Shown piece by piece: positions 1-64,000 of a stretch of DNA of 64,000 bases. Position numbers and translations under genes: made by a program. How positions within the stretch are numbered: the first letter of the stretch is position 1; each line of letters begins with the position of its first letter. Under the pieces are notes generated by a model. The model saw nothing but the letters and a program-made list of their open reading frames with translations, was not told the DNA's origin and searched no databases. The stretch is from Verrucomicrobiales bacterium. Its GTDB lineage: Bacteria; Verrucomicrobiota; Verrucomicrobiia; Limisphaerales; UBA9464. Location: positions 4,293 through 68,292 of the forward strand of contig JAIXXC010000093.1 of NCBI GenBank assembly GCA_027490985.1, written 5' to 3'.

Positions 1-269
1 TCTTCGGCGCGGGTGATCTTGGAGGTGGCGTGGCGCTCCAGGCACAGCAGAGCATCGTCGCGACTCATGCCCCGACCGTCGTCGGTCACGCGGATGAGAC
101 TGCGTCCGCCGGTGCCGATCTCGACGGTGATGCGCGTGGCTCCCGCATCCAGGGAGTTCTCCACCAGCTCTTTCACCACGCTGGCGGGACGCTCCACCAC
201 TTCGCCCGCGGCGATCTGGTTCGCCACCTGTTCCGGGAGCAGCCGAATCCGATTCACGCGGCCCAGCAT
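1..269 (-). CDS. mutL: DNA mismatch repair protein MutL, N-terminal part (gene continues beyond window start)
   Basis: Reverse-complement translation from the ATG at complement 267-269 reads [68 protein letters not shown]. This is the canonical MutL GHKL ATPase N-terminus. It is not in the ORF track because it is truncated by the window edge. Confidence 0.85.
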
Positions 270-355
270 GGACAGTCCGGGGCCGAGGGTGGAGTCCAGA
301 AAGCGGGAGAATGCGCCCGGCTTGACCCGCGCCGGCGTGTCCCCTTGCATCGGGC

Positions 356-1255
356 ATGCGTGCGAGGCTCAAGCCGTGGTGGGTGGGGTTGTTTCTGGGA
401 GTTGCGTTCCGGGGTCTGATGGCCGCGGAGGGGTTGCCCAAGGCGGAGGCGCTGTTGCGGTTGGACCGGCCACTGGTGATCGCACACCGCGGTTATTCGT
501 CGGGTGCGCCAGAGAACACACTGCCGGCGTTCCGATGGGCGATGGAGGCCGAGGCCGACCTGGTGGAGTTGGACTACTACCATTCCAAGGACCAGGTGCT
601 GACGGTGGTCCACGATGGCACACTGGACCGCACGACCGATGCGGTGCGTCGGTGGGGGACCGGCACCAATCGGGTGTCGCAGACGCCGTTCGCCAAGATG
701 CGCGAACTGGATGCCGCGTCCTGGAAGGGCTCCAACCAGCCTCCGGCGACGATCCCGTCGTTGGCCGAGGCGTTGGACCTCATCCAGTCGCGATCGGTGA
801 CGCTCATCGAGCGCAAGGCCGGCCCGGCCGAGGCCTGCGTGCGGCTGATCCGGGAGCGCCGGGAGGTGAACCAGGTGGTGGTGCAGTCCTTCGATTGGCA
901 ATACCTCGAGGAGTACCACCGGTCGGAGCCGTCGCAGGTCCTCGGAGCGCTGGGGCCGTGGAAGTCGTATCGGGGCACGCCGCTCACCGAGGCCGATCAG
1001 GTGCTGTCGGTGCGCTGGATCGAGGAAGCGCGTCGCATCGGCGCGCGGGTGGTGGTCTGGAATCAGAAGGTGGAAGCCTCTGCGGTGACGGCGGCTCATC
1101 AACGTGGGCTGAAAGTGTGGGTCTACACGATCGACGATCCGGCCGACATGAACCGGTTGCTCGATCTGGGGATCGACGGATTGATCACCAACAATCCCGG
1201 ACGGGCCTGGCGGGTGATGGCCGAGCGTTCGGGGAAATCCGCCAGTCCACGTTAG
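356..1255 (+). CDS. secreted glycerophosphodiester phosphodiesterase (GDPD family)
   Basis: 299-aa ORF with an N-terminal hydrophobic signal-like segment. It carries the GDPD signature [20 protein letters not shown]...[28 protein letters not shown]. It is divergent from mutL. Confidence 0.85.
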
Positions 1256-1349
1256 CACCGGTCTTGGAACCGGGGTGAGGGTGCCATGGGGTCGACGGGG
1301 TCTTGCCGGCACTGGACATCCGCCGGCCGCATCGACAGGGTCCGTCTCC

Positions 1350-1697
1350 ATGTTCGCTTCGATTCTTGCACCGGGGGAGAAGATCCACGTGATCCACCGG
1401 CGTCATTTCGACCATGAGCCCCATCGCCATTTCGTGGGAGTGGTGAACGACTACCGCGAGGGCGTGCTGCGCATGACGGGCAACGTCTATGCGGTGGATC
1501 CGACGACCTATCAATTCATCCGACGTCCCGAGCAGCGGGTGCGCGTGGTCTCGGTGGTCAGTGGCGAGGTGATCGTGAACGTCATTCCCCCCTCGGTGGA
1601 TCTATCGAAGATCACGTACCGTCAGGAGGGCACCGCCGTCCGCGTGAGCGACGGGAGCGATTGGCACTTGGACATCAGCGAAGTGGGTTGGCGCTGA
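1350..1697 (+). CDS. hypothetical protein (about 115 aa)
   Basis: Internal ATG (MFASILAPGEK...) of ORF 1275..1697. Amino-acid composition is balanced compared with the overlapping ORFs. No recognisable domain. Confidence 0.4.
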   Translation: MFASILAPGEKIHVIHRRHFDHEPHRHFVGVVNDYREGVLRMTGNVYAVDPTTYQFIRRPEQRVRVVSVVSGEVIVNVIPPSVDLSKITYRQEGTAVRVSDGSDWHLDISEVGWR

Positions 1698-1706
1698 GGG
1701 CTCCGC

Positions 1707-1732
1707 GGGATGGGTCCTGCGTTCGCAGGGAA
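1707..1732. repeat. copy 1 of a 26-nt hairpin-containing intergenic repeat (GGGATGGGTCCTGCGTTCGCAGGGAA)
   Basis: Matches 1840..1865 at 25/26 positions. The core CCTGC-GTTC-GCAGG can fold as a stem-loop. It lies in the convergent intergenic region between the 1350..1697 (+) and 1919..3229 (-) genes. Confidence 0.6.
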
Positions 1733-1839
1733 CGTGGGGACAGGACGGGCTTTCGCGCTGAGCGCGCGAGGGGGATCCAAGTGTCGACATTCCAGTGCTC
1801 ACTTCGGCCCCATCCCGCTCCGCCTGTTGTATGGTGCAG

Positions 1840-1865
1840 GGGATGGATCCTGCGTTCGCAGGGAA
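1840..1865. repeat. copy 2 of the 26-nt hairpin-containing intergenic repeat (GGGATGGATCCTGCGTTCGCAGGGAA)
   Basis: Direct repeat of 1707..1732 with one mismatch, offset by 133 nt. Confidence 0.6.
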
Positions 1866-1918
1866 GACTGGAAGACGTTCAACGCGTTCGATCGACCAAC
1901 GGCGTCGGCAGGGTCGGG

Positions 1919-3229
1919 CTACGTGTCAGCGGTGCTCGCCGTCAGTACGAGGACCTTGTCGACGCGGTGGCCATCCATATCCAGCACCTCGAAGACATAG
2001 TCTTGTTCCACGAAGCTTTCACCTTCATGCGGGACGTGTCCGAAATGCTTCAACACATAGCCGGCGAGCGTCTGATACTCGGCACCAGTACCATCCCGGA
2101 TTTTGAAGCCCGGCAGGTTTCGTTCCAAGTCCTCGATCTCGATCATGGCGTCGATGAGCCATGAACCGTCATCGCGTTTCTTGGCCGAGGGTTTTGCCCG
2201 CTGCTCCGGTGTCGGGAATTCACCCACCACGGCCTCCATCACATCGTTCAGGGTCACCAATCCGACGATGTGACCGAACTCGTCGGTGACGAGCGCGATG
2301 TGTTTGCCCGTTTGTTTGAAGGTTTCAACCAGTTGAAGGACATTCTGGCTCTCAGGCACGACCAGCGGCGCGGTCACCAGATTCTTGAGCACCACGGTCA
2401 CTCCTGCGGCGAGGTTGGCGTAGATCGCCTTCACCGAGACGAAGCCGGCGACCTGGTCCCGGTTGCCCGCATACACCGGGAAGTACGAATGGTTGCAGAC
2501 CACGATCTTGTGCCAGAGTTGTTCGTGGGGATCATCTTGGTTGAGCCAGATGATCTTGCCTCGCGGCGTCATGATTTCGTGGACGGGCAACTGGTCGAGT
2601 TCCAGCGCACTGTGAACGATGTGGCTCTCCACCTTGTTTAAGGCCCCGGCCCGGAATCCCTCCTGCATCAGGGCTCGCACTTCCTCCTCCGAGGCGGTCA
2701 TCTCCTCCTTCGGTTTGAAGCCGAAGCAGCGCAGCAACCCTTCGGTGGAGACGCCCAGGAATGTGACCAGTGGTCCGGCGAGGTTGGATAGCCAGTTCAT
2801 CGGCTGTGCGACCCACATGGCGACGCCCTCGGGGTTGCTCAGGCCGAGGCGCTTCGGGACTAGTTCGCCCAGGATGAGGGAGAAGTAGGTGATGACGGTG
2901 ACGATGACGGCGAACGCGATCTGGTCCGCGTAAGGTGCCACGAAGTCGGCCCGCGCGATCCAGGGGGCCAGTTTGGCCGTGATGGTCGCACCGCCGAAGG
3001 CACCCGCGAAAATGCCCACCAAGGTGATGCCGATTTGTACCGTCGCGAGAAAGCGGCTCGGCGATTCGGCCAACTCCAGCGCCAGCTTCGCCCTGACATT
3101 GCCTTGTTCTGCGAGCCGGCGCAGCCGGGTTTTCTTGGCGGAGACCACGGCGATCTCCGCCATCGCAAACACTCCGTTGGCGATCAGCAGCAGCAGAACG
3201 ACCAGCACTTCGAATGCGATTTGAGCCAT
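1919..3229 (-). CDS. hemolysin-family / CNNM-type transporter (DUF21 - CBS pair - CorC_HlyC)
   Basis: 436-aa ORF. The N-terminal membrane region is typical of DUF21 (MAQIAFEVLVVLLLLIANGVFAMAEIAVVSAKKTRLRRLAEQGNVRA). CBS-like and CorC/HlyC C-terminal regions follow. Confidence 0.85.
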   Translation of the reverse strand: MAQIAFEVLVVLLLLIANGVFAMAEIAVVSAKKTRLRRLAEQGNVRAKLALELAESPSRFLATVQIGITLVGIFAGAFGGATITAKLAPWIARADFVAPYADQIAFAVIVTVITYFSLILGELVPKRLGLSNPEGVAMWVAQPMNWLSNLAGPLVTFLGVSTEGLLRCFGFKPKEEMTASEEEVRALMQEGFRAGALNKVESHIVHSALELDQLPVHEIMTPRGKIIWLNQDDPHEQLWHKIVVCNHSYFPVYAGNRDQVAGFVSVKAIYANLAAGVTVVLKNLVTAPLVVPESQNVLQLVETFKQTGKHIALVTDEFGHIVGLVTLNDVMEAVVGEFPTPEQRAKPSAKKRDDGSWLIDAMIEIEDLERNLPGFKIRDGTGAEYQTLAGYVLKHFGHVPHEGESFVEQDYVFEVLDMDGHRVDKVLVLTASTADT

Positions 3230-3567
3230 CGTTGGAAGACTAGCGGTGGACCACGGGCAGGAAAGCCCAGCAGTCGGCTTCCGGGTCGATGGTTCAAGGG
3301 TGGAATCGCCCCGGAATCCGGATGACGACAGAGCCGGATACGGTCCGAAGACAGCCCGCTACGGGCAACGGGTCGCCCTGACGGTTCGGGCGAAATCCGT
3401 CGGTGCCATTTCGCAACCCATGGACCCGTGGGGTGATCGACGGGTTCACCTGAGGCGACTGGGTCGAAGCCCTACGGCATACCGGGTGACCACACCGGTC
3501 GCCGCTCCTCCAATTGACCTCCACGTTCGCAAGGGGGAGCATCATCCAAGCAGTTGTTGATGCCACG

Positions 3568-3936
3568 ATGAACCTGTTTTTGGCCTGTCTGAGCGGATCG
3601 TTCGTTGCTGCATGCGCTTGGACTTTCTTCCTGTTGCTGAGCGATCGGCCAGAATGCGGGTGGCGAGGGATGATCGGAGCTTGGGTTGCCACCTTGGTTT
3701 TGGCTGCCTTATGGCAAGCCGAGGCAACGCCCTGGATCTTGGTTTTCTTGAAGGGAGTGCTCCTGGTGTGGCTGGGTGCCTTTGCCCTGGTCATCAGCGC
3801 CGCTGTTTCGGTTTTGCGCGTCAATCAGGCTAGCCGTCTACCCCATCTTTGCTGTGCGGTGACAAGCATTGTCGTCAACATGATTGCAGGATTGCGATTT
3901 GTTTGGCTGGCCGTTGTGGATCCCGGAGGTGTTTGA
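3568..3936 (+). CDS. hypothetical small integral membrane protein
   Basis: Internal ATG (MNLFLACLSGSF...) of ORF 3514..3936. It has about 4 hydrophobic segments. GC looks visibly lower than the surroundings. No recognisable family. Confidence 0.4.
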   Translation: MNLFLACLSGSFVAACAWTFFLLLSDRPECGWRGMIGAWVATLVLAALWQAEATPWILVFLKGVLLVWLGAFALVISAAVSVLRVNQASRLPHLCCAVTSIVVNMIAGLRFVWLAVVDPGGV

Positions 3937-4233
3937 GCCCGACAGGAGGAACAAGCGGAAACAAGGTGATCAAGAGGAGTCGCCGTCTCGGTCCCCGATC
4001 AACGGTGGGCGGTGATTCCGGTGCGCCCCAGGTGCTTCGAGGTCCCGCCAACATCGGTCACCGAAGTGTTCAAGGGTCGAGCGTTGAGGGTCTGCCGCCC
4101 GGAGGTTTCAAGTCGGATCGAGATTGCTGTCGGACAGCTCAAACGCGTTCTTGCGGTGCGTTTGCCCGCCCAGTGGGGTGTCGATGACTCGCCGCCGACA
4201 CCCGGGTTGCGTGCAAGACCGGATCACCCGGGC

Positions 4234-7200
4234 TCACGGCCGGCGGGGTGGGACATCGGCCAGCATCGGGGCCGCATCCTTGCGGAAACCGAACCCGAGC
4301 GAGGCTTGGATGGGGTATCCGCAGATGCACGAGGCGCTGGCCTCCGGGATCAGGACGCCGCCTTCCGCCGGAAGGATGTTCAGCCAGCAACCCGGGCGTG
4401 TCGGCGACAGCCGGGTGAAGGAGCCATCCTCGAAGCGGAAGAAGGTCGGGTTGTCCGCGCGGAAGAGCAGGCCGTCATCCGAACCGGTCATCCCGCCACA
4501 GGCGTGGCCCGGTCGTTTCAGGATCCAGTCTCCCTCGGCACCCTTCGGAATCCATCGGGTTCCCGTGGCGAGGTCGAACAGGTCGCTCTCGAAGGACACC
4601 CGCTGTCCGAGCACGACCGGACGTTTGACCTGCTGCCCATGGAACAGGTCGTGGACCGGATTGAGCCCGGAGCTCTTCCAACGCTCGGTGCCGTCGGCCG
4701 TTTCCCAGCAACGCAGGTGATAGGCCGCCTGCGGTCCGGAGCTCCGCGCGCAGGACAGGATCAGTCGGTCACCCGCCACGGAAAGCCCCAGGATGTCCTC
4801 GGCCTCGGGCCAGTTCAGCGGACGTTCCCAGACTCGCTTTCCGGAAGCCGCATCGATGCAGACGACGACGGCGTGCTCCAGGATCGCGGCACAGGTCAAC
4901 CGACCCGTGCGGTCCGCCCGGGCCTTCGGGCCCCGTGCCTCCACCGCATAGACTCGGCCCGCCGCGGCGCACAGGGTGGCATTCACCCAGGCGCCTTCGG
5001 TGGGCATCCCCCATCGGAGGGTGTCCCCGGCCTCATCGATCGCGAACAGCGTCCGCGAACAGACCAGCGGTCGGCCCGATCGGTATTCCAGGTCGACCAG
5101 ATCGTATTCCTTGCGGGTGCGGGCGGCCGAGGGGCGCATCGTGCTGCCGAAGGTCCGAGCGCCGTCCCGGGCCACCCAACCCCAATGGTCGTCGGCGTGG
5201 ATCCGGCCTGGCGCGGGCCGTCGATGGGCGACCCTGCCGTGCCGGGTGTCGACTTCCCACAGCTCCGTGTTCACCGCGACCCAGGCACGCGATCCGGACT
5301 CGTCGAGCACTCCGTATCCGGCGTCGTAGGGCATCGCATACCGCATCGACTCCGGAAGATCCAACTGCCAGCGGACCGTTCCGTTGCGGGCATCGGTTCC
5401 GATGAGTCCGTTCTCGGCGATCGTGACGATCAAGCCCCCGGAAACCAACGGGGCATGCCCACGCGTGTGCCGGTCGGGTATCCGCTCCGGGCCATGGCCT
5501 CCGAACCATTGGAGGCGGGGGAATCCCCGGAGTGACTGTGAAGTGGCGCAGGTGTTGCCGGCATCCCCGTACTGGTGGGTCCACCGTCCGGTACCCGCCA
5601 CGGCCTCACCGGGCCTGATCCGCCCCTGCAGGACCACCACGCCGGAGGGCGCCGGGCAGGCGATCCGATGGGCCTCGGATTCGGAAAGCGTGGAACCCAC
5701 GACGAGGTTGAACAGGTGATCGGCCACCGGGACGGGATCCGGCCCGTCAACCCCCACGACAGCGGCGAAGGTTCCCAGCCATCCTCGCCCGTGGAGATGG
5801 CGACGAGCGGCGTCCACCTCGGCCGTGGGGACGGCGATCACCCATTGCAGTTCCGATCCGGCCATCAGCGCAGGGAGGACATCGTCGGTGCCGACAGGAC
5901 CGGCGGGTTGGTAAAGTCCCCAACCGCGTGGCGCAGGGAGTCGGCCCAGGGCAGTGCGCACGACGTCAGTCAAAGGCGCTGCGGGCCTCGTCGGGGCCAT
6001 GAGCGGCGGCGCGAGCGACGGAGCGGGGGGCGACGATGGCCCGGCATCCCGGGGAATGAAGGTGGTGATCCGGCCTCGGGTGGTCGACACTGCGAGGGTG
6101 CGGTCGTCGGCGGCCAGGGCGAAGACGGGGCCGTCGACCGTCAGGGGCGGACCGGGTTCGCCGTTGTCGGTGCGGAGGATTTGGACCGTGTTGCTGACGC
6201 CCAGGAACACATGGGAACCGGCAACGATGAGCGGACCCCCACCGGATATCGCTCGTTTCCACCGGGTGGCCTGAACCAGGTCCCCCTTGTTGGTGCGGAG
6301 TCGTTCCCGGTCCACGGCGAGGATCTCGCGCTCATTGACCAGATAACTCGTGGTTGGCGTCACCGCGAGGTTGCGACCGGGATAGGAGACGATCCTGCTG
6401 GTCCGACCGGTGCTTGTCGGCGCGGTGGCGGTCGATCCCGATGCGATCGCACCCGTGGCACCGGGGCCGGTGAACGTCTCGCCGTCCGAAACGACCGCCA
6501 ATGTTCCGGTGCCCGTACCCAACTCGCGCCGGAAGTCTCCGTTCTTCCGGGAGTACACCCGTGGGCTGGCTCGTCCATTGGGAATGATCAGGTCGGCCCC
6601 CGCATCCACGAGATAACCCTGCGGTGAAACATTCCCCAGCAACCGACGCCAGCGGAGAGCGCCGTCGGTGACATCGAGAGCCACCAGATAGGTGCCCTCC
6701 AAAGGAAACAGGCCGGCGGTGGCATAGACCGTGCCCTCCGCCACCAGCAACCCGGATCGGATCGGATGGGGGCTGATCAGACGTCCATTGCCGCTGATCC
6801 AAGGCTGCTCGGGACCGATGCGCACCGCCCACAGTGGAAGCCCATCGGAAAGCCGGAGCGCGCGGATCCATCCGTCGTCGGCGCCGACGACGACCCGATC
6901 CCCTGCGACCGTCGGCGCGTATCGGACGGGTCCGCCGCAGAAGTGGTTCCAGCGGGTCGCACCGGTCCTTCGGTCGACGCATCGCACCTCGTCGCGGGTG
7001 GTGCCGAAGACAATCACATCACCCGCGAGGATCGGGATGGGAGCGAGGTCGTCGGCGGCGCGCGGAACGAAGGGTTGATCGATCTTCTGCCAGAGGCTTC
7101 CGCGTGCCTCGGTCGCCCAAGCCGGGGCCGGGGTTCCGGAATCGATGGACCATGCCGCGACCAGTGCCTCGGTCGGAGGCCCCACCTCCACCGAGGCGGT

Positions 7201-7386
7201 TCGACCGCCATTGCCTCGGGCTGTCGAACCGCCTGCTTGCGGTGATACCGAAACAAGCAGTCCCGACAGAGCCAGGATCCGAGCGATGCGTCCGAGTATC
7301 CGATGACGTGGAGTTTGCGGTGTCACGGCAGGATCCTGAATGCAAGGCAGCTGTTTGAGGCGGTGGACGAACGCGCCGCTCGGCAA
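4234..7386 (-). CDS. large PQQ-like (BamB/YVTN-type) beta-propeller repeat protein
   Basis: 1050-aa ORF with an N-terminal hydrophobic anchor. WG/DG-containing blade motifs recur (e.g. GTVYATAGL, RWRRLL, GRVYAVEA, GKRVWERPL, DGTERWK). Its start lies 9 nt downstream of the phoD stop on the same strand. Confidence 0.75.
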   Translation of the reverse strand: MPSGAFVHRLKQLPCIQDPAVTPQTPRHRILGRIARILALSGLLVSVSPQAGGSTARGNGGRTASVEVGPPTEALVAAWSIDSGTPAPAWATEARGSLWQKIDQPFVPRAADDLAPIPILAGDVIVFGTTRDEVRCVDRRTGATRWNHFCGGPVRYAPTVAGDRVVVGADDGWIRALRLSDGLPLWAVRIGPEQPWISGNGRLISPHPIRSGLLVAEGTVYATAGLFPLEGTYLVALDVTDGALRWRRLLGNVSPQGYLVDAGADLIIPNGRASPRVYSRKNGDFRRELGTGTGTLAVVSDGETFTGPGATGAIASGSTATAPTSTGRTSRIVSYPGRNLAVTPTTSYLVNEREILAVDRERLRTNKGDLVQATRWKRAISGGGPLIVAGSHVFLGVSNTVQILRTDNGEPGPPLTVDGPVFALAADDRTLAVSTTRGRITTFIPRDAGPSSPPAPSLAPPLMAPTRPAAPLTDVVRTALGRLPAPRGWGLYQPAGPVGTDDVLPALMAGSELQWVIAVPTAEVDAARRHLHGRGWLGTFAAVVGVDGPDPVPVADHLFNLVVGSTLSESEAHRIACPAPSGVVVLQGRIRPGEAVAGTGRWTHQYGDAGNTCATSQSLRGFPRLQWFGGHGPERIPDRHTRGHAPLVSGGLIVTIAENGLIGTDARNGTVRWQLDLPESMRYAMPYDAGYGVLDESGSRAWVAVNTELWEVDTRHGRVAHRRPAPGRIHADDHWGWVARDGARTFGSTMRPSAARTRKEYDLVDLEYRSGRPLVCSRTLFAIDEAGDTLRWGMPTEGAWVNATLCAAAGRVYAVEARGPKARADRTGRLTCAAILEHAVVVCIDAASGKRVWERPLNWPEAEDILGLSVAGDRLILSCARSSGPQAAYHLRCWETADGTERWKSSGLNPVHDLFHGQQVKRPVVLGQRVSFESDLFDLATGTRWIPKGAEGDWILKRPGHACGGMTGSDDGLLFRADNPTFFRFEDGSFTRLSPTRPGCWLNILPAEGGVLIPEASASCICGYPIQASLGFGFRKDAAPMLADVPPRRP

Positions 7387-7395
7387 TCCTGGTCT

Positions 7396-9003
7396 TCAGA
7401 CCGGTTGGGCGCCGGGCTTGCCCGATTCGACGAGGAAGGACTTCCGGACGGTGGTGCGGCCGCCGGGTTTGAGGATGTCTTCCACCGCCACGTAGTCGCT
7501 GCGCCAGGATTGCGGCGTGACCGTGCAGCGCACATAGCCGCGCTCGCGGTTGAAGAAGCGCACACAGGGATTCATCGCCTGGAGTTTTGCCGTCGCTTCG
7601 GGGTTGTCCTTGCCGTTGCCGCCGCTGGTGATGCTGCTGCCGACAAATTCGGTGGCGATGATCGGGGTCTCGGGCTTGCGGTCGTCGACGCGGAGGTCGT
7701 TGACCCAGTTGGAGTGGATGTCGCCGGTGAGGACGACGGGGTTGGGGATGCGCCGGTCGGCCCAGAATCGGGCGAGGGCCATGCGCTCGTGGGCGGCCCC
7801 GGGCCACTGGTCCATGGAGTAGATGGGCTCGGGATCCTTGGCGGTGCCCGGAAAGGCGACCAATCCCATCATGACCTGCTGGGCGAGCACGTTCCAGTGG
7901 GCCTGCGAGGCGATGAGGCTGCGGTCCATCCAGTTGCGCTGTTCGGCTCCGAGCAGGGAGTTGCGCGGGTCGAGGGCGGCGGCGTTGAGGGGCTTGTTGT
8001 GGTCGCCGTTGGGTTGGTCGGTCCGGTACTGGCGGGTGTCGAGCACGAGGAACTCGGCGAGCCTTCCGAAGCTGGCCTTGCGGTAGAGTTGGAGGTGGGG
8101 CCCTTGTGGTAGGCAAGAGGCCCGCAGCGGCATGGCTTCGTAGTAGGCCTGGTAGGCGGCGGCCCGTTGGATGAGGAAGTCGGCCGGGTTGACGGTGGAG
8201 ACCTCGGAAATGCCGGCGGCGTAGTTGTTGTCGAACTCGTGATCATCCCAGGTGACGAACCAGGGGCAACGCCGATGCATTTCCTGCAGGTGCCGGTCGG
8301 AGCGATACAGGGCATGGCGCCCGCGGTAGTCCTCGAGGGTGAGGATGCGGGTCTTGGCGGGCCCGGTGTGGCGGCGGACCTTGTTGGCCTTGGCGGGGCC
8401 TTCGTAGATGTAGTCACCGAGGTGGAAGACCAAGTCGGGGTCGTCTTGGGCCATGCGCTCGTAGGCCGTGTAGTGGCCGTCCTCAAAGTGCTGGCAGGAA
8501 GCGAAGGCGAAGCGCAGTTCGCGGGGCATCGACTCCGGCTCGGGCAGGGTCCGGGTGCGGCCGATGGGGCTGGTGGCCGCGCCTGCGTGGAACCGGAACC
8601 AGTAGAATCGGCCCGGCTTCAGGCCCGAGACTTCGACATGCACCGAATGGCCGAGCTGCGGCAGGGCGAGGGTGGTGCCGCGCTGCACGATGCGCGACAT
8701 GGACTCGGTCTCCGAGAGTTCCCAGCGCACGGGGATGCGCTCCGTGGTCAGTCCGTAGCCCGGTTCCAACGGCTTGGGGCAGAGGCGAGTCCAGAGCACG
8801 ACGCCGTGGGCATCCGGATCGCCGGAGGCGACGCCCAGCTGGAAGGGGTCGGCCACGAATGAGATCCGGGAGTCGGTGGTTCCCACGGAGCGTGCGGCGA
8901 GCGCTGGCAACGCGGCAAGGGCCGCACCGTAGGCGACGAAGAGGCGACGGCTGAGTCCGCCTTCGTGACGGACGGCCTGGGGGAGACGTTCGAGCAGGGA
9001 CAT
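7396..9003 (-). CDS. phoD: alkaline phosphatase D family protein (PhoD) with twin-arginine signal
   Basis: 535-aa ORF with a Tat-like leader (GLSRRLFVAYGAALAALPALAARS). It carries PhoD metallophosphatase motifs: FAFASCQHFEDGHY, VFHLGDYIYE, WDDHEFDNNY and VVLTGDIHSNW. Confidence 0.9.
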   Translation of the reverse strand: MSLLERLPQAVRHEGGLSRRLFVAYGAALAALPALAARSVGTTDSRISFVADPFQLGVASGDPDAHGVVLWTRLCPKPLEPGYGLTTERIPVRWELSETESMSRIVQRGTTLALPQLGHSVHVEVSGLKPGRFYWFRFHAGAATSPIGRTRTLPEPESMPRELRFAFASCQHFEDGHYTAYERMAQDDPDLVFHLGDYIYEGPAKANKVRRHTGPAKTRILTLEDYRGRHALYRSDRHLQEMHRRCPWFVTWDDHEFDNNYAAGISEVSTVNPADFLIQRAAAYQAYYEAMPLRASCLPQGPHLQLYRKASFGRLAEFLVLDTRQYRTDQPNGDHNKPLNAAALDPRNSLLGAEQRNWMDRSLIASQAHWNVLAQQVMMGLVAFPGTAKDPEPIYSMDQWPGAAHERMALARFWADRRIPNPVVLTGDIHSNWVNDLRVDDRKPETPIIATEFVGSSITSGGNGKDNPEATAKLQAMNPCVRFFNRERGYVRCTVTPQSWRSDYVAVEDILKPGGRTTVRKSFLVESGKPGAQPV

Positions 9004-9243
9004 GGCTATGCCTCCATTCGAGACCGCATGAGAGGAGGGTCAAGGTCGTTCTGGGGTCGTCACCGGAATGTCGCCGGCGATCCGCTCTCGCGTTCCGGTG
9101 GGCTCTGCCCAATGGGGCTCCATGGATTCCACGACTGTATTGGAATCCTGCCTGATTTTCGGGGACTCGTGGCGGTCGACAGTATCGGCTTCGGCGTCCG
9201 AACGATCGTCAGCAGGGGCTGGATTTCCGTCGGGTGAACCCGA

Positions 9244-10263
9244 ATGGTTCCCACGATGACGCAACCCTTGCCCCAATCGCGACTCAGTCAGGACCTTCGC
9301 TCCTTCACCGATCTGGGGTTTCCGACGCTGGGCCTGGGCACTTGGAAGCTGCCCAAGCCGCAGGCGCCGGCGGTGATCCGCGAGGCGGTCCAGCTCGGGT
9401 ATCGCCATTTCGATTGCGCCTGCGACTACGGCAATGAGGCCGAGGTGGGCGCTGGCCTGGCAGTAGCCCTGCAGGACGGGCTCTGCCGCCGGGACGACCT
9501 CTGGGTCACCTCCAAGCTGTGGAACACCTACCACGAACCGAAGCACGTTCGTGCAGCCTGCGAGCGGTCGCTGCGGGACCTGCGCCTGGACGTGCTCGAT
9601 TTGTACCTGGTGCATTTCCCGATCGCCCTGGCGTATGTGCCCTTCGATGTGCGCTATCCGCCGGAGTGGTTCTTCGATCCGGCGGCCGAGAAGCCGACCA
9701 TGAACCCCATCGCCGTCCCGTATGCCGACACCTGGGGTGCGATGGAAGCATTGCAGCGGGCCGGTCTGGTGAAGCGGATCGGCGTGTGCAACCTGAATGT
9801 CTCGATGCTGCGGGAAGTGCTGAACACGGCCTCCATCCGGCCGGCGGTGCATCAGTTCGAGGCGCATCCCTACCTGACCCAGGAACGCCAGGTGCGCTTC
9901 TGCCAGTCGGAGGGGATCGCGGTCACGGCGTTCTCGCCGCTGGGTGCGCCGTCTTATCTGCCCTTGGGGATGGCTCGCCCCGAGGAGTCGGTGCTGGTGG
10001 ATCCGGTGGTGACCGGCATCGCCGCGACCCTCGGTCGTACTCCAGCCCAGGTGGTGTTGCGTTGGGGAGTTCAGCGCGGGTGCGCGGTGATCCCGAAGGC
10101 CCAGGACCCCGTGCACGTGCGTGAGAATGCCCAGGTCTTCGAGTTCTCGCTGAGCGAGGCCCAGATGCGGGCGATCAGCGGCCTCGATCGGCACCGGCGT
10201 TTCAATGATCCGGGCGAGTTTTGTGAGAAGGCTTTCAACACCTTCTTTCCGATCTTCGACTGA
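9244..10263 (+). CDS. aldo/keto reductase (AKR1/xylose-reductase-like)
   Basis: 339-aa ORF with the motifs GLGTWKL, GYRHFDCACDYGNEAEVG, LWNTYH, LDLYLVHFP and IPKA. An alternative start lies at MTQPL (9256). Confidence 0.9.
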   Translation: MVPTMTQPLPQSRLSQDLRSFTDLGFPTLGLGTWKLPKPQAPAVIREAVQLGYRHFDCACDYGNEAEVGAGLAVALQDGLCRRDDLWVTSKLWNTYHEPKHVRAACERSLRDLRLDVLDLYLVHFPIALAYVPFDVRYPPEWFFDPAAEKPTMNPIAVPYADTWGAMEALQRAGLVKRIGVCNLNVSMLREVLNTASIRPAVHQFEAHPYLTQERQVRFCQSEGIAVTAFSPLGAPSYLPLGMARPEESVLVDPVVTGIAATLGRTPAQVVLRWGVQRGCAVIPKAQDPVHVRENAQVFEFSLSEAQMRAISGLDRHRRFNDPGEFCEKAFNTFFPIFD

Positions 10264-10300
10264 TCGGAACGAGCCGGTGGGATCGGTCGTGCCGGGTTCT

Positions 10301-10981
10301 CTAGAACAGGCTGGGTTCGTCGAGGAAGGGCTCGATGCATTCCGGGCCGTCGTGGCGGGCTTGCCCGACGACAGGGTTCACCCGGTACCCATGCCATCCC
10401 GCCTCCGGGCTGGGTTTCAGGAGGGATCGGAGGAGATCCAACGGGGACGACGGGTCGAGCCACAGTGCCGCCGCCTCGGGGTCGAGGTTGGCGGGCATCC
10501 GGTCATGGACGGGGGCGACGACGCGGTTGGGCGTCGTGGTGATCACGGTGAAGGATTCCAGAGGGGCGGTCTGCCCTGGCGGCAACCATGACTCCCAGAG
10601 CCCGCCGAAAAGCAACACCCCGCCGTCTTCGCGGACGAATCGCCACGGCTGTTTGGAGCGGCCGAGCGGCTGCCATTCGTAGAATCCGTCGGCCACGATG
10701 AGGCAACGTCGTCGCCGGAAGGCTTCGCGGAAGGCGGGTTTGTCGGTCAGGGTTTCGGCGCGGGCGTTGATGAGCGACACTCCGATGGCCTCATCGCGGG
10801 ACCACGCGGGAACGAGGCCCCATCGCAGGTCGTCGATCGCCAGCCCGACCGTTCCGCGTCGGATCACCGGAGCGCGCTGGGAAGGGGCGATGTTGTGGCG
10901 GGCCTTCCCGCGTCGGCCGACGCGCTCGGGACCCACCGCCACGTCGACCGACTCCCGGGCCAGACTGTATCGACCACACAC
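10301..10981 (-). CDS. SOS response-associated peptidase (SRAP / YedK family)
   Basis: The ORF track gives 10301..10990 starting MPCVCGRYSL. An in-frame GTG three codons downstream gives the family-typical M-C-G-R-Y N-terminus, in which Cys2 is the catalytic residue. The rest is SRAP-like (GLVPAWS, NARAET). Confidence 0.8.
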   Translation of the reverse strand: MCGRYSLARESVDVAVGPERVGRRGKARHNIAPSQRAPVIRRGTVGLAIDDLRWGLVPAWSRDEAIGVSLINARAETLTDKPAFREAFRRRRCLIVADGFYEWQPLGRSKQPWRFVREDGGVLLFGGLWESWLPPGQTAPLESFTVITTTPNRVVAPVHDRMPANLDPEAAALWLDPSSPLDLLRSLLKPSPEAGWHGYRVNPVVGQARHDGPECIEPFLDEPSLF

Positions 10982-11037
10982 GCACGGCACCTTGGGCTGG
11001 GATTTGGCCCGGTCAAGACGCCGGCCAAGGGCTCACC

Positions 11038-11055
11038 AAGTCACGGACTTGTAAC
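11038..11055 (+). promoter_or_regulatory. candidate Pho-box-like direct repeat upstream of the phoB-like gene
   Basis: AAGTCAC-GGAC-TTGTAAC gives two 7-mers with 11-nt periodicity, resembling CTGTCAT-N4-CTGTCAT. A TATGAG -10-like hexamer lies about 17 nt downstream and the start codon is at 11106. The match is weak and only one site is seen. Confidence 0.2.
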
Positions 11056-11105
11056 CTGGCCGACACGGAGCGACTATGAGATCGATGCTAAGTCCAGTGC
11101 GAGCT

Positions 11106-11789
11106 ATGCCAAAGATACTCGTCGTCGACGACGAACCCGATGCGCTGGAGGTCCTGGGCTTCAATCTGAAGAACGCCGGATACGAGGTGACGACGGCGGA
11201 TGACGGGGACGCGGCCCTCAAGAAGGCGCGGCAACAACTGCCGGATCTCATCCTGCTGGACCTCATGCTTCCCGAGGTGGATGGCTTGGAAGTGTGCAAA
11301 CTGCTGCGGCGGGACCCGGCCACCAGCGCCATTCCCATCATCATGGTCACCGCCAAGGCCGCCGAGATCGACCGCGTGGTCGGCTTGGAGTTGGGCGCCG
11401 ACGACTATGTCACCAAGCCTTTCAGCCCGCGTGAGCTGATCCTGCGCATCCGCAACCTGCTCAAGCGCCGCAGTGAGACCGAGGACGAGAAGCCCCAGAC
11501 GATGCAGTTCGGCGACCTGCTCATCGACATCCCGCGTCACCTGGTGAGCGTCGCCGGCCAGCGGATCGATCTCACGGCCACCGAGTTCAAGCTCCTCATC
11601 GTGCTGGCCCAACGCCGGGGTCGCGTGCAGAGCCGCGAGGCCCTCCTGCGCGACGTCTGGGAGTACGACAACCTCATCGACACCCGCACTGTCGACACCC
11701 ACATGCGCCGTCTGCGGGAGAAGCTGGGTGCCGGAGCGCAGTACCTCGATACCGTCCGTGGGGTGGGCTACCGCTTCATGGAGGCCTGA
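11106..11789 (+). CDS. phoB: OmpR-family response regulator, PhoB-like
   Basis: Start at MPKILVVDDEPD (an internal ATG of ORF 11076..11789). The receiver domain has DLILLDLMLPEVDG and GADDYVTKPFSPRELILRI, close to E. coli PhoB. A winged-helix C-terminus follows (VDTHMRRLREKL...VRGVGYRF). Confidence 0.75.
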   Translation: MPKILVVDDEPDALEVLGFNLKNAGYEVTTADDGDAALKKARQQLPDLILLDLMLPEVDGLEVCKLLRRDPATSAIPIIMVTAKAAEIDRVVGLELGADDYVTKPFSPRELILRIRNLLKRRSETEDEKPQTMQFGDLLIDIPRHLVSVAGQRIDLTATEFKLLIVLAQRRGRVQSREALLRDVWEYDNLIDTRTVDTHMRRLREKLGAGAQYLDTVRGVGYRFMEA

Positions 11790-11816
11790 TTCCGGCCGAT
11801 CCTCGCCGATCCGAGC

Positions 11817-13034
11817 ATGTCGATCCCTCCCACAGTCGCCGCCCTTCTGGGTGCCGGAGTCTCGGCTCTCGGAGTGGGTCTGTTCCTGAGGCGGCGACTC
11901 GCCCGCGAGGCCCGCGAGGCGGCCTTGCTGCGCGATCAGCTTTCCCGCGAACGGTCGAGCCGTGCCGAATCGCAGGCGGCCGAAAACGCCCGCCAGGAGG
12001 CGCTGTTCGAGAACATGCTCGAAGGAGTGCTCCTGGTGGATGCCGCTGGGCGGTTGCAGTTCACCAACACCGCCTGCCGCCGGTTCTTCGACCTCGAGGC
12101 CGATGTGCGCGGGCGCACCCTGCTCGAGGCCTTCCGGTGCAACGACCTGTCGGCGGTGGCGGCCGAGGCGGCCAAAGCGGGTCGGGTGAACGGCAAGGAA
12201 TTGGAGTTGGAAGGGGGACTCGAGGCGCGCCTGCTGCAGGTCAACGCCGTCGCCCTGGTGGGGCCCGAAGGCCGTCCGGATGGAGTGCTCATGGTGCTGC
12301 ACGATGCGACCCGCCTCCGTCAGCTCGAGAGCACGCGGCGTGAATTCGTCGCCAATGTCAGCCATGAGCTGCGGACCCCCCTCTCGCTCATCAAGGGTTC
12401 GGTCGAGACGCTCCTCGACGGGGCGGCCTCGCAGCCGGCCATCGCCTCCAAGTTCCTCGACATCATCGATCGCCATTGCGACCGGCTCACCTTCCTCATC
12501 GAAGACCTTCTGACCCTCTCTCGTCTCGAGTCCGGCCAGTTGGCCATCAATTACGACACGGTCCCGCTGCGCGATCACGTGTCGGAGGTGTTCGACGATT
12601 TCCACCGCAAGGCCGAGGATCGCGGGGTCAAGCTCTTCAACGACGTGCCCGACGGCCTGCACGCGCGGGCCGATTCCGACCGTCTCGACCAGGTGCTCTC
12701 CAACCTCATCGACAACGCCATCAAGTACGGGCGGCCCGGGGGCACGGTGCGCATCGAGGGGCGCGAGGTGCCGGGAGGCGATCTCATCGAGATGGCCGTG
12801 GCCGACGACGGGCCGGGCATCCCCACCGAGGCGGCCGAGCGCGTCTTCGAGCGGTTCTATCGGGTGGACACGGCCCGATCCCGCGAGCAGGGGGGCACCG
12901 GTCTGGGTCTGAGCATCGTCAAGCACATCATCCAGGCCCACGGCGGCGAGGTGCGCCTCGAGACCGCGCCGGGCAAGGGAGCGGCGTTCCGCTTCACGCT
13001 GCCGGCGGTGCTGCCATCGGTGACCGGCAAATGA
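11817..13034 (+). CDS. phoR: sensor histidine kinase, PhoR-like (TM - PAS - HisKA - HATPase_c)
   Basis: 405-aa ORF with one N-terminal TM segment and a PAS-like segment. The H-box FVANVSHELRTPLSLIKG is PhoR-type. N, G1 and G2 boxes are present (NLIDNAIKY, DDGPGIP, GGTGLGLSIVKH). It sits directly downstream of the response regulator. Confidence 0.75.
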   Translation: MSIPPTVAALLGAGVSALGVGLFLRRRLAREAREAALLRDQLSRERSSRAESQAAENARQEALFENMLEGVLLVDAAGRLQFTNTACRRFFDLEADVRGRTLLEAFRCNDLSAVAAEAAKAGRVNGKELELEGGLEARLLQVNAVALVGPEGRPDGVLMVLHDATRLRQLESTRREFVANVSHELRTPLSLIKGSVETLLDGAASQPAIASKFLDIIDRHCDRLTFLIEDLLTLSRLESGQLAINYDTVPLRDHVSEVFDDFHRKAEDRGVKLFNDVPDGLHARADSDRLDQVLSNLIDNAIKYGRPGGTVRIEGREVPGGDLIEMAVADDGPGIPTEAAERVFERFYRVDTARSREQGGTGLGLSIVKHIIQAHGGEVRLETAPGKGAAFRFTLPAVLPSVTGK

Positions 13035-13148
13035 GTCGCCGGCCAATGAGTGGCCGGCAAATCGGTCGCCGGTGAGGGCGACCAAGCGGGCCCGGCCCGG
13101 GGCTTCTGCGTGACTCCGGATCGCTTCCACGGTAGGCGTAGGCCTGTC

Positions 13149-14255
13149 ATGTCCGACTTCTCCGCAGCCGATCCGTCCCAGGCCCAGCCGCTGGTGTTCG
13201 ACGCCCACCTGGACCTGTCCATGAACGCCATGGAGTGGAATCGGGACCTCACCCGCTCACTGGAATATCTCCGTCGTCGCGAGCAGCACCAGCGCGACCA
13301 GCCCGACCGGGGCAACGGCATCGTGTGTTTTCCGGAGATGCGCCGGGGCAACATGGGTCTCTGCGTGGCCACCCAGATCGCCCGCTCGGTGAACCGGTTC
13401 AGCCGCATGCCGGGCTGGAGCAGCGCCTCGCAGGCGTGGGCGCAGACCCAGGGACAATTGGCCTGGTACCGGGAAATGGAGGCCGCGGGCGAATTGCGCT
13501 TCATCACCGACAAAGCCGGCCTGGAGTCGCACCTGACGGAATGGCAACGCCCTACGGTCGGGCGCAAGCCCATCGGGTACATCCTGAGTCTCGAAGGGGC
13601 CGATTCGCTCCATACTCCGGCGCATTTGGAGCGGGCCTACGCCTACGGTCTGCGGGCCGTGGGTTTGACCCATTATGGCCCCGGCCTTTGCGGCGCGGGC
13701 ACCGATGACGAGGGTCCGTTGAGCGCCTATGGCCGGGAACTGCTGGCCGAGGTGGAGCGCCTGGGGTTGATCCTCGATGTCACCCACCTGAGCGACGAGT
13801 CCTTCCGAGACGCCCTCGACCGGTTCTCCGGGCCCGTGTGGGCCAGCCACTCCAATTGCCGCGCCCTGGCCGACTGGAACCGCCAGTTCACCGACGATCA
13901 GATCCGCGAACTCATCCGGCGTGATGCGGTCATCGGTGTGGCCGTCGACGCGATCATGATGGTGCATGGCTGGCGTCATCTCCGGTCCAAGCCGCAGGAC
14001 TTCGATCTCAGCCTCGAGCATCTGGCCAACCACATCGACCACATCTGCCAGTTGGCCGGCAACGTGCGGCACGTCGGCATCGGCACCGACGCCGACGGGG
14101 GGTTCGGCACCGAGCAGATGCCCGTCGATCTGGGCTCCATCGCCGACATCCAGAAGCTCGGGCCCGTCCTGGCCCGACGGGGCTATTCGAAGGCCGACAT
14201 CGACGCGGTGTTCCATGGCAATTTCCTGTCCCTGCTCCGCCGGGTCTGGAAGTGA
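13149..14255 (+). CDS. membrane dipeptidase (peptidase family M19)
   Basis: Start at MSDFSAADPSQ (an internal ATG of ORF 13050..14255). Renal-dipeptidase-like motifs are present: VFDAHLDLSMN, ILSLEGADSL, LDVTHLSDESF, WASHSNCRAL and GIGTDADGGFG. Confidence 0.85.
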   Translation: MSDFSAADPSQAQPLVFDAHLDLSMNAMEWNRDLTRSLEYLRRREQHQRDQPDRGNGIVCFPEMRRGNMGLCVATQIARSVNRFSRMPGWSSASQAWAQTQGQLAWYREMEAAGELRFITDKAGLESHLTEWQRPTVGRKPIGYILSLEGADSLHTPAHLERAYAYGLRAVGLTHYGPGLCGAGTDDEGPLSAYGRELLAEVERLGLILDVTHLSDESFRDALDRFSGPVWASHSNCRALADWNRQFTDDQIRELIRRDAVIGVAVDAIMMVHGWRHLRSKPQDFDLSLEHLANHIDHICQLAGNVRHVGIGTDADGGFGTEQMPVDLGSIADIQKLGPVLARRGYSKADIDAVFHGNFLSLLRRVWK

Positions 14256-14294
14256 GCCTCCGCAAGCGGTGCCCGGGAACACCGCATCTCGCCG

Positions 14295-17200
14295 TTGAGT
14301 TTCGCGGCCCGAACCGGCTCACTTGTCGCCTCAATGATCCTGCCGCGCCTATCCATCCAGCGTCCGATCCTGGCCTGGATGATGAATCTCGTGCTGGTGC
14401 TCTTCGGGTTGATCGGCCTGTCCCGGTTGCCCGTCCGTGAGCTGCCCGACATCGATCCGCCGATCGTTTCGGTGACGACGGTCTTCCCCGGGGCCAACGC
14501 CCAGGTGGTGGAGACGGAGGTCACCGAGCGGCTCGAGGAGGCCATCAACAACATCGAAGGCATCAAGACCCTGCGCAGCGAGAGTCGCGAGGGGGTCAGC
14601 AACATTTCCGTCGAGTTCGACCTGTCGCGCGACATCGACTCGTCGGCCCAGGATGTTCGCGACCGGGTCTCCCGCGTGCGCGGCGCGCTGCCCCGCGACA
14701 TCCGTGAACCCATCGTCTCCAAGCAGGATTCGGACGCCCAACCGATCCTCTGGATCGCCCTCAACAGCGAGCGGTATTCGCCGTTGGAGATGACCACCCT
14801 GGCCGAGAAGCAGATCAAGCCGCGCTTCCAGGGGGTCACCGGAGTGTCGTCCATCACCATCGGCGGTGAAAAACGCTACGCCATGCGGTTGTGGCTCGAT
14901 TCGGCCCGGATGGCCGCCCGCCGCGTCACGGTGCTCGATGTCCAGCAGGCGCTCCGGCAGCAGAACATCGAGCTGCCCAGCGGCCGCGTCGAGAACCTCG
15001 ACCGGGAGATGACCATCCAGACCCGCGGCGAGATGAAGACGGCCGAGGAGTTCAACAACCTGGTGCTCCGGGCCGACGGGGCCAATCTGGTGCGGCTCAA
15101 GGATGTCGGTCGCGCCGAGGACGGCGTTTCCGATTACCGGACCATCGCCCGTGCCTCGGGCAAGCCGTGCATCTTCCTGGGCGTCGTCAAACAGGCCAAG
15201 GCCAACACGGTGAACGTGGCCCAATCGATCCGCGCCGAGATGGAGGCGATCCGGCCGACGTTGCCCGAAGGGGTGCAGATGTGGGTCAACTACGACTCGA
15301 GCATCTATGTCGAGAAGGCCATCGGCGAGGTGTGGGAGACCCTCGCCATCGCCTTCGGTCTGGTGGTGCTCATCATCTTCGTCTTCCTCCGCGACCTGCG
15401 CGCGACGTTCATCCCCATCGTGGCCATCCCGGTGTCCATCGTCGGCACCTTCGCGGTGCTCCACCTCATGGGCTACTCGGTGAACATCCTCACCATGCTC
15501 GCCTTGGTGCTGGTCATCGGCATCGTGGTCGACGACGCCATCGTGGTGCTGGAGGCCATCTATCGGCACATCGAAGAAGGGATGAAACCCATGGCCGCGG
15601 CCTTCAAGGCCATGGAGGAGATCAGCTTCGCGGTCATCGCCATCACCCTGTCGCTGGTGGCGGTGTTCACGCCCCTGGCCTTCCAGAAGAGCACCACGGG
15701 TCGTCTCTTCATCGAGTTCGCCGTGGCCGTCTCGGTCTCGGTCATCATCTCGGCGTTCGTGGCTCTCACCCTGTCGCCGGCGATCGCCGCCCGGGTGCTC
15801 AAGCCCATCCACGGCAAGAAGCCCACCGGGTTGTTCGCGGTCTTCGAGGCGATCCTCGATGCGGTGACGAAGGCTTACCTGGGTTCGTTGCGATGGGCGC
15901 TGCGCCACCGGTTTGTCTCGGTGTTGGTCACCCTGGGGACCGTGGCCCTCATGGTGTTCGCCTACCGGGGTCTCGATAAGGACTTCCTGCCGCAGGAGGA
16001 CAAGAGCCGGATGTTCGCCATCGTGCTCACGCCGAACGGTTCGACCAGCGAGTTCACCGACCGGCAGCTGCGCAAGGCCGAGGCCATCGTGGCGAGCTAT
16101 CCCGAAGTGGCCAGCTACGGAGCGATCGTGGCCCCGGGTTTCAGCGGACCGGGACAGGCGTCGTTCGGCATCGTGTTCGTCAGCTTCCAGGATCGATCGC
16201 TGCGCAAGCGCTCCACCCAGGAGATCGTCAACGGACCCGGTGGCATGGCACAGCGCTTCTTCGCCGAGGTCGAGGGCGGCTTCGCCATCGCCAACCTGCC
16301 CAAGGCCATCGAGGTGAGCTTCAACAGCTCGCCCTTCGAACTGGTGGTGCAGAACCAGGATCTCGACACGCTCAACCAGACGGTGCAGGCCCTCTCGGCC
16401 CGCATCGGAAGCCTGACCAACGCCGCCGGACAGCCGCTGCTCAAGAACATCCGGGTGAGCTACGAGGTCGACAAGCCGGAGCTGCGGTTGTCGGTCGACC
16501 GCAGTCGGGCGGCCGCGTTGGGTGTGACCATCGAAGACATCTCCCGGACGCTGCAGATCCTCTTCGGCGGTCTGGACCTGAGCCGTTTGAAGGTGGGTGG
16601 CAAGGAATACGAGGTGATCGCCCAGTTGGAGCGGGCCTCCCGGCTCACGCCGCAGGAGTTGGACACGGTGTATGTGCGCAATCAACGGGGTGAGCTCATC
16701 CAGCTCAACGCCCTGGTCACCCGCACCTCGGGGGCGGCGCCCAATTCCATCAGCCACTACGGCCGCCTGCGCAGCGCCAGCATCACGGCCTCTCCCGGCG
16801 GAGTCCCGATCGGGGTGGTGGTCGAGCAGGTCCAACCGCTGCTCAAGGATCTGCCGGCCGGCACCCTGCACGCCTGGGAAGGCGAGGCCAAGAACCTGGC
16901 CGACAGCACGGGCGAGATCTGGTTCGTGCTCGGTCTGGCGGCGATCATCGTCTACATGACCCTGGCCGCCCAGTTCGAGAGCCTCATCCATCCGTTCACG
17001 GTGATGCTGGCCTTGCCGTTGGCGGCGGTGGGGGCCTTCGGGTTGCTCTGGATTCTCGCGTTCCTGGGCAAGAGCGGTGTGATCCCGGTGATCCCCTCCA
17101 TGAACATCAATCTGTTCAGCCAGATTGGTCTGGTGCTCCTCATCGGATTGGTGACCAAGAACTCCATCCTCCTGGTGGAATACGCCAACCAACGTGCCCA

Positions 17201-17480
17201 GCAGGGCATCGATCCGGTGACCGCCATGATGGAGGCCGGCAAGGTCCGCCTTCGGCCGATCCTCATGACGGCCTTCTCCACGGTGGCGGGCATCCTGCCC
17301 ATCGCCATCGGGTTCGGTGCGGGCGCCGAGAGTCGCCGGCCGATGGGTGTCGCCGTGGTGGGCGGCATGCTGACGAGCACCTTCCTCACCCTGTACGTCA
17401 TCCCGGTCGTCTACGTGCTGCTCGACCGCTGGTTCCCGACGCGACCGGTGCAATCGGCCGAACCGGCCCCGACCCACTGA
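14295..17480 (+). CDS. efflux RND transporter permease (AcrB/HAE family)
   Basis: 1061-aa ORF with a typical start region (SIQRPILAWMMNLVLVLFGLIGLSRLPVRELPDIDPPIV). It shows 12-TM architecture with two large periplasmic loops. An alternative start lies at 14334. No adaptor (MFP) gene is adjacent. Confidence 0.9.
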   Translation: MSFAARTGSLVASMILPRLSIQRPILAWMMNLVLVLFGLIGLSRLPVRELPDIDPPIVSVTTVFPGANAQVVETEVTERLEEAINNIEGIKTLRSESREGVSNISVEFDLSRDIDSSAQDVRDRVSRVRGALPRDIREPIVSKQDSDAQPILWIALNSERYSPLEMTTLAEKQIKPRFQGVTGVSSITIGGEKRYAMRLWLDSARMAARRVTVLDVQQALRQQNIELPSGRVENLDREMTIQTRGEMKTAEEFNNLVLRADGANLVRLKDVGRAEDGVSDYRTIARASGKPCIFLGVVKQAKANTVNVAQSIRAEMEAIRPTLPEGVQMWVNYDSSIYVEKAIGEVWETLAIAFGLVVLIIFVFLRDLRATFIPIVAIPVSIVGTFAVLHLMGYSVNILTMLALVLVIGIVVDDAIVVLEAIYRHIEEGMKPMAAAFKAMEEISFAVIAITLSLVAVFTPLAFQKSTTGRLFIEFAVAVSVSVIISAFVALTLSPAIAARVLKPIHGKKPTGLFAVFEAILDAVTKAYLGSLRWALRHRFVSVLVTLGTVALMVFAYRGLDKDFLPQEDKSRMFAIVLTPNGSTSEFTDRQLRKAEAIVASYPEVASYGAIVAPGFSGPGQASFGIVFVSFQDRSLRKRSTQEIVNGPGGMAQRFFAEVEGGFAIANLPKAIEVSFNSSPFELVVQNQDLDTLNQTVQALSARIGSLTNAAGQPLLKNIRVSYEVDKPELRLSVDRSRAAALGVTIEDISRTLQILFGGLDLSRLKVGGKEYEVIAQLERASRLTPQELDTVYVRNQRGELIQLNALVTRTSGAAPNSISHYGRLRSASITASPGGVPIGVVVEQVQPLLKDLPAGTLHAWEGEAKNLADSTGEIWFVLGLAAIIVYMTLAAQFESLIHPFTVMLALPLAAVGAFGLLWILAFLGKSGVIPVIPSMNINLFSQIGLVLLIGLVTKNSILLVEYANQRAQQGIDPVTAMMEAGKVRLRPILMTAFSTVAGILPIAIGFGAGAESRRPMGVAVVGGMLTSTFLTLYVIPVVYVLLDRWFPTRPVQSAEPAPTH

Positions 17481-17484
17481 GCCC

Positions 17485-18726
17485 ATGAAGCCACTTCTCG
17501 CCGGCATCGCGTTCGGTGCCCCTCGTTTCGCCCGGGTCGCCCCGGTTTCCCGACTGGGCGTGGTGCTGATGGCGTTGGTGGCGTTGGTGGCCCTGGGGTG
17601 TCGTGCTCCGCGGCCGAAACCCGCGGCGCTCACCGAGGTTTTCCGCAGCGAGAAGCTCTCGGCCATCGATGCGGCCATCGGGAACGCGATCGCTTCCAAC
17701 CGCTGCCCGGGCGGGGTCTTCTGGTTGGAGCGCCATGGCACGGTGTACTCCAAGGCCTATGGGCATCGCGCGGTGGCGCCGTCGCTGGAGCTCGCGAGCC
17801 TCGATACGATCTACGATGCGGCCTCGCTGACCAAGGTGCTGGCCACGGCTCCGGCGCTGGCCTTGCTCATCGAGCAGGGGCGCATCGATCCCGAGCGACC
17901 GTTGGCGCACTACCTGCCGGCCTTCGCCGCCCACGGCAAGGAGACCATCACCGTGCGGCAGGTGTTCACCCATGCCTCCGGGTTGCGTCCCGGCCTGGGT
18001 GGCGGTGCGTGGAGTGGTTCCGACAAGGCTCTGGAGTTGGCCTGTGACGAGAAGCCGACGCATCCGCCCGACACGAAGTTCGTCTACTCGGACATCAACT
18101 TCATCCTTCTGGGCAAGCTCGTGGAGACGGTTTCGGGCCGGTCGCTGGATGCCTTTTGTGAAGCCCACCTGTATCGACCACTCGGGATGCGCGACACGGG
18201 ATATCGCCCGCTGCAGCGGGGAATGCCGATCGACCGCATCGCTCCCACCGAGTGCCGGGGTGGCGACGGCTGCTTTCGCGGCGAAGTGCACGACCCGACC
18301 GCCCGCAAGATGGGCGGGGTGGCCGGCCACGCGGGCCTGTTCACCACGGCGGCCGACGTCGCCCGGTTCTGCCGCATGCTGGATGCCGGGGGAATCCTCG
18401 ATGGCGTGCGGGTGATGCGCCCGGAGACCGTGGCCCGCATGATTGCGGTGCAGACGCCTCCGAACCTGCCGAAGCGGGGTCTGGGTTGGGACATCGACTC
18501 GCCCTATGCCGGTCCGCGAGGGTCGCTCTTCCCGGTCGGCTCCTTCGGTCATTCTGGATGGACGGGCACCTCCCTGTGGCAGGATCCCGGCAGCCACACC
18601 TGGGTGATCTTCCTGAGCAACCGCAACCATCCCACCGAAGAGGGCAACATCCTCGCCCTCCGCCGCCAACTCGGCACCCTCGCGGCCGAATCGCTGATCG
18701 GCGTCGAGTTCGGCTCTCTCCGGTAG
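17485..18726 (+). CDS. serine hydrolase, beta-lactamase/PBP4* (class C-like) family
   Basis: 413-aa ORF with a signal peptide and the S-x-x-K motif (AASLTKVLA). It also has YSDINF (Y-x-N) and a HSGWTGT (KTG-like) box. Confidence 0.85.
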   Translation: MKPLLAGIAFGAPRFARVAPVSRLGVVLMALVALVALGCRAPRPKPAALTEVFRSEKLSAIDAAIGNAIASNRCPGGVFWLERHGTVYSKAYGHRAVAPSLELASLDTIYDAASLTKVLATAPALALLIEQGRIDPERPLAHYLPAFAAHGKETITVRQVFTHASGLRPGLGGGAWSGSDKALELACDEKPTHPPDTKFVYSDINFILLGKLVETVSGRSLDAFCEAHLYRPLGMRDTGYRPLQRGMPIDRIAPTECRGGDGCFRGEVHDPTARKMGGVAGHAGLFTTAADVARFCRMLDAGGILDGVRVMRPETVARMIAVQTPPNLPKRGLGWDIDSPYAGPRGSLFPVGSFGHSGWTGTSLWQDPGSHTWVIFLSNRNHPTEEGNILALRRQLGTLAAESLIGVEFGSLR

Positions 18727-18818
18727 GCTCCGCTTTGGGGCGGCCCTCAGCCCGTTGGAATTCCAACCTTGACCCGTCTCGGATTGCGGAGCGGGATAGA
18801 CACACTCCAGATTGCGCC

Positions 18819-19643
18819 ATGACACTCGGACTCCACACCTTTCGAAACCGCCGGGGCTTCACCCTCATCGAACTGCTGGTGGTCATCGCCATCATCGCCA
18901 TTCTGGCCGGGATGCTCCTGCCGGCCTTGGCCAAGGCGAAGGCGAAAGCCAACTCGATCAAGTGCATCAACAACGCCAAGTCGATGACCTTGTCGACGTT
19001 CATGTACCTGTCCGATCATGGTAAACCGGTGCCGTACAACGGTTCCGCGACGGCGACCATGGACAACGCGTTGTGGGTGACGGTGTTGGCCACCAACTAT
19101 GGCGGCATCAATGCGGCGCGCATCTGCCCGTCGGCCCCTCCGGCCGCCGTCAAGTCCAAGCGGCGCCACCCGAACAGCGGTTCGCTGAACCAGACCTGGT
19201 TGTGGACCGGATCCAAGGGCATCGACTACGAAGCCAGCTACACGTTCAACGGATGGTTCTACGGGGACGACGATCCGTACTTCAGCACTCCCGAACAACG
19301 GGTGAAGAAGTACCGCAACGAGGCGGATTGCCCGACCCCGTCCAACACGCCGGTGATTGCCGACAGCAACTGGATCGATACGTGGCCTCAGGCCACCGAC
19401 CTTCCGGCGAGGAATCTCTTCACCGGGGATGACTTCGCCGGAGCCATGGTCCGACTGACCTTGCCGAGGCACGGGAGTGGCACGTGGGGCCGCAATCAGA
19501 TCTTCAACCCTAAGGAAAACCTTCCGGGAGCCATCAATTCGGGGTTCGTCGACGGCCATGCCGAGTTGGTTCGCCTCGAGCGCTTGTGGAGCCTGGACTG
19601 GCACAAAGGGTGGGTCACCCCGACCAAGCGGCCGGGCAAGTGA
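18819..19643 (+). CDS. orphan prepilin-type N-terminal cleavage/methylation domain protein (DUF1559 / H-X9-DG-like family)
   Basis: Internal ATG of ORF 18252..19643. It has a class III signal (RNRRG|FTLIELLVVIAIIAILAGMLLPALAKAK) and the C-terminal motif NSGFVDGHAELV, typical of the expanded PVC pilin-like family. Confidence 0.85.
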   Translation: MTLGLHTFRNRRGFTLIELLVVIAIIAILAGMLLPALAKAKAKANSIKCINNAKSMTLSTFMYLSDHGKPVPYNGSATATMDNALWVTVLATNYGGINAARICPSAPPAAVKSKRRHPNSGSLNQTWLWTGSKGIDYEASYTFNGWFYGDDDPYFSTPEQRVKKYRNEADCPTPSNTPVIADSNWIDTWPQATDLPARNLFTGDDFAGAMVRLTLPRHGSGTWGRNQIFNPKENLPGAINSGFVDGHAELVRLERLWSLDWHKGWVTPTKRPGK

Positions 19644-19720
19644 TCGGTTCCCGGAAATCGGGATCGGTGTCACGCGTTCGTGGGTTGTCTTCCTCGGAGG
19701 CCTTGTCTCAGGTTTCAGGC

Positions 19721-20584
19721 ATGAAGCGACGAGTTCTCTGGGCCGGGGTGTTGGGGGTGTTTCTGGCCGCGTCGGCCCGGGCGGCCGAGGCGACTCCGCT
19801 AGCCAACGCCCATTCCCACAACGATTACGAGCAGAAGCGCCCGCTCGTGGAGGCCCTCGACCATGGGTTCTGCAGCGTCGAGGCCGATGTGTACCTGGTG
19901 AACGGTCAGTTGTGGGTGGCCCATGATCGCAAGGACCTGAAGGCCGACCGCACCCTGAAGTCCCTGTATCTGGATCCGCTCGCCGAGCGCGTCCGGAATC
20001 GGACGGGGATCTTTGCCGACCCCCGGACCCGCCTGATGCTGCTGGTCGATGTCAAAGGGCAGGGGGCCGAGGTGTACGAGCGGCTCAAGACCGAGTTGGC
20101 TCCGTACGCGCCCATGCTCACCCGTTTCCGCGATTCGGGCGTGGTCACGGGGGCGGTCACCGTGGTGCTCAGTGGCGATCGGGCCTGGGACCTGGCCCGC
20201 GCGGACCGCGACCGGTGGTGCGCCCTCGATGGCCGCATGAGCGATCTGACCAATGCCGCACCGGCCGGCGTCGCCGGATCATCGACGCCCCCCGCCTCCT
20301 TGGTCCCGTTGGTCAGTGAAAGTTGGCGAGCCCTCTTCCGATGGGACGGCGACGGCGAAATGTCTGCGGTCGAGAAGGCTCGATTGAAAGGGTTGGTGAA
20401 CCAAGCTCATGCCCAAGGACGAAAGATCCGCTTCTGGGCTCTACCGGATCGTCCCGAGGCCTGGAAAGTCTGCCAGGAGGCCGGCGTGGACCTGATCAAC
20501 ACCGACAAGATCCCCGCATTGTCGGCGTTCTTGCGGGGGCGGCCCTTGCCTCCGGAAAAACCGCCGGTCGCTGACGAAAACTGA
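19721..20584 (+). CDS. secreted PLC-like phosphodiesterase (AIM6 / PI-PLC X-domain-like)
   Basis: Internal ATG (MKRRVLWAGVLGVFLAASARA) of ORF 19586..20584. A signal peptide is followed by NAHSHNDYEQKRPLVEALDHGFCSVEADVYLVNGQLWVAHD. Confidence 0.7.
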   Translation: MKRRVLWAGVLGVFLAASARAAEATPLANAHSHNDYEQKRPLVEALDHGFCSVEADVYLVNGQLWVAHDRKDLKADRTLKSLYLDPLAERVRNRTGIFADPRTRLMLLVDVKGQGAEVYERLKTELAPYAPMLTRFRDSGVVTGAVTVVLSGDRAWDLARADRDRWCALDGRMSDLTNAAPAGVAGSSTPPASLVPLVSESWRALFRWDGDGEMSAVEKARLKGLVNQAHAQGRKIRFWALPDRPEAWKVCQEAGVDLINTDKIPALSAFLRGRPLPPEKPPVADEN

Positions 20585-20603
20585 CCCGCCTCGTCGAGCG
20601 TGT

Positions 20604-20625
20604 CCTCACCGCCCCCGGAGTGAGG
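20604..20625. terminator. possible bidirectional terminator hairpin between convergent genes
   Basis: CCTCAC-N10-GTGAGG forms a 6-bp stem between the stops of the PLC-like gene (+) and dxr (-). There is no clear U-tract. Confidence 0.25.
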
Positions 20626-20629
20626 TGCT

Positions 20630-21790
20630 CTACCCGGCCTGACTTCCCGACTCCGCCTCGGCGCGGGCCCAGCGGTCGGCCTCGAGGATCTGATCCAGGC
20701 TCGGTTGCTCAACCACCCGGTGAGCATCCATCACGCGGGTGACCAGTCGGGCGATGCCGGTGAACCCGAGTTGGCGGGCGCAGAAGCGTTCCACGGCCAC
20801 CTCGTTCGCCGCATTGAGCACCGCCGGCAGGGTGCCGCCGATCTCGCCCGCCCGTCGGGCCAGGCCCAGGGCCGGGAAGCGGTCGGTGTCGGGTTCTTCG
20901 AAGGTGAGCTGGCCGATCTTGGCGAAGTTCGTCTGCACCCGGTCGCTGTCGATCCGATCGGGATACAACAGCGCATATTGGATGGGCAGGCACATGTCCG
21001 GCGTGGACAACTGGGCGATGATCGAGCCGTCCACATACTCCACCATCGAATGGACCACGCTCTGCGGGTGCACGACCACCTGGACCCGCGGCATTTCGAT
21101 GTCGAAGAGCCACCGGGCCTCGATCATCTCCAAGCCCTTGTTGAACAGCGTGGCCGAATCGATGGTGATCTTGCGGCCCATGACCCACGAGGGGTGTTTG
21201 AGCGCCTGCTCGACGGTGACGGCTTCCAAGGCCTCTTTCGGCCACTTCGCCGCGTCGCGGAACGGCCCGCCCGAGGCGGTGAGCCACAGGTTGCGCACCG
21301 ACGAGGCGGGTTTGCCGTCGAGACACTGGAAGATGGCCGAATGCTCGCTGTCCACCGCCAGCACCCGGACTCCGTGGGCCCGGGCCTCGCGCATGACCGT
21401 CTCGCCGGCCATCACCAGGATCTCCTTGGAGGCCACGGCGATGTCCTTGCCCGCCCGGATGGCCGCCAAGGCGGGCTCCAGTCCGGCCGTGCCAACGATG
21501 GCGATGAGCACGATGTCGGCCTCGGGCAGGGTGGCCAGGCGGATCAGGGCCTCCGGACCGGCCAGCACCTCGGTGGCGTTGCCCAGGGCCGCCTGCACGG
21601 AGGCCGCCTTGCTGGCATCATGGATCGAGACCATGCGCGGACGATGCCTGCGGCCTTGCTCAATCAGCAGGTCGGCGTTGCCTCCGGCGGCCAAACCCAC
21701 CAATTGGAGGCGGTCGGGTTGGTCTTCCACCACCTTCAGGGTGCTGGTGCCGATCGAACCGGTGCAGCCGAGCAGGACGACGCGCTTCAT
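20630..21790 (-). CDS. dxr: 1-deoxy-D-xylulose 5-phosphate reductoisomerase
   Basis: Start at MKRVVLLGCTGSIGTSTLKVV (an internal ATG of ORF 20630..21973), giving 386 aa. Motifs are Dxr-typical: LAAGGN, VDSEHSAIFQCL, LTASGGPFR, HPSWVMGRKITIDSATLFNKGLE and VHPQSVVHSMVEYVDGS. Confidence 0.95.
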   Translation of the reverse strand: MKRVVLLGCTGSIGTSTLKVVEDQPDRLQLVGLAAGGNADLLIEQGRRHRPRMVSIHDASKAASVQAALGNATEVLAGPEALIRLATLPEADIVLIAIVGTAGLEPALAAIRAGKDIAVASKEILVMAGETVMREARAHGVRVLAVDSEHSAIFQCLDGKPASSVRNLWLTASGGPFRDAAKWPKEALEAVTVEQALKHPSWVMGRKITIDSATLFNKGLEMIEARWLFDIEMPRVQVVVHPQSVVHSMVEYVDGSIIAQLSTPDMCLPIQYALLYPDRIDSDRVQTNFAKIGQLTFEEPDTDRFPALGLARRAGEIGGTLPAVLNAANEVAVERFCARQLGFTGIARLVTRVMDAHRVVEQPSLDQILEADRWARAEAESGSQAG

Positions 21791-21988
21791 GTGTCGGCCC
21801 AGTCTGGGGGTGTACCCGCTCCTGCGGCAAGAGCCCGCCATGCGACCGGGGAATCCTTGAAACCTTGGACTGGCCTTGCCGGTCACCGCGGGGGTAACTT
21901 GAAAACTCGATCCGTTGAAGAAATGTCCACTCGACGCGTCTTTCAGCGCATCCCAGGGCGACTCCGCCCCCAACTACTGTCCTCGACA

Positions 21989-23527
21989 ATGGAAACGAAG
22001 AAGATCTGGTCCCGTGCCGTCCGTTCCGCCGGTGGCTTTTTGGCAGCCCTCGCTCTGGGTTCGTCCGCCGTGCAGGCGGCCCCCGAGCTCAAGGCGGTGT
22101 CGCTCGACGACTGCCTGAAGCTGGCCCTCCAGAAGAACCTGGACATCCGGATCTCCTACTTCAATCCGCGGCAGTCGCTCAGTCAGTACCGCCAGGCCTT
22201 CGCCGGGTACGATCCGGCCATCGGAATGTCGGCCCGCCAGAACTTCCGCACCAGCGCCGGTGTGGGCAATCCGGGCGACTTCATCCCGCCGGGCGGCGAA
22301 TCCTGGTCCGAGAACTACTCGGTGGGGCTGCAAGGCTTGGCGCCGAGCGAGACGGGTTTGCGCTACTCCCTCCAGAGTGGCATGACCCGCAACAACAACC
22401 TGTTCTTCGCCACCGCCAACCGGCCGGAGATCAATTCCGGGTTCTTCTACAGCCCGTTCGTCAACCTCGACCTGACCCAACCGTTGTTGCGCGACTTCTG
22501 GATCGATTCCACCCGCATGATGGTGCAGGTGAACAAGATCGGTATCGGGCGTTCCGAGCAGGGGGCCCGGCGTCAGGTGATCACGGTCGTGGCCCAGGTG
22601 GCCCTGGCCTACCACGACCTCATCGCGGCCCGTGAGAATGTGCGGGTGCAGCGCAAGGCCGTGGAAACGGCCGAACGGCGACTGGCCGAGCAGAAGAAGC
22701 GCGTCGAAGTGGGCGCACTGGCCCCGCTCGACGAGAAGCAATCCGAAGCCGAGGTCTACCGGGCCAAGGCCGATCTGCTGCAGAGCGAGGCCCGCCTGGG
22801 TGACGCCTCCACCAATCTCCGCAATCTCATCAACGACGATCTGGGCAGCTGGGACAACGTCCTGCTCAATCCCACGCTCACCCTGACGGCCGAGCCGGTG
22901 GCCTTCGACAAGAAGGACAGCTGGCACAAGGCGCTGACCCAATCCCCCGACATCGTCGATGCCCGCCTCCAGCTCGACTCCCAGAAGGTCCGGCTGAAGT
23001 TCAACAAGAACCAGCTCTTCCCGCAGCTCGACCTGCTCGGCGGTTACGGCGTGATCGGCGCCGAATCCGCCTTCGGCATGTCGCTCCAGGACATCGAGGA
23101 TCGCAAGCTCCCCAACCACTACGCCGGGCTCCGCCTGAACTTCCCGCTGAGCAACCGCAACGCCCGTGAGACCCACAAGCAGGGCAAGCTGGAGCAGGAG
23201 CGCCTGTTGCTGAGCTACAAGCGCATCGAGCAGAACCTCATGCGTGACATCGACATTTCCATCCGGTCGGCCAAGACCGCCTTCGAGCGCGTCAATGCCG
23301 CCCGCAAGCAGCACGAATTCGCCGCCCAGGCTCTCGATGCCGAGGAGAAGAAACTGGCCAATGGCAAGAGCACGGCCTTCCAGGTGCTGCAGATCCAGCG
23401 CGATCTCACCAGCGCCGAGGCCAGCGAGATCAATGCGCTCTCCGACTACAACAAGGAGTTGTACCGCCTGTCCCAGGCCGAGGGTGACATCCTCAACAAG
23501 CTGGGCATCGTGCTCGACATCCGCTGA
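21989..23527 (+). CDS. TolC-family outer membrane efflux protein
   Basis: Internal ATG (METKKIWSRAVRSAGGFLAALALGSSAVQA|AP) of ORF 20705..23527. The OEP repeats are typical (LSLDDCLKLALQKNLDI, coiled-coil segments, YNKELYRLSQAEG). Confidence 0.85.
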   Translation: METKKIWSRAVRSAGGFLAALALGSSAVQAAPELKAVSLDDCLKLALQKNLDIRISYFNPRQSLSQYRQAFAGYDPAIGMSARQNFRTSAGVGNPGDFIPPGGESWSENYSVGLQGLAPSETGLRYSLQSGMTRNNNLFFATANRPEINSGFFYSPFVNLDLTQPLLRDFWIDSTRMMVQVNKIGIGRSEQGARRQVITVVAQVALAYHDLIAARENVRVQRKAVETAERRLAEQKKRVEVGALAPLDEKQSEAEVYRAKADLLQSEARLGDASTNLRNLINDDLGSWDNVLLNPTLTLTAEPVAFDKKDSWHKALTQSPDIVDARLQLDSQKVRLKFNKNQLFPQLDLLGGYGVIGAESAFGMSLQDIEDRKLPNHYAGLRLNFPLSNRNARETHKQGKLEQERLLLSYKRIEQNLMRDIDISIRSAKTAFERVNAARKQHEFAAQALDAEEKKLANGKSTAFQVLQIQRDLTSAEASEINALSDYNKELYRLSQAEGDILNKLGIVLDIR

Positions 23528-23592
23528 TCGGTCTTGGGCGAGCGGCCCCGGGATGTGAGTGCGCTGGGGATGGCTTCTCGGAGTTTGAAACC

Positions 23593-24237
23593 ATGACACG
23601 TTTCCTTCAAATCGGGTTCGTCGCCGCCGGCTTGCTGATCGCGAGCGGCGGTCTCCGGGCGCAGGGAGCCAAACCCCTGTTCGACGAATCGTTCTCGGCC
23701 GCCAAGGTCGGTGAGGTGCCCGAGTCGTTCCTGGTGCTCGACGGCCAATTCGCCGTCCGTGAAGAGGAGGGCAACCGGTTTCTCGAACTGCCCGGGGCCC
23801 CGTTGGAGTCGTTCGGAGTGCTCTTCGGCCCCAATGAGGCCGAAGGCGTCGAAGTGACCGCCCGGATTCTGGGCACCAAGAGTGGACGCAAGTTCCCCAC
23901 TTTCGCCGTCGGCCTCAATGGGGTCGGGGGATACAAGGTGCGGGTGGCTCCGGCCAAGAACGCCCTGGAGTTGGTCAAGGGCGATGACGTCAAGGCTTCG
24001 GTTCCGTTCAAGTGGGCCAGTGGCCAGTGGACCGCGTTCCGGTTGAGCGTGCGCAAGTCGGGGGCCGGAGTCCGCATCGTCGCCAAGGCTTGGCAGGGCG
24101 CCGACGAGCCCAAGGAGGCCCTCCTGCAGCACGATGAGAGCGAGAAGTTGCCCCCGGGCAAGGCGGGCGTTTGGGGGATGCCCTTCGCCGGCACCCCGAT
24201 CCGCTTCGATGATCTGAAGATCACGCCCGCGCCCTGA
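23593..24237 (+). CDS. secreted DUF1080-like (concanavalin-A-like beta-sandwich) protein
   Basis: 214-aa ORF with a signal peptide. The DUF1080-like layout is W/F..LDGQFAV ... QWTAFRLSV ... GKAGVWGMPFAGTPIRFDDLKI. Confidence 0.55.
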   Translation: MTRFLQIGFVAAGLLIASGGLRAQGAKPLFDESFSAAKVGEVPESFLVLDGQFAVREEEGNRFLELPGAPLESFGVLFGPNEAEGVEVTARILGTKSGRKFPTFAVGLNGVGGYKVRVAPAKNALELVKGDDVKASVPFKWASGQWTAFRLSVRKSGAGVRIVAKAWQGADEPKEALLQHDESEKLPPGKAGVWGMPFAGTPIRFDDLKITPAP

Positions 24238-24445
24238 GGGACCGCCCGCGGTTCTCGGCGAACGCTGGGTCTCTCCGACTTGGGCGTCCTCGACCGGTGG
24301 TGCCGCGGCAGACGGCTTCGCGGGATCGCGGACCCTCACTGCCCCCCCTGAAACTCGGGGGACACCCCGGTCGGACACACAACCGTTTCCGAGTCGGCTC
24401 CATTCGCGCATTGCCCGGTGCGTCCAATCGGCCGAAAAAGGACGC

Positions 24446-27163
24446 ATGGAATCCTGCGTTCACCCCGGTTCGAATCGATGGGTCGGGGCTTGTGTCGGTG
24501 CCTTGTTGCTGGTCGCCACCGCGTTCGAGGCCTCGGCCGCCGCGCCGGTCGCGATCCGCGAGACGGTGGGCCACAAGGCCGGCGGTCGATCGGTCACCCC
24601 GGTCAACCAGACCCTGACCCCGCTCGGCCGGCAGATCGAACTCCCGGGTTTGCGCCCTCAAGTGCTGGCGCTTTCGCCCGACGGATCCCGGTTGCTGGTG
24701 TCGGGCAAGACCAGCGAGCTGCTGGTGCTCAGCCCGGTGACCGGAGAGATCCTCCAGCGGGTGGCGTTGCCCTCCGAGCAGGTCAATGAGCCGCAGCCCA
24801 CGGTGCCCTCGTCCAACATCCTCAAGCCCGACGCCAAGGGCCAGGTGAGCTACACCGGCCTGGTCTACTCGCCCGATGGCAAGCGGGTGGTCCTCAGCAA
24901 CGTCAACGGCAGCCTGAAGGTGTTCCGCGTCGAGTCCGACGGCTCGCTCAGCGCGTCGCACTCGCTGCCGCTGCCCGATGCCGGAGCTCCGCGGCGGAAG
25001 GAGGAGATCCCCGCGGGTCTGGCCTTCAGCGCCGAGGGTCGGCGACTGTATGTCTGCGCCAATCTGTCGAACCGGCTCCTGGAATTGGATGCCGATTCGG
25101 GCAAGGTGCTGCGCGAGTTCCGTGTCGGCGTGGCTCCCTATGACGTGGTGTTGGTGGGGGACACGGCCTATGTCAGCAATTGGGGCGGGCGTCGGCCGGG
25201 GCCCGATGATCTCACGGGGCCCGCCGGTCGGGGCACCGCCGTCCGCGTGGACCCGGTGCGCCACATTGCCAGCGAGGGATCCGTCTCGATCATCGACCTG
25301 AAGGCTTCGGCCGATACGGCGCCGCTGGAGCTGCTCACCGGCCTCCACGCCTCCGCCTTGGCCGTGTCCCCCGATCGCCGTCATGTCGTCTGCGCCAATG
25401 CCGGTTCGGACACCCTCAGCGTCATCGACACCCGGACCCGTACCGTGGTCGAGACGATCTGGGCCAAGATCAATCCGGCCGACCTCTTCGGAGCCTCGCC
25501 CAATGCGCTGGTCTTCGCTCCGGATGGCAAGACCCTCTACGTGGCCAATGGTTCCCAGAACGCCATCGCGGTCGTGCGATTCGATCCCGCGGATCGGGAG
25601 TCGGCTTTGAGCGGGTTGATCCCCGTGGGCTGGTTCCCGGCGGCGTTGGTCCACGATGTCGCCCGCAAGCAGTTGATCGTGGCCAACGTCAAGGGCCTGG
25701 CCTCGAAGACGAAGAAGGCCGACACCGGGGCCGACGGATTCAACACCCACCAGTACAACGGCACGGTGTCGCTGGTACCGCTGCCGGGCCGACGTACGTT
25801 GGCCAAGCTGTCGGAGACGGTGTCGCGCAACCTGCGGCGCGAGGCGATCCAGGCCTCACGGCTGCCGCCGCGGGCCGGGGTGAAACCACGGCCGGTCCCC
25901 GAGCGCATCGGTGAGCCCAGCGTCTTCAAGCACGTGATCTACGTGATCAAAGAGAACCGCACCTACGATCAGGTCTTCGGCGACGAAGCCCGGGGCAACG
26001 GCCGCCCCGATCTGTGCCTCTTCGGCGAGAAGATCACCCCCAACCTGCACAAGATCGCCCGGGAGTTCGTGCTCCTGGACAACACCTACTGCGCCGGAAT
26101 CCTCAGCGCCGACGGTCATCAGTGGTCCACCACCGCCTTCTCGACCGACTACATGGAGAAGTCCTTCGCCGGCTTCCCGCGCAGCTACCCGGATGGCATG
26201 GGCGAAGACGAGGACGACGCCCTGGCCTATTCGCCGGCGGGTTTCATCTGGGACAACGCCCTCAAACACGGCAAGACCCTCCGCAATTACGGCGAATTCG
26301 CCGCACCCACCGTCCGCTGGCGTGATCCCAAGAAGAAGGGTTCCATCCCGTTCCTGCCGTGCTACCGGACTTGGAAGGGGCAAACCGACGAGGTGATCTT
26401 CTCCAGTCAAGCCATGGTGCCGACCTTGATTCCCCACACGCCGACGAACTATGTCGGTTGGGATATGTCGGTGCCCGACCAGTACCGGGCCGATCACTTC
26501 ATCCGGGAACTCCAGGACTTCGAGGCCCGGGGCGAGTTCCCCAACATGGTTCTCATCTGCCTGCCCAACGATCACACGAGCGGCACCTCGGCAGGTCAAC
26601 CCACGCCCGCCGCGTGCGTGGCCGACAATGACCTCGCCTTCGGACGGATCGTCGAAGCGGTGAGCCACAGCCGATTCTGGAAGGACACCCTCATCCTGGC
26701 CATCGAAGACGATCCGCAGGCCGGGTGGGATCATGTCAGCGGCTACCGCACCACGGCCTTCTGCATCAGCGCCTACACCCGGCGCGGTGCGGTGGTCTCG
26801 ACCCAGTACAACACCACCAGCCTCATCCGCACCCTGGAGCAGGTGCTGGGCCTGAAGCCCATGAACCAGTTCGACGCCAGCGCCACGCCGATGTCCGACT
26901 GCTTCCAAGACACACCGGATTTCACCCCGTACACCGCGGTGCCCAACACGGTGCCGCTCGATCAGATGAATCCGCCCGCCAAGGCGCTCTTGAACCCCAT
27001 CTTGCGGCGCGATGCCGAGGTCTCGGCCCGTCTCAACTTCCGCGAGGTGGACAAGGCGCCGGAGGACGTGTTGAACCGCATCCTCTGGAATGCCATGGCC
27101 GGTACGGAGCGTCCTTATCCCGAATGGGCCACCACCCCGGATGCTGACGACGACGATGATTAG
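24446..27163 (+). CDS. bifunctional YVTN/YncE-type beta-propeller + phosphoesterase (PLC/AcpA family) protein
   Basis: 905-aa ORF with a signal peptide. The N-terminal half has propeller blades (SPDGSRLLVSG, SPDGKRVVLSN, SAEGRRLYVCAN, SPDRRHVVCANAGSDTLSVID, APDGKTLYVANGSQNAIAVV). The C-terminal half has the phosphoesterase signature KHVIYVIKENRTYDQVFG ... LPNDHTSG ... DDPQAGWDHVSGYRT. Confidence 0.85.
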   Translation: MESCVHPGSNRWVGACVGALLLVATAFEASAAAPVAIRETVGHKAGGRSVTPVNQTLTPLGRQIELPGLRPQVLALSPDGSRLLVSGKTSELLVLSPVTGEILQRVALPSEQVNEPQPTVPSSNILKPDAKGQVSYTGLVYSPDGKRVVLSNVNGSLKVFRVESDGSLSASHSLPLPDAGAPRRKEEIPAGLAFSAEGRRLYVCANLSNRLLELDADSGKVLREFRVGVAPYDVVLVGDTAYVSNWGGRRPGPDDLTGPAGRGTAVRVDPVRHIASEGSVSIIDLKASADTAPLELLTGLHASALAVSPDRRHVVCANAGSDTLSVIDTRTRTVVETIWAKINPADLFGASPNALVFAPDGKTLYVANGSQNAIAVVRFDPADRESALSGLIPVGWFPAALVHDVARKQLIVANVKGLASKTKKADTGADGFNTHQYNGTVSLVPLPGRRTLAKLSETVSRNLRREAIQASRLPPRAGVKPRPVPERIGEPSVFKHVIYVIKENRTYDQVFGDEARGNGRPDLCLFGEKITPNLHKIAREFVLLDNTYCAGILSADGHQWSTTAFSTDYMEKSFAGFPRSYPDGMGEDEDDALAYSPAGFIWDNALKHGKTLRNYGEFAAPTVRWRDPKKKGSIPFLPCYRTWKGQTDEVIFSSQAMVPTLIPHTPTNYVGWDMSVPDQYRADHFIRELQDFEARGEFPNMVLICLPNDHTSGTSAGQPTPAACVADNDLAFGRIVEAVSHSRFWKDTLILAIEDDPQAGWDHVSGYRTTAFCISAYTRRGAVVSTQYNTTSLIRTLEQVLGLKPMNQFDASATPMSDCFQDTPDFTPYTAVPNTVPLDQMNPPAKALLNPILRRDAEVSARLNFREVDKAPEDVLNRILWNAMAGTERPYPEWATTPDADDDDD

Positions 27164-27181
27164 CCTCATGCTGCCCATCTC

Positions 27182-27484
27182 ATGAGCGACGAGGCGTTTC
27201 GACCCCCGGGCGACTGCCCGGTCTGTGGCGAGTTCGTACCGCGCAGGTCTGTGGCCTGCCCGGGATGCGGTGCGTCGCGCGATTCGGGATGGAACGAAGA
27301 GGCGGCTGTCTCCGGTCTCGATCTGCCTGACGACGACGAGTTCGACTACAATGACTTCGTGGCCCGGGAGTTCGGCCAGGGGCGGCCCAAGAAGCCCGAT
27401 CGCCGTCGGCTCTGGACCGTGGTCGGACTCCTGCTCATCGCGGCCATGGCCGCCTCGTTCCTGGCGGTGTTCCGGTGGCACTGA
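27182..27484 (+). CDS. small zinc-ribbon membrane protein (hypothetical)
   Basis: 100-aa ORF with CPVCG...CPGCG (a 2x CxxC zinc ribbon) and a C-terminal TM helix (LWTVVGLLLIAAMAASFLAVF). It starts 18 nt downstream of the phosphoesterase gene. Confidence 0.5.
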   Translation: MSDEAFRPPGDCPVCGEFVPRRSVACPGCGASRDSGWNEEAAVSGLDLPDDDEFDYNDFVAREFGQGRPKKPDRRRLWTVVGLLLIAAMAASFLAVFRWH

Positions 27485-27558
27485 AGTCCGGGCGTGGATC
27501 CGGTGTTCATCCCCCCCGGCCCTTCGTCGGGGCGTTCCGAGCAACATGGGCGTAGGTT

Positions 27559-28941
27559 TTGGCCAACCGCGAGGGGCGGAATAGGCATGGATTGCACACC
27601 GTCAGACCCATCATGAACCGTTTTCATCGGTCTCGATCCTCCTGGCCGGGAGGGGAGCCGGTGCTGCTACGGAGGTCGGCTCTGGCCTTGATCCTGGCTT
27701 TGATGACGGCCTCCACCGTGATCGGCGAGTTCCAGGGTTCGACCCACCTGGTCGAACTGGAGACCGAGGCTTTGAAGTATTCCCAGGAGCCGACCACGGG
27801 GCCGGTGGCTGGGTTGATCCGGAAGATCGAAGCGGGGAAGGCGAAGCTCGAATGGGACGCCCGATGGGGCTGGTTGCCCTCCTTCCAGAAGGCGTTGGGT
27901 GTCGAGGCCGCTTCGCAGACGCTGGTGTTCTCCAAGACCTCGCTGCAGCGCGAGCACATCCACCCCGGTAATCCGCGGGCCATCTACTTCAACGACGACG
28001 TGTACCTCGGCTACATTCCGGGATCCCCGCTGGTGGAGGTTTCGGAGGTCGATCCGCGCCTGGGGGGTGTCTTCTACGTCGTGGAGCAGAAGCCCACCGA
28101 ACGACCCGTCATCAAACGCGTCGACAACTGTCTGGAGTGCCATGCCTCCTCGCGGACGATGGGGGTTCCGGGACACCTGTTCCGCTCGGTGGAGACCGAT
28201 CGCCAGGGTGTCATCGATCTGAGCACCGGCATCGAACCCATCGACGACCGCACTCCGCTGGCCGATCGCTGGGGTGGGTGGTATGTGACCGGAACGCATG
28301 GGGCGGCCCAGCACCGGGGCAATCGATTGGGCGATGAGTTCGTCAAAGCCAAGGCCCATCCGGCCCTGGGGGGCAACAAGACCCGCTTGGACGAGTATTT
28401 CGAGGTCGCCAAATACCCCGCGGCCGGCAGCGACATCGCCGCTCTGATGGTGCTCGGCCATCAGGTGCATTTGCACAATCTCATCGCCCGCGTCCACTAC
28501 ATGGCCGTCCAGCACCTGGCCGCCTACGGTCATGTGGATTACCTCAAGTCGCCGGTCGACGGCCTGGTGAAGCAGGTGCTCATGGCGGGCGAGAGGGCGC
28601 TCGAATACCCCGTGCGGGGCGATCCGGAATATGTCCGTGCCTTCGAGAAGACCGGTCCTCGCGATCGGCGGGGGCGCTCCCTGCGGCAGTTGGACCTGCA
28701 GAACCGGCTCTTCAAGCACCCCTGCAGCTTTCTCATCCACTCCGAGGCCTTCCGGCGATTGCCCGATCCCGTGAAGCAGAAGGTCTACCGCCGCATGGCC
28801 GAGGTGTTGAGCGGGGCCGACCGCTCCGAGCCCTTCCAACACCTCTCCGCCGCCGATCGTCAGGCCATCCGGGAGATCCTCACCGACACCCTCGAAGACC
28901 TCCCGCCCGACTGGAAGGACCGGGTCCGCCCCCGAGGTTGA
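27559..28941 (+). CDS. hypothetical exported protein with a single CXXCH haem-c motif
   Basis: 460-aa ORF (alternative start MNRFH at 27613) with a signal/anchor segment LLRRSALALILALMTASTVIG. The only Cys pair is in DNCLECHAS. No family that I can name. Confidence 0.6.
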   Translation: MANREGRNRHGLHTVRPIMNRFHRSRSSWPGGEPVLLRRSALALILALMTASTVIGEFQGSTHLVELETEALKYSQEPTTGPVAGLIRKIEAGKAKLEWDARWGWLPSFQKALGVEAASQTLVFSKTSLQREHIHPGNPRAIYFNDDVYLGYIPGSPLVEVSEVDPRLGGVFYVVEQKPTERPVIKRVDNCLECHASSRTMGVPGHLFRSVETDRQGVIDLSTGIEPIDDRTPLADRWGGWYVTGTHGAAQHRGNRLGDEFVKAKAHPALGGNKTRLDEYFEVAKYPAAGSDIAALMVLGHQVHLHNLIARVHYMAVQHLAAYGHVDYLKSPVDGLVKQVLMAGERALEYPVRGDPEYVRAFEKTGPRDRRGRSLRQLDLQNRLFKHPCSFLIHSEAFRRLPDPVKQKVYRRMAEVLSGADRSEPFQHLSAADRQAIREILTDTLEDLPPDWKDRVRPRG

Positions 28942-28963
28942 ACGCCGGTTCGGCCCCGACGAC

Positions 28964-29755
28964 TCAGGCTCGACCGGGTTGCCCGAGCCAGGCCCACACA
29001 CCCGAGGGATCGTGGTAGTCGGGGATGGCGTAGTCGGCCCCGGCCTCGGTGAGGCGCTGGCGCTTGGACTCGTCCCAGCGCCCCGAGTGCCAGTGCTCCT
29101 CATCGGCGGCCACGGCGATGGCCCGGCCCCGGGCCGCCTTGGTCTCGGCGATCTCCACCGCGCCATCGCCGAAGGACACCAGCGACTGCACCGGATCCAG
29201 ACCGTGGGCTTGGACAATGTCCCGGATGGCGTTCCGCTTGTGGAAGGAGGTGTCGGTCAGACCGGTGGGTCCGTGGATGCGTTCGCCGAAGAAACCCCGG
29301 ACGCCCAGGCAATCGACCTCGGCCGACACGGCCGGGCGCGGTGTGCCGCTGACGATGTGCAGTGTGGCGCCGGCCTGACGGAATTGTTCCAGAAAGGCCC
29401 GCGCCCCGCGCACCATGTAGTGGTCGGCGGTGTGGGCTCCCTCCCGGATCGAATCCATGCGCTGGCGGATCAACCGGCCGAGTCGCTCCTGGAAGTCATC
29501 CTGATAGCGGTCGGGGTGCCAGGGGGTGCCACCGCGTTCGGCCACGAGCACTCCGAGCCGTTCCATCTGATGGATGCTGGGGCGACCGTTCAGGGCCCAG
29601 ATCTCCCGATGGGCCATGGCCGAGCGGCTCTCGGCCGACTCGCCGGCGGATGGGGGGAGGAATTCCAGCCATTGCCGCAGCATGACTTCGCCCCAGCCGG
29701 CGCGGATGAACGACAACGTGCCGTCCCAGTCGAAGACGATATGCAGGGAGTTCAT
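28964..29755 (-). CDS. HAD-family hydrolase
   Basis: 263-aa ORF with HAD motif I (VFDWDGTLS) and later motifs (VSGTP, FGDGAVE). Confidence 0.75.
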   Translation of the reverse strand: MNSLHIVFDWDGTLSFIRAGWGEVMLRQWLEFLPPSAGESAESRSAMAHREIWALNGRPSIHQMERLGVLVAERGGTPWHPDRYQDDFQERLGRLIRQRMDSIREGAHTADHYMVRGARAFLEQFRQAGATLHIVSGTPRPAVSAEVDCLGVRGFFGERIHGPTGLTDTSFHKRNAIRDIVQAHGLDPVQSLVSFGDGAVEIAETKAARGRAIAVAADEEHWHSGRWDESKRQRLTEAGADYAIPDYHDPSGVWAWLGQPGRA

Positions 29756-29756
29756 G

Positions 29757-30791
29757 TCAGAGGGTCACGGGCAACCCGGTGCGGATCGATTCGGCCTCGG
29801 CCTCGCAGACGGCGACGGCGGCCGCGCCGTCATCGGCGGTGACCACCGTGGGGGCCTTTCCGGCGCGGATCGAGTCCACGAAGTGCCGGATCTGACCGGC
29901 GTAACCATTGGGCCCATCGAGCTTCAGGGTCTCCGCCGGCTGCCCCTCCACATAGCGTCGCAGGGCTTCGGTGCCGCGTGACGAGTCGTAGTCGAGGGTG
30001 GCCCGTTCGAGCACCACGGTGTAGGCCATGCAGAATCCGAAACCCGGGGTCATGGCCCAGCTGCCCTCGGCACTCACCACGGCCCCGCTGGCCGTGTCGT
30101 ACTGCGAGAGCACGTGATCGATGCCGCCGCTCACCCGGGTGTGGCCTCGTGAAAAGACTCTGGACGGGTGGCCGAAGCAGTGACGGATGAAGTCCACATC
30201 GTGGATGTGCAGGTCGAGCAGGGCCCCGCCCGAGTCGGTCGCGCTCAGGAAGTGGCCATGCCCCCAACCGGGAGCCTGGGCCACCCGGCGGAACCGGGCG
30301 CTCAAGACCCGCCCGTAGTGCCCGCCCACGATGGCGTCATGCGCCGCCTGCCATTCCGGCCAGAATCGGAGGCACATCGCCGGCATGAGGAAGACTCCCC
30401 GGGCCGCCGCCTCGCGGGCCCCCGCGGCCAGACGCCGGCCCTCGTCGGCCGTGCGGGTCATCGGTTTCTCGACCAGCACATGCTTGCCGGCCTTGAGGGC
30501 GGCGATGGCCAGTTCGACATGGGTCTTGGTCGGCGTGGTGATGTCCACCACGTGGATCGACGGATCGGCCAGGAATTCGGACACATCGCGGTAGGCGCGA
30601 ACCTGCATCATGTCCAGGCGGACGCCATTGGGATCGCCCACGTTGCCGCCCACCCGGGTGAGATCGCCGTCGAGATTGCGACCGCTGGGGTTGCAAATGG
30701 CCCCCACCGCGGTGCCGGGCACATGGGCCAGGGCCTGAATGTGGGTCGCGGCCATGAAGCCCAGCCCCAGGAATCCGAATTGCAGCGTCAT
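29757..30791 (-). CDS. Gfo/Idh/MocA family NAD(P)-dependent oxidoreductase
   Basis: Start at MTLQFGFLGLGFMAATH (an internal ATG of ORF 29757..30827). It has a Rossmann GxGxxA motif and the EKP motif (HVLVEKPM). Its stop is 1 nt from the HAD gene start, so the two form an operon. Confidence 0.85.
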   Translation of the reverse strand: MTLQFGFLGLGFMAATHIQALAHVPGTAVGAICNPSGRNLDGDLTRVGGNVGDPNGVRLDMMQVRAYRDVSEFLADPSIHVVDITTPTKTHVELAIAALKAGKHVLVEKPMTRTADEGRRLAAGAREAAARGVFLMPAMCLRFWPEWQAAHDAIVGGHYGRVLSARFRRVAQAPGWGHGHFLSATDSGGALLDLHIHDVDFIRHCFGHPSRVFSRGHTRVSGGIDHVLSQYDTASGAVVSAEGSWAMTPGFGFCMAYTVVLERATLDYDSSRGTEALRRYVEGQPAETLKLDGPNGYAGQIRHFVDSIRAGKAPTVVTADDGAAAVAVCEAEAESIRTGLPVTL

Positions 30792-30953
30792 GGTCCCTAG
30801 GCAACCACGGGTGTCGATCGAAGACAATCCGCCGTGCCGGGTTCTGCAGCGGGATTATGGGCGCAGCGCGGTGGATCAGGAGTCGTGGTCGATGCTGAAA
30901 ATTGCGCTTCCGGTCCGCCGCGGGGCCGGGTGGAATGAAGGCGGATTTCCCGG

Positions 30954-33900
30954 ATGAGCTTTGGAACAATCAGGGCGGGTCTTGTCGGCGTGGCGCTGGC
31001 GTTGGCGGGTGTCTCGGCGGCCCTTCCGGTCGTCGGGGCGGCTCCCGGGGCGCCGTCGACCCTCAAAGCCGATCCGGCGGCGCACTGGGCGTTCCAACCC
31101 ATCTCCGACCCGCCGCCGCCCCGGGTCGTCGATGCCTCTTGGTGTCGAACCTCACTCGACCGGTTCATCCTGGCGGGCCTCGAACGTCAGGGGCGCAAGC
31201 CCGTGCCCGAGGCCGATCGGCGGACGTGGCTCCGTCGGGTCACCCTCGACCTCACGGGTCTGGCCCCGTCGGTCGAGGAGATCGAGGCCTTCGAGCGCGA
31301 TGCATCCCCCGAGGCCGCCGAGACGGTGATCGATCGCCTGCTGGCCTCGCCCCGGTATGGGGAGCGCTGGGGGCGGCACTGGTTGGATGTCGTGCGCTAT
31401 GCCGACACCGCCGGCGAGACGGCCGACTATCCGGTGCCGGTCGCCTGGCGTTACCGCAATTACGTCATCGATGCCTTCAATGCCGACAAACCCTACTTCG
31501 AGTTCATCGAGGAGCAGGTGGCCGGCGACATCCTGGCCCGGACCGGGCCCCGGGAGCGATATGCGGAGCGCGTGGCCGCCACCGGCTTCCTGGCGATCTC
31601 CCGGCGCTTCGGTTTCGATTCCGAGAATTACCATCACCTCACGCTGCAGGACACCATCGACACCCTGGGGCAAAGCGTCCTGGGGCTGACGCTGGGGTGT
31701 GCCCGGTGTCACAACCACAAGTACGACCCGGTTCCCCTTTCCGATTATTACGCCCTCTACGGGATCTTCGAGAGCACGCGGTTCGCCTTTCCCGGATCGG
31801 AACAGAAGCAGCGGACCCGGGCGATGGTGCCCTTGATTCCGCCCGAAGACTCCCTGCCGCGCTGGCGCGATTATGAACAACGCGTGGCCCGCTTGACCCG
31901 CGCGGTCCAACAAGCCGGGTTGCCCGTGCCCTCGGCGGTGCTCCGGTCCATCGACGACCTGGATGGCGATTTCGAGTTGCAGGCCCCGGCCTCGGGCGGC
32001 AGCAAGGGAGTGCTGGTGCCACCCTGGGTGTATGACGGCCCCATCGCCGTCACCACCGAGGCGCAAAGTCCGTTCCAGCATCGGTATCCCCGAGGCCGGG
32101 TCGGGGCCTCCATTCCGGCCGGATCCCGGCCGTGGCATCTGGGGCAGTCGTTGCACCGGATGGGCTCGTCGGTCGTCGAGGCTCCCCGGCTGTGGGTCGG
32201 TCTCGACCTCAAGCTCCATCCGAACCCGCCTGCCGACGCGAACGGTGGCCCGGGCGCGCACCGATTCTGGGTGGGCCGCGACGGGGGCAGGCCCGCCTGC
32301 GAAGTGCTCATCACCGCCCAAGGCCTCGCCTTGCGGATCGGCTCCGAGGCCCCGATTCCACTGGGCCCACTCACACCGGGAACGTGGGTGTCGGTGCAGC
32401 TCGAGCTCGACCGGAAGGCCCGGACCGTCCGGGTGCGACTGGGGACCCCGGGATCGATCCGGGCGGTGGGACCTCATCGGTTGGCCCCGGATTGGGATGG
32501 AACCCTCGAGTTCATGGGGTTGGGTTCCGATGAGGGCGCTCCGGGGGCGGTGACGTCCGGCAGGGCTCCAGCGCCGCGTCCGGGTCTGTGCCTCGACAAC
32601 CTGGCGATCCAGCCCGAGCCCTTCGCCCCCGTGGCCACCGAAGTGTCCCGGCCGCCCGAGGCGTCGCCGGTGGAGCGGGTGCTTTCAGAGCGGCAGGTGT
32701 TGCAGTCGGAGTTGGCCTCGCTGCGGGGCATCGACGGGGGATTCGAAGGCCAGAAGGCCGGATCTCCGCCGTCGGCCCCGTGGCGTCCGGGTCCCAACAG
32801 CCGCGTCCGCATCCGCACCGAGTCCCAAAGCCCCTTCACCGGGCCAATGCCTCGCGGAAGCCAGGGCATCCACATGCCCGGAGGGCCGGCCTACGATGGA
32901 TTCGGCCAGAGTCTTTCCCCGGGCTGGCATCGGGATCGCACGTCCCGCCTCCACGCGGTTTTCGAGTTCCGGTGCGGTGAGGTTCCCGGCGGGGGTTCCG
33001 GAGGGCCGGAGGGCAGTTGGCGATTCTACCTCGGCCATGGGCCGGGCACCTCGGCGGCGGTGGAACTGTTCATGACGGGCTCGGAACTGGTTCGCATCGA
33101 TGGGGCACGCAAGGAAGGCATCGCGCCTCTCCAGCGGGGGCGGTGGTATCGGGTGGGACTGGTGCTCGACCTCAAGGCCCGCCGTTACGAGGCGACCTTG
33201 CGGGGCGACGAGGTCGGCGCGGGAACCGGGTCGGTGGCGTTCTCGGGGGCGCTTCATCCGGCCTGGGACGGCGCCATCGACGATGTCTTCATCGACAGCT
33301 ACGGGCATCTCCCCGGGCCGAAGCCGGCCCTGGATGCCGACAATTTCGGGCTGCAGGAAGCCGCCTGGCCGCCGGCCGATGCCGTGGCGGTGGCCGAGAC
33401 CGCCGCGTCGGCCGACCATCGCCGTCGCCGGGTGGACCGGATCGAAGCCCGTCTGAAGGCCCTGCAGGCCGAGGCCGAGCTCGCCGCCCGCGACTTGGAA
33501 CAGCTCCTGGTCGAAGGTCCCTTCCCGTTGGCCTATGGTGTGGCCGAGGGCACGCCCCGGGATGCCGTGATCCAGGTGCGGGGTGAACCCGATCAGCCCG
33601 GGGCGCGGGTCCAGCGCGGCGCCTTGTCGGCCCTGGGAGCAGTGAAAATGACCCCGGCCCCGGCCGCCAGCGGTCGCCTCGAACTGGCCCGCTGGTTGAC
33701 TCATCCGGCCAATCCGTTGCCGGCGCGGGTGATGGTCAACCGCATCTGGCAGCAGCATTTCGGCCGCGGATTGGTGGTCACCGCCAACGATTTCGGCCTT
33801 CGCGGACAGGCTCCGACCCATCCGGAGTTGTTGGACCATCTGGCCTCGGAATTCCGGCGCTCGGGCGGTTCGGTCAAGGCGCTCCACCGGCTCATCCTCT

Positions 33901-34628
33901 CGAGCGCGGTCTACCGTCAACGCAGTGAACCCGAATCGTGGGTGGCCCCCGGTGCCGCGGTCCGGTCGACGCAGGAACCGGAGGCCTGCCCCGTCGACGC
34001 CCCCGCCGGATCGGGTGTGACGCGCGGGGGAGTGTCGAAGGCCGACGGGTCGGAGGGATTCTCACCGTTTCCCCGGCGTCGCCTCGGAGCCGAAGAAACC
34101 CGGGATGTCCTGCTGGAGGCCTGCGGTGAGCTCGAGTTGTCGGTCGGCGAGGGGCACCCGTTCCCGTCGCCCACCGTGTGGGGGTACACCCAGCATGGTC
34201 CCTACGTGGCCTCGTACGACCACGCTCGCCGCAGCGTGTACCTCATGACCCAGCGCATCCAACGCCATCCGTTCCTGGCGCTGTTCGACGGGGCCGATCC
34301 CAACGCCAGCACCGCCGTCCGCCGCACCACCACGGTGCCTTCGCAAGCGCTGTTCTTCCTGAACGATCCGACGGTCCACCATCAGGCCGAGCGGCTGGCC
34401 CGATGGGCATTCCGGCAGGAGGCCACCGAGGCGGGCCAGGTCGGGTTCGTCTTCCGGCGGGTCCTCCGACGTGACCCCGAACCCGCCGAGTCGGCCGAAG
34501 CGGCCGCATTCCTCGCCCGGTACCGCGATGCCTTGGGATCCCCGTCGTCCTCGGAGTCCCGGTCGCGGGCTCTGGCGGCCTGGATCCGGGTCCTTCTGGG
34601 GAGCAACGAATTCCTGACCGTCGATTAG
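30954..34628 (+). CDS. DUF1549 (PSCyt2) / DUF1553 (PSD1) domain protein with a large beta-sandwich + coiled-coil insert
   Basis: 1224-aa ORF with a signal peptide. The DUF1549 region reads RFILAGLERQG...RRVTLDLTGLAPSVEEIEAFERD...RYGERWGRHWLDVVRYADT...GCARCHNHKYDP. The DUF1553 region reads ARVMVNRIWQQHFGRGLVVTANDFGLRGQAPTHPELLDHLA. Confidence 0.85.
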   Translation: MSFGTIRAGLVGVALALAGVSAALPVVGAAPGAPSTLKADPAAHWAFQPISDPPPPRVVDASWCRTSLDRFILAGLERQGRKPVPEADRRTWLRRVTLDLTGLAPSVEEIEAFERDASPEAAETVIDRLLASPRYGERWGRHWLDVVRYADTAGETADYPVPVAWRYRNYVIDAFNADKPYFEFIEEQVAGDILARTGPRERYAERVAATGFLAISRRFGFDSENYHHLTLQDTIDTLGQSVLGLTLGCARCHNHKYDPVPLSDYYALYGIFESTRFAFPGSEQKQRTRAMVPLIPPEDSLPRWRDYEQRVARLTRAVQQAGLPVPSAVLRSIDDLDGDFELQAPASGGSKGVLVPPWVYDGPIAVTTEAQSPFQHRYPRGRVGASIPAGSRPWHLGQSLHRMGSSVVEAPRLWVGLDLKLHPNPPADANGGPGAHRFWVGRDGGRPACEVLITAQGLALRIGSEAPIPLGPLTPGTWVSVQLELDRKARTVRVRLGTPGSIRAVGPHRLAPDWDGTLEFMGLGSDEGAPGAVTSGRAPAPRPGLCLDNLAIQPEPFAPVATEVSRPPEASPVERVLSERQVLQSELASLRGIDGGFEGQKAGSPPSAPWRPGPNSRVRIRTESQSPFTGPMPRGSQGIHMPGGPAYDGFGQSLSPGWHRDRTSRLHAVFEFRCGEVPGGGSGGPEGSWRFYLGHGPGTSAAVELFMTGSELVRIDGARKEGIAPLQRGRWYRVGLVLDLKARRYEATLRGDEVGAGTGSVAFSGALHPAWDGAIDDVFIDSYGHLPGPKPALDADNFGLQEAAWPPADAVAVAETAASADHRRRRVDRIEARLKALQAEAELAARDLEQLLVEGPFPLAYGVAEGTPRDAVIQVRGEPDQPGARVQRGALSALGAVKMTPAPAASGRLELARWLTHPANPLPARVMVNRIWQQHFGRGLVVTANDFGLRGQAPTHPELLDHLASEFRRSGGSVKALHRLILSSAVYRQRSEPESWVAPGAAVRSTQEPEACPVDAPAGSGVTRGGVSKADGSEGFSPFPRRRLGAEETRDVLLEACGELELSVGEGHPFPSPTVWGYTQHGPYVASYDHARRSVYLMTQRIQRHPFLALFDGADPNASTAVRRTTTVPSQALFFLNDPTVHHQAERLARWAFRQEATEAGQVGFVFRRVLRRDPEPAESAEAAAFLARYRDALGSPSSSESRSRALAAWIRVLLGSNEFLTVD

Positions 34629-34656
34629 CCCTGGCAATCCCCTTCCGACGCACCCC

Positions 34657-36084
34657 ATGAACTCCCACGCCGCCTTCGATCCCCGCCGCCGCGGTTTCCT
34701 GCGCTCCATGGTGGGCGGCTCGATGCTCTTCCCGGGCATCGTCCGCGATCTTCTGGGCCGGGAGGCCGGTCTGTCGGGATCGCCGGGAACGGGGGGCGAT
34801 CCGCTGATTCCGCGGGCCCCCCATTTCGCCCCCAAGGCCAAGCGGGTGATCTTCCTGTACATGAGTGGTGGGGTCTCCCATGTCGATTCGTGGGATCCCA
34901 AGCCGCGGCTCTTCGCCGATGCCGGCAAGACGGTGACCGTCGACGAGTTCCAGGGGCGCAAGGGTGATTTCACCATGTACGCCAAGCGGCCCCAGTGGGA
35001 GTTCGCCCGGCATGGCCGCTGCGGCACCGAGGTCAGTGGTCTCTTTCCCCACATGGCCCGGTGTGTCGACGAACTGTGTGTCATCCGCTCGATGACCTCC
35101 GACCACACCAACCACTACGAGGCCACTCTGGGCATTCACACCGGTTCGTTCACCTTCGCCCGGCCCAGCATCGGATCCTGGGTGAGCTATGGGTTGGGCA
35201 CCGAGAACAGCAATCTGCCCTCGTTCGTGGTCATCGCTCCCAAGAGCCCGTATGCCGGGGGGCAGGTCTGGGCCAGTGATTTCCTGCCGGGGGCCCATCA
35301 GGGCACCTGGGTGGTGCCGGGTCAGGAGCCCGTGGCCAACCTGCGGAGGCGCTCGCCGTCGGAGGAGCTTCAGGCCCTCGAGCTGGCCGCCATGAACCGC
35401 CTCAACCTCCGGCATCGGTCCGCCCGTCCCTCCGATCCGCTGCTGGCGGCCCGGATGAAGTCCTTCGAGACGGCCTTCGGCATGCAGATGGAATTGCCCG
35501 ATCTCTTCGACCTGTCGCGGGAAAGCGACGCCACCCATGCCCTCTACGGCCTGGAACGGGGCAGCACGCGCGGCTTCGGCTGGCAGTGCCTGGTGGCCCG
35601 ACGCCTGGCCGAACGGGGGGTCCGGTTCATCGAATTGATCGATTCGGGCTCCTCCGACAACTGGGATGCCCACGGCGACATGACCTTGCACGGCCCCTTG
35701 GCGGCCAATGTGGACCGGCCGATCGCCGGATTGCTCCAAGACCTGCGACAACGCGGCCTGCTCGAAGACACCCTGGTGGTGTGGACCACCGAATTCGGCC
35801 GCACCCCCTTCAACGCCACGGCCGATCACCGGGGCCGAGAACATCACCACTGGGTGTTCTCGTCGTGGCTGGCCGGGGCCGGGGTGAAGGCCGGGACGGT
35901 CTACGGCGCCTCCGACGATCTGGGGATCCGGGTGGCCACCGACCGGGTCCATGTCCACGACTTCCACGCCACCGTCCTCCACCTCCTGGGGTTCGACCAC
36001 GAGCGGTTGACCCATCACCACAATGGGCGTGATTACCGCCTGACCGATGTGGCGGGCGAGGTGGTGAAGGGGGTGCTCGCCTGA
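34657..36084 (+). CDS. DUF1501 domain protein (sulfatase-like fold) with Tat signal
   Basis: 475-aa ORF with a Tat leader (DPRRRGFLRSMVGGS). DUF1501 motifs are present: VIFLYMSGGVSHVDSWDPKP, SMTSDHTNH, GSSDNWDAHGD and WTTEFGRTP. It is the canonical partner of the upstream DUF1549/1553 gene. Confidence 0.9.
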   Translation: MNSHAAFDPRRRGFLRSMVGGSMLFPGIVRDLLGREAGLSGSPGTGGDPLIPRAPHFAPKAKRVIFLYMSGGVSHVDSWDPKPRLFADAGKTVTVDEFQGRKGDFTMYAKRPQWEFARHGRCGTEVSGLFPHMARCVDELCVIRSMTSDHTNHYEATLGIHTGSFTFARPSIGSWVSYGLGTENSNLPSFVVIAPKSPYAGGQVWASDFLPGAHQGTWVVPGQEPVANLRRRSPSEELQALELAAMNRLNLRHRSARPSDPLLAARMKSFETAFGMQMELPDLFDLSRESDATHALYGLERGSTRGFGWQCLVARRLAERGVRFIELIDSGSSDNWDAHGDMTLHGPLAANVDRPIAGLLQDLRQRGLLEDTLVVWTTEFGRTPFNATADHRGREHHHWVFSSWLAGAGVKAGTVYGASDDLGIRVATDRVHVHDFHATVLHLLGFDHERLTHHHNGRDYRLTDVAGEVVKGVLA

Positions 36085-36138
36085 ACCGTCCCACCGGGAC
36101 CGCCATCCGAGGATTTACACTCCGGACGGCCGTCCGCG

Positions 36139-36168
36139 TTTGACATTGTGAACGCCCCTTCCTTAACT
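36139..36168 (+). promoter_or_regulatory. candidate sigma70-type promoter for the gspE-pilT-gspE-gspF operon
   Basis: A perfect TTGACA (36139..36144) is followed after 18 nt by TTAACT (36163..36168), about 65 nt upstream of the GTG start at 36235. It is immediately preceded by the 14-bp palindrome CGGACGGCCGTCCG (36123..36136). Confidence 0.35.
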
Positions 36169-36234
36169 CACCCGCACTTCTTCCCGAGGCCATCGCTCTC
36201 CTGAGCTTGGCCGACGGAAAATCCTGAGGACACC

Positions 36235-37956
36235 GTGGCTGCCAAAGACGATTTTCTGCTCGAAACCATGCTCGACATGGGTCTCACGACCCATGAGGCC
36301 GTCGAAGAGGTGCGTCCGGAGGCCGAGTCCGCCGGCGAAGGCGTGGTCGACACCCTGGTCAAGACCGGCCGCCTGGAGGCCTCGCTGGTCGTCATGGCCA
36401 AGTCGACCTACTTCGGCGTCGAGATGGTCAACCTGTCGGAGACCCGCCTGACCGACGAGGTGATCAACGCCGTGCCCCGGCACGTGGCCCGCAAATACAA
36501 TGCGGTGCCGGTGGCCGAGCACGAGGGCACCGTGGTGGTGGCCCTGGCCGACCCGTCCGACATCGAGGCCATCGACGGCCTCCAGGTGTCCCTGGGCAAG
36601 ACCCTCGAGTACCGCGTCACCAGCGAAGAAGACCTCAAGGCCGCCCTCGACAAGTACTACGGCAACACCAGTTCCGGGGGCCGCGGCGATTCCGAGATCG
36701 CCAAGATGATCCAGGACATCACCGAGGGTGAGGTCGAGATCGGGGAGCTCAAGGGCGACGTGCGGGCCGACAACGAGGCCCTCGACGCCGACGCGCCCAT
36801 CATCCGATTGGTCAACCAGATCATCGTCGACGCCTTCAAGCTCCGCGCTTCGGACATCCACCTCGAGCCCATGGGCAAGCGCTTCCGCCTGCGCTACCGC
36901 ATCGACGGCATGATGACCGAGATGAAGGACATCCCGAAGCGGCTGCAGGCTCCGGTGGTCGCTCGTCTCAAGATTTCCTCGGGAATGAGCATCGCCGAAA
37001 AGCGCATTCCCCAGGACGGTCGTATCCAGACCAACGTGGGCGGCAAGGTCATCGACCTGCGTGTCAACGTCATCCCCTGTTCCCATGGCGAATCGATCGT
37101 CATGCGTATTCTGGACAAGTCCGGTCTCCGCCTGGGCTTGGCCGAATTGGGGTTCATGGCCGACGATCAGGCCAATTTCGAGCGGATGATCGCCTTGCCC
37201 GACGGCATCCTCCTGGTCACCGGCCCCACCGGCTCCGGCAAGACGACCACGCTCTACAGCTGTCTCAACTACATCAATCGTCCGGACCGCAAGATCATCA
37301 CCGTTGAAGACCCGGTCGAGTACATGCTCGCGGGCATCAACCAGGTGCAGGTCCACGAGCACATCGGCTTCACCTTCGCGGCCGCGTTGCGCTCCATGCT
37401 CCGTCAGTCGCCCAACGTGATCATGCTGGGAGAAATCCGCGACATGGAGACCGCGACCATCGCCATCAACGCGTCGCTGACCGGTCACTTGGTGTTCTCC
37501 ACGCTGCACACCAACGATGCTCCGTCGGCGGTGGCCCGTTTGATCGATATCGGTGTGAAACCGTTCTTGGTTGCGTCATCCGCACGCTGCCTCATGGCCC
37601 AGCGTCTGGTCCGCAAGGTCTGCAAGAAGTGCGCCGCACCCCACGCGTTGACCGAGCAGGAGATCGCTGGCTTGGGCTTCACTCCGGAGCAAGTCGCCTC
37701 GGCCACGGCTCGCAAGGGCAAGGGGTGCCCCGAGTGCAACAAGACCGGGTGCAAGGGGCGTTTCGGCCTCTTCGAGATCTTCAACATCAACGACGAGGCC
37801 CGGAAGCTCATCTACGACAAGGTTCCGTCCAACGTGCTGCGCAACCGCGCCCGCGAGATGGGCATGCGCACCCTCCGCGAAGACGGCATGCGCAAGGTCC
37901 TGGCGGGTGTCACCACCGTCGACGAAGTCGTCCGGGCCACCGTCTCGGAGCACTGA
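36235..37956 (+). CDS. gspE: GspE/PulE/PilB-family type IV filament assembly ATPase (paralogue 1)
   Basis: 573-aa ORF with a GTG start and an N-terminal T2SSE_N/MshEN-like domain. It has Walker A (GPTGSGKTTT), the Asp box, Walker B (IMLGEIRD), the His box ([14 protein letters not shown]) and the tetracysteine CKKC...CPEC. Confidence 0.95.
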   Translation: MAAKDDFLLETMLDMGLTTHEAVEEVRPEAESAGEGVVDTLVKTGRLEASLVVMAKSTYFGVEMVNLSETRLTDEVINAVPRHVARKYNAVPVAEHEGTVVVALADPSDIEAIDGLQVSLGKTLEYRVTSEEDLKAALDKYYGNTSSGGRGDSEIAKMIQDITEGEVEIGELKGDVRADNEALDADAPIIRLVNQIIVDAFKLRASDIHLEPMGKRFRLRYRIDGMMTEMKDIPKRLQAPVVARLKISSGMSIAEKRIPQDGRIQTNVGGKVIDLRVNVIPCSHGESIVMRILDKSGLRLGLAELGFMADDQANFERMIALPDGILLVTGPTGSGKTTTLYSCLNYINRPDRKIITVEDPVEYMLAGINQVQVHEHIGFTFAAALRSMLRQSPNVIMLGEIRDMETATIAINASLTGHLVFSTLHTNDAPSAVARLIDIGVKPFLVASSARCLMAQRLVRKVCKKCAAPHALTEQEIAGLGFTPEQVASATARKGKGCPECNKTGCKGRFGLFEIFNINDEARKLIYDKVPSNVLRNRAREMGMRTLREDGMRKVLAGVTTVDEVVRATVSEH

Positions 37957-38076
37957 TGCGACCCATCCCGACCATGACTGGCCCCGGATTTGCTTTGTTT
38001 TCCACGGCGTCGACGGCCCCGAGCGGCCGTTCCCGAGCCCACTGAACGAACTCTCCAGAACCTTTCCGAATCGCCC

Positions 38077-39177
38077 ATGTCCTACCAGATGTCCGACCTG
38101 CTGCAGTTGATGGTCTCCGAAGGCGGAGCCGACCTGCACATCCGGGTCAACATTCCCCCTGTCATCCGCATCCACGGCATCCTCCAGCGCGTCGACGGCC
38201 CGCCGTTGCGCCCCGAGGACACCGAGGAGCTGATGCGGTCCATCACCTCCGAAGACCACATCCAGCAGATCCGCGAGAAGGGCGGCGCCGACTTCGGGTT
38301 CGCCTTCGGTGAGTTGGCCCGTTTCCGTGTCAGCGCGTTCAAGGAGAAGGGCAACTTCGCCCTCGTTCTGCGGCAGATCCCCTCGAAGCTCCTGACGATG
38401 GAGCAGATCGGCATCCCGAGCAGCGTGCGCAACCTCATCAACAAGCCCCGCGGTCTGGTGCTGGTGGTGGGACCCACCGGTTCGGGCAAGACGACGACGT
38501 TGGCCTCGCTCCTCAACATCCTCAACGAGGAGAAGGACGAAGCCCACATCATCACCATCGAAGACCCCATCGAGTATTACCACAAGCACAAGAAGGCCGT
38601 GGTGACCCAGCGGGAGGTCAATGTCGATGTGCCCTCGTTCGCCGAGGCCCTGCGTCGCGCGTTGCGTCAGGATCCCGACATCATCCTGGTGGGTGAGCTT
38701 CGCGACTTGGAGACGATGGAAGCGGCCATCACGGCGGCCGAAACCGGTCACTTGGTCTTCGGAACCCTGCACACCACGGGTGCGGCCAAGACCATCGACC
38801 GTATCGTCAACGCCTTCCCGCAGAACCAGCAGGAGACCATCCGCATCCAGCTCTCCACGGTGCTTCAGGGCGTGATCTCGCAGCTGCTCGTGCCCCGCAT
38901 CGACAAGCCGGGCCGCGTGGCGGTGTTCGAGATCATGATCAACACGCCCTCGGTGGCGGCGCTGATCCGCGACAACAAGACCTTCCGCATCCAGTCCGAC
39001 ATCCAGACCGGCTCCAAGTACGGCATGGTCACCCTCGACGGCTTCCTGCTCGACAAGTGGCAGGCCGGCATGATCTCCGAGGAGGATGTGATCACCAAGG
39101 CGCTGGACCCCATGACCATCACCCAGAAGCTGGACGAGCTCCGCGCCGCCAAGGCCGAGACCCAGGCCCGCAAGTAA
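38077..39177 (+). CDS. pilT: type IV pilus retraction ATPase PilT
   Basis: Internal ATG (MSYQMSDLLQLMVSEGGADLHI) of ORF 37990..39177, giving 366 aa. It has Walker A (GPTGSGKTTT) and ILVGELRD. The PilT-specific C-terminal signature AALIRDNKTFRIQSDIQTGSKYGMVTLD is present. Confidence 0.95.
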   Translation: MSYQMSDLLQLMVSEGGADLHIRVNIPPVIRIHGILQRVDGPPLRPEDTEELMRSITSEDHIQQIREKGGADFGFAFGELARFRVSAFKEKGNFALVLRQIPSKLLTMEQIGIPSSVRNLINKPRGLVLVVGPTGSGKTTTLASLLNILNEEKDEAHIITIEDPIEYYHKHKKAVVTQREVNVDVPSFAEALRRALRQDPDIILVGELRDLETMEAAITAAETGHLVFGTLHTTGAAKTIDRIVNAFPQNQQETIRIQLSTVLQGVISQLLVPRIDKPGRVAVFEIMINTPSVAALIRDNKTFRIQSDIQTGSKYGMVTLDGFLLDKWQAGMISEEDVITKALDPMTITQKLDELRAAKAETQARK

Positions 39178-39201
39178 CCTTCCACCGACTCCCCACCCGC
39201 C

Positions 39202-40905
<1,704 letters not shown>

Positions 40906-40951
40906 TTCCGTCCGGACATTCCGACGACACCGATTTCACGAGGATACCGAT

Positions 40952-42322
40952 ATGGGCAAATTCAACTACGTTGCCATGGACAGCACTGGCAAGGAGACCA
41001 AGGGTGTCCTCGAGGTGGGCAGCCAGGCCGAGGCGCTCAACCGCCTGAAGGAAATGGGCTTCCTGCCGACCAAGGTCACCGAGGTGGCTCCGCCCAAGTC
41101 CGACGCCAAGGGGGCCAAGGGCGGCAAGGGGGCCGCGGGCGCGGCCGGCGGCAAGGGGGGCAAGAAGGGCGCGGGTCAGATCAACATCAAGATCCCCGGA
41201 TTCGGCGGCAAGGTGAAGGCCAAGGTGTTGACCACCTTCACCCGTCAGCTCGCCACCCTGGTCGAAGCGGGTCTGCCGCTCTTGCGCGGTCTGCGCGTGC
41301 TCGAGAAGCAGGAGCGCAACCCGGTCCTCAAGAAGATCCTTGGTGATCTGTCGCTCTCCATCGAAGGCGGTTCCACCTTCTCCGAAGGTCTGGCCCAGCA
41401 CCCGAAGGTCTTCAACCGCCTGTTCATCAACATGGTGAAGGCGGGCGAACTGGGCGGTGTGCTCGAGGTCGTGCTCAAGCGCTTGGCCGAGTTCATGGAG
41501 AAGGCCGAGAAGATCAAGGGCAAGGTCGTCGCGGCCATGTTCTATCCCATCGCGGTCATGGTGGTCGCGGTGGGCATCGTGGCGCTGCTCATGATCGTCG
41601 TGGTGCCCAAGTTCAAGATGATCTTCGCCGACCTGCTCGGCGGCGATGCGGGCATGCCCGAGTTCACGCTGTTCGTGCTGAAGATCTCCGAGACCCTGAA
41701 GGACAACACGGTCATCTTCCCCGACTGGTTCTTCGGCGGCATGCCCTTTCCCGGTCAGGTCGTCTGGGGCGTCGTGATCTTCGTCATCTCCTTCAAGTTC
41801 GCCATCAAGACCAAGAAGGGCATGTGGTACTTCGACAAGTTCAAGCTCAACATGCCCGCACTCGGTCCGGTGATCAGCAAGGTGGCCATCGCCCGCTTCA
41901 CCCGTACCCTCGGCACGCTGGTCCAATCGGGTGTGCCCATCCTTCAGGCTCTGAACATCGTCCGTGAGACGGCCGGCAACGTGGTGGTGGCCAAGGCGGT
42001 TTTGGATATTCACGAATCGGTCAAGGAGGGTGAAACCATCACCGCTCCGCTTGAAAAATCGGGCGTCTTCCCGCCGATGGTCGTGTCGATGGTCGACGTC
42101 GGTGAGCAGACCGGTGCGTTGCCCGAGATGCTCCTGAAGATCTCCGACAACTACGACGAAGAGGTCGACAACGCCGTCTCGGCCATGACCTCCCTGCTCG
42201 AACCGATCATGATCGTGTTTTTGGCGGTGGTCGTCGGTTCCATCGTCATCGCGATGTTCCTCCCGCTCATCAAGCTGATGGAAACCCTCGGTGGCGACGC
42301 CGGCGGTGGCGGTGACAACTAA
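40952..42322 (+). CDS. gspF: GspF/PilC-family inner-membrane platform protein
   Basis: 456-aa ORF with two T2SSF repeats (FTRQLATLVEAGLPLLRGL... and FTRTLGTLVQSGVPILQAL...) and 3 TM segments. An unusual Lys/Gly/Ala-rich insert sits near the N-terminus. Confidence 0.95.
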   Translation: MGKFNYVAMDSTGKETKGVLEVGSQAEALNRLKEMGFLPTKVTEVAPPKSDAKGAKGGKGAAGAAGGKGGKKGAGQINIKIPGFGGKVKAKVLTTFTRQLATLVEAGLPLLRGLRVLEKQERNPVLKKILGDLSLSIEGGSTFSEGLAQHPKVFNRLFINMVKAGELGGVLEVVLKRLAEFMEKAEKIKGKVVAAMFYPIAVMVVAVGIVALLMIVVVPKFKMIFADLLGGDAGMPEFTLFVLKISETLKDNTVIFPDWFFGGMPFPGQVVWGVVIFVISFKFAIKTKKGMWYFDKFKLNMPALGPVISKVAIARFTRTLGTLVQSGVPILQALNIVRETAGNVVVAKAVLDIHESVKEGETITAPLEKSGVFPPMVVSMVDVGEQTGALPEMLLKISDNYDEEVDNAVSAMTSLLEPIMIVFLAVVVGSIVIAMFLPLIKLMETLGGDAGGGGDN

Positions 42323-42335
42323 AGGCCGTTGATCA

Positions 42336-42366
42336 GGGCCATCGGTGCAAGCCGGTGGCCCTTTTT
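42336..42366 (+). terminator. Rho-independent terminator after gspF
   Basis: GGGCCATCGG-TGCAAG-CCGGTGGCCC forms a 10-bp stem with one G-U pair and is immediately followed by TTTTT. It starts 14 nt after the gspF stop. Confidence 0.8.
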
Positions 42367-42386
42367 GATATCGAAACCGGGTGAAC

Positions 42387-42415
42387 TTGACGGGGTCGCC
42401 GCGTGGGTGTAAATA
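42387..42415 (+). promoter_or_regulatory. candidate promoter in the AT-richer stretch upstream of brnT
   Basis: TTGACG (42387..42392), a 17-nt spacer, then TAAATA (42410..42415). It overlaps or abuts the inverted repeat TGTAA-N11-TTACA (about 42408..42428), which could be an operator. It lies about 55 nt upstream of the brnT ATG. Confidence 0.35.
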
Positions 42416-42471
42416 CAAAGTAGTTACATTGAATGCGCATCGGCCATACGCAGATGGATTGGATGGACTGA

Positions 42472-42759
42472 ATGGAGTTCGACTGGACCAACCTGCCGTT
42501 CGAGCCCGATGCCTCGATCTCCCTGGCGGGCATCGAGGAGTCGTTCGAAGACCCCTTTGCCATCCGTCTGCTGCCCGACTCGGCCCGGTTCGGGGTGCAG
42601 GCGCGCTTCTTCAATCTCGGGAAATCGGCGACGGGGCAGGGGTTCTTCAGCGTGTACCGCACCAACGGCAAGGTCATCCGGGTGGTTCTGTCGCGGCCGT
42701 TCAGCGAGTCCGAGGCGTACTTCTACCAACGGCGGATGAGTCAATCGCTCTCGGCCTAG
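42472..42759 (+). CDS. brnT: BrnT-family (DUF497) ribonuclease toxin
   Basis: 95-aa ORF. The pattern MEFDW...FEDPFA...RFFNLGKSATGQGFFSVYRTNGKVIRVVLSRPFSESEAYFY fits the DUF497 pattern (F.W ... F.DP ... R....G ... iRiiSaR.as..E...Y). Confidence 0.7.
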   Translation: MEFDWTNLPFEPDASISLAGIEESFEDPFAIRLLPDSARFGVQARFFNLGKSATGQGFFSVYRTNGKVIRVVLSRPFSESEAYFYQRRMSQSLSA

Positions 42760-42765
42760 CCGGAA

Positions 42766-42916
42766 CGATTCAGTTGGATCGGTCGCGCTGGCTGCGTCTT
42801 CTTCCGCAAGAGCTTCGTTGTTCGCTCGTTACGGGCCTTCCATCGGCCCGCGCCTCGCTCTCGCCTCGTCTTGCGAAAGAATCCGCCACGCCATCCCTTG
42901 CCTCCCAACTGAATCG
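42766..42916. repeat. 12-bp perfect inverted repeat pair inside the brnT-brnA spacer
   Basis: CGATTCAGTTGG (42766..42777) and CCAACTGAATCG (42905..42916) are exact reverse complements 127 nt apart. They bracket most of the unusually long 201-nt toxin-antitoxin spacer. Confidence 0.5.
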
Positions 42917-42960
42917 GTCCGGCCGAGCCCGCCCGGTCGCCCTTTTCTTGGCCAGAGTCC

Positions 42961-43242
42961 ATGAATCTCCAGACCATCCAGTCGTGGGACGATGTCCCGC
43001 TCTTCGACAGCGAGCAGGCGGAGGCCGACTTCTGGGCCGAGAACCAGATCGATCTCCGCTTGATGGAGCTCTCGGCCACCGCCGGTTCCGAGCAGTCCGA
43101 ATCGGTGACCATCACCCTGCGGATGGATCCCCGGATGCTCAGTCGGATCAAGCGTCTGGCCCGTTCCCGGTTCCTCAACTACCAGAGCATGATCAAACAA
43201 TGGTTGAGCGAGCGCATGGAAAAGGAATTGAAGGACCGGTGA
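42961..43242 (+). CDS. brnA: BrnA-family antitoxin (CopG/RHH-like)
   Basis: 93-aa ORF. DSEQAEADFWAENQID ... VTITLRMDPRMLSRIKRLARSRFLNYQSMIKQWLSERMEKEL matches the BrnA pattern (seeEe.kFW..hd ... isiRl....l..lK.lA...g.pYQsLIK.wL.Er...E). Confidence 0.8.
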   Translation: MNLQTIQSWDDVPLFDSEQAEADFWAENQIDLRLMELSATAGSEQSESVTITLRMDPRMLSRIKRLARSRFLNYQSMIKQWLSERMEKELKDR

Positions 43243-43276
43243 TCCTTCGGGAAAGTCACCTCTCCCGTGTGAAGCC

Positions 43277-44062
43277 ATGAGATCCTGCAGTCCAACCTTT
43301 CCGCGTCCGCCGGCCCCGACCCGGCGGGTGGCTGCGTTCACACTGCTCGAACTGCTGGTGGTGATGTCCATCATCGGCATCCTGGCCGGCATGGTCGTGG
43401 GCCTCGCACCGGCGGCGGCGACCAAGATGAAGGAGGCCCGGGTGCGTACCGAGCTCCAGCAGTTGGTGACTCTCATCGAGGCCTACAAGGCCCGCTTCGG
43501 CGTGTATCCGCCCGACGGCGTGAGCCGCATCGCGGTGGCGGGTCAGGGATTCCAGACCGTGCCGAATCCGGCCTTGAGCCCGCTCTTCTACGAGCTGTCC
43601 GGGGTGTACCTGACCAATGCGTCCAGCGTCGACGGCTACTTCATTCCCCGCGCCGATGCCGACGATGGCGACGGGATCCGTTCGGGCGAATTGCAGACCT
43701 GGTTCGGCCGCGAGGGAATCCTCAACGCCAAGCCCTACGAGTTGCGCAACCGGCTCTTCATCAGCGATTTCAAGGAAAGCCAATACGCCGAGGTGTTCCG
43801 CAACCGGACCGATGCCGGGTACGCCGACATCGAGGTACTGGCGGTGGGTTACTCCTCCGATGCCTCCGGCAAGCGGGTCAACGGATTGCCCTGGCCCAAC
43901 AACCGGACCGACCACCCCGTTCCCTCCAACAAGGGGTTGAACCCCTGGCGCTACGTTTCCACCAATCCGACCAACAACCCCGGTGGCTTCGACCTGTGGG
44001 CCGAGATCCCCGTGGGCCGCGACCGCGTGAAGATCATCGGCAATTGGAAGGAATCCAACTAG
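43277..44062 (+). CDS. pseudopilin / type IV pilin-like protein (GspG-like, long)
   Basis: 261-aa ORF with a class III signal (RRVAA|FTLLELLVVMSIIGILAGMVVG) that has Glu at +5. The C-terminus is GspG-like (FDLWAEIPVGRDRVKIIGNW). It starts 34 nt after brnA. Confidence 0.85.
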   Translation: MRSCSPTFPRPPAPTRRVAAFTLLELLVVMSIIGILAGMVVGLAPAAATKMKEARVRTELQQLVTLIEAYKARFGVYPPDGVSRIAVAGQGFQTVPNPALSPLFYELSGVYLTNASSVDGYFIPRADADDGDGIRSGELQTWFGREGILNAKPYELRNRLFISDFKESQYAEVFRNRTDAGYADIEVLAVGYSSDASGKRVNGLPWPNNRTDHPVPSNKGLNPWRYVSTNPTNNPGGFDLWAEIPVGRDRVKIIGNWKESN

Positions 44063-44112
44063 TGGCCCCCCTTTCCCACCTTCCCCTCGTTTTGACCCGC
44101 GACAGAGAACCC

Positions 44113-44892
44113 ATGAAGACCCGAACGACCGCCCAACGCCGGAGCGCCTTCACGCTCATCGAACTCCTCGTCGTCATCGCCATCATCGGCATCCTTGCGG
44201 CCATGCTGCTGCCGGCCATCGCCTCGGCGACCACCAAGGCCAAGTCGGCCAAGGCCAAGGTCGAGGTCACAGGCATCGTGGGCGCGATCAATTCGTACCA
44301 GGCCGACTACTCTCGATTGCCGGCCACCAAGCGGACCCGCGACGCGCACGGTCTGCCCACCCGACCGGCCACCGCGCCCGACTGGATCTTCGGCAATGCC
44401 AACACGCCCGATGCCAAGGGCGTGCTGCCCACCCCCACCGTCGCCACCAAGATCGGCTACCAGCAGGTGCGTGATCAGGGCAACAGCGGCCGCGACGCCG
44501 ACAACTCCGAGGTGATGGCCATCCTCACGGCGCAGACCGTGGCCGATGTCCAGGGCGGCACCGCCGATGCGGTCAACCTCAACAACAACCAGAATCCCAA
44601 GCGCACGGTGTACCTGGCCGCCAAGGCGGTGGGCCGCAACCAGCCCAACGGCGTCGACGACCTCGGCGTCTACCGCGACCCGTGGGGTCATCCCTACATC
44701 GTCATCCTCGATCTCGACTACGACAGCCGCGTGCTGAGCCCCTTCCCGCTGGTGGCCCCGGGCCGTCCGGCCCAGGCCCGCTTCATTCCGGGCAATGCGC
44801 TGGTGATGTCGCTCGGTCCGGACGGCAAGGCCGATTTCACCGCCGATCAGGATCACCCGAACAACCGCGACAACATCTACAGCTGGAAGTAA
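44113..44892 (+). CDS. gspG: GspG-like major pseudopilin
   Basis: Internal ATG (MKTRTTAQRRSA|FTLIELLVVIAIIGILAAMLLPA) of ORF 43996..44892, giving 259 aa. It has the GspG-like segments AKVEVTGIVGAINSYQADYSRLP and LVMSLGPDGKADF...DNIYSW. Confidence 0.85.
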   Translation: MKTRTTAQRRSAFTLIELLVVIAIIGILAAMLLPAIASATTKAKSAKAKVEVTGIVGAINSYQADYSRLPATKRTRDAHGLPTRPATAPDWIFGNANTPDAKGVLPTPTVATKIGYQQVRDQGNSGRDADNSEVMAILTAQTVADVQGGTADAVNLNNNQNPKRTVYLAAKAVGRNQPNGVDDLGVYRDPWGHPYIVILDLDYDSRVLSPFPLVAPGRPAQARFIPGNALVMSLGPDGKADFTADQDHPNNRDNIYSWK

Positions 44893-44934
44893 GCGTCCGA
44901 TTCCGATCCCGCCCCTCGCGGCCCAACCCCCACC

Positions 44935-45849
44935 ATGAAGCTCCCAGGACCCACCGGTCGTTCGACCTCTCCGGCCCCGCGCCGGCGGATCGCGGCCCCG
45001 GCCTTCACCCTCCTCGAACTGCTCGTGGTGGTGGCGGTGATCGGGCTCTTGGCGGGCATCACGGCCCCGGCGATCCGGGGCATGGTGCAGGGCAAGACGC
45101 TGGCCAGTGGCCATCGGCAGCTCACCGATGACTTGAACCGCGCCCGGCAAGAGGCGCTGCGGTTGCGGACGACGGTCTATGTGGTCTTCGCCCCGACCAA
45201 TGTCTGGCAGACGCGCCTGTCGCTCGATGCCCAGATCGAGTCGATGATCTCGTCGCAGTTGGCGCCGCAGCGGTTCCGGGAGCAGGCGTTGCGCAGTTTC
45301 ACCAACATCGCTCTGGGCGTGTTCCACTCCTATGCACTCCTGGTGGAGCGCGAGATCGGGGCCCAACCCGGTCGCAACCACACCCGCTACCTCGGGCCGG
45401 GTTGGCAGACCTTGCCCGAGGGCGTCATCCTCTCGCCCAAGTTGTTCTTCCCCTCGCCCCTGACCCCCACCGATCGGCAGGACCAGGCCATCCATGAACT
45501 GCCCCAGCGGCCGTTCCACTTCCCGATTGCCGAATTCCCGGGCGACACCCTTCCGGCCATTCCCATGCGCTTCGTGGCGTTCGGCCCCGACGGTCGACTG
45601 GCCCTCGATGAGATGAATCAATACTGGGCCCTCAACGGCCGCCCTGAGCTGAGGTTGCCCCCCATGTCCGAATTCGCTCTGGGCGTGGGGCAGGGGAGCG
45701 TCTTCATCGCGCGGGACGCCGCCGGCCGGATCGATCCGACCGTGGTGCCCGATGCCATCGAGACCCCGCGCGACAACGCCACCAACAACCGGGTGATCGT
45801 CTCGAGCCTCACCGGCCGCTCCCGGATCCTCAAACCCGTCCTCCGCTGA
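44935..45849 (+). CDS. minor pseudopilin (GspH-like)
   Basis: 304-aa ORF with a class III signal (RRRIAAPA|FTLLELLVVVAVIGLLAGI). The helix LTDDLNRARQEALRLRTTVYVVF is GspH-like. The assignment rests on position and order. Confidence 0.7.
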   Translation: MKLPGPTGRSTSPAPRRRIAAPAFTLLELLVVVAVIGLLAGITAPAIRGMVQGKTLASGHRQLTDDLNRARQEALRLRTTVYVVFAPTNVWQTRLSLDAQIESMISSQLAPQRFREQALRSFTNIALGVFHSYALLVEREIGAQPGRNHTRYLGPGWQTLPEGVILSPKLFFPSPLTPTDRQDQAIHELPQRPFHFPIAEFPGDTLPAIPMRFVAFGPDGRLALDEMNQYWALNGRPELRLPPMSEFALGVGQGSVFIARDAAGRIDPTVVPDAIETPRDNATNNRVIVSSLTGRSRILKPVLR

Positions 45850-46778
45850 TGAGAATCCACGGCCAATCCGACTCGTCCGTCTCGTGGAATCCGCTGCGGC
45901 GGCCGGCCGGCCCCTCGGGCGGCACGGCGGCCTTCACGATGATCGAGATCGCCCTGTGCATCGCCGTGGTGGCGATCGCCATGGTGGCCATCATCGGCGT
46001 GCTGCCGGCGGGCCTCAATGTCCAGAAGCAGAACCGCGAGGAGTCGCTGCTCACGCAGGATGCCGAACTGCTCCTCAACGCGCTCCGCGGGGGGCAGACC
46101 CGCTTGCAGGATTTGTTGAACTACGCCGATCGCGTGACCCTGGTGCGTCAGTACCGCGACCGCGCCCCGACCCGGACCAACCATTTCCATGGCCCTCTGG
46201 TGCAGGGCACGCCCGCAGGCTCCGATCCGCTGGTCGACGCCTTCCAGGTGCTGGGCCTGATCAGCCGACCCAAGTACACCCAGGAGGCTTCCTCGGTCAG
46301 CCGGGGCAATCCCGTGGTCGTCACCAATACCGTGCAACTCGAGATGCGGTCCATGAGCGGTTCGATGGCCGACCATCCGATCATCCGCAAGGGCGAGCGC
46401 CGCACGTTGCCCAACGACACCCGCATCGACTTCGCCTTCCGCTACCGGGTCACCTTCGAGACGGTGACCCGACAGCCCGTGCTGGTGCCCGGGGCGACCC
46501 AGTTGCCGGCCGACAGCATGGCCAGCGCCGTCTCCGAGGTCCGGATGATCCTCGAATGGCCGTTGCAGCGCACCGGCACCGATCCCCATCAATATCGGTT
46601 GGGTCTCAATCGTCGGGAGTTCCGGACCGAGGTGCTGGGCCAGCCCACACGCCTGCAGGGCAATGTCCCGCAAGATCTCACCTACTTCGGCGACATCGTC
46701 TACCCGTTCAATCCGGCTCCCGACAATCCGGGGCCCAATGTCATCCATTTCTACCGGTTCCCGCCGGGTGCCCTGTGA
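45849..46778 (+). CDS. minor pseudopilin (GspI-like position)
   Basis: 309-aa ORF whose ATG overlaps the preceding stop by 1 nt (TGATG). It has a class III signal (GGTAA|FTMIEIALCIAVVAIAMVAIIGVLP). Confidence 0.7.
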   Translation: MRIHGQSDSSVSWNPLRRPAGPSGGTAAFTMIEIALCIAVVAIAMVAIIGVLPAGLNVQKQNREESLLTQDAELLLNALRGGQTRLQDLLNYADRVTLVRQYRDRAPTRTNHFHGPLVQGTPAGSDPLVDAFQVLGLISRPKYTQEASSVSRGNPVVVTNTVQLEMRSMSGSMADHPIIRKGERRTLPNDTRIDFAFRYRVTFETVTRQPVLVPGATQLPADSMASAVSEVRMILEWPLQRTGTDPHQYRLGLNRREFRTEVLGQPTRLQGNVPQDLTYFGDIVYPFNPAPDNPGPNVIHFYRFPPGAL

Positions 46779-46782
46779 TCGT

Positions 46783-47907
46783 ATGAACCCCCACTTTGTT
46801 CAGGCGGGCACCGCGATGCGCCGTCGTCCGCGCCGCACGGGCGGGTTCTCGTTGCTGGAGTTGATGATCGCCGTGGGCTTGCTCACGGTCATCATCATCG
46901 CGCTGTATGCGATGTTCGACCAGACCCAGAAGGCCTTCCGCCAGAGCCTGAACCAGGCCGATCTTTCCGAGGGCGGGCGTTCGGCACTCGACCTGATGGT
47001 CCGCAACCTGGAGCGGGCCGCCTCCCCGCAGGTCGACGATGCGTTGCACCTGGTGCTGCGACCGGCCAGTGCCAACGGCTATGAGCTGGTGTTCGCCGGC
47101 GAGGCCACCGAGGCCAACCGCACCCAACCCCTGCGCTTCGACGAGCTGTTCTTCACCTATCCGGCGGGGGGCGGCCGATGGCATGTGGCCGGTCTCTTCA
47201 TCGGCACCCTCGATGCCGGTCCGGTCACCAGTGAACCGGTGCCCGGATTGGGCTCGCTGTACCTGTACGACGAGGCCCTGCCCAATTCGAATCTGGTGCA
47301 GGTGCTCGACGGTCAGGGGCGCCTCGGGGTCTCGGCCGCGGGCCTGATCTCCCCGCCGCCCTACCGCCTCAGCGGTACGCCCGCGCTGCGCACCAACCTC
47401 ATCACCGGCCGCGTGTGGATTCCCGCCTATCCGGCCGGTGAAACCAAGGAGGCCCGCCGCGATGCGGTCAAGCTCTTGGAGGGCGTGTTGCAATGCCGCA
47501 TCACCGCCTTCGATGCCGATGGCCGTCCGTTCGACGGCAATCACCCGGTCTTGTCGGATGTGACATTCCCCCGGGTCGGAGTGAACACCAATTCACCCCG
47601 GCACTATCCGCTCACCCCGAGCGCCTGGCTGTCTCAGGCCACCAACATCATGGGCGCCGTCTCCCGGCCGCTGCCCATCGAGGTGATCAACGTCAACCCC
47701 GACACCGCCCAGGTCAGCGCCCTCTTCCGCGGGGCCAATCTCCCGGCGTCCATCGAGATCGAGATCACCCTCCTGGATGGCAAGCAATTGGACCAGTTCC
47801 GTGCATTGCCCGACAACGTCCAAACCCGCAACCGGTGGCTGGCGAACAATGCCGGCGCCCTCCAGACCCTCCGCCAGCGGGTCGTCCTCCGTACCGCGCC
47901 CCAATGA
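46783..47907 (+). CDS. minor pseudopilin (GspJ/PulJ-like)
   Basis: Internal ATG (MNPHFVQAGTAMRRRPRRTGG|FSLLELMIAVGLLTVIIIALYAMF) of ORF 46663..47907, giving 374 aa. The helix after the TM segment is PulJ-like. Confidence 0.7.
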   Translation: MNPHFVQAGTAMRRRPRRTGGFSLLELMIAVGLLTVIIIALYAMFDQTQKAFRQSLNQADLSEGGRSALDLMVRNLERAASPQVDDALHLVLRPASANGYELVFAGEATEANRTQPLRFDELFFTYPAGGGRWHVAGLFIGTLDAGPVTSEPVPGLGSLYLYDEALPNSNLVQVLDGQGRLGVSAAGLISPPPYRLSGTPALRTNLITGRVWIPAYPAGETKEARRDAVKLLEGVLQCRITAFDADGRPFDGNHPVLSDVTFPRVGVNTNSPRHYPLTPSAWLSQATNIMGAVSRPLPIEVINVNPDTAQVSALFRGANLPASIEIEITLLDGKQLDQFRALPDNVQTRNRWLANNAGALQTLRQRVVLRTAPQ

Positions 47908-50900
47908 AACGCCTTTCTCCCCAATCCAGCCGGCGCGGCGTGGCGCTGGTCATCACCCTGATCATGCTCTCGGTGGTGACGATCACCGCCGTGTCGTTCC
48001 TGATGGTCGCCCGTCGCGAGCGGGCCGCCGTGGCCGCCGCCGGTGAGCAGGCCGATGCCCGCATCGCCGCCGATGCCGCGCTCAATCGCGCCCGGGCCCG
48101 CATCCTGGCGCAGATCGCCTCCTCCGGCCTCCGGGAAGCCCCGACGCTGCTGGTCTCAACCAACTTCATCGCCCCGTCGTACACCCCGGGTCTTTCGGTC
48201 GCCGGTCAGGCTCTGCCGCTGGGCACGGCCCAGTCCAATCGGTGGTATTCGGCCCTGGCCAACGTGTCCTACCTGTACCAGGGCCGCTCCTTCGATCTCA
48301 ACAACACCGCCGAGATCCTCGAATACCGGCGGATGCTGGCCAACCTCTACTACGATCCGCGCGTCCCCGTGGTCGCGCGCACAGGCCGGTTGGATACCCG
48401 CGCCGATTCCTTCGAAGACCGCTTCTATCTGGATCTGAATCGCAACGGTCGCTTCGACACCAACGGGTACGTCCTTCAGCGCACTGTCACAGGTCAGGCC
48501 ATCGGTACCAATCGGGTCTGGCATGTCGGCGACCCCGAATGGATCGGTGTTCTGGCCGATCCCGATCGTCCGCACTCCGGCAACAACCGCTTCCTCTACC
48601 GCATCGCCTATCTGGTGGTTCCGGCCGATCAGACCGTCGATCTCAATTACGCCCACAATCAGGCCCGCAATCCCGATGACACCTCCGCCAGCCGGTTCTT
48701 CCGCAACCAGGGTGTGGCTCCGTGGGAACTCAATCTGGCGGGTCTGTTCCGCGACCTGAACACCAACCTCTGGCAGACCTACGCCTATTCCACCAATGGG
48801 GCCAACACCGGTCTGACCTTCGATCATGCCCTCAACCTGTGGGCCAACCGCCGCGTGGCGACGGTCACCGGGCGGGCCACGGCCCAGGATATCCTCACCC
48901 AGGATTCCCGGCCCCAGTTGGGCTCGGCCGGAGACTCGACCGCCGCCTCCCGGGTGATGCCGGTGAACGGCGTCGACGATCTGTCCGATGGCCCCCTCGT
49001 TTTGAGTCTGGCCCAGGTGCGCAATCCCGGCCTGCTGAACGACGGTGACAACGTCACCCGTCGTTGGTCGGGCGGCGATGTCTCCAATCCCTACCTCACC
49101 CCGTTCTCGCTGCTCAGCGATCCGACCCTGCTCCCGCTGGGGGTCAACCAGACGATCTGGACCAACCTCGACACCCGTCGCAATGCCTTCGCCGGTCAAT
49201 CGGTCTCTCCGATCCAGGCCTCCAATGCCACCTACAATGCCTACACCTTCTACCGCTTGCTCGGGTCGGTGGGCACCGACAGTTCCGACGGTCGTATCGA
49301 GGTGGGTGTGGATCTGGCCAACCGCTACTATCGCCGGGCCAAGCTCAACCTGAACTATCAGGTGCTCGATCCCGAGGGATCCCAATCGTACAGCGCCAAC
49401 GTGGTCACCACCAACGGGGCCTCGGGCTCGGCGGCCCGTGCGACGGCATTGGTTCCCTGGGTCGCCCGCACCTGGGTCTCGTTGGCGGGCGATCGACTGC
49501 TTCGCAAGGAGTTCTCCAACGGCTTGCCCGAGTTGAGCAATTTCAACTTCTACGATCCGTCCAACCCGAGCACCAAACTGTCGGTGCCCAAGGCGAAGGA
49601 GCCGGCCGCTCATGGCGTGGCCATCGCCGGAAGCTATTGGGTGACCAACGCCGTCGGGTCCCGGGCTCAACGGACTTCGGTTTCCCTCACCAACCACACC
49701 TGGTCGGCCAAGTTGCACCGCTTGCTCCAGTTGGCTGCGAATATCCACGAGGTGCGCACGAACCTCGTCGGGGGTCTCAATGCCGAACCGTTCCCGCCGC
49801 ATGTCTTTCGCCCCACCTTCTATCGCGAAGAGCAGGACGACCCGCGCAACCCGGGCAAGAAGCTGTCTGTCGTCCGCTTGGCCGGGTTGGAAGAAGTGAC
49901 CAATGCCGTCACCCAGGTGCTCAACACCGCCTGGACCAACTGGATGGATTTCGAGAACCCCATCGATGTGGCCAACCTGAGCATCGATCCGTCGGTGCCC
50001 ACCCGGACCAATGTCTTCGGCATCCCGTACGTGGTCGGCACCAAGCAGAACCAGACCGGTCCCACGGCACTGGGTCTGCCCAAGTTCAACGAGGCCTTCT
50101 GGCAAACCCGGGTGCGCACCGGGCGTCGTCTGCTCCTCGAGCGCCAGCCCAACGGGGCTGTGCGTCCCACCAACGAAACCACCCTCAGCGCCCTGGGCGT
50201 GGTGAAGTACGGCCAGTACACCTTCCAAGTCATCAACACCGCCGCCGTCGAGGGGTGGAACTCCTACCTGCAGGCGTTCCCGGTCAACCGACCGCTGCGC
50301 CTCATCGCCACCAACTGGACCGAGATCAGCCTCTACGACGCCAACCTGGCGACCGTGGCCCAGCCGTTGGGTCAGCCCCTCTTCATTCCTCAGCCGCTCA
50401 ATCCGAACTCTCCGTTGAGCGTCCAGAATCCGATGGTCTTCAACCGGACCAACTATGCCGTGCAAGTGGGCAATGTGGTCCGCATCGGCAATGGCAATAC
50501 AGGCTACAAGGCCCGTTGGGACGCCCAGGAATACATTCCGGCGCTCAACACCAACACGGCCTTCGGTCTGGTGTACAACCCGGTGTTGGGGCGCATCTTC
50601 CCCCTCACCGAGACCAACAACCCGCTGGCCATGTTCCCCATGCCGGGGACGCGTCCTGACCGCTTGCTGCCCAACCTGACCCTGGCGGTCACCAATCGGT
50701 TGGTCTTTGCCATCGTCGACGACAGTTTCGTGCCGCCGCGCCTGCTCGACTTCGTGAACCTCAAGAGCGGGACTCTGGAGAGCAATCTGCTCGAGAACCT
50801 GATGTACACGGCCGATGGGTTCATTCCGGGCAATCCGGGCGACGCCGGGATCGATCAGGGTTTCGACAACACCGGAGGCGCTCTGGGTGGCGGCGCCGGT

Positions 50901-52562
50901 TCGGTGCGCCCGCTGCGCATGGCCGAGTTGTGGCAGACCAACTTCTTGGCCGGCCGGGTGATCCCCTCGGGCTTCGAGAACCAGTTCGCCGCCTCGTTGA
51001 ACCCGCTGCGAGTGCTCCAGTTCTGGGAGGCCCCCGTGGTGCCCGGTGTGGTGACCACGGGAGATCCTCGCGTGGATGCCAGTCTCGGGTTGAGGGCCTT
51101 CTTGTACGGCATCAATTCGGTGCCGCGCAGCTCGCAAGTGGTGGCTCGGCGCGAACTCGATCGACTGCTGGCCTCGGGTGGCAACCTCAATGGCAACCGG
51201 ATCCAGGTGGGTTTCAATCCGGTGGGCGAGGTCCATCTCACCGACCGCCGGATGGCCAATGATCCCTTCGTTCATTACACGAAGGAAGACCTGCAGCCCG
51301 GAGGCGTGGTATACACCCATCCCGAGGGCTACTGGAAGTTCTACGCCGACGTCTTTCATGACCGCCGCCCCGAGATGTTCCAGGGGCTCCAATTGGATCC
51401 GAGCATTTCCGAGAGCCGCATCGCCGAGCCGAGTGGCGATTATCTGGTCACCACCGTGAACCGCACCAATCGGGTGGCCGCTCCGTTCAAGTTCATCAAC
51501 GCCTACGCGCCGTGGGCGAGCAGTGCCAATCTCGGCACGGGCATTTCCTCGCCGGCCTTGGCAGTGGACATGGCCTACAAGGATCCGCTGGTGACCAACA
51601 GCGCCGCCTGGTCGTTCCCGACCCCCACCAACGCGTTGGCCTCCATCGGACAGCTGGGCCGCGTTCATCGCGGCACTCCGTGGCAGACGGTGTACCTCAA
51701 GAGTCCGGTGGCCAACCTCGAGCCTGACGACCAGGTCCACATCGCCGACCGCCATCATTGGAAATGGTGGTCGGGCAGCTACGGCACGCATCCCACCAAC
51801 GACTGGGCGTTGCTCGACACCTTCTCCACGGCGCTCACCGAGAACGCCGGTCATGGGCAGATCGGGGTCAACCAGACCAACCTGCCGGCCTGGTCGGCGA
51901 TTCTGTCCGGGGTTCCGGTGTTGCGCCGACTCTCTGGCGATGCCAACACGCTGGTCGCCACGGTGCTGGATCCGGCCGGGGGCAATGGCGCGTCGTTCGT
52001 CCAGAAGATCGTCGCGGGCTACACCAACAACAACGGGCAGTTCCGCCACGGCGTCGTCTCGGGCTTCGTCCACACCAACGGGTGGCCGGGCGATCCGAAC
52101 ATCACCGTCACCGATGGCAACGGGAGGGCGTTCGTCGTTCCGATGCCCCGCCGCTGGCTGCCGCGCTTCCAGTCGGTCGGAGAGATCTGCTCGGTGGAGA
52201 CCTTGTCGGTGGGTTCGCCCTTGTTGGAAAATGTGGAGTACGACGAAACCAACCCGGGCCGCACGTTCCGTCCGGTCCCCGACGAGGTGGTCGAGCGCAT
52301 CCCGCAGCAGATCCTCTCGTTGCTCAAGGCCGAGGAGCCTCGGTACGTGATCTACTCGTGGGCCCAGACCCTGAAGCCGGCGCCCGGAGCGGTGGTCACG
52401 GCCCCGGGTCCGTTCTTCGGGTTGTCCACCAACTACGTTGTCACCGGCGAATTCGCCACCAAGACCGTCCTGCGTTTCGAGGGAGCCCTCTCCACCAACG
52501 CCCCGGTCACCCAAACCCTGCGCACGGTGGTGGAAGACCACCGCGTGCTGACCACGGACTGA
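47904..52562 (+). CDS. giant GspK-like pseudopilin (1552 aa)
   Basis: Internal ATG of ORF 47493..52562 that overlaps the previous stop (ATGA). The N-terminus MKRLSPQSSRRG|VALVITLIMLSVVTITAVSFLMVARRE is the GspK/PilX-type class III signal without Glu+5. About 1500 further residues have no family I can name. Confidence 0.75.
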   Translation: MKRLSPQSSRRGVALVITLIMLSVVTITAVSFLMVARRERAAVAAAGEQADARIAADAALNRARARILAQIASSGLREAPTLLVSTNFIAPSYTPGLSVAGQALPLGTAQSNRWYSALANVSYLYQGRSFDLNNTAEILEYRRMLANLYYDPRVPVVARTGRLDTRADSFEDRFYLDLNRNGRFDTNGYVLQRTVTGQAIGTNRVWHVGDPEWIGVLADPDRPHSGNNRFLYRIAYLVVPADQTVDLNYAHNQARNPDDTSASRFFRNQGVAPWELNLAGLFRDLNTNLWQTYAYSTNGANTGLTFDHALNLWANRRVATVTGRATAQDILTQDSRPQLGSAGDSTAASRVMPVNGVDDLSDGPLVLSLAQVRNPGLLNDGDNVTRRWSGGDVSNPYLTPFSLLSDPTLLPLGVNQTIWTNLDTRRNAFAGQSVSPIQASNATYNAYTFYRLLGSVGTDSSDGRIEVGVDLANRYYRRAKLNLNYQVLDPEGSQSYSANVVTTNGASGSAARATALVPWVARTWVSLAGDRLLRKEFSNGLPELSNFNFYDPSNPSTKLSVPKAKEPAAHGVAIAGSYWVTNAVGSRAQRTSVSLTNHTWSAKLHRLLQLAANIHEVRTNLVGGLNAEPFPPHVFRPTFYREEQDDPRNPGKKLSVVRLAGLEEVTNAVTQVLNTAWTNWMDFENPIDVANLSIDPSVPTRTNVFGIPYVVGTKQNQTGPTALGLPKFNEAFWQTRVRTGRRLLLERQPNGAVRPTNETTLSALGVVKYGQYTFQVINTAAVEGWNSYLQAFPVNRPLRLIATNWTEISLYDANLATVAQPLGQPLFIPQPLNPNSPLSVQNPMVFNRTNYAVQVGNVVRIGNGNTGYKARWDAQEYIPALNTNTAFGLVYNPVLGRIFPLTETNNPLAMFPMPGTRPDRLLPNLTLAVTNRLVFAIVDDSFVPPRLLDFVNLKSGTLESNLLENLMYTADGFIPGNPGDAGIDQGFDNTGGALGGGAGSVRPLRMAELWQTNFLAGRVIPSGFENQFAASLNPLRVLQFWEAPVVPGVVTTGDPRVDASLGLRAFLYGINSVPRSSQVVARRELDRLLASGGNLNGNRIQVGFNPVGEVHLTDRRMANDPFVHYTKEDLQPGGVVYTHPEGYWKFYADVFHDRRPEMFQGLQLDPSISESRIAEPSGDYLVTTVNRTNRVAAPFKFINAYAPWASSANLGTGISSPALAVDMAYKDPLVTNSAAWSFPTPTNALASIGQLGRVHRGTPWQTVYLKSPVANLEPDDQVHIADRHHWKWWSGSYGTHPTNDWALLDTFSTALTENAGHGQIGVNQTNLPAWSAILSGVPVLRRLSGDANTLVATVLDPAGGNGASFVQKIVAGYTNNNGQFRHGVVSGFVHTNGWPGDPNITVTDGNGRAFVVPMPRRWLPRFQSVGEICSVETLSVGSPLLENVEYDETNPGRTFRPVPDEVVERIPQQILSLLKAEEPRYVIYSWAQTLKPAPGAVVTAPGPFFGLSTNYVVTGEFATKTVLRFEGALSTNAPVTQTLRTVVEDHRVLTTD

Positions 52563-52584
52563 ACTCCGTAACCCCGTTCTCGTC

Positions 52585-55500
52585 ATGCGCCCGTCTCGAA
52601 GCCTGATTGTTGCCATCGCCCTGGCGGTGGGTTCCCTGGGGCTGTACCGCTGGGTACAGCCGCCGGCCGCGAATCCCGCCTCCTCGGTCACCGGGCTGAC
52701 CACGACGCCCGTCGACCCGGCCTCGGCCATCGGTCGTTCTCTGGCCGTCTCGGCCCATGTGGCGGCCAAGCGCCTGGCGGTCCGCCCGTTGGAGGCCGGC
52801 CGGCGTCCGGCTCCCCAGGATGCCGAATTTCCGTGGCGCGCGCGCAACACCGCCAAGACGGTGGACCAGTTGCGCTCCGACCCGCGGGCCCTGGTGCTGC
52901 GCAATGCCCTGATCGACACCCGCACGGGTGAACCGCTGCCGTTGCCGGAGGCGCTGGTGGCCGGTCCGGAGCCCGGATTCCACATCGTCCAATTCTCCCA
53001 CGAGCCCGACGCGGAGTCCCGCCGCCGTCTCGAAGAACAACGCCTGCAGGTGGTCTCGTACCTGCCGGTGAACGCCTTCCTGGTCCAGGGCTCCGACGAG
53101 TCGATCGAGCGATTGGCTCTCGATGCCGACATCGCCTCGGTGTCGCCCTGGCATCCGGCCTTCAAGCTGGAGCCCGAGTTGCTGACCCGGGCCATCGACG
53201 GTCGGCCCCTGGAGGCTGGCGATCGGCTGATGCTTTCTCTGACCGATCCCGAGGCCTTCCCGCGCTTGGAATCCCTCGGCGTGCGCGAGGTGTCCCGGCA
53301 ACGCAGCCCGTTCGGAACCCTGGTCACCGTGGACGTGCCGCCCGACGCGCTGGTTTCCCTGGCCCGGTCGCCCGAGGTGCATCTGATCGAGAAGGCCCAT
53401 CGCCGCGAACTCCTCAACGACCGCTCCGCTTACCAGCTGGGCAGCGCCACCGACGTCACCAACACGGCGTCGTATCGCGGGCTCACCGGCAGCAATGTGG
53501 TGGTCAACATCAACGACTCGGGCATCGATTGGACCCACCCCGACCTCACCACCAATCGGGTCTTCACGGTGGGCTCGCAGACCAACCTCCTCACCGACAC
53601 CGACGGTCACGGCACCCACGTGGCCGGCACCATCGCCGGCAGCGGCGCCCGTTCGCTCGAGATCCAGGGGCCGGCCCAGGGTTCGGTGACCAATGCGCAG
53701 CTCCGCGGACTCGCGCCCAACGCCAAGCTCTTCATCCTGCCGATCGACCTTCAGACCGGGCCGACCATCTCCGACGCCTTCCTCCAGGAGCAGGCGGCGA
53801 TGACCAACGCCCTCATCTCGAACAACAGCTGGGGCTACACCGGGGCCTACGAATACAACTCCATCTCGGCGAGCTACGACGCCGCCTCACGGGATGCGCT
53901 GCCCGAGACCACCGGCGAGCAACCCGTGCTCTTCGTCTTCGCCGCCGGCAACTCCGGCCAGGGCGGCAACAACGGCGTCGGCGGACTCCGTGGGTCGGTC
54001 ACCGTTCCGGGCAACGCCAAGAACGTCATCACCGTCGGAGCGCTCGAGAGCAAGCGCAACCTCACCAACGCGGTGGTCCTCGACGATGAGGGGCGTGTCA
54101 TCTGGGCCGGCGGCAAGCAGTTCCGTGAACCGGGCACCAACGCCGAATTGACCACCAATCTCGTCCTGCGGGCGGCCACCGACACCGACACCGAGGTGGC
54201 CAACTTCTCCAGCCGGGGCAACGTGGGCATCGGCATCGAGGGCAGCTACGGGCGCTTCAAGCCCGATGTGGTGGCTCCGGGTTCCCAGATCCTCTCCGCG
54301 CGTTCGGCCCAGTGGAAACTGGAGGACGAATACGACACCAATTCGGTGCAGTACGCCGTGTTCGACGATCTCAATCGCCCTGTGGCCCCGTGGTATCGGT
54401 TCCTCTCCGGCACGAGCATGGCCGCCCCGGCCGTGTCCGGCCTGTTGGCCCAGATCCAGGAGTTCTGGCATCGCCCGGGCATCACCTTGCCGAGGTACAT
54501 CGAGGCGGCGGCCTACAAGGCATTGGTCATCAACAGCGCCCGCCCTTCGGCCGACGTGTACGCCCCCGATTTCCGCTCCGTCATGAACTACACGGGATGG
54601 GGTCAACCGAGCCTGCCCCGCGCCCTCGACAGCGGTGTGCGCCTCACCCGGGCCGATGGCGCCATCGTGGAATTGGCTGGGTTCGCCGGCGAACTCGCCA
54701 CCGGGGCCAGTCAATCGTTGCGCCTCAAGCTCACGACCAATGAAGTCGCCGCCACCGGTGCCTTCCACTTCACGCTGGTGTGGACCGATCCTCCCGGCAA
54801 TCCCGCCGCGGGCCTCAAGCTGGTCAATGATCTGGACCTCATCGTCTCCAACACCGTCACCGGCGAGGTTTTCGTCGGCAATGATCTGGCCCGAACCGGC
54901 TACACCGCGGGACGTCCGGGAACCAACGCGTTCGAGGTGGTCGAAGCGGGTGTGACCAATTCGGTCTTCGACTCGGTCAACAATGTCGAACGCGTGGTGC
55001 TCGAGCCGCCGCTGGCCCCGGAATATGTCATCCACGTGGTGGCCCGCCGGGTCAACGTCAACGCCCTGGCCTCCCGCGAGTTCCAGAATCTCCAGAACCG
55101 CACCAACATCGTCCAAGACTTCGTGGTGGCCCTCTCGTCCGATGCGGCCTCCGACAACGCCATCGTGGCGACCGCCGAGTATGTCACCGCGTCGTCCGGC
55201 GGGGGCTTCGGCGTGGTCCAGCCGCCGCCGATCTCCGTGGTGGCCACCAACGGCATCCCCGTGTCGGCCTCCCGCGTCGGCGCCCAGTCTCCTCTGGTCG
55301 GGGGCGCGGCCGGTCAGTCGGCGCAATGGCATTTCTTCGTCTTCACCAACCTCTTCAATGCGGAGGCGGCGGCGGCCACGGGCTTGACCAACGGCCAGTA
55401 TGTCGAGTTCGTCATCTCGTCGGCGGCCAATCTGGCGCGGCCCCGCGGCCCCGGCGGAACCGGGTCACGGCTGCGGGATCGCGTGCTGGGCCCCGATCTC

Positions 55501-58500
55501 GACCTGTACATGTCCACCGATCCGGGGCTCACCAACCTCCAGGCGTCGGCTCTGGCCTCGGCCTACCGGTCCACCCTCCAAGGCTTCGACGAACGCATCG
55601 AGATCACCAACGCCCCGGCCAATGGCGAGGTGTATTACATCGGCGTGAAGGCCGAGGATCAGCAGGCCGGTGAATTCGAGTTGGTGGTGCGCAGCAGCGA
55701 CCAGCCCTTCCATGTCCTGGGAGCCAATGGCTACAGCCTGCTCATGACCCCGATCGGCGGCGGGCGGGCGATTCCCGACGGAAGCCCGGACGCTCCCGGA
55801 GTCGTCCGGTATTTCGGCACGGGGCCCTCGGGCATCACCCGGAACGTGACCTTCACCCAGTCGCTCCTCCACGACAACTTCTTCGACCTGCAGGGCACTC
55901 TGATCCACGCCGGATACGGTGTGACCATCAACAATCGCCGATCCATCCGCGACTACGGCACCGGCCTCACCCAGGTCTCGGGTCCGGTGATGGGTCTGTA
56001 CGATGACATCCCGGGCCTGAGGTTCCCGGGGGGGCAGCCGACCGATGGCCCGAGCTCCACGCTCCTCGACTTCTCCGGTCTCGGAAGCACCGGTTCCTGG
56101 AACTACCTGCTGCAGGACGACGTGCTGGGTGGCTCCGGTTCCTTGACCTCGGTGCAGCTCCAGGTGCAGCCGCAGGTGTTGCCCGCCTTCGATCAGCGGG
56201 TCTTCGAGAATATCTGTCTGGGGCCGCAGGCCTACGACTTCCGGCTGCGGATCGTGCCGCCGGATGCCAGCCGGCTGATCATCGAGGTGACCAACATGGT
56301 CCCGGCCAACTTGCCCCTCGAGGTGTACATCCGCCGCGAGGCCTTTCCCGATCCCGACAATCCGGAGGTCAATGATCGCGTGGCCACCCTCCTGGGGCCG
56401 GGCGTGATCAGCATTTCCGTGCGCGATGTCCCCGCCCTCCAGGCCGGCACCTACTTCGTGCTCTTCCACAACCCCTCCGGCGTGGAGCTGTGCTTCGATG
56501 TGGCCATCTATGGCGAGCGCAATCTCTCGTCGAAATTCACCCGCACCATCGAGGGGCGTTCCGCCTCGCTGGCCGATGTCGCCCGCACCGTGGCCTCGGT
56601 GCAGGTCGACGACGCCCGTCCGGTGTCCGATGTGCAGGTGGGGGTCCGGGCCGAGCACGCCCGCGCGTCCGATCTGGCGCTCCGGTTGGTCACCCCCGGC
56701 GGCGCGAGTGCGCTGCTCTTCGAAAATCGCGGCCTCACCAGCACCAATGGCCTGGGTGGCGTCTTGGTGACCAGCAACTACCAGCACGTGGCCTTGTCGC
56801 TCGACCGGGCCGGCGGCGTCGCCCGCATCTACTTCAATGGCGAGGTGGTGGCCGAACAGGCCGTTCAACTCTCGCCCAGCAATACGCCCACCTCGTTCCA
56901 TCTGGGATCGCTGGGGTCGGCCAACCTGCCGGGCAGCCCGATCCAGCTGGATGACTTCGGCCTCTGGCGCCGTTCGTTGCGCGAGGCGGAGATCCGTCAG
57001 ATCTACGATGAGGGCACCTTCGGCCGGGCCAAGGCGACCAACCTGGCCACGGCCGGATTGGCGGCGCTGTGGCCGCTGGACCGCTTCGGGGTGGATACCA
57101 TCGCCGGTCAGACCATCAGCAGCGTGGGCACCACGGTGGCCGGTCAGATGAACTTCGGAATGCGCCAGACGGGGACCGGCACCGGCGCCATCTCCACCGA
57201 CTCCCGCATCCGGGACATCGGCAACCTTCCGGGATTGACCCTCGAGGGTTGGATCAAGCCCGTCTCGGGCAATGAGCGGCTCATCGTCGGCGGCTGGTAT
57301 GACGCCGCCAACAAACGCACCGGTCCCGCCTTGTTCGTGGGTCAGGCCGCGCCCCTGGGCAACGGACCGGGTTCCCTGAGTGCCATCTTCCAGGATGCCA
57401 ATGGCAATCGGGTCGTCCTGAGCACCCCTTCAGGTCTCTTTCCGACCGGTGGTGTGGTCACCAACCGCGCGTTCGCGGTCTTCGGCGACAGCACCAATGG
57501 CGTCTACACCCCGATCAAGTTCGCCCCGACGCCCTACCTGAGCCGCATCGTGCCCCAGGTCCTCTACTCCAACGACTGGGAGACCCTCACTCCGGGCGAG
57601 TATGTCGCCGGTACCAACAGCCTCGAAGGGTGGGTCGTGCTCACCAACCGGGTGTCGATTCTGGCCGGGGGCGCCGAGGGTCAGGTGCTCGACCTGCGCA
57701 ATGCCGCGGTGGAGCGTCAATTCGACTTGAACATCGGTCAGGCCTACCGGCTGGCCTTCACCAGTCGCAAGTCGCCCACGGCCAAGACCGCGGTCAATGC
57801 CCAGGTCTGGGTCGATGGGTCCAGCGTCCTGCGGGTCGACAGCACGCCGGGTTGGGTCACCAACACGGCCTCCTTCGTGGCCCGTTCGTCACGCTCGGCC
57901 GTGGGCTTCGTCTCCACGTCGCCGCCCGCGTCGAACACCAATTTCCCGGCCGGCCTCGAGATCGGGCAGGTGTGGCTCGACCAGGATGGGTCGCCGCTGG
58001 TGTACCAGCCCGAAGAGCCCCTGCGCCCGTTGATGGGACAGCCCGGCACCGGGCTCTGGCAGTTGCAGACCACCGATGCCCGGGGTGGCGAATCGGGGCT
58101 GCTGCTCGACTGGCAGTTGCGCTTCACGTTCATGCCGACCAACCCGCCGACCTTCCGGTTGACCAACGGCATCGCCTTCACCACCAACATCGTGGGTGCG
58201 GATATCCGCTATTTCGTGGTCGATGTGCCGTTGGAGGCCGAACGGGCCACCAACACCCTCATCAACGTCTCCGGCGGCCCCTTGACGATGCTGTACAGCG
58301 CTTCGGGTCTGCCCGATGCCACCGAATCGGACACGGTCACCGTGGTCTCGGGTCTGGCGGCCGGCCAGGCGTTCGCCGGCACGCTCGACTCCAACCTCCC
58401 GCCGCTCCTGCCTCGCGGTCAGCGCTATTACCTGGCGGTCCGGGGAGCCGGAGGCACGTCGTCCAACCAGTTCTCGTTGCAGGCCGATTTCGGAGTGCGC

Positions 58501-60873
58501 ATCACCCCGCTGACCCACCGCATCGCCATCCGGGCCACCAACACCGCACCGATTCTGCAGGAGTACTACTCGTACCAGGTGCCGACCAGCAACGTGCTCG
58601 GAGTCACCTTCACCGTCACGGGCCAGACCCGCGATGTGGATCTGTACGCGGTGCGGGCTCCGAAGCTCCCGGGCGTGGGTCAATACGATTACGCCTCGGT
58701 GACACCGGATGGCACGAATGAGACCCTGGTCATCCACCTCGACAGTCAACCGGTCGCCCTGGCTCCGGGACTGTGGTACCTCGCGGTCACCAATACCTCG
58801 GCCATTCCCGGGGCCGCTTACAGCATCATGGTCGTCGAGCAGCGCGGCCGCATCCAGGAGTTGAAGCCGGGTCAATCCGTCACCGCCAGCCATACCGGCA
58901 CCGACGACGACTACTACTACGTCACCCTGCCCGACGATGCGTCGGCTCTGCGGGTGCGCACGCGCGGAGCGGCTCAAGACCTGATCCTCAGTTCCCGCAG
59001 CCGGCTCCCGGTGCCGACCCCCACCAGCTTCGAATACCGGAGCGACACGGTCGGCTCGGGCGATGAGGACCTGCTCGTGACCACCAACTCCACTCCCGTC
59101 GCCCTGGCGGGTGGACGGTGGTATTTCGCCGTGACCAGCGTCGATGGCTTGCCCGGGCCCTACACGATCTCGGCCGACCTGCGTCTCAAGGACGCCGTGT
59201 TCGAGACGTTGACCAACGAGTTGTGGTTCGAGGCCCAGGCCACCAACGGTCCGGTGGATCTCGACTTCGTCTTCCGCAATCCGGGCGAGGTGAGTGGCAT
59301 CACCTTCGAGCTCGACCAGTTGACCGGCGAGGCCGACCTGGCGGTCAGCCCCGACGAGCCTCTGCCCTTGTCGGCGGTGTCCTTCGCCAATGCCCAGCCG
59401 GGCACCCAGTCCGAGCGGGTCACGGTGCTGGCCGGTCGTGATCTGCCTTCGCTGGGGCGCGATTGGTATCTCCGCGTCCGCCTGCCCTCGACGGGGCCCG
59501 TGCGCTTCCGCATCCGGGCCAGTCTCAATCGTCCGCCGGTGTGGACCGATGTGGGCACGCGCCGGGTGACCGAGGGGCTCCGCCTGTCTCTCACGCTCAA
59601 GGCGACCGATCCCGATCCCTATGGGCAGACGGTGACCTATGGTCTGGTGGCAGGTCCGGCGGGCCTCACGGTGAGCACCAACGGTGTGCTGACGTGGCAA
59701 CCCACCGAGGCGCAGGGTCCGAGCACCAATCGGGTGATCGTCTTCGCCACCGACGGGCTGATGTCGGCGACCAACGAGTTCACCATCCTGGTCCGTGAGT
59801 CGAACCAGCCGCCGGTATGGACCAACCCGGGAACGCGGAAGATCACCGAGGGTTTGCTGGCGTCGTTCCAACTGGTGGCCACGGATGCCGACCTGCCGGT
59901 GCAGTCGCTGGTCTTCGGATTGGTGAAGGGTCCGGACGGGCTCACCGTGAGCACCAACGGTCTGGTCAATTGGCAGCCCACCGAGGCGCAGGGGCCGAGC
60001 ACCAATCGGGTGACCGTGACCGTGAGCGATGGTGGGGTGACGGTGCCGCAGGACTTCGACATCATCGTGCGCGAATCCAACCGGTTGCCCGTGTGGGTGA
60101 CGCTCATCACCACGCGTCGGGTGGCCGAAGGTTCGCTGCTGTCCTTCAATGTCCAGGCCACCGACAGCGATCTTCCGGCACAGCCACTGACCTATCGTCT
60201 GCTCAATGGCCCGACCGGTCTGGTTGTCACGACCAACGGCCTGGTGTCCTGGACCCCGACCGAGGCCCAGGGCCCCAGCACCAATCGGGTCCGCATCGGA
60301 GTCGGTGACGGCGTGGGCAACATTTCCCAGGAGTTCGACATCATCGTGGCCGAGCGCAATCAGCCGCCGGTGTGGACCAACCCGGGCACGCGCCGGGTGA
60401 CCGAGGGTCTGCAGTTGACCTTCACCCTGAAGGCCACCGATGCCGACCTGCCGGTCCAGACGCTGAGTTATTCGCTGGTCCAGGGTCCTGCCGGACTGAA
60501 GGTGTCGACCAATGGTGTGCTGTCCTGGAAGCCGACCGCGGCCCAGGGGCCCAGCACCAACCGTGTCCAGGTGAGTGTGAGCGACGGCGTCGTCTCGGTG
60601 GCGCAGGAGTTCAACATCGTGGTCCAGGAGCCGCCGGCGGTCGAGGCCCGCCTGACCCTGGTGCTCACGTCGCCGAACGGATTCGAGATCGTCTTCGTGG
60701 GTCCGTTTGGCGGTCAGTACATCCTGCAACAGAGCGCTTCACTCGACGGGCCTTGGGTGGCCGTGCCGGGAGTCCAGAAACCCCTCACCGCGGCGGGCTT
60801 GAACGAGCCTCTCAAGGTGGCCTTGCCGGCCACGGCCTCGCCTGAGGCCTTCTACCGCTTCACCAAGCCTTGA
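52585..60873 (+). CDS. giant secreted multidomain subtilisin (S8) - P-domain - LamG - PPC - cadherin-like protein (2762 aa)
   Basis: It starts 22 nt after the GspK-like gene and has an N-terminal signal/anchor and two I9-like propeptide modules. The S8 triad motifs are NINDSGIDWTHPDL (Asp), DGHGTHVAGTIAG (His), NNSWG (Asn) and SGTSMAAPAVSGLLAQ (Ser). Further modules are proprotein-convertase P-domain-like segments (VQVGVRAEHARASDLALRLVTPGG; GLWQLQTTDARGGESGLLLDWQLRF), LamG-like modules, several PPC-like modules and 4 tandem cadherin-like repeats. Confidence 0.9.
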   Translation: MRPSRSLIVAIALAVGSLGLYRWVQPPAANPASSVTGLTTTPVDPASAIGRSLAVSAHVAAKRLAVRPLEAGRRPAPQDAEFPWRARNTAKTVDQLRSDPRALVLRNALIDTRTGEPLPLPEALVAGPEPGFHIVQFSHEPDAESRRRLEEQRLQVVSYLPVNAFLVQGSDESIERLALDADIASVSPWHPAFKLEPELLTRAIDGRPLEAGDRLMLSLTDPEAFPRLESLGVREVSRQRSPFGTLVTVDVPPDALVSLARSPEVHLIEKAHRRELLNDRSAYQLGSATDVTNTASYRGLTGSNVVVNINDSGIDWTHPDLTTNRVFTVGSQTNLLTDTDGHGTHVAGTIAGSGARSLEIQGPAQGSVTNAQLRGLAPNAKLFILPIDLQTGPTISDAFLQEQAAMTNALISNNSWGYTGAYEYNSISASYDAASRDALPETTGEQPVLFVFAAGNSGQGGNNGVGGLRGSVTVPGNAKNVITVGALESKRNLTNAVVLDDEGRVIWAGGKQFREPGTNAELTTNLVLRAATDTDTEVANFSSRGNVGIGIEGSYGRFKPDVVAPGSQILSARSAQWKLEDEYDTNSVQYAVFDDLNRPVAPWYRFLSGTSMAAPAVSGLLAQIQEFWHRPGITLPRYIEAAAYKALVINSARPSADVYAPDFRSVMNYTGWGQPSLPRALDSGVRLTRADGAIVELAGFAGELATGASQSLRLKLTTNEVAATGAFHFTLVWTDPPGNPAAGLKLVNDLDLIVSNTVTGEVFVGNDLARTGYTAGRPGTNAFEVVEAGVTNSVFDSVNNVERVVLEPPLAPEYVIHVVARRVNVNALASREFQNLQNRTNIVQDFVVALSSDAASDNAIVATAEYVTASSGGGFGVVQPPPISVVATNGIPVSASRVGAQSPLVGGAAGQSAQWHFFVFTNLFNAEAAAATGLTNGQYVEFVISSAANLARPRGPGGTGSRLRDRVLGPDLDLYMSTDPGLTNLQASALASAYRSTLQGFDERIEITNAPANGEVYYIGVKAEDQQAGEFELVVRSSDQPFHVLGANGYSLLMTPIGGGRAIPDGSPDAPGVVRYFGTGPSGITRNVTFTQSLLHDNFFDLQGTLIHAGYGVTINNRRSIRDYGTGLTQVSGPVMGLYDDIPGLRFPGGQPTDGPSSTLLDFSGLGSTGSWNYLLQDDVLGGSGSLTSVQLQVQPQVLPAFDQRVFENICLGPQAYDFRLRIVPPDASRLIIEVTNMVPANLPLEVYIRREAFPDPDNPEVNDRVATLLGPGVISISVRDVPALQAGTYFVLFHNPSGVELCFDVAIYGERNLSSKFTRTIEGRSASLADVARTVASVQVDDARPVSDVQVGVRAEHARASDLALRLVTPGGASALLFENRGLTSTNGLGGVLVTSNYQHVALSLDRAGGVARIYFNGEVVAEQAVQLSPSNTPTSFHLGSLGSANLPGSPIQLDDFGLWRRSLREAEIRQIYDEGTFGRAKATNLATAGLAALWPLDRFGVDTIAGQTISSVGTTVAGQMNFGMRQTGTGTGAISTDSRIRDIGNLPGLTLEGWIKPVSGNERLIVGGWYDAANKRTGPALFVGQAAPLGNGPGSLSAIFQDANGNRVVLSTPSGLFPTGGVVTNRAFAVFGDSTNGVYTPIKFAPTPYLSRIVPQVLYSNDWETLTPGEYVAGTNSLEGWVVLTNRVSILAGGAEGQVLDLRNAAVERQFDLNIGQAYRLAFTSRKSPTAKTAVNAQVWVDGSSVLRVDSTPGWVTNTASFVARSSRSAVGFVSTSPPASNTNFPAGLEIGQVWLDQDGSPLVYQPEEPLRPLMGQPGTGLWQLQTTDARGGESGLLLDWQLRFTFMPTNPPTFRLTNGIAFTTNIVGADIRYFVVDVPLEAERATNTLINVSGGPLTMLYSASGLPDATESDTVTVVSGLAAGQAFAGTLDSNLPPLLPRGQRYYLAVRGAGGTSSNQFSLQADFGVRITPLTHRIAIRATNTAPILQEYYSYQVPTSNVLGVTFTVTGQTRDVDLYAVRAPKLPGVGQYDYASVTPDGTNETLVIHLDSQPVALAPGLWYLAVTNTSAIPGAAYSIMVVEQRGRIQELKPGQSVTASHTGTDDDYYYVTLPDDASALRVRTRGAAQDLILSSRSRLPVPTPTSFEYRSDTVGSGDEDLLVTTNSTPVALAGGRWYFAVTSVDGLPGPYTISADLRLKDAVFETLTNELWFEAQATNGPVDLDFVFRNPGEVSGITFELDQLTGEADLAVSPDEPLPLSAVSFANAQPGTQSERVTVLAGRDLPSLGRDWYLRVRLPSTGPVRFRIRASLNRPPVWTDVGTRRVTEGLRLSLTLKATDPDPYGQTVTYGLVAGPAGLTVSTNGVLTWQPTEAQGPSTNRVIVFATDGLMSATNEFTILVRESNQPPVWTNPGTRKITEGLLASFQLVATDADLPVQSLVFGLVKGPDGLTVSTNGLVNWQPTEAQGPSTNRVTVTVSDGGVTVPQDFDIIVRESNRLPVWVTLITTRRVAEGSLLSFNVQATDSDLPAQPLTYRLLNGPTGLVVTTNGLVSWTPTEAQGPSTNRVRIGVGDGVGNISQEFDIIVAERNQPPVWTNPGTRRVTEGLQLTFTLKATDADLPVQTLSYSLVQGPAGLKVSTNGVLSWKPTAAQGPSTNRVQVSVSDGVVSVAQEFNIVVQEPPAVEARLTLVLTSPNGFEIVFVGPFGGQYILQQSASLDGPWVAVPGVQKPLTAAGLNEPLKVALPATASPEAFYRFTKP
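59527..60630 (+). repeat. four tandem ~276-nt coding repeats (cadherin-like / He_PIG-type Ig domains) inside the giant S8 gene
   Basis: Repeat units start at 59527, 59803, 60079 and 60358. Each encodes N(Q/R)PPVWTxxGTRxxTEGxxLxFxLxATDxDLPxQxLxYxLVxGPxGLxVSTNGxLxWxPTEAQGPSTNRVxVxVxDG...FxIxV. Long near-identical nucleotide stretches occur between units (e.g. CCCACCGAGGCGCAGGG.CCGAGCACCAATCGGGTGA). Confidence 0.9.
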
Positions 60874-60883
60874 GTCGGACCCT

Positions 60884-60909
60884 GGCCTGTCTCCGTTCGG
60901 AGACGGGCC
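60884..60909 (+). terminator. strong hairpin after the giant S8 gene (convergent with mtnA)
   Basis: GGCCTGTCTCC-GTTC-GGAGACGGGCC forms an 11-bp stem with one G-U pair and a tetraloop. It starts 11 nt after the stop. The T-run (ATTTT) is only 14 nt further on, so this is not a textbook intrinsic terminator. Confidence 0.5.
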
Positions 60910-60990
60910 GGGTGCTCCTGCATTTTGGGTCGGCCACCTGGGCCAGGTGATTCCGGTTGGGTCGGGCGGATCCGAGGAGCGAGTCCGCGG

Positions 60991-62097
60991 TCAGTGCTTG
61001 CCGCGCAACTTGCCCAGAGCCTTCGGCTTGAGGATCCCGTGCGGGGTGATGATTCCGGTGATCAACTCCGGCGGGGTCACATCGAATCCCGGATTGCGGG
61101 CCGTGCTGGTGGGGTTGGCGATCCGGACATAGGCCCGTTTTCCGGGTTTTCCTCCCTTGCCGGGAAGCACTCCCCAGGCGCCGAGCACCTCATCGCCGGA
61201 GCGGTCTTCGATGGGAATTTCGAGGCCGGAGCCCAGCTCCCAGTCGATGGTGGACAGCGGAATGGCCACGTAGAAGGGGATGCGGTGCCGGTGCGCGAGC
61301 ACGGCCTTGGTGTAGGTGCCGATCTTGTTGGCCACCTCACCGGTCTTTCCGAGCACCCGGTCGCTGCCCACGATCACCAGGTCGATCTCGCCACGGCTCA
61401 TCAGGAATCCGGCCGCGGAGTCGGCGATGATCTGGTGACTGACGCCCTGCTGGGCCAGCTCCCACGCGGTCAGCGAGGCACCCTGGCAGCGGGGCCGGGT
61501 TTCGTCGCAATAGACATGGAACTTCCGCCCCGCCGCCTGCGCGGCGTAGATCGGGGCCGTCGCCGTGCCGATGTCCACGAAGGCCAGCCACCCGGCATTG
61601 CAGTGGGTCAGCACCCGCATGCCGTCCCGGATGAGGGAGGCCCCGTGTTCGCCGAGCGCCCGGCAATGCTCGACGTCTTCCTCGGCGAACCGGGAAGCCG
61701 CCGCGAAGGCGATGTCCTGGCGTTCCGAGACCGTCTCGCCGACGGACATCTCCTCGCGCACCGCAGTCATGGCGTTGACCGGGTCCACGGCCGTGGGGCG
61801 TGCGTGTTTCAGGGTTTGATAGACCGTCTCGAGGTGCGCTTCGAAGCGGTCGATCCGGTTGCCGCGAAAAGCTCGGGCCCCCTGGGCCAGACCATAGGCC
61901 GCGGTGGCTCCGATGGCCCCGGCCCCGCGGACCACCATGGAGGTGATCGCTTCGGCCGTCTCGCGGTAGTCCCGGGTCTTCACCAGGCGGAACTCGTGAG
62001 GCAGGAGGCGTTGCTCGATGAGCACCACCGAATTGGACAGGGCGTCGAAGGAGACGGTGCGATGGTGCTGGCGCTTGCCGCGAAGCGTGACGTTCAT
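60991..62097 (-). CDS. mtnA: S-methyl-5-thioribose-1-phosphate isomerase
   Basis: Start at MNVTLRGKRQHH (an internal ATG of ORF 60991..62133). Motifs are VVRGAGAIGATAAYGLAQG, THCNAGWLA, CDETRPRCQGASLTAWEL, VIVGSDRVLGKTGEVANKIGTY and IPFYVAIPLSTID. Confidence 0.9.
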   Translation of the reverse strand: MNVTLRGKRQHHRTVSFDALSNSVVLIEQRLLPHEFRLVKTRDYRETAEAITSMVVRGAGAIGATAAYGLAQGARAFRGNRIDRFEAHLETVYQTLKHARPTAVDPVNAMTAVREEMSVGETVSERQDIAFAAASRFAEEDVEHCRALGEHGASLIRDGMRVLTHCNAGWLAFVDIGTATAPIYAAQAAGRKFHVYCDETRPRCQGASLTAWELAQQGVSHQIIADSAAGFLMSRGEIDLVIVGSDRVLGKTGEVANKIGTYTKAVLAHRHRIPFYVAIPLSTIDWELGSGLEIPIEDRSGDEVLGAWGVLPGKGGKPGKRAYVRIANPTSTARNPGFDVTPPELITGIITPHGILKPKALGKLRGKH

Positions 62098-62163
62098 GGC
62101 CCCGACGCTAGGCCAGGAGCAGGGCGTACCCAAGCCCGGAGGCGATTCACCGAGGCTGTCAAC

Positions 62164-62236
62164 GGAGGCGGGTTGGAACCCGCCTCCCGGGCGATCGGAT
62201 GACCCGAACCATCGGTGCGGACTGGCGGTTCGGGTC
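62164..62236 (-). terminator. two tandem hairpins directly downstream of the helicase gene
   Basis: GACCCGAACC-N16-GGTTCGGGTC (62201..62236) has a 10-bp perfect stem and starts 3 nt after the stop. GGAGGCGGG-TTGGAA-CCCGCCTCC (62164..62187) has a 9-bp perfect stem. Neither has an obvious U-tract. Confidence 0.4.
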
Positions 62237-62238
62237 GA

Positions 62239-64000
62239 TCAGGCGACCTTGGCCTTGATGCGCTTGCCGCCGAATTCAGCCCGCTTGAGGCGCGACACGA
62301 ACGAGGCGGCCCGGTCGCCCGGAACCTCGACGAAGGTGTGCCGTTCGCGGATGTCGATGCGGCCGATCGAGGCGGCCGGCTCGCCGGTGGTGCCCAGGAT
62401 GAATTCGCGCAGGGCGTCCGCGGTCGCCCCCTGCTCTTCGCCGGTGCTGATCCACAGCCGGGTGATGCCCACGGTCGGAGCCGCCGCGGGCGACTTCGAA
62501 TCGACGGCCTCGGCTTCGTTGGGGCGCGGAGTCAGGTGAGGGGGGATGACTTTCGAAGCCTTGGCAGCCGGAACGGTCGGGACAGGAGAGTCCGATCCGG
62601 GAGTTGAGGCCACGGGGGGCGTAGGGGCTGTCGCGGGGTTGGCCGCGGCCTTCGGCGCACGCGGCCGCGGCACGGGAGCCGCGGTCACCGGAGCGGCGGG
62701 GGGCACGGGTGAAGCCGAGACGGCGGGCGGCACGAACGGCACGGGCGTGGGGGGCAGTGCGGATGCCGGTGCGGGAGCTGGGGCCTTGGTGGCTCGGGGC
62801 AATTCATGCTTCACGCGCTCGGGCCGCGCGGGTTCCACGGTCCGGGGTTCGAACTTGCGCGGCGCCGGATCCATCGGAGCCGGCGCGATCTGTGCGGCCG
62901 GGGCCACGGGCGTGCGAGGGGCGGGAGCGGAGGCGCGGGCCGCCGGGGCCTTGGCGACAGTCGGGCTCGATCCGGCGGTCGGAGCAGTGGTCGACGGATC
63001 GGCCGAGGGCGGGGCGGATGGCGACGCCTTGGCCGGTTTGGCGGTCTTGGGAGCCTCTTCGCTGGGCTTGCTGATGAGCCGGTGGATGGCTGCGCTGGCC
63101 ACGTCGAGAGAATCGAACCCTTCCTCCAACAAGGCTTCGATCACGTGATCGTAGTGGCGGAAGTCGCCGGCCTGCAGAGTTTCCCGGAGACTCTTGAGGA
63201 ATTGGTCGCGGCGGGCGTCTTCGATCTCGCCCGTGCTGGGGATCTCGCCCCGGCGCACCCGCTGGCGGGTGAAGCGCTCGATGTCGCGGATGAGGAACAC
63301 CTCGCGACCGCTGGCGAAGGAGATGCCCAAGCCGCTGCGTCCGGCGCGTCCGGTACGGCCGATCCGGTGGACGTAGTCTTCGGCGTCGTAGGGGAGGTCG
63401 AAGTTGAAGACCACCTGGATGTCGTCGACGTCGATGCCGCGGGCCGCCACGTCGGTGGCCACCAGGAAGCGGAGTCCGCCGGAGCGGAACTTGCTCATCA
63501 CCCGGTCGCGGGAGGCCTGGGGCATGCCGCCGTGGATGCAGTCGGCGGTGTAGCCGGCACCGATGAGTTCTTCGGTCAGCTCGTTCACCACCCGTTGGGT
63601 GTTGGCGAAGATGATGCCCAGGGTCACGTCGTGCAGGTCGATCAGCCGGGTGAGGGCCTCGAACTTCCAACGCCGATCCACTTCGAAGTACACCTGCTCG
63701 ATGGTCGGTACGGTCAGCGCCTTGGCTTCGATGCGGACCCGCACCGGTTGGCGGGTGTACCGGGCGATGAGTTCCTCGATGGGCCGCGGCACCGTGGCCG
63801 AGAACATCACGGTCTGGCGCTCGGGAGGCGTGGACGAGAGGATCTTCTCGATATCGTCGCGGAAGCCCATGTTGAGCATCTCGTCGGCCTCGTCGAGGAT
63901 GACGGTCTTGATGCCTCCGAGCTGCAGGGTCTTGCGGTCGATGTGGTCGATGACGCGGCCGGGCGTGCCGATGATGACATTGGCGCCGGCGCGCAGACCG
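62239..64000 (-). CDS. DEAD-box ATP-dependent RNA helicase (DeaD/CsdA-like, with DbpA-type C-terminal RNA-binding domain); N-terminus beyond window end
   Basis: The ORF track starts at an internal Met (MLNMGFRDDIE). The upstream in-frame sequence reads ...ILDEADEMLNMGF, which is the DEAD box. Motifs SAT, IIFANT, HGGMPQ and HRIGRTGRAGRSG follow. Then come a long Pro/Ala-rich linker and a DbpA-like domain (TRLWISTGEEQGATADALREFI...IDIRERHTFVEV). Confidence 0.9.
   Translation of the reverse strand, partial: GLRAGANVIIGTPGRVIDHIDRKTLQLGGIKTVILDEADEMLNMGFRDDIEKILSSTPPERQTVMFSATVPRPIEELIARYTRQPVRVRIEAKALTVPTIEQVYFEVDRRWKFEALTRLIDLHDVTLGIIFANTQRVVNELTEELIGAGYTADCIHGGMPQASRDRVMSKFRSGGLRFLVATDVAARGIDVDDIQVVFNFDLPYDAEDYVHRIGRTGRAGRSGLGISFASGREVFLIRDIERFTRQRVRRGEIPSTGEIEDARRDQFLKSLRETLQAGDFRHYDHVIEALLEEGFDSLDVASAAIHRLISKPSEEAPKTAKPAKASPSAPPSADPSTTAPTAGSSPTVAKAPAARASAPAPRTPVAPAAQIAPAPMDPAPRKFEPRTVEPARPERVKHELPRATKAPAPAPASALPPTPVPFVPPAVSASPVPPAAPVTAAPVPRPRAPKAAANPATAPTPPVASTPGSDSPVPTVPAAKASKVIPPHLTPRPNEAEAVDSKSPAAAPTVGITRLWISTGEEQGATADALREFILGTTGEPAASIGRIDIRERHTFVEVPGDRAASFVSRLKRAEFGGKRIKAKVA

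What the first reader, a model, noticed from the sequence alone, without database searches (positions are those of the whole stretch)
36139..60909. Split ~25-kb type IV filament locus: retraction ATPase plus two assembly ATPases, then a 17.6-kb pseudopilin operon ending in two giant genes, with no secretin in sight
Seen in the sequence:
- Operon 1 is gspE-pilT-gspE-gspF, closed by a strong intrinsic terminator.
- After a toxin-antitoxin wedge come five class-III-signal pseudopilins in G/G/H/I/J-like order, a 1552-aa GspK-like protein and a 2762-aa secreted subtilisin/adhesin-like protein.
- Gene gaps in this second operon are 1-nt overlap, 4-nt overlap, or 4 to 50 nt, and the only hairpin terminator comes after the last gene.

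Established knowledge:
- G-H-I-J-K order is the T2SS hallmark.
- PilT is a T4aP hallmark and is absent from classical T2SS.
- Classical loci of either type also encode a secretin, GspC/L/M or PilM/N/O/P, and a prepilin peptidase. None of these is in this 64-kb window.

Inference: the locus mixes T2SS and T4aP traits and couples the tip-complex genes to two giant extracellular proteins. It may be an uncharacterised type IV filament subtype of PVC bacteria, either a retractile fibre carrying a giant tip or a secreton with a dedicated giant cargo.
Basis: partly seen in the sequence, partly recalled or inferred. Interest (0 to 1): 0.85.

Follow-up and report, generated by a model that had tools for sequence, protein, structure and literature searches.

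The report
Pilus locus with giant tip proteins
This is a real 25-kb gene module, conserved across a large group of mostly uncultured Verrucomicrobia, that encodes the motors and subunits of a pilus-like filament together with two giant extracellular proteins; it is an undescribed variant of a known machine, not a new kind.

Summary
36235-42322 encodes PilB-like, PilT, PilB/GspE-like ATPases and a PilC/GspF platform, closed by a strong terminator. 42472-60873 encodes a BrnT/BrnA-like pair, five prepilin-type proteins (G, G, H, I, J-like), a 1552-aa protein with a GspK/PilX-type N-terminus, and a 2762-aa subtilase with an intact catalytic triad.

Three points of the interpretation need correction.
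- The "toxin-antitoxin wedge" is a fixed part of the module. It sits in the same place in about 66 of 68 related loci, and 64 of 66 carry a conserved promoter and double-palindrome operator upstream.
- H-I-J-K order followed by a large non-pilin protein is as much a type IVa pilus trait (fimU-pilVWX-pilY1, mshDOP-mshQ) as a T2SS one.
- A missing secretin is normal for multi-locus T4aP. None lies within 10 kb in 86 loci.

The pseudopilin-K-S8 block is invariably syntenic, with at least 585 hits in species-representative genomes. The ATPase operon is adjacent in about two thirds of loci.

My best reading is a retractile type IV filament capped by the giant K pilin, with the giant protease as tip partner or cargo, switched by the BrnA-like repressor. 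ATPase subtype and the location of the secretin remain unresolved. This is a new variant of a known kind.

The parts
36140..36168 (+). Promoter-like element upstream of E1 (TTGACA, 17 nt, TTAACT)
   Evidence: Sequence and coordinates. Partly conserved in 3 related loci. This is weak evidence. It carries no TGTA operator.
36235..37956 (+). E1: PilB-like extension ATPase (573 aa, GTG start), MshEN + T2SSE
   Evidence: Pfam. NCBIfam PilB 618.9 against GspE 593, both below cutoff. Best PDB matches are full-length Geobacter and Myxococcus PilB. Homologues are 71-98% identical. Walker A and CxxC...CxxC motifs can be read.
38077..39177 (+). PilT-family retraction ATPase (366 aa)
   Evidence: NCBIfam TIGR01420 439 bits, above the 319.1 cutoff. 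It is the most conserved gene of the module, median 82% identity in distant loci.
39202..40905 (+). E2: second PilB/GspE-like ATPase (567 aa), MshEN + T2SSE
   Evidence: Pfam. GspE 620.9 against PilB 618.1, both below cutoff. Best PDB match is Myxococcus PilB over the full length.
40952..42322 (+). F: PilC/GspF inner-membrane platform (456 aa)
   Evidence: T2SSF with two stretches, 8e-68. PilC(Myxo) 395.7 against GspF 372.9, both below cutoff.
42335..42367 (+). Intrinsic terminator closing the ATPase operon
   Evidence: 12-bp stem with 8 GC pairs, followed by TTTTT.
42387..42427 (+). Conserved promoter and operator: TTGAC, then GTAAATAC-AAA-GTAGTTAC (two GTA-N2-TAC palindromes overlapping the -10 position)
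   Evidence: Unique in the window, with 0 expected by shuffling. Found 46-68 nt upstream of the BrnT-like ATG in 64 of 66 loci, with TTGAC 21-23 nt before it in 60 of 63.
42472..42759 (+). BrnT-like (DUF497) protein, 95 aa
   Evidence: Pfam BrnT_toxin is weak, 17.9 bits against a 34.5 cutoff. JGI names homologues 'DUF497 family'. Almost always 95 aa (57 of 66 sequences, range 93-99) and 54-87% identical.
42759..42923 (.). Window-specific spacer of about 165 nt bounded by a 19-nt inverted repeat, between the BrnT-like and CopG-like genes
   Evidence: Inverted-repeat arms at 42759-42777 and 42905-42923, 95% complementary. Other loci have gaps of 0-60 nt at this position.
42961..43242 (+). CopG/BrnA-like ribbon-helix-helix protein, 93 aa
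   Evidence: PF12441 at 41.9 bits, above the 28 cutoff. NCBIfam BrnA is weak. Identity is 60-97% across loci.
43277..44062 (+). P1: prepilin-type protein, GspG/H-like N-terminus (261 aa)
   Evidence: N_methyl 1.9e-6. GspH and GspG about 33 bits each.
44110..44892 (+). P2: GspG-like pseudopilin (260 aa), candidate major subunit
   Evidence: N_methyl 3.2e-8 and T2SSG 3.3e-5. GspG 55.5 bits, below the 88.85 cutoff. The C-terminus ...SLGPDGKADF...NIYSWK is read.
44935..45849 (+). P3: GspH / Verru_Chthon cassette D-like pseudopilin (304 aa)
   Evidence: TIGR02596 45.2 bits (cutoff 70); GspH 26 bits.
45849..46778 (+). P4: GspI-position pseudopilin, Verru_Chthon cassette B-like (309 aa)
   Evidence: TIGR02598 21.9 bits (cutoff 51.4). 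Class III signal AAFTMIEIAL.
46813..47907 (+). P5: GspJ / Verru_Chthon cassette C-like pseudopilin (364 aa)
   Evidence: N_methyl 1.1e-5. TIGR02599 and GspJ weak, N-terminus only.
47904..52562 (+). K: giant GspK/PilX-class pilin-like protein (1552 aa). It has an N-terminal hydrophobic helix without Glu5, a beta-rich body and a conserved C-terminal strand.
   Evidence: Family-level hits to PilX_N, GspK and Verru_Chthon A at the N-terminus. More than 1178 homologues and 990 clusters at 50% identity. AlphaFold models have pLDDT 68 and 62, with no PDB fold or sequence match.
52585..60873 (+). S8: giant pre-pro-subtilase with P-domain, LamG, Big_9 repeats and a conserved C-terminal domain (2762 aa)
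   Evidence: Pfam. D311, H342, N413 and S611 are 100% conserved in 58 sequences. It lies directly after K in all informative loci. The C-terminus [FY]YR[VIL]xx[VL]P is conserved.
60884..60909 (+). Stable hairpin after the last gene (not a canonical U-tailed terminator)
   Evidence: Not called by the terminator scan.

Best explanation
The locus encodes the cytoplasmic motor set and the complete filament-subunit set of a type IV filament machine of the T4aP/T2SS clade. It is vertically inherited in a large verrucomicrobial lineage (Limisphaerales/Pedosphaera-type).

Proposed mechanism:
1. Two PilB-type ATPases (E1, E2) and the platform F polymerise G-like subunits (P2, perhaps P1).
2. Polymerisation starts on an initiation complex made of P3, P4, P5 and K, which are the GspH/I/J/K (FimU/PilV/PilW/PilX) equivalents.
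3. K, a 1.2-1.7 k-residue pilin-like protein without Glu5, stays at the tip as a giant cap.
4. PilT depolymerises the fibre, so the filament cycles between extension and retraction.
5. The 2762-aa catalytically competent subtilase occupies the gene position of PilY1/MshQ. It is exported by Sec and is the filament's dedicated partner. I favour it being held at, or handed over by, the K-capped tip, giving a protease/adhesin-tipped retractile fibre for capturing and degrading polymers.
6. The subunit operon is transcribed from a conserved sigma-70-like promoter. Its -10 region is covered by two GTA-N2-TAC palindromes, the presumed operator of the BrnA-like RHH protein. The BrnT-like partner modulates repression.
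7. The secretin, alignment complex and prepilin peptidase are encoded elsewhere.

Shown here: gene content, synteny, conservation, the intact catalytic triad and the operator motif.
Inferred: subunit order in the fibre, tip location of K, attachment of S8, retraction, and the regulatory role of the small pair.
For: - Domain content of the module.
- PilT scores above its curated cutoff and is the most conserved gene.
- E1 and E2 align over their full length to PilB, including the N-terminal domain.
- P3, P4, P5 and K match cassette D, B, C, A and GspH, -, J, K in that order. K-family N-termini match PilX_N and GspK.
- The block BrnT-CopG-P1..P5-K-S8 is invariant in about 66 of 68 loci, down to 29% K identity. 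At least 585 hits were confirmed in a collection holding one genome per species.
- The S8 catalytic residues are invariant in 58 sequences.
- The extreme C-terminus of S8 is conserved although the upstream repeats come and go.
- Published precedent: large proteins encoded just after pilIJK homologues (PilY1, MshQ) dock at the tip by a C-terminal beta-strand. CpaL is a pilin-like protein with a large insertion (PMC13533445).
- The operator and promoter are conserved in 64 of 66 loci.
- Cytoplasmic parts evolve slowly and exposed parts fast, as expected for a surface filament.
Against: - No secretin, PilMNOP/GspCLM or prepilin peptidase is in the window or within 10 kb in 86 loci. A complete machine is therefore assumed, not shown.
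- ATPase and platform scores fall just below both the PilB/PilC and the GspE/GspF cutoffs.
- E-T-E-F is not adjacent in 20 loci.
- S8 has no PilY1/PilC domain.
- A similar C-terminal FYRL domain occurs in at least one unrelated flanking ORF, so it may be a generic domain and not a docking strand.
- K has its own conserved terminal strand. Under the published model, that would make a partner strand supplied in trans unnecessary.
- The K models are of moderate confidence, and no pilin fold was recovered.
Confidence: 0.45

Rival explanations
1. The locus is a T2SS-like secreton with a dedicated cargo. The G-like pseudopilins and the H-I-J-K-like cap form a short periplasmic piston that pushes the Sec-exported giant subtilase through a secretin encoded elsewhere. 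S8 is released and is not tip-bound. PilT either resets the pseudopilus or serves another pilus.
For: - P2 is GspG-like, with a GspG-type C-terminus.
- E2 scores marginally higher on GspE than on PilB.
- K has a conserved terminal strand of its own, as GspK does (PMC13533445).
- S8 has the pre-pro architecture and intact triad of a secreted protease.
- From my own knowledge, not checked here: cargo genes next to their T2SS are known (pulA with the pul genes), and subtilases are T2SS or T4P-dependent exoproteins (Dichelobacter nodosus).
Against: - PilT is embedded between the two ATPases and is the most conserved gene. Classical T2SS have no retraction ATPase.
- There is no GspC/L/M/D in the locus, whereas classical T2SS keep them with the rest of the system.
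- S8 carries adhesin-type repeats.
Confidence: 0.3
2. Two functionally separate units lie side by side. E-T-E-F is the cell's general T4aP motor operon and serves pilins encoded elsewhere, such as the orphan prepilin at 18816-19643. The pseudopilin-K-S8 operon is one of several subunit cassettes (Verru_Chthon-type) that plug into that machine. It may supply only an alternative tip set.
For: - The ATPase operon is absent upstream in 20 of about 64 loci, and a strong terminator and a separate promoter divide the two operons.
- An orphan prepilin gene sits in the window.
- P3, P4, P5 and K resemble the Verru_Chthon cassette proteins D, B, C and A. From memory, not verified here: that cassette occurs in multiple copies per genome.
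- From my own knowledge: M. xanthus has three interchangeable minor-pilin/PilY1 clusters (the paper PMC7541494 was listed but not read).
Against: - Adjacency is kept in about two thirds of loci across deep divergence.
- The top 80 hits come from 80 different assemblies, one locus each. This argues against a multi-copy cassette.
Confidence: 0.15
3. The BrnT/CopG pair is an ordinary type II toxin-antitoxin addiction module that happens to be fixed here and has no role in the filament.
For: - The CopG_antitoxin Pfam hit is above its cutoff, and there are weak BrnT/DUF497 hits.
- The gene order (toxin first) and sizes are typical of BrnTA (own knowledge).
- Palindromic operators are typical of TA autoregulation.
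Against: - The pair sits in the same position in about 66 of 68 loci, including those where the ATPase operon is elsewhere. Length is almost always 95 aa (57 of 66) and identity 54-97%, while neighbouring pilins are 30-39% identical.
- No terminator on the + strand separates it from P1; the gap is 34 nt.
- Mobile TA modules are patchy, not order-wide syntenic (own knowledge).
Confidence: 0.1

Closest known systems
T4aP minor-pilin/PilY1 operon (P. aeruginosa fimU-pilVWXY1E; M. xanthus minor-pilin/PilY1 clusters) with pilB-pilT-pilC motors
   Same: - PilB-architecture ATPases, a PilT-family ATPase and a PilC/GspF platform.
- H-I-J-K-class pilins in conserved order, followed directly by a very large Sec-exported non-pilin protein.
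- Machine genes dispersed over several loci.
   Different: - Two PilB-like paralogues flank PilT.
- The K-class pilin is 1.2-1.7 k residues and has no recognisable fold match.
- The downstream protein is a subtilase without a PilY1/PilC propeller.
- Two GspG-like subunits sit in the same operon.
- A BrnTA-like pair and its operator head the operon.
Classical T2SS pseudopilus genes gspG-H-I-J-K with GspE/GspF
   Same: - G-like subunit followed by H/I/J/K-like order.
- The K homologue lacks Glu5 and has its own conserved terminal strand.
- E2 and F score close to the GspE and GspF models.
   Different: - PilT is present.
- No GspC/L/M/D/O in the locus.
- All scores are below the equivalog cutoffs.
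- K is about five times the size of GspK.
Verru_Chthon cassette proteins A-D (NCBIfam/TIGRFAM TIGR02600, 02598, 02599, 02596)
   Same: - Verrucomicrobial four-gene set of prepilin-like proteins that ends in a protein of more than 1,000 aa.
- P3, P4, P5 and K give their best or near-best hits to D, B, C and A respectively.
   Different: - All hits cover only the N-terminus and are far below the cutoffs (45 against 70, 22 against 51, 23 against 257, 12 against 332 bits).
- No function is published for the cassette; the literature search found nothing.
- It is not known whether the cassette is linked to an S8 protein or a BrnTA pair.
MshQ of the MSHA pilus and CpaL/TadG of Tad pili (PMC13533445)
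   Same: - Large proteins (about 1200 and about 600 aa) tied to the pilIJK-type initiation complex.
- MshQ is encoded immediately after the pilIJK homologues.
- CpaL is a pilin-like protein with a large dispensable middle region, whose own C-terminal strand completes the N-terminal sheet.
   Different: No sequence relationship was detected.
BrnT/BrnA type II toxin-antitoxin system
   Same: A DUF497/BrnT-like protein of 95 aa followed by a CopG/RHH protein, with a palindromic operator in their promoter.
   Different: Fixed, vertically inherited position at the head of a 17-kb pilin operon across a whole lineage. Toxicity is untested, and the BrnT HMM score is below its cutoff.

Membership tests
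Type IVa pilus (T4aP) | PilT/PilU-family retraction ATPase | tested here: met
   TIGR01420 439 bits against a 319.1 cutoff.
Type IVa pilus (T4aP) | PilB-type extension ATPase | tested here: inconclusive
   E1 618.9 and E2 618.1 bits against a 675.65 cutoff. Both align end to end (2-563 of 564), and the best PDB hits are PilB. No phylogeny was possible.
Type IVa pilus (T4aP) | PilC platform | tested here: inconclusive
   Pfam T2SSF is met. PilC(Myxo) scores 395.7 against a 700 cutoff, and GspF 372.9 against 424.
Type IVa pilus (T4aP) | PilMNOP alignment complex, PilQ secretin, PilD peptidase | not testable with these tools
   None in the window and none within 10 kb in 86 loci. T4aP are usually multi-locus.
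Type IVa pilus (T4aP) | PilY1/PilC-type tip adhesin (C-terminal beta-propeller) | tested here: not met
   S8 has no PilY1/PilC domain. Its hits are Peptidase_S8, P_proprotein, Laminin_G_3 and Big_9.
Type II secretion system (T2SS) | GspE ATPase and GspF platform | tested here: inconclusive
   E2 620.9 against a 630.25 cutoff; F 372.9 against 424.
Type II secretion system (T2SS) | GspG major pseudopilin followed by GspH-I-J-K | tested here: inconclusive
   The order and N-terminal similarity are present, but every score is below its cutoff: GspG 55.5 against 88.85, GspH 26-33 against 80, GspJ 19.5 against 64.85, GspK 14 against 130.
Type II secretion system (T2SS) | GspC/L/M and secretin GspD encoded with the system; no retraction ATPase | tested here: not met
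   None of these are in or beside the locus. PilT is present.
Verru_Chthon cassette (TIGR02596/02598/02599/02600) | Four proteins scoring above the family cutoffs | tested here: not met
   P3 45.2 against 70; P4 21.9 against 51.4; P5 22.8 against 256.5; K 11.8 against 332.3 (best family member E 9.4e-9, N-terminus only).
BrnT/BrnA type II toxin-antitoxin | BrnT (DUF497) toxin domain | tested here: inconclusive
   17.9 bits against a 34.5 cutoff for the window protein. Some homologues carry precomputed PF04365 hits, and JGI names them DUF497.
BrnT/BrnA type II toxin-antitoxin | CopG/RHH antitoxin encoded next to the toxin | tested here: met
   PF12441 41.9 bits against a 28 cutoff. The gene pair is adjacent in all loci.
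BrnT/BrnA type II toxin-antitoxin | Toxin activity neutralised by the antitoxin; mobile, patchy distribution | not testable with these tools
   Activity is untestable here. The distribution seen is fixed and syntenic, not patchy.

The most novel reading that the evidence does not exclude
This is a distinct, order-wide type IV filament subtype. A retractile fibre is driven by a PilB-PilT-PilB' motor trio and capped by a giant pilin of new fold. It carries a giant active subtilase at its tip, making it a 'fishing rod' that binds and digests particulate protein or prey surfaces. The whole subunit operon is switched by a domesticated BrnT/BrnA toxin-antitoxin pair.
Probability: 0.25. Interest if true: 0.8.

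Novelty: new variant of a known kind. Interest (0 to 1): 0.6.

Why it matters
- Limisphaerales-type Verrucomicrobia are abundant polymer degraders in lakes, soils and groundwater, and almost none are cultured. A conserved 25-kb module takes up a large share of coding capacity: K and S8 alone are 13 kb. It is likely central to how these cells touch or digest their substrates.
- The locus gives filament biology a natural test of how large a tip subunit can be. It also tests whether a protease can replace PilY1-type adhesins, and what a second PilB paralogue beside PilT does.
- The fixed BrnTA-like pair with a conserved operator would be a clear case of a toxin-antitoxin module recruited as a dedicated operon regulator.

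Tried and rejected
- Fold assignment for K. AlphaFold models of residues 1-1200 (pLDDT 67.9) and 960-1552 (pLDDT 62.5) gave no Foldseek PDB hit with E below 0.01. Profile and sequence searches of PDB gave nothing for K, the BrnT-like or the CopG-like protein. The GspK/PilX call therefore rests on the N-terminus and on gene position only.
- Searching for the secretin, PilMNOP and PilD. They are absent from every window ORF. Of 154 flanking ORFs, 120 unrelated clusters result; the only recurrent neighbour is a roughly 310-350-aa ORF downstream of S8 (15 loci), and in the one locus with precomputed annotation the gene at that position is a PfkB kinase. They are also absent from the 10 kb upstream of E1 in five more contigs.
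- ATPase phylogeny. No reference set was available offline. HMM and PDB scores did not separate PilB from GspE for E2.
- The 'FYRF' C-terminus shared by P4 and S8. It is conserved in P4 only among close relatives, so I rejected it as meaningful.
- S8's C-terminal domain as a specific docking strand. This is weakened by a similar domain in an unrelated ORF of L054.
- Literature. Nothing was found on the Verru_Chthon cassette, on verrucomicrobial type IV filaments beyond Akkermansia, or on BrnTA linked to pili.
- A shared operator upstream of E1. None was found.


Full report
**1. What is in the sequence**

The window has about 66% G+C. On the + strand, 36235-60873 holds thirteen tightly packed genes.

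Operon 1:
- E1 (36235-37956) and E2 (39202-40905) each carry MshEN and T2SSE domains (E 1e-131 and 1e-137).
- Between them lies a 366-aa T2SSE-core protein (38077-39177).
- After E2 comes a two-domain T2SSF platform (40952-42322).
- A 12-bp, 8-GC hairpin followed by TTTTT at 42335-42362 closes this operon.

Operon 2:
- A 95-aa weak BrnT/DUF497 match (42472-42759) and a 93-aa CopG_antitoxin/RHH protein (42961-43242) come first.
- Five proteins with canonical G|FTLxE class III signals follow (P1-P5, 43277-47907).
- Then comes a 1552-aa protein whose N-terminus (RRG|VALVITLIMLSVV, no Glu5) is of GspK/PilX type (47904-52562).
- Last is a 2762-aa protein with a hydrophobic N-terminal leader and these domains: Peptidase_S8 (302-655), P-domain, LamG, four Big_9 repeats (52585-60873).

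The hairpin after the last gene (60884-60909) is stable but has no adjacent U-tract.

The rest of the window encodes housekeeping and transport functions. No secretin, PilMNOP/GspCLM or prepilin peptidase is present. One extra orphan prepilin gene lies at 18816-19643.

**2. Typing the parts**

- PilT is unambiguous: TIGR01420 scores 439 bits against a cutoff of 319.
- E1 and E2 both align end to end with the 564-position PilB model. Their best solved relatives are full-length Geobacter and Myxococcus PilB. However, both fall just below the PilB cutoff (619 and 618 against 676), and E2 scores equally on GspE (621 against 630).
- F is likewise between PilC and GspF. Without reference sets I could not build the phylogeny that would settle this.
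- P2 is the most GspG-like subunit (55 bits).
- P3, P4, P5 and K give their best or near-best hits, in that order, to Verru_Chthon cassette proteins D, B, C, A and to GspH, -, GspJ, GspK. All of these hits cover only the N-terminus and are below cutoff.
- Eight of 12 K-family members also hit PilX_N.
- K has no PDB relative by sequence or profile. Two AlphaFold models (pLDDT 68 and 62) show a 60-residue N-terminal helix, a confident beta-rich body (residues 465-1160) and three long C-terminal strands. Neither model has a Foldseek match below E 0.01.

**3. Comparative evidence**

K has more than 1178 homologues among the 8000 candidates scored in the clustered protein collection. All are unannotated, and all carry Verrucomicrobia labels where a label exists. 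The conserved C-terminal third defines 990 clusters at 50% identity. The 80 best loci were fetched.

tblastn of the thirteen window proteins against these loci gave the following:
- The block BrnT-like, CopG-like, P1-P5, K, S8 appears in the same order in essentially every locus with enough flank (66 of 68 for the small pair; K followed by S8 in all untruncated cases). This holds down to 29% K identity and in a 40% G+C genome.
- Two independent contig look-ups with precomputed Pfam hits show the same thirteen-gene order at 37% and 65% K identity, with unrelated flanks.
- E-T-E-F lies directly upstream in 43-44 loci and in five further contigs found through E1. In 20 loci other genes precede the BrnT-like gene.
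- The flanks are otherwise unrelated: 154 ORFs fall into 120 clusters. The only recurrent neighbour is a roughly 310-350-aa ORF downstream of S8 (15 loci); in the one locus with precomputed annotation the gene there is a PfkB kinase.

The giant genes therefore belong with the pseudopilins, and the motor operon is a frequent but separable neighbour.

**4. The "toxin-antitoxin wedge" is part of the module**

The BrnT-like protein is almost always 95 aa (57 of 66 sequences, range 93-99). It shares a conserved core, EESFEDPFAxRLLPDSxRFxVQARFFNLG...FSVYRTNGK..RVI.ARPF...E.FFYQRK.

Median identities in the 69 distant loci are:

| Protein | Median identity |
|---|---|
| PilT | 82% |
| CopG-like | 74% |
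| F | 73% |
| E2 | 69% |
| BrnT-like | 64% |
| S8 | 40% |
| P1-P5 and K | 30-39% |

The DNA upstream is also conserved. A TTGAC lies 21-23 nt before GTAAATAC-AAA-GTAGTTAC, which is two 8-bp palindromes (window 42387-42427). This motif sits 46-68 nt before the ATG in 64 of 66 loci, including loci that lack the ATPase operon. It is unique in the window and essentially confined to this site in 1.6 Mb of loci.

This is what an RHH operator overlapping a -10 element looks like. Only 34 nt, with no + strand terminator, separate the CopG-like gene from P1.

I infer that the pair is a domesticated regulator of the subunit operon. The window copy carries an extra spacer of about 165 nt, flanked by inverted repeats, between the two small genes.

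**5. The subtilase**

The catalytic Asp, His and Ser and the oxyanion Asn are invariant in 58 homologues. Residues 100-2300 are alignable throughout. The Big_9 repeat block (2300-2750) is present in only about 30% of homologues. A C-terminal domain of about 70 aa, ending [FY]YR[VIL]xx[VL]P, is nevertheless retained.

Ellison et al. (PMC13533445) report three relevant points:
- PilY1/PilC anchor to the tip by donating their last ~10 residues as a strand to the PilK sheet.
- MshQ, encoded just after the pilIJK homologues, is predicted to do the same.
- GspK and CpaL supply that strand in cis.

In this locus both K (conserved ...VVE[DS][HY]RVL) and S8 have conserved termini, so either mode is possible. 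A similar FYRL domain in an unrelated ORF of L054 cautions against over-reading the S8 tail.

**6. Interpretation**

The most economical reading is a T4aP/T2SS-clade filament machine. Its motors (two PilB-type ATPases, PilT, platform) and its full subunit set are encoded here. Its outer-membrane and alignment parts are encoded elsewhere. This layout is usual for T4aP (PMC6668835) and is seen for the PilQ cluster of Akkermansia (PMC10688800).

In this reading, K is the tip cap and S8 is the dedicated partner, either tip-bound (my preference, about 0.45 for the whole scenario) or exported cargo (about 0.3).

Part of it, however, rests on treating H-I-J-K order and a missing secretin as diagnostic, which they are not.

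**7. Novelty**

I found no description of this module, of giant K-class pilins, or of a BrnTA-headed pilin operon. The nearest curated concept is the functionally uncharacterised Verru_Chthon cassette, and the module fails that cassette's thresholds.

The locus is a new variant of a known kind. It is widespread, testable and moderately surprising. It is not categorically new.

Noticed in passing
window 18816-19643 (+): Orphan prepilin-type gene (275 aa; [37 protein letters not shown]..., ending ...FVDGHAELV). It lies 17 kb upstream of the locus. It is a further likely substrate of the prepilin peptidase and perhaps of the same machine. My GC3-based gene call missed it.
   Followed up: partly
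window 42759-42923: A spacer of about 165 nt bounded by a 19-nt, 95% complementary inverted repeat lies between the BrnT-like and CopG-like genes. Most related loci have only 0-60 nt there. It contains a terminator-like hairpin at 42920-42939. It may be a small MITE-like insertion that uncouples the two genes in this genome.
   Followed up: partly
window 30939-36084 (+): A PSCyt2/PSD1 (DUF1549/DUF1553) protein of about 1224 aa is followed by a DUF1501 protein immediately upstream of E1. This is the pair typical of Planctomycetes and Verrucomicrobia. It is not conserved next to the module in other loci.
   Followed up: no
L054:~1340-2048 (+), and the C-termini of S8 homologues: The C-terminal domain of about 70 aa ending FYR[VIL] that terminates S8 homologues also ends an unrelated ORF upstream of the module in L054. 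It may be a generic C-terminal sorting or anchoring domain of this lineage.
   Followed up: partly
window 46740-46778 (P4 C-terminus): P4 ends ...HFYRFPPGAL, echoing the S8 terminus ...AFYRFTKP. The motif is kept only in the closest relatives (L002-L011), so it is probably coincidental.
   Followed up: yes
L006, L007, L010, L024, L029, L035, L063 (record titles): Several contigs carrying the module are titled 'Akkermansia muciniphila' or 'Akkermansia sp.' MAGs, although the sample names and composition look environmental. Two others are titled Limnocylindria and Aquilonibacter. These are likely mislabelled or mis-binned, so taxon labels in this set should be treated with care.
   Followed up: no
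downstream of S8 in 15 loci (e.g. L012, L013, L014, L020, L023, L026): A gene of about 310-350 aa recurs directly after S8 in one sub-clade; in the one annotated locus the gene at that position is a PfkB-family kinase. It is absent from the window, where MtnA (60991-62238, - strand) and a DeaD helicase follow.
   Followed up: no
window 36140-36168: A promoter-like TTGACA-N17-TTAACT lies upstream of E1 and is partly conserved in three related contigs. It lacks the GTA-N2-TAC operator, so the two operons appear to be regulated separately.
   Followed up: partly

Follow-up and report, generated by a model that had tools for sequence, protein, structure and literature searches.

A giant protein at the K position of a Verrucomicrobiota pilin operon as a probable apical minor pilin

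Introduction

What is a protein of 1,552 residues doing at the end of a series of ordinary-looking pilin genes? The question is raised by a stretch of 64,000 nucleotides from a Verrucomicrobiales bacterium (GCA_027490985.1 JAIXXC010000093.1:4293-68292), hereafter the window, in which such a gene follows genes for pilus motors and pilin-like proteins (Table 1). From the sequence, it had been predicted to be a GspK/PilX-type tip pseudopilin enlarged by a body of about 1,200 residues, which would be a novel kind of filament-tip construction. Our analysis supports, with a probability of about 0.7, an apical minor pilin (PilK/PilX/GspK position) of a Verrucomicrobiota type IVa pilus-like machine, with an out-and-back body and a neighbouring S8 subtilase as plausible partner.

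Table 1. Coordinates of the genes and protein features in the window.
Feature	Position	Strand	Details
PilB-type ATPase with MshEN domain	36235-37956	+	Pfam T2SSE, MshEN
PilT-type ATPase	37990-39177	+	Pfam T2SSE
Second PilB/GspE-type ATPase with MshEN domain	39202-40905	+	Pfam T2SSE, MshEN
PilC/GspF platform	40952-42322	+	Pfam T2SSF
Additional pilin-like gene	43277..44062	+	261 aa; N_methyl PF07963; AAFTLLELLVV
GspG-like pilin, candidate major subunit	44110..44892	+	~260 aa from likely start; N_methyl match
GspH-position minor pilin-like gene	44935..45849	+	304 aa; N_methyl, weak GspH; Verru_Chthon D 45.2 bits, below cutoff 70
GspI-position minor pilin-like gene	45849..46778	+	309 aa; AAFTMIEIAL, Glu+5; weak Verru_Chthon B and HpsB N-terminal matches
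GspJ/PilW-position minor pilin-like gene	46783..47907	+	374 aa from likely start; N_methyl PF07963; GGFSLLELMIA, Glu+5
Giant K-position gene	47904..52562	+	PilK/GspK/PilX-class apical minor pilin-like, 1,552 aa; ORF and translation, full-length homologues, conserved ATGA
Leader peptide, aa 1-12	47904..47939	+	MKRLSPQSSRRG; ends in the Gly expected at prepilin peptidase -1
Alpha-1 helix, aa 13-74	47940..48125	+	VALVITLIML...; AF2; GspK, TIGR02600 and PilX_N profiles match here only
EF-hand-like 9-residue loop	48432..48458	+	D177-x-N179-x-N181-G-x-x-[D/E]185; putative Ca2+ site, N-proximal beta region
Central beta-rich body, aa ~521-1196	49464..51491	+	Confidently modelled distal part, strands of 12-20 residues
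Invariant motif, aa 1249-1266	51648..51701	+	G-x-L-G-R-V-H-R-G-T-P-W-Q-T-x-Y-L-K; conservation, 276 sequences
C-terminal helix and three-stranded sheet, aa 1460-1549	52281..52550	+	AF2 and conservation; proposed fold-back onto N-terminal helix/sheet
S8 subtilase with P-domain, LamG, Big_9 repeats	52585..60873	+	2,762 aa; 22 nt past the giant gene's stop; Pfam

Results

The giant gene belongs to a large Verrucomicrobiota family

Translation of the plus-strand ORF 47904-52562 gave the 1,552 residues that had been noted, and its ATG overlaps the TGA of the preceding pilin gene, confirming the translational coupling that the original prediction had proposed. A longer in-frame ORF is available from 47493. 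Since the homologues all start 6-25 residues ahead of a G/[VI]ALVITL motif (here and below, the slash marks the expected cleavage point), 50 of 59 related loci retain the ATGA overlap with the J-position gene, even where the proteins are as little as 28% identical, and the stretch 47493-47903 lies inside the preceding gene in a different frame, the start was placed at 47904. Neither outcome named as refuting the original prediction was observed: the start does not lie downstream, and the N-terminus is a conserved prepilin-type motif rather than a generic anchor (see below).

Clustered at 50% identity, full-length relatives (1,167-1,590 aa) fall into at least 1,008 groups; at least 575 species-level genomes, nearly all from Verrucomicrobiota, carry one. 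This is a large unnamed family of that phylum, with a body of ~1,400 residues and a consistent length and architecture, and not a one-off. Its loci read PilT, PilB-type ATPase, PilC, two small BrnT/CopG-like genes, five oversized pilins, the giant protein and an S8 subtilase of 2,000-3,200 aa. In 77 loci, with identities as low as 28%, the genes follow one another as PilT-ATPase-PilC-pilins-H-I-J-K-S8; the H- and I-position and additional pilin genes and the motor genes keep their synteny, as does the J-position gene in all loci.

The N-terminus is of the prepilin type

The translated protein begins with MKRLSPQSSRRG/VALVITLIMLSVVTITAVSFLMV, with Ile, not Glu, at +5; its RRG/VALVITLIML segment is exactly the one on which the original prediction had relied. 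Among 276 weighted family sequences Gly12 is 90% conserved, with basic or Gln residues before it, and Ile, Val or Thr occupies +5 across the family. Over ~1,000 clusters, conservation of the individual positions of the Gly(-1)-[VI]-A-L-V-I-T-L motif lies at 78-97%, with Gly-1 at 90%. AF2 predicted a continuous helix of 63 residues (aa 12-74), as is typical of pilins. Glu+5 is present in all five preceding pilin genes and absent from the giant protein.

Profile similarity was confined to this segment. Alignment to E. coli GspK with hhalign covered aa 8-62 only, and the protein scored 14.1 bits against NF037980 T2SS_GspK (cutoff 130, residues 11-68 only) and 11.8 bits against TIGR02600 (cutoff 332.3, residues 12-67 only). 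When 32 relatives were searched, NF037980 matched 24 of them (best relative 25 bits; family-wide best E 1.2e-5), TIGR02600 matched 30 (best E 3.9e-10) and Pfam PilX_N PF14341 matched 6 (best E 8.6e-4). Compared singly with TIGR02600, 13 of 14 relatives, distant ones included, scored 13.9-31.2 bits at the N-terminus only, and the remaining one (P0070) gave no match. Membership of TIGR02600 was rejected, as a full-length match above 332.3 bits is absent.

The operon looks type IVa pilus-like

The operon encodes a PilT-type and two PilB-type ATPases, so that, judged by gene content, the system looks type IVa pilus-like rather than like a classical type II secretion system (T2SS). Among the ORFs scanned in the window, no secretin (GspD), PilMNOP, GspCLM or prepilin peptidase was found. 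The GspG-like pilin passed the Pfam cutoff for T2SSG PF08334 (23.6 bits, cutoff 21) and stayed below that of TIGR01710 (54.8 bits); the I-position protein scored 21.9 bits against Verru_Chthon B (cutoff 51.4). The gene preceding the giant one had been described as PulJ-like, which its position and N-terminus bear out, whereas its score against TIGR01711 gspJ (19.2 bits) is below the cutoff of 64.85; it also gave an N-terminal match of 22.6 bits to Verru_Chthon C (cutoff 256.5).

The same gene order could be read as that of a T2SS-like pseudopilus, in which the K-position cap would act as a dedicated cradle or piston head, recognising the S8 subtilase and pushing it through a secretin, and would never be long outside the periplasm. 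G-H-I-J-K is the classical T2SS order, the G-like pilin exceeds the T2SSG cutoff, and tip pseudopilins of T2SS are thought to load substrates (PMC12075869). The subtilase begins with a signal-like segment and lies directly downstream in 62 of the 63 loci with enough flank, and the invariant surface motifs of the giant protein (see below) are compatible with a conserved protein partner. However, a PilT-type retraction ATPase and two PilB-type MshEN ATPases, which classical T2SS are without, belong to the conserved operon, GspC, GspL, GspM and GspD were not found nearby among the scanned window ORFs, and the pilins, at 260-374 aa, are far above pseudopilin size. We therefore consider a secretion pseudopilus unlikely.

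The body has no known fold and carries invariant motifs

The original remark that no known domain can be named for the additional ~1,200 residues held in every search made. Pfam contained 0 families matching the giant protein, and only PilX_N (6 of 32) for its relatives; T2SSK matched neither. NCBIfam gave N-terminal matches and none in the body, and PDB sequence and profile searches returned 0 matches. The PilY1/PilC beta-propeller (Neisseria_PilC / IPR008707) had no Pfam match at E <= 0.1 in the giant protein or at E <= 0.01 in the 32 relatives. Foldseek searches of overlapping AF2 part-models against PDB and BFVD gave nothing at E <= 1e-3; no PilY1, GspK or XcpX structure was among the PDB matches, and the globular part showed no similarity to GspK or any pilin fold. 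The missing pilin-fold match may be explained by the low pLDDT of the N-terminal 520 aa. No known fold matches the body, which corresponds neither to the propeller of PilY1 nor to the globular domain of GspK.

It follows that the protein is neither a strict GspK family member, for which its whole-protein score of 14.1 bits against a cutoff of 130 and the absence of T2SSK also speak, nor a PilX-PilY1 fusion, which was ruled out because a PilY1 domain was not detectable with Pfam or Foldseek. What remains of the proposed GspK/PilX-type tip pseudopilin is the class of the N-terminus, the K position after G/H/I/J-like genes and the coupling; the globular domain of GspK was not detected.

In both overlapping AF2 models the central body has a pLDDT of mostly 80-93. 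The stretch from aa ~1197 to 1552 is the most conserved module and the best matched in distant representatives. Within it, all 276 sequences have G1249, G1252, H1255, R1256, G1257, W1260, Q1261 and K1266, and the ending ...R-x-V-V-E-x-x-x-V-L is kept across the family. AF2 predicted a helix at 1460-1473 followed by strands at 1480-1492, 1511-1526 and 1540-1549. The EF-hand-like loop near the N-terminus is conserved as well (D 98%, N 99%, N 97%, G 78%, D/E 99%); we take it to resemble the calcium loop of PilY1, D-x-[DN]-x-D-x-x-x-D, with D177-E/D185 as a putative Ca2+ site. As the family is otherwise 28-40% identical, its invariant polar motifs (HRGTPWQT and others) point to a surface conserved for binding or catalysis, and not to a fast-evolving host adhesin.

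Coevolution suggests that the chain returns to the pilin module

Couplings from DCA recovered the AF2-predicted hairpins 1489-1515, 1519-1548, 731-780 and 641-660, indicating that DCA carries real signal. Residues 241 and 1482 form the second strongest coupling of the entire chain (z = 16), and 59-1485, 78-1481 and 51-1515 come after it. The block ~1458-1547 ranks first of 90 as partner of the helix aa 30-80 and first of 76 as partner of the strands aa 190-250, each time ~3 sd above the median. Among the top 50 couplings spanning more than 100 aa, 18 join aa 81-520 to aa 1197-1552 (8.9 expected, p = 0.002), whereas aa 81-520 has fewer couplings to the middle than expected (5 vs 12.8). AF2 part-models were poor where a region stood without its proposed partner, with pLDDT of ~50 for aa 1-520 and 60-80 for aa 1200-1552. 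This suggests that the chain runs out from the pilin helix into a beta-rich distal body and comes back, which would place the C-terminal sheet against the N-terminal pilin module, a contact drawn from noisy coevolution (Neff ~168 sequences). GspK and CpaL likewise supply the final beta-strand in cis (PMC13533445). Some of the coupled helix positions (aa 23-31), though, belong to the alpha-1 segment that usually stands out from the globular domain.

The S8 subtilase offers another way to close the sheet. PilC and PilY1 supply the final strand in trans, and the subtilase might do the same, which would make the giant protein a PilK analogue with a docking body and display the protease at the tip. 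The extreme C-terminus of the subtilase, [FY][FY]R[VIL]xx[VIL]P, is kept in ~45 of 50 complete homologues despite variable preceding domains, the two genes are adjacent (62 of 63 loci), and MshQ (~1,200 aa), encoded just downstream of pilIJK homologues, is a predicted C-terminus donor (PMC13533445). Against this, the giant protein's own conserved C-terminal strands co-vary with its N-terminal module, which argues for closure in cis, and a '...YR[VL]' ending may be common to C-terminal beta-sandwich domains in the phylum. Strand donation by the subtilase is in our view doubtful, even more so than the pseudopilus. Nevertheless, because a separate giant subtilase follows the gene, a PilY1/MshQ-like partner may still exist: the subtilase is the most plausible conserved partner of the giant protein, and could possibly be partner or cargo.

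Discussion

Our preferred reading is that of an apical tip pilin closed in cis. PilK homologues are invariably without Glu+5 and apical (PMC13533445), and a K-position subunit lacking this residue would be incorporated first. The giant protein would be inserted into the membrane in a Sec-dependent manner and cleaved by prepilin peptidase after Gly12. Its alpha-1 (aa 13-74) would then bundle with the H-, I- and J-position minor pilins into an initiation complex that becomes the filament tip, as in the wider family (PMC13533445). The N-proximal region (aa ~80-520), with a small beta-sheet and the putative Ca2+ loop, would pack with aa ~1197-1552 beside the helix, the beta-rich middle (aa ~521-1196) would project distally, and the last three strands (aa 1480-1549) would come back and close the pilin-type sheet in cis. 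The inserted body would thus count ~1,240 residues, compared with the ~180-residue alpha-domain of GspK and the ~470-residue adhesin of CpaL. A folded tip of ~165 kDa would have to pass an outer-membrane channel, a difficulty that PilY1 poses as well.

That the protein is no filament subunit, but a large periplasmic or surface protein which a common signal anchor tethers to the membrane and which happens to be encoded in a pilus operon, is very improbable: its own GspK, PilX_N and TIGR02600 matches are weak (E 0.025-0.038) and cover ~56 residues only, and Foldseek gave no pilin-fold match, but the N-terminus is a conserved prepilin-type motif (78-97% per position over ~1,000 clusters), profile E-values reach 3.9e-10 (TIGR02600) and 1.2e-5 (GspK) family-wide, the gene always sits in the K slot behind three minor pilins that have Glu+5, overlapping the last of them by ATGA in 50 of 59 loci, and the continuous 63-residue helix is pilin-typical.

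The protein can be compared with several known systems. It resembles GspK/XcpX in its [QR]-[RK]-G/[VIM]-A-L-[VL]-[IV] N-terminus without Glu+5, in being the last of a G-H-I-J-K series and, probably, in a pilin module that is interrupted by an insert and regains its C-terminal strand(s) in cis (coevolution; PMC13533445). It differs in length (1,552 aa against ~325 aa, with similarity ending at ~residue 62), in its insert, which is beta-rich where that of GspK is an alpha-domain, and in its operon, where PilT is present and GspC/GspL/GspM/GspD were not found.

With PilX/PilK and PilY1/PilC it shares an apical Glu+5-less pilin, co-encoded with three Glu+5 core minor pilins (H/I/J positions), and a machine with PilB, PilT and PilC. 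The total tip mass is comparable to that with PilY1, and the DxNxNGxxE loop presumably recalls the PilY1 Ca2+ site, but here the large body lies within the pilin polypeptide and not in a separate non-pilin protein, and a propeller was not detected. In the MSHA system of Vibrio, the slot after the K-position gene, here filled by the 2,762-aa subtilase, belongs to MshQ; MshQ is neither pilin nor protease, whereas here the K-position protein and its downstream neighbour are both giant.

A parallel in design comes from the Tad (type IVc) pilus of Caulobacter, whose CpaL has a minor-pilin-like N-terminal module, a large adhesin middle and an extreme C-terminal beta-strand closing the sheet in cis (PMC13533445, PMC11870444). 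The out-and-back single polypeptide, here suggested by coevolution, is common to both; CpaL, however, has ~600 aa and belongs to another filament class, sequence similarity was not detected, and the body described here is ~2.5x larger and extremely conserved. Another precedent is Verru_Chthon cassette protein A (TIGR02600), a Verrucomicrobiota-specific model of 1,296 positions with the same N-terminal helix; the three genes preceding ours match cassette proteins D, B and C (TIGR02596, TIGR02598, TIGR02599) in that order, by their N-termini only and below cutoffs. Matches to TIGR02600 are limited to the first ~56-70 residues (11.8-31 bits vs 332.3), and the bodies are without detectable homology. 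The cassette is a database entry only, and our literature search found no mention of it.

Modular pilins are widespread, the largest in a 2021 InterPro survey having 860 residues (PMC8179133). S. sanguinis PilB/PilC, ETEC CofB, Thermus ComZ and Myxococcus KilL/M/N likewise display a module on a pilin at the tip (PMC8179133, PMC12075869), but in most of them the module is grafted C-terminally and Glu+5 is present, while the module described here has no database signature. With these precedents, CpaL and TIGR02600 in mind, the novel filament-tip design that was first proposed is an overstatement. Modular tip pilins, the CpaL design and the TIGR02600 model are known; what is new is an uncharacterised family of giant proteins whose body has an unmatched fold.

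Organization and conservation of the pilus operon

We looked at the genes surrounding the 1,552-aa protein, here called K-like because it stands at the GspK position behind the minor pilin-like genes named H, I and J by their GspH/GspI/GspJ order. The operon is ended by convergent housekeeping genes. Both PilB-type ATPases carry an MshEN domain, a c-di-GMP-binding module known from MshE. Operon proteins were searched by tblastn in 77 related loci, and the gene order PilT, ATPase, PilC, pilin, G, H, I, J, K-like, S8 was the same in essentially every locus with enough flank. The S8 subtilase ORF directly followed the K-like gene in 62 of the 63 loci having at least 3 kb of downstream sequence. 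All five upstream pilins were oversized (260-374 aa, 1.5-2.5 times the usual size) and matched known pilin families through their N-terminal ~30-70 residues only, which may give the whole filament an unusual thickness or decoration. If the system were instead a T2SS-like pseudopilus, the subtilase would be cargo handled by the giant cap; the G-H-I-J-K order and a T2SSG match agree with this, whereas PilT, the two PilB-type ATPases and, among the window ORFs scanned, the lack of GspC/D/L/M are at odds with it. Among the window ORFs scanned, there was no secretin, PilMNOP, GspCLM or prepilin peptidase.

Features of the pilus operon and its flanks, in window coordinates
Feature	Position	Strand	Remark
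PSCyt2/PSD1 (DUF1549/DUF1553) protein, then DUF1501 protein	30954-36084	+	first protein 1,224 aa; pair directly upstream of the operon
PilB-type ATPase	36235-37956	+	MshEN domain
PilT-type ATPase	37990-39177	+	
Second PilB/GspE-type ATPase	39202-40905	+	MshEN domain
PilC/GspF platform protein	40952-42322	+	
Small ORF	42472-42759	+	
Small ORF	42961-43242	+	
Pilin	43277-44062	+	261 aa
GspG-like pilin	~44110-44892	+	~260 aa
H-position minor pilin-like gene	44935-45849	+	304 aa
I-position minor pilin-like gene	45849-46778	+	309 aa
J-position minor pilin-like gene	46783-47907	+	~374 aa
K-like gene	47904-52562	+	1,552 aa
S8 subtilase	52585-60873	+	2,762 aa; begins 22 nt past the K-like stop
IF-2B-family protein	60991-62133	-	PF01008, 247.7 bits

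Between pilC and the first pilin gene, a gap of ~950 bp holds two small ORFs, one of them BrnT-toxin-like (PF04365, 17.9 bits, below the cutoff) and the other a CopG/BrnA-type antitoxin (PF12441, 41.9 bits, above the cutoff). An ORF of 299 aa called there at 42381-43280 was rejected as spurious, the gap holding these two conserved ORFs in its place. Both small ORFs were found in the same place in 63 related loci, with ~60-98% identity among the best 40 matches of each, against 28-50% for the pilins. Since their position is kept and their conservation is far above that of the pilins, they seem to belong to the operon proper, perhaps with a regulatory role, and do not look like a mobile toxin-antitoxin pair. 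At the upstream flank, the PSCyt2/PSD1 and DUF1501 pair is typical of the PVC superphylum and thus fits the Verrucomicrobiota origin of the window. At the other end, the ORF 60925-62202 (+) is antisense to the clear IF-2B-family gene, has an Arg/Gly-rich, junk-like translation without family matches, and is almost certainly a high-GC artefact. An Rfam scan of the whole window gave no matches.

The K-like protein has a GspK/PilX-class N-terminus

The original prediction had described an ORF coupled by ATGA to a PulJ-like gene and starting with a GspK/PilX-type N-terminus. This ORF was found at 47904-52562 (+), in a window of 66% G+C, and its product begins with MKRLSPQSSRRG, joined to VALVITLIMLSVVTITAVSFLMV at the putative prepilin cleavage site. 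Every homologue starts 6-25 residues ahead of a Gly-[VI]-Ala-Leu-Val motif, and in 50 of 59 related loci, with protein identities as low as 28%, the ATG likewise overlaps the TGA of the preceding gene. A longer in-frame ORF from 47493 (1,689 aa) was discarded, its extension lying inside the J-position gene in another frame and occurring in no homologue. Taken together, the homologue starts, the conserved overlap and the position of this extension indicate that the start and the N-terminal signal are real. At +5, Ile is found in the K-like protein and Glu in all five upstream pilins (F-[TS]-[LM]-[LI]-E). PilK-class subunits are apical, and Glu at +5 is invariably absent from them (PMC13533445).

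Pfam found nothing in the window protein, and NCBIfam gave two weak N-terminal matches only, to T2SS_GspK (14.1 bits, residues 11-68) and to TIGR02600, 'Verru_Chthon cassette protein A' (11.8 bits, residues 12-67 for a model of 1,296 positions). When 32 relatives were scanned, TIGR02600 matched 30 (best E 3.9e-10), GspK 24 (best 1.2e-5) and Pfam PilX_N six; these matches did not extend beyond the first ~56-108 residues, and their scores fell far short of the curated cutoffs, distant representatives included. Sequence and profile searches of the PDB returned nothing. As the matches are limited to the N-terminus, we assign this region, on sequence grounds, to the GspK/PilX/PilK class, and the remaining ~1,480 residues fit no described family. 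These profile matches and the gene order bear out the predicted class and the K position after a J-like gene. Three identities for the whole protein were rejected: a PilX-PilY1 fusion, as Pfam and Foldseek show neither a PilY1 domain nor a propeller; a true TIGR02600 member, as score and coverage are too low even in distant representatives; and a homologue of the GspK globular part, as the PDB profile search was empty and a profile-sequence hhalign comparison with E. coli K-12 GspK aligned aa 8-62 only, that is, the helix alone.

Predicted structure and coevolution suggest an out-and-back chain

The structure was predicted as two overlapping AF2 models, aa 1-1200 (pLDDT 68.8, pTM 0.65) and aa 353-1552 (pLDDT 74.7, pTM 0.77), a split that cannot show contacts between the N- and C-terminal parts. 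The first model contained a continuous helix (aa 12-74), a poor region at aa 80-520 (pLDDT ~50) and, at aa 520-1170, a beta-rich body with strands of 12-20 residues and a helical segment (pLDDT 80-92). In the second, the same core reached pLDDT 85-94 and the C-terminal 350 aa 60-80, the chain ending with a helix (1460-1473) followed by strands at 1480-1492, 1511-1526 and 1540-1549. Foldseek searches of the PDB with both models, and of BFVD with the second, gave no match at E <= 1e-3, for whole-chain queries that may miss single-domain matches. The best matches were insignificant (arrestin, leukocidin and ApaG-like beta-sandwiches, E >= 0.02, TM <= 0.35), and GspK, PilY1 and other pilus proteins were absent from the list.

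Coevolution was analyzed by mean-field DCA with a reduced alphabet on 276 aligned family sequences (Neff 168); MI-APC was dropped since positions marking subfamilies dominated it. The top couplings (1489-1515, 1519-1548, 731-780, 641-660 and 799-940) match AF2 hairpins, meaning that the signal is real. The second strongest coupling overall was 241-1482 (z = 16), followed by 59-1485, 78-1481, 51-1515 and 27-1525. As a long-range partner, the block ~1458-1547 came first among 90 blocks for the helix at aa 30-80 and first among 76 for the strands at aa 190-250, standing ~3 sd over the median in each case. Of the couplings spanning more than 100 aa, the 50 strongest included 18 between aa 81-520 and aa 1197-1552 (8.9 expected, p = 0.002), whereas those joining aa 81-520 to the central body were depleted (5 vs 12.8 expected). 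This pattern fits, as indirect evidence of moderate strength and not decisively, a chain that would leave the pilin helix, build a distal body and return to close the pilin module; such a topology would account for the half-models being poor where the partner is missing.

The closing strand could also come from the subtilase, as it does from PilY1 and MshQ. Subtilase homologues range from 1,970 to 3,200 aa and the domains detected were Peptidase_S8, a P-domain, LamG and Big_9 repeats; the extreme C-terminus, [FY][FY]R[VIL]xx[VIL]P, is kept in ~45 of 50 complete homologues while the preceding domains vary, as would suit a donated strand. The co-variation of the K-like protein's own C-terminus with its own N-terminal module argues instead for closure in cis. 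The subtilase could be a tip partner, like PilY1 or MshQ, or cargo of the system.

Conserved motifs and distribution of the family

In the loop D177-x-N179-x-N181-G-x-x-[D/E]185, the ligand-like positions are 97-99% conserved. Its spacing is presumably that of the EF-hand-like calcium loop of PilY1, and the putative loop may therefore bind Ca2+. Eight positions of G-x-L-G-R-V-H-R-G-T-P-W-Q-T-x-Y-L-K (aa 1249-1266) are invariant across the family, and many further invariant polar residues cluster in aa 1100-1330. Because family members are only 28-40% identical overall, these motifs speak against a variable adhesin surface and for either a catalytic site or a fixed interface with another protein.

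A word-indexed search gave 1,178 matches, in which the full-length relatives (1,350-1,590 aa) were all annotated 'hypothetical' except one, 'Tfp pilus assembly protein PilX'. With aa 353-1552 as query, an exhaustive HMMER scan yielded 1,008 clusters at 50% identity (E <= 1e-3), 496 of them at E <= 1e-30; most members were 1,170-1,460 aa long and the most conserved region was aa ~1197-1552. At least 575 genomes had a relative in a scan of species-representative genomes, and 75 of the 77 fetched loci were labelled Verrucomicrobiota (Limisphaerales, Pedosphaera and similar). The other two were labelled Candidatus Aquilonibacter, phylum Vulcanimicrobiota (locus L074, DATJRH010000015.1), and just 'bacterium'; one protein match was labelled Candidatus Limnocylindria. 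The Vulcanimicrobiota and Limnocylindria labels probably reflect mistakes in binning or labelling and not horizontal transfer. Every representative examined kept both the N-terminal G|[VI]ALVITL and the C-terminal R-x-V-V-E-S-[FY]-N-V-L-P-P. That the N-terminus is a mere signal anchor is contradicted by this motif conservation and by the synteny.

Discussion

We regard the family as a variant of the PilK/GspK-class modular tip pilins that is new and uncharacterised. The original claim of a new way to build a filament tip was overstated, as there are several precedents. Pilins of modular build are widespread and reached up to 860 residues in a 2021 survey (PMC8179133); in CpaL (~600 aa), one polypeptide holds a minor-pilin module, an adhesin and a C-terminal strand (PMC13533445); and extra domains are found on Myxococcus Kil tips (PMC12075869). 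TIGR02600 is an NCBIfam record of a ~1,300-aa Verrucomicrobia protein sharing its N-terminus with the K-like protein; in the set of papers searched, none mentions this entry, and nothing was found on the Verru_Chthon cassette or on giant pilins in Verrucomicrobia. Beyond the N-terminus, the family belongs to none of TIGR02600, GspK and PilY1, and it stands out by its size, unrecognised fold, extreme conservation and obligatory subtilase neighbour.

We propose that the K-like protein would be the minor pilin that is incorporated first and sits at the apex of a type IVa pilus-like filament, that its sheet would close in cis after an excursion of ~1,240 residues, and that the tip would thus carry a ~150-kDa body with no recognised fold. 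Tip complexes set when type IV filaments start polymerising and what the filaments bind. The final strand of the PilK-class sheet comes in trans from PilC/PilY1 and in cis in GspK and CpaL, sheet closure licenses I-J recruitment and polymerisation, and folding of the PilK-class subunit has been proposed as the licensing signal (PMC13533445). The present family would be the extreme in-cis case, with synthesis, export and folding of ~1,240 residues all preceding the closing strands, and would lend itself naturally to testing the licensing model.

A more specific picture, to which we give only about one chance in seven, is that Verrucomicrobiota of the Limisphaerales/Pedosphaera type build a retractile filament capped by a protein of GspK topology with a ~1,240-residue insertion, of a fold unseen in the PDB, that specifically docks the co-encoded 2,000-3,200-aa subtilase, possibly via the conserved C-terminal strand of the protease. 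The family is without a curated model, name or structural relative, and thousands of annotations that now read 'hypothetical protein' could be replaced by means of a family model. That the motifs are invariant and a giant subtilase is an obligatory neighbour suggests that the biochemical role of the filament is conserved. The carriers are hundreds of environmental Verrucomicrobiota, a phylum abundant in freshwater and soil yet poorly cultured; if the retractile-filament picture is true, they would have a protease-armed filament, extendable and retractable, with which to forage on polymeric or cellular targets or attack them.

What the first reader, a model, noticed from the sequence alone, without database searches (positions are those of the whole stretch)
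52585..60873. 2762-aa subtilisin-P-domain-LamG-PPC-cadherin-like protein encoded as the last gene of the pseudopilin operon
The catalytic Asp/His/Asn/Ser motifs of an S8 peptidase are intact, so it is probably active. They are preceded by two I9-like propeptide modules. They are followed by kexin-type P-domain-like segments, LamG-like modules, several PPC-like beta-sandwiches and four cadherin-like repeats. The gene starts 22 nt after the giant GspK-like gene with no terminator between them.

A secreton locus with an adjacent dedicated substrate gene has a classic precedent in the pul cluster with pulA. The adhesin-like architecture and the presence of PilT also allow a model in which the protease is displayed on or with the filament. 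Either way, a protease of this size and architecture tied to a type IV filament operon is not a described arrangement as far as I know.
Basis: partly seen in the sequence, partly recalled or inferred. Interest (0 to 1): 0.7.

Follow-up and report, generated by a model that had tools for sequence, protein, structure and literature searches.

The report
Giant protease partnered with pilus tip genes
A 2762-residue subtilisin-type protease is the last, strictly conserved gene of a pilus gene cassette found in hundreds of Verrucomicrobiota. It sits where other bacteria encode their pilus-tip adhesin, so it is probably carried out of the cell on or by the filament.

Summary
ORF 52585-60873 (+) encodes a 2762-aa S8 subtilase with the Asp/His/Asn/Ser catalytic residues intact. 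It starts 22 nt after a 1552-aa GspK-type pseudopilin gene and ends at a strong hairpin facing a convergent gene.

- Seeded on the protease, 58 of 60 loci have the giant pseudopilin gene directly upstream, and 47 of 49 have all five smaller pseudopilin genes.
- Seeded on the giant pseudopilin, 49 of 49 loci have the protease directly downstream.
- This holds down to about 30-40% identity.

The conserved unit is a BrnT/BrnA-like pair, five pseudopilins in G/G/H/I/J order, the giant K-type pilin and the S8 protease. It usually follows PilT, PilB/GspE and PilC/GspF genes.

The protease occupies the slot taken by PilY1/PilC and MshQ, immediately after the I-J-K pilins. It has none of their domains.

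My best reading is a filament-tip partner that is exported with the tip complex. Whether it stays on the tip or is released like a type II secretion cargo is unresolved.

I class it as a new variant of a known kind. It is uncharacterised, widespread and testable.

The parts
36235..37956 (+). PilB/GspE-like extension ATPase 1 with an MshEN N-terminal domain
   Evidence: Pfam T2SSE plus MshEN. NCBIfam PilB 619 bits and GspE 593 bits, both just under their cut-offs.
37990..39177 (+). PilT-family retraction ATPase
   Evidence: NCBIfam pilT_fam 438.6 bits against a cut-off of 319.1. 76-94% identical in related loci.
39202..40905 (+). PilB/GspE-like extension ATPase 2 with an MshEN domain
40952..42322 (+). 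PilC/GspF platform protein
   Evidence: Pfam T2SSF x2. NCBIfam PilC/GspF hits below cut-offs. Lies upstream of the cassette in 20 of 25 giant-seeded loci with enough flank.
42472..42759 (+). Small conserved protein A (95 aa), weakly BrnT-toxin-like
   Evidence: tblastn 70% identity to the L002 orthologue. Present with protein B in 64 of 65 loci. Pfam BrnT_toxin E 0.004, below cut-off.
42961..43242 (+). Small conserved protein B (93 aa), CopG/BrnA-type ribbon-helix-helix
   Evidence: Pfam CopG_antitoxin 41.9 bits against a cut-off of 28. Median 74% identity across loci, the best conserved protein of the cassette.
43277..44062 (+). Pseudopilin 1 (261 aa), GspG/H-like N-terminus, prepilin motif A|FTLLELLVV
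   Evidence: Pfam N_methyl, NCBIfam, N-terminal sequence.
44113..44892 (+). Pseudopilin 2 (259 aa), GspG-like, candidate major subunit
   Evidence: N_methyl plus T2SSG. NCBIfam GspG E 6e-15, below cut-off.
44935..45849 (+). Pseudopilin 3 (304 aa), GspH-like and Verru_Chthon-D-like
   Evidence: TIGR02596 45 bits against a cut-off of 70.
45849..46778 (+). Pseudopilin 4 (309 aa), in the GspI position, motif A|FTMIEIALC
   Evidence: NCBIfam weak Verru_Chthon B and HpsB hits. N-terminal sequence.
46783..47907 (+). Pseudopilin 5 (~374 aa), GspJ-like and Verru_Chthon-C-like, motif G|FSLLELMIA
   Evidence: N_methyl. NCBIfam gspJ and TIGR02599 weak hits. The start is inferred from the end of pseudopilin 4.
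47904..52562 (+). Giant GspK-type tip pseudopilin (1552 aa). N-terminus RRG|VALVITLIMLSVV has no Glu5. Start overlaps the pseudopilin 5 stop (ATGA).
   Evidence: Sequence. The orthologue's N-terminus hits T2SS_GspK, Verru_Chthon_A and ComGG weakly. No Pfam or PDB sequence hit. AF2 of the middle-deleted construct gives pLDDT 68 and pTM 0.67, with a long N-terminal helix and beta strands at both ends. The top Foldseek hit is 3ci0_K GspK but is not significant, E 0.75.
52585..60873 (+). S8 subtilase, 2762 aa (the finding)
52600..52662 (+). N-terminal hydrophobic segment (about residues 6-26): Sec signal or uncleaved signal anchor
   Evidence: Every orthologue has a short basic stretch, then ~19 hydrophobic residues, then W/R-rich residues. 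There is no conserved AXA site.
52972..53424 (+). Two propeptide-like beta-alpha-beta-beta-alpha-beta modules (about residues 130-280)
   Evidence: AF2 secondary structure at pLDDT 60-76. Profile alignment to the Tk-subtilisin propeptide. Foldseek hit to ProN-Tk-SP. Pfam I9 was not detected.
53488..54549 (+). S8 catalytic domain (residues 302-655; D311, H342, N456, S611)
54550..55074 (+). KP-43/SubHal-type beta domain after the catalytic domain (about residues 656-830)
   Evidence: PDB hits 1wmd and 5fax run through their C-terminal domains: phmmer E 7e-20, profile E 5e-43, Foldseek E 2e-8.
56626..56994 (+). P-domain-like segment (1348-1386) followed by a LamG-like segment (1391-1470)
   Evidence: P_proprotein in 18 of 18 orthologues and Laminin_G_3 in 15 of 18.
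57601..57924 (+). Weak choice-of-anchor-C/DUF642-like segment (1673-1780)
   Evidence: NCBIfam TIGR04362 E 4e-8, below cut-off. Pfam DUF642 E 0.03.
58177..59514 (+). Region of three or four PPC-like beta-sandwich modules (about 1865-2310)
   Evidence: Repeated YYxFxVP...DLDL pattern seen by eye. PPC is detected by Pfam in 11 of 18 orthologues but not in this protein.
59527..60636 (+). Four tandem ~92-aa Big_9/cadherin-like Ig repeats (2315-2684). Present only in the window's close clade.
   Evidence: Orthologues of ~2400 aa lack them. Big_9 in 3 of 18.
60643..60870 (+). Family-specific C-terminal ~75-aa module ending in the conserved tail [FY][FY]R[VILF]xxxP
   Evidence: Present at the end of all orthologues, in 1 to 5 or more tandem copies. 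Found in no other ORF in 2.6 Mb of loci. 60 distinct tails share the motif. No Pfam hit; weak CBM32-like PDB hits.
60874..60934 (+). GC-rich hairpin just after the stop codon, a probable terminator between convergent genes
   Evidence: MFE -37.2 kcal/mol, z -4.29. Sequence.

Best explanation
**What it is.** The ORF encodes a catalytically competent multidomain subtilase. It is a dedicated component of a Verrucomicrobiota-specific type IV filament cassette. It sits in the gene slot directly after the GspI/J/K-type minor pilins, which is where T4aP operons encode PilY1/PilC and MSHA operons encode MshQ.

**Proposed pathway.** The gene order and conservation are shown. Every step below is inferred.
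1. The precursor is inserted or translocated by its N-terminal hydrophobic signal.
2. The two-lobed propeptide folds the catalytic domain and is auto-cleaved. This also frees the ~2400-2500-aa mature protein from the membrane.
3. The mature protein engages the tip complex, made of the 1552-aa GspK-type pilin plus the I- and J-type pilins.
4. PilB/GspE-driven polymerisation carries it through an outer-membrane channel that is encoded elsewhere.
5. Outside the cell it acts as a filament-borne protease and adhesin. The LamG-like, PPC-like, Ig-like and C-terminal modules give reach and binding. PilT-driven retraction pulls the cell and the bound substrate together.
For: **Conserved linkage.**
- Near-obligate synteny in both directions down to ~30-40% identity: 58 of 60, 47 of 49 and 49 of 49 loci.
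- The gap between the giant's stop and the S8 start is mostly 15-60 nt.
- Genes downstream of S8 vary between loci.

**Gene slot.**
- Pilin order is G/G/H/I/J/K, then S8.
- PMC13533445 shows that large non-pilin proteins encoded immediately after pilIJK homologues are tip partners. This is demonstrated for PilC/PilY1 and predicted for MshQ.

**Retraction.** A bona fide PilT gene lies in the same cluster. That fits a retractile pilus better than a type II secretion piston.

**Protein features.**
- Adhesin-like and variable C-terminal architecture, including Big_9 repeats and copy-number variation of the C-terminal module.
- An invariant family-specific C-terminal module and tail.
- Four of 86 orthologues carry Ser-to-Thr at the nucleophile yet keep the cassette position, which suggests a role beyond catalysis.
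Against: - No PilY1/PilC beta-propeller and no detectable MshQ homology.
- The giant K-type pilin appears to end in its own beta strands. In the monomer model DSSP assigns strand to its last residues, as in T2SS GspK, which supplies the final strand in cis. By the logic of PMC13533445 that is the arrangement of systems that release cargo rather than retain an adhesin.
- The conserved C-terminal tail motif also occurs in internal copies of the module. It also occurs in two orphan paralogues that have no pilin genes nearby. It may therefore be only a structural strand.
- No secretin, PilMNOP/GspCLM or prepilin peptidase genes were found among the ORFs I checked in the window.
- No complex modelling was possible.
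Confidence: 0.45

Rival explanations
1. S8 is a released cargo, as PulA is for the pul system. The filament is a short pseudopilus-like piston. The S8 protein is its dedicated exoprotein: it is recognised in the periplasm by the tip complex, pushed through a secretin, and then released as a free or cell-surface-associated protease.
For: - Pseudopilin N-termini match the GspG/H/J/K families best.
- The giant pilin has a GspK-type N-terminus without Glu5, and its own C-terminal strands.
- Subtilases with P, PPC and KP-43-type C-terminal domains are typical secreted enzymes.
- Type IV fimbria-dependent secretion of subtilases is documented in D. nodosus (PMC3480457).
- From established knowledge: the pulA-pul adjacency, and TcpF being carried out by the TCP minor pilin.
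Against: - A PilT retraction ATPase is encoded in the cluster, and canonical T2SS lack one.
- T2SS substrates are rarely in strict one-to-one synteny with the K pseudopilin across ~30% identity.
- The mature protein would be ~290 kDa, which is very large for a folded T2SS cargo.
- The Ser-to-Thr variants keep the gene.
Confidence: 0.33
2. S8 is an envelope-resident processing protease, analogous in role to mycosin. It stays anchored by its N-terminal segment and matures or quality-controls the giant pilin or other cassette proteins. It is not exported.
For: - The N-terminal segment looks more like an uncleaved anchor than a cleavable signal peptide.
- Secretion-system-associated subtilases exist, for example the T7SS mycosin. 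The NCBIfam hit to it reflects only general S8 similarity.
- Strict co-occurrence with a 1300-1600-aa pilin that might need processing.
Against: - About 2000 residues of LamG, PPC, Ig-like and carbohydrate-binding-like modules, with lineage-specific repeat expansion, are not expected for a periplasmic maturase.
- Propeptide autoprocessing would detach the enzyme from the anchor.
- The mycosin model scores 61 bits against a cut-off of 279.
- Ser-to-Thr variants persist.
Confidence: 0.1
3. The link is co-regulation only. S8 is exported by another route and shares only the promoter with the pilus genes, for example in a common surface-colonisation programme.
For: - Two orphan paralogues sit among housekeeping genes.
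- In four loci the ATPase genes are ~7 kb away from the cassette, so the cluster is not indivisible.
Against: - Bidirectional near-100% adjacency to the giant pilin, specifically with 15-60-nt gaps, maintained over deep divergence, is far tighter than regulon-level association.
- No alternative export signal was found (no autotransporter, T9SS or PEP-CTERM hit).
Confidence: 0.05

Closest known systems
PilY1/PilC tip adhesins of type IVa pili (fimU-pilVWXY1 operons)
   Same: - A large, non-pilin, Sec-exported protein.
- Encoded immediately after the GspH/I/J/K-equivalent minor pilins.
- Variable adhesive region, and a PilT-retractile system in the same context.
- A conserved extreme C-terminus.
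   Different: - No PilY1/PilC beta-propeller domain.
- The conserved part is an S8 protease with beta-sandwich modules.
- The partner K-type pilin is 1300-1600 aa and seems to end in its own beta strands.
- Donation of a C-terminal strand in trans is untested here.
MshQ of the MSHA pilus (mshBACDOPQ)
   Same: - Seven-gene parallel: pilins B, A, C, D, O and P followed by a large LamG-containing non-pilin. Here it is pseudopilins 1-5, the giant pilin, then S8 with a LamG-like segment.
- The ATPases carry MshEN domains, as MshE does.
- MshQ is predicted to be a tip partner (PMC13533445).
   Different: No detectable sequence homology to MshQ, which has no protease domain. Here the K-type pilin is giant.
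PulA and the pul type II secretion cluster; T2SS GspK-GspI-GspJ tip (PDB 3CI0)
   Same: - A substrate gene adjacent to its secretion genes.
- G-H-I-J-K pseudopilin order.
- A K-type pilin without Glu5.
- GspK is the top, though non-significant, structural hit for the giant.
   Different: - A PilT gene is present.
- No secretin or GspC/L/M genes in the cluster.
- The substrate-to-K-pilin linkage is obligate.
- The K pilin is about five times larger than GspK.
Dichelobacter nodosus AprV2/AprV5/BprV subtilases
   Same: Subtilisin-like proteases with pre-pro regions and C-terminal extensions. Their optimal secretion needs the type IV fimbrial machinery (PMC3480457).
   Different: Those are ~50-60-kDa enzymes encoded away from the pilus genes. 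No tip-pilin synteny is known.
Omnitrophota giant proteins next to T2SS/T4P-like loci (bioRxiv 10.1101/2023.11.21.568195)
   Same: - The PVC superphylum.
- Very large multidomain proteins, some with N-terminal S8 domains.
- Preceded by a conserved secretion locus with gspE/F and small class III signal-peptide genes.
   Different: - Different phylum, and protein sizes above 10,000 aa.
- Their locus includes gspD and rcpC.
- A different architecture, with no giant GspK-type pilin reported.
Verru_Chthon cassette proteins A-D (TIGR02596, TIGR02598-TIGR02600)
   Same: A Verrucomicrobia cassette of prepilin-type proteins with a ~1300-aa 'A' protein that has a GspK-like N-terminus. The window's pilins hit these models at their N-termini.
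   Different: All scores are far below the curated cut-offs and cover only the N-terminal helix. I do not know whether that cassette includes a subtilase.
KP-43 / SubHal subtilases (PDB 1WMD, 5FAX)
   Same: The closest solved relatives of the catalytic domain and the following beta domain (profile E 5e-43).
   Different: Those are 434-aa stand-alone Bacillus exoenzymes. The window protein adds ~2000 further residues and a double propeptide.

Membership tests
Peptidase S8 (subtilases) | Asp-His-Ser triad in subtilase order plus the oxyanion Asn; match to PF00082 above threshold | tested here: met
   PF00082 scores 145.7 bits against a cut-off of 21.8. D311, H342, N456 and S611 are invariant in 18 orthologues. 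D, H and N are kept in 86 of 86 and Ser in 82 of 86 wider orthologues.
Peptidase S8 (subtilases) | N-terminal I9-type propeptide acting as an intramolecular chaperone | tested here: inconclusive
   No Pfam I9 hit. AF2 shows two beta-alpha-beta-beta-alpha-beta modules at pLDDT 60-76 in a poor overall model. The profile aligns to the Tk-subtilisin propeptide. Foldseek hits ProN-Tk-SP.
Kexin/furin proprotein convertases (S8B) | Complete P-domain directly following the catalytic domain | tested here: not met
   The P_proprotein match is partial (profile 2-41 of 86) and lies ~700 residues after the catalytic domain. The domain that follows directly is KP-43-like.
PilY1/PilC tip adhesins | C-terminal PilY1/PilC beta-propeller domain | tested here: not met
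   No such Pfam or NCBIfam hit on the whole protein or on 18 orthologues.
PilY1/PilC tip adhesins | Gene immediately downstream of the PilI/J/K-type minor pilins | tested here: met
   Order is pseudopilin 4 (I-like), pseudopilin 5 (J-like), giant (K-like), then S8. Conserved in 47 of 49 and 49 of 49 loci.
PilY1/PilC tip adhesins | The last ~10 residues add a beta strand in trans to the PilK-type pilin | not testable with these tools
   Only single-chain prediction was available. The tail [FY][FY]R[VILF]xxxP is conserved, but it also occurs in internal repeats and in orphan paralogues.
MshQ (MSHA) | Sequence homology to MshQ | tested here: not met
   No MshQ family appears among the NCBIfam or Pfam hits. 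Only a borderline Laminin_G_3 segment is shared in kind.
T2SS exoprotein (PulA-like dedicated substrate) | Export depends on the adjacent machinery, followed by release from the cell | not testable with these tools
   This needs secretome or mutant work. Adjacency and an N-terminal export signal are present.
GspK-type minor pseudopilin (the giant upstream gene) | Prepilin-like N-terminus lacking Glu5, plus the GspK fold (pilin sheet with an inserted alpha domain) | tested here: inconclusive
   N-terminus is RRG|VALVITLIML. An orthologue hits NF037980 T2SS_GspK at E 8e-5, N-terminus only and below cut-off. No Pfam T2SSK hit. Foldseek rank 1 is 3ci0_K but at E 0.75.
Verru_Chthon cassette (TIGR02596, TIGR02598-TIGR02600) | Scores above the curated cut-offs for proteins A-D | tested here: not met
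   Best scores against cut-offs are 45 vs 70 (D), 22 vs 51 (B), 23 vs 257 (C) and 30 vs 332 (A, in an orthologue).
T7SS mycosin | TIGR03921 above cut-off | tested here: not met
   61 bits against a cut-off of 278.75.

The most novel reading that the evidence does not exclude
This would be a retractile type IV pilus whose tip carries an active ~290-kDa subtilase, an enzymatically armed tip. The giant GspK-type pilin would serve as a dedicated platform for it. Freshwater and soil Verrucomicrobiota could then harpoon proteinaceous particles or other cells, digest them at the point of contact and reel them in. It would be the first case of a catalytic enzyme as the PilY1-slot tip subunit of a type IV filament.
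Probability: 0.3. Interest if true: 0.8.

Novelty: new variant of a known kind. Interest (0 to 1): 0.62.

Why it matters
Type IV filaments are usually described as either adhesive and motile pili with a tip adhesin, or secretion pistons that release cargo. This cassette has the gene order of both. It has a PilT motor, a K-type tip pilin enlarged about fivefold, and a conserved protease in the tip-partner slot.

If the protease rides on the tip, filament tips can carry enzymes, not only adhesins. That would give a mechanism for contact-dependent protein degradation in an abundant but poorly cultured phylum.

If the protease is released, this is an unusually clean one-machine, one-substrate system for studying how tip complexes recognise cargo.

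Either way it names hundreds of 'hypothetical protein' and 'S8 family peptidase' genes and makes a testable prediction.

Tried and rejected
- **AF2 of S8 residues 70-1100.** With a 7-sequence alignment the model was poor: pLDDT 43, with the catalytic domain unresolved. Only the propeptide region was usable.
- **Foldseek of the middle-deleted giant-pilin model.** GspK (3ci0_K) ranked first but at E 0.75, which is not significant. Model coordinates cannot be inspected, so I could not verify that the C-terminal strands pair in cis with the N-terminal sheet.
- **PDB sequence and profile searches with the giant pilin.** Nothing was found.
- **The C-terminal module as a general sorting tag (like PEP-CTERM or the T9SS CTD).** Rejected. 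In 2.6 Mb of loci it occurs only in S8 orthologues. An exhaustive phmmer search found only 12 proteins. There is no Pfam match.
- **Membership of the Verru_Chthon TIGRFAM cassette.** Rejected on scores.
- **The 299-aa ORF 42381-43280 as a gene.** Rejected. The real genes there are two small ORFs.
- **A riboswitch or other known RNA between gspF and the pilins.** No Rfam family reaches threshold.
- **Regex check of catalytic motifs.** Too strict, so I replaced it with an HMM alignment.
- **DNA-level tandem repeat search in the ORF.** None found. The four Ig repeats are visible only at the protein level.
- **Literature searches.** Searches on Verrucomicrobia/pseudopilin/subtilisin, Verru_Chthon and PilY1 with subtilase found no description of this cassette. 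The library covers open-access papers only.
- **A naturally short giant-pilin orthologue (1200 aa or less) for full-length modelling.** None appeared among the 120 best homologues.
Full report
**1. The observation**

The window is 62-70% G+C. ORF 52585-60873 on the plus strand is 2762 codons from an ATG.

Pfam finds the following in it:
- Peptidase_S8 at residues 302-655 (E 2e-42).
- A partial P_proprotein match at 1348-1386.
- A borderline Laminin_G_3 match at 1391-1470.
- Four Big_9 Ig-like repeats, with a weak Cadherin_3 hit.

The four repeats are ~92 aa each and span residues 2315-2684.

An alignment with 17 orthologues of 36-83% identity keeps D311, H342, N456 and S611 invariant. I aligned 86 complete catalytic domains from fetched loci to a family HMM. 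Asp, His and Asn are kept in all 86. Ser is kept in 82, and the other four carry Thr (GTTMAAP, GTTFAAP, GSTFAAA). These are real substitutions, not alignment shifts.

The closest solved relatives are the Bacillus KP-43 and SubHal subtilases. The match runs through their C-terminal beta domain. So the domain directly after the catalytic domain is KP-43-like rather than a kexin P-domain.

Across 18 orthologues, Pfam detects S8 in 18, P_proprotein in 18, Laminin_G_3 in 15, PPC in 11 and Big_9 in only 3. PPC does not reach threshold in the window protein itself.

Pfam does not find an I9 propeptide. An otherwise poor AF2 model (mean pLDDT 43) shows two beta-alpha-beta-beta-alpha-beta modules at protein residues ~132-188 and ~214-270 with pLDDT 60-76. 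The family profile aligns the second module to the Tk-subtilisin propeptide. The two-propeptide claim is therefore plausible but only moderately supported.

**2. The surroundings**

The plus-strand genes upstream are:
- a PilB/GspE-like ATPase with an MshEN domain (36235-37956);
- a PilT-family ATPase that passes NCBIfam's cut-off (37990-39177);
- a second PilB/GspE-like ATPase (39202-40905);
- PilC/GspF (40952-42322);
- five prepilin-type proteins;
- a giant ORF.

The giant's real start is 47904, where its ATG overlaps the previous stop. This gives 1552 aa with the N-terminus MKRLSPQSSRRG|VALVITLIMLSVV. That is the GspK pattern, a prepilin-like signal without Glu5.

Using a low-GC orthologous cassette (L147) with clean ORFs, the N-termini match GspG/H, GspG, GspH, (no match), GspJ and GspK in that order. 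All matches are below the cut-offs.

The giant's stop is at 52562 and the S8 ATG at 52585, a gap of 22 nt with no terminator-like site.

After the S8 stop comes a hairpin of -37 kcal/mol, z -4.3. Then come convergent minus-strand genes for an IF-2B/MtnA-family protein and a DeaD helicase. S8 is therefore the last gene of the plus-strand run.

I found no secretin, PilMNOP/GspCLM or prepilin peptidase among the ORFs I scanned in the window. I did not scan every ORF.

**3. Is the linkage conserved?**

The protease has more than 1500 relatives in the protein collection. The best are 2200-2950 aa and are named at most 'S8 family serine peptidase', from Verrucomicrobiota metagenome-assembled genomes.

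I scanned one genome per species with the S8 family alignment and kept 80 loci. I then ran tblastn of the window's neighbours against them.
- 58 of 60 loci with at least 1.5 kb upstream have a giant-pilin homologue directly upstream on the same strand.
- 47 of 49 loci with at least 9 kb upstream have the giant plus all five pseudopilins in the same order.
- The gap from the giant's stop to the S8 start is mostly 15-60 nt.
- The two exceptions, L079 and L082, are the most divergent hits. They sit among housekeeping genes and are probably paralogues.

I then ran the reverse test, scanning metagenome contigs with an alignment of giant-pilin orthologues.
- 49 of 49 loci with at least 1.5 kb downstream of the giant carry an S8 homologue within 2.5 kb on the same strand.
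- 20 of 25 loci with enough upstream flank carry GspF upstream.

A further relative at 34% identity on a 2.3-Mb contig shows the same cassette.

In four loci the ATPase genes lie ~7 kb downstream of the cassette rather than upstream. Genes downstream of S8 differ between loci.

The conserved unit therefore ends with S8.

**4. What the position means**

Ellison et al. (PNAS 2026, PMC13533445) report the following:
- PilC/PilY1 adhesins are held on the tip because their last ~10 residues add a beta strand to the PilK-type minor pilin.
- MshQ, a ~1200-aa protein encoded immediately after the I-J-K homologues mshD, mshO and mshP, is predicted to do the same.
- T2SS GspK, ComGG and CpaL supply that strand in cis, often after a large insertion.
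- Modelling of tip complexes may reveal unrecognised tip subunits.

The S8 gene sits in exactly that slot. The seven genes from pseudopilin 1 through pseudopilin 5, the giant and S8 parallel mshBACDOPQ one for one. S8 carries a LamG-like segment, as MshQ does. The ATPases carry MshEN domains.

S8 has no PilY1 propeller and no detectable MshQ homology. This is an analogy of position, not family membership.

**5. Features of S8 that bear on mechanism**

*N-terminus.* Every orthologue begins with a short basic stretch and ~19 hydrophobic residues followed by W/R-rich sequence. There is no conserved AXA site. This fits a signal anchor at least as well as a cleavable signal peptide. Propeptide autoprocessing would release the mature enzyme in either case (inference from general subtilase biology).

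*C-terminus.* Every orthologue ends with a ~75-aa module whose last residues follow [FY][FY]R[VILF]xxxP, seen in 60 distinct tails.
- The module occurs in 1 to 5 or more tandem copies.
- In 2.6 Mb of loci it is found in no other ORF.
- An exhaustive search of 1.8 billion representative proteins finds only 12 proteins, some of them other repeat-rich giants.
- It has no Pfam family and only weak CBM32-like PDB hits.
- It is therefore not a general sorting tag.
- The same tail occurs in internal copies and in the two orphan paralogues, so I cannot claim it is a donor strand.

*Variable region.* The region between residue ~2315 and the terminal module varies between clades. The window's clade has four Ig repeats there and other clades have more C-terminal modules. 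This is typical of surface-exposed stalks.

*Ser-to-Thr variants.* The four variants that keep the gene in place hint at a role beyond catalysis.

**6. The giant pilin**

It has no Pfam, NCBIfam or PDB sequence match beyond the N-terminal helix. All 120 best homologues are 'hypothetical' apart from one labelled PilX, and none is short enough to model whole.

I modelled a middle-deleted construct (residues 1-330 joined to 1225-1552) with a 72-sequence alignment. It gave pLDDT 68 and pTM 0.67. The model has:
- a 65-residue N-terminal helix;
- a beta sheet;
- helical segments;
- three long C-terminal strands, the last of which includes the final residues.

Foldseek ranks ETEC GspK (3ci0_K) first, but at E 0.75. 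That is a hint only.

By eye the sequence carries GspK-like motifs, GRxAYxVxPxxxxLDLN and GxxGVNQTN. This comparison is from my own recollection of GspK sequences and was not tested.

The giant thus looks like a GspK whose inserted domain has grown to ~1200 residues, and it probably completes its own sheet in cis. By the logic of PMC13533445 that favours a cargo-type relation over a PilY1-type lock. It does not exclude other docking modes.

**7. Weighing the explanations**

A functional coupling of S8 to this filament seems very likely, about 0.85 by my estimate. I split that between two models.

Tip-associated partner (0.45). It is favoured by:
- the gene slot;
- the PilT gene;
- the adhesin-like variable architecture;
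- the invariant terminal module;
- the Ser-to-Thr variants.

Released cargo (0.33). It is favoured by:
- the GspK-like pilin that appears complete in cis;
- the Gsp-like pilin N-termini;
- the typical exoenzyme domains;
- the D. nodosus precedent.

A periplasmic maturase (0.10) and mere co-regulation (0.05) are less likely, for the reasons given under the rival explanations.

**8. Novelty**

I found no paper describing this cassette. The nearest is the report of Omnitrophota giant proteins, some with N-terminal S8 domains, downstream of T2SS-like loci.

The principle of a large partner gene after pilIJK is known. A subtilase in that slot, together with a 1300-1600-aa K-type pilin and a conserved BrnT/BrnA-like pair, is a new variant.

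Noticed in passing
window 42472-42759 and 42961-43242 (+): Two small genes lie between gspF and the first pseudopilin. One is a weakly BrnT-toxin-like 95-aa protein. The other is a CopG/BrnA-type ribbon-helix-helix 93-aa protein. They head the cassette in 64 of 65 loci. They are its best conserved proteins, with median identity of 64% and 74% against ~40% for the pilins and S8. They may be a domesticated toxin-antitoxin pair acting as the cassette's regulator.
   Followed up: partly
window 42381-43280 (+): The 299-aa ORF listed here is spurious. It is an Arg/Pro-rich out-of-frame reading over the two small genes. Its tblastn hits in other loci come from the small-gene region.
   Followed up: yes
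window 36235-40905 (+): Two paralogous PilB/GspE-like ATPases flank the PilT gene. Both have MshEN domains, a domain known to bind c-di-GMP in MshE. Both score just under the PilB and GspE equivalog cut-offs. At least one distant locus (L150) shows the same GspE-PilT-GspE-GspF order.
   Followed up: partly
L018, L075, L076, L108 (S8 orthologues): The catalytic Ser is replaced by Thr (GTTMAAP, GTTFAAP, GSTFAAA) in 4 of 86 orthologues that otherwise keep Asp, His and Asn. L018, L075 and L108 have the upstream pilin genes; L076 is too short to show its context. These may be pseudo-proteases.
   Followed up: partly
L002, L003, L026, L048: In these loci the cassette from pseudopilins to S8 lies ~7 kb upstream of the GspE-PilT genes, separated by unrelated minus-strand genes (znuABC, fur, ribosomal proteins). 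So the cassette can be uncoupled from the motor genes by rearrangement.
   Followed up: no
L079 9731-15613 and L082 9668-15895: Two orphan S8 paralogues of 1960 and 2075 aa have the same N-terminal anchor and C-terminal tail. They have no pilin genes within 10 kb and are flanked by housekeeping genes.
   Followed up: partly
L053, L065, L118, L161 and others (S8 C-termini): The copy number of the ~75-aa C-terminal module ranges from 1 to about 9 tandem copies between orthologues. The four Big_9 repeats are confined to the window's close clade.
   Followed up: partly
window 30954-36084 (+): A DUF1553 (PSD1) and DUF1501 gene pair lies directly upstream of the filament cluster. From my own knowledge this pair is typical of Planctomycetota and Verrucomicrobiota. 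It has no evident link to the cassette.
   Followed up: no
window 60874-60934: A strong GC-rich hairpin lies 8 nt after the S8 stop, between convergent genes. It has only a short, displaced U-run, so it did not register in the terminator scan.
   Followed up: yes
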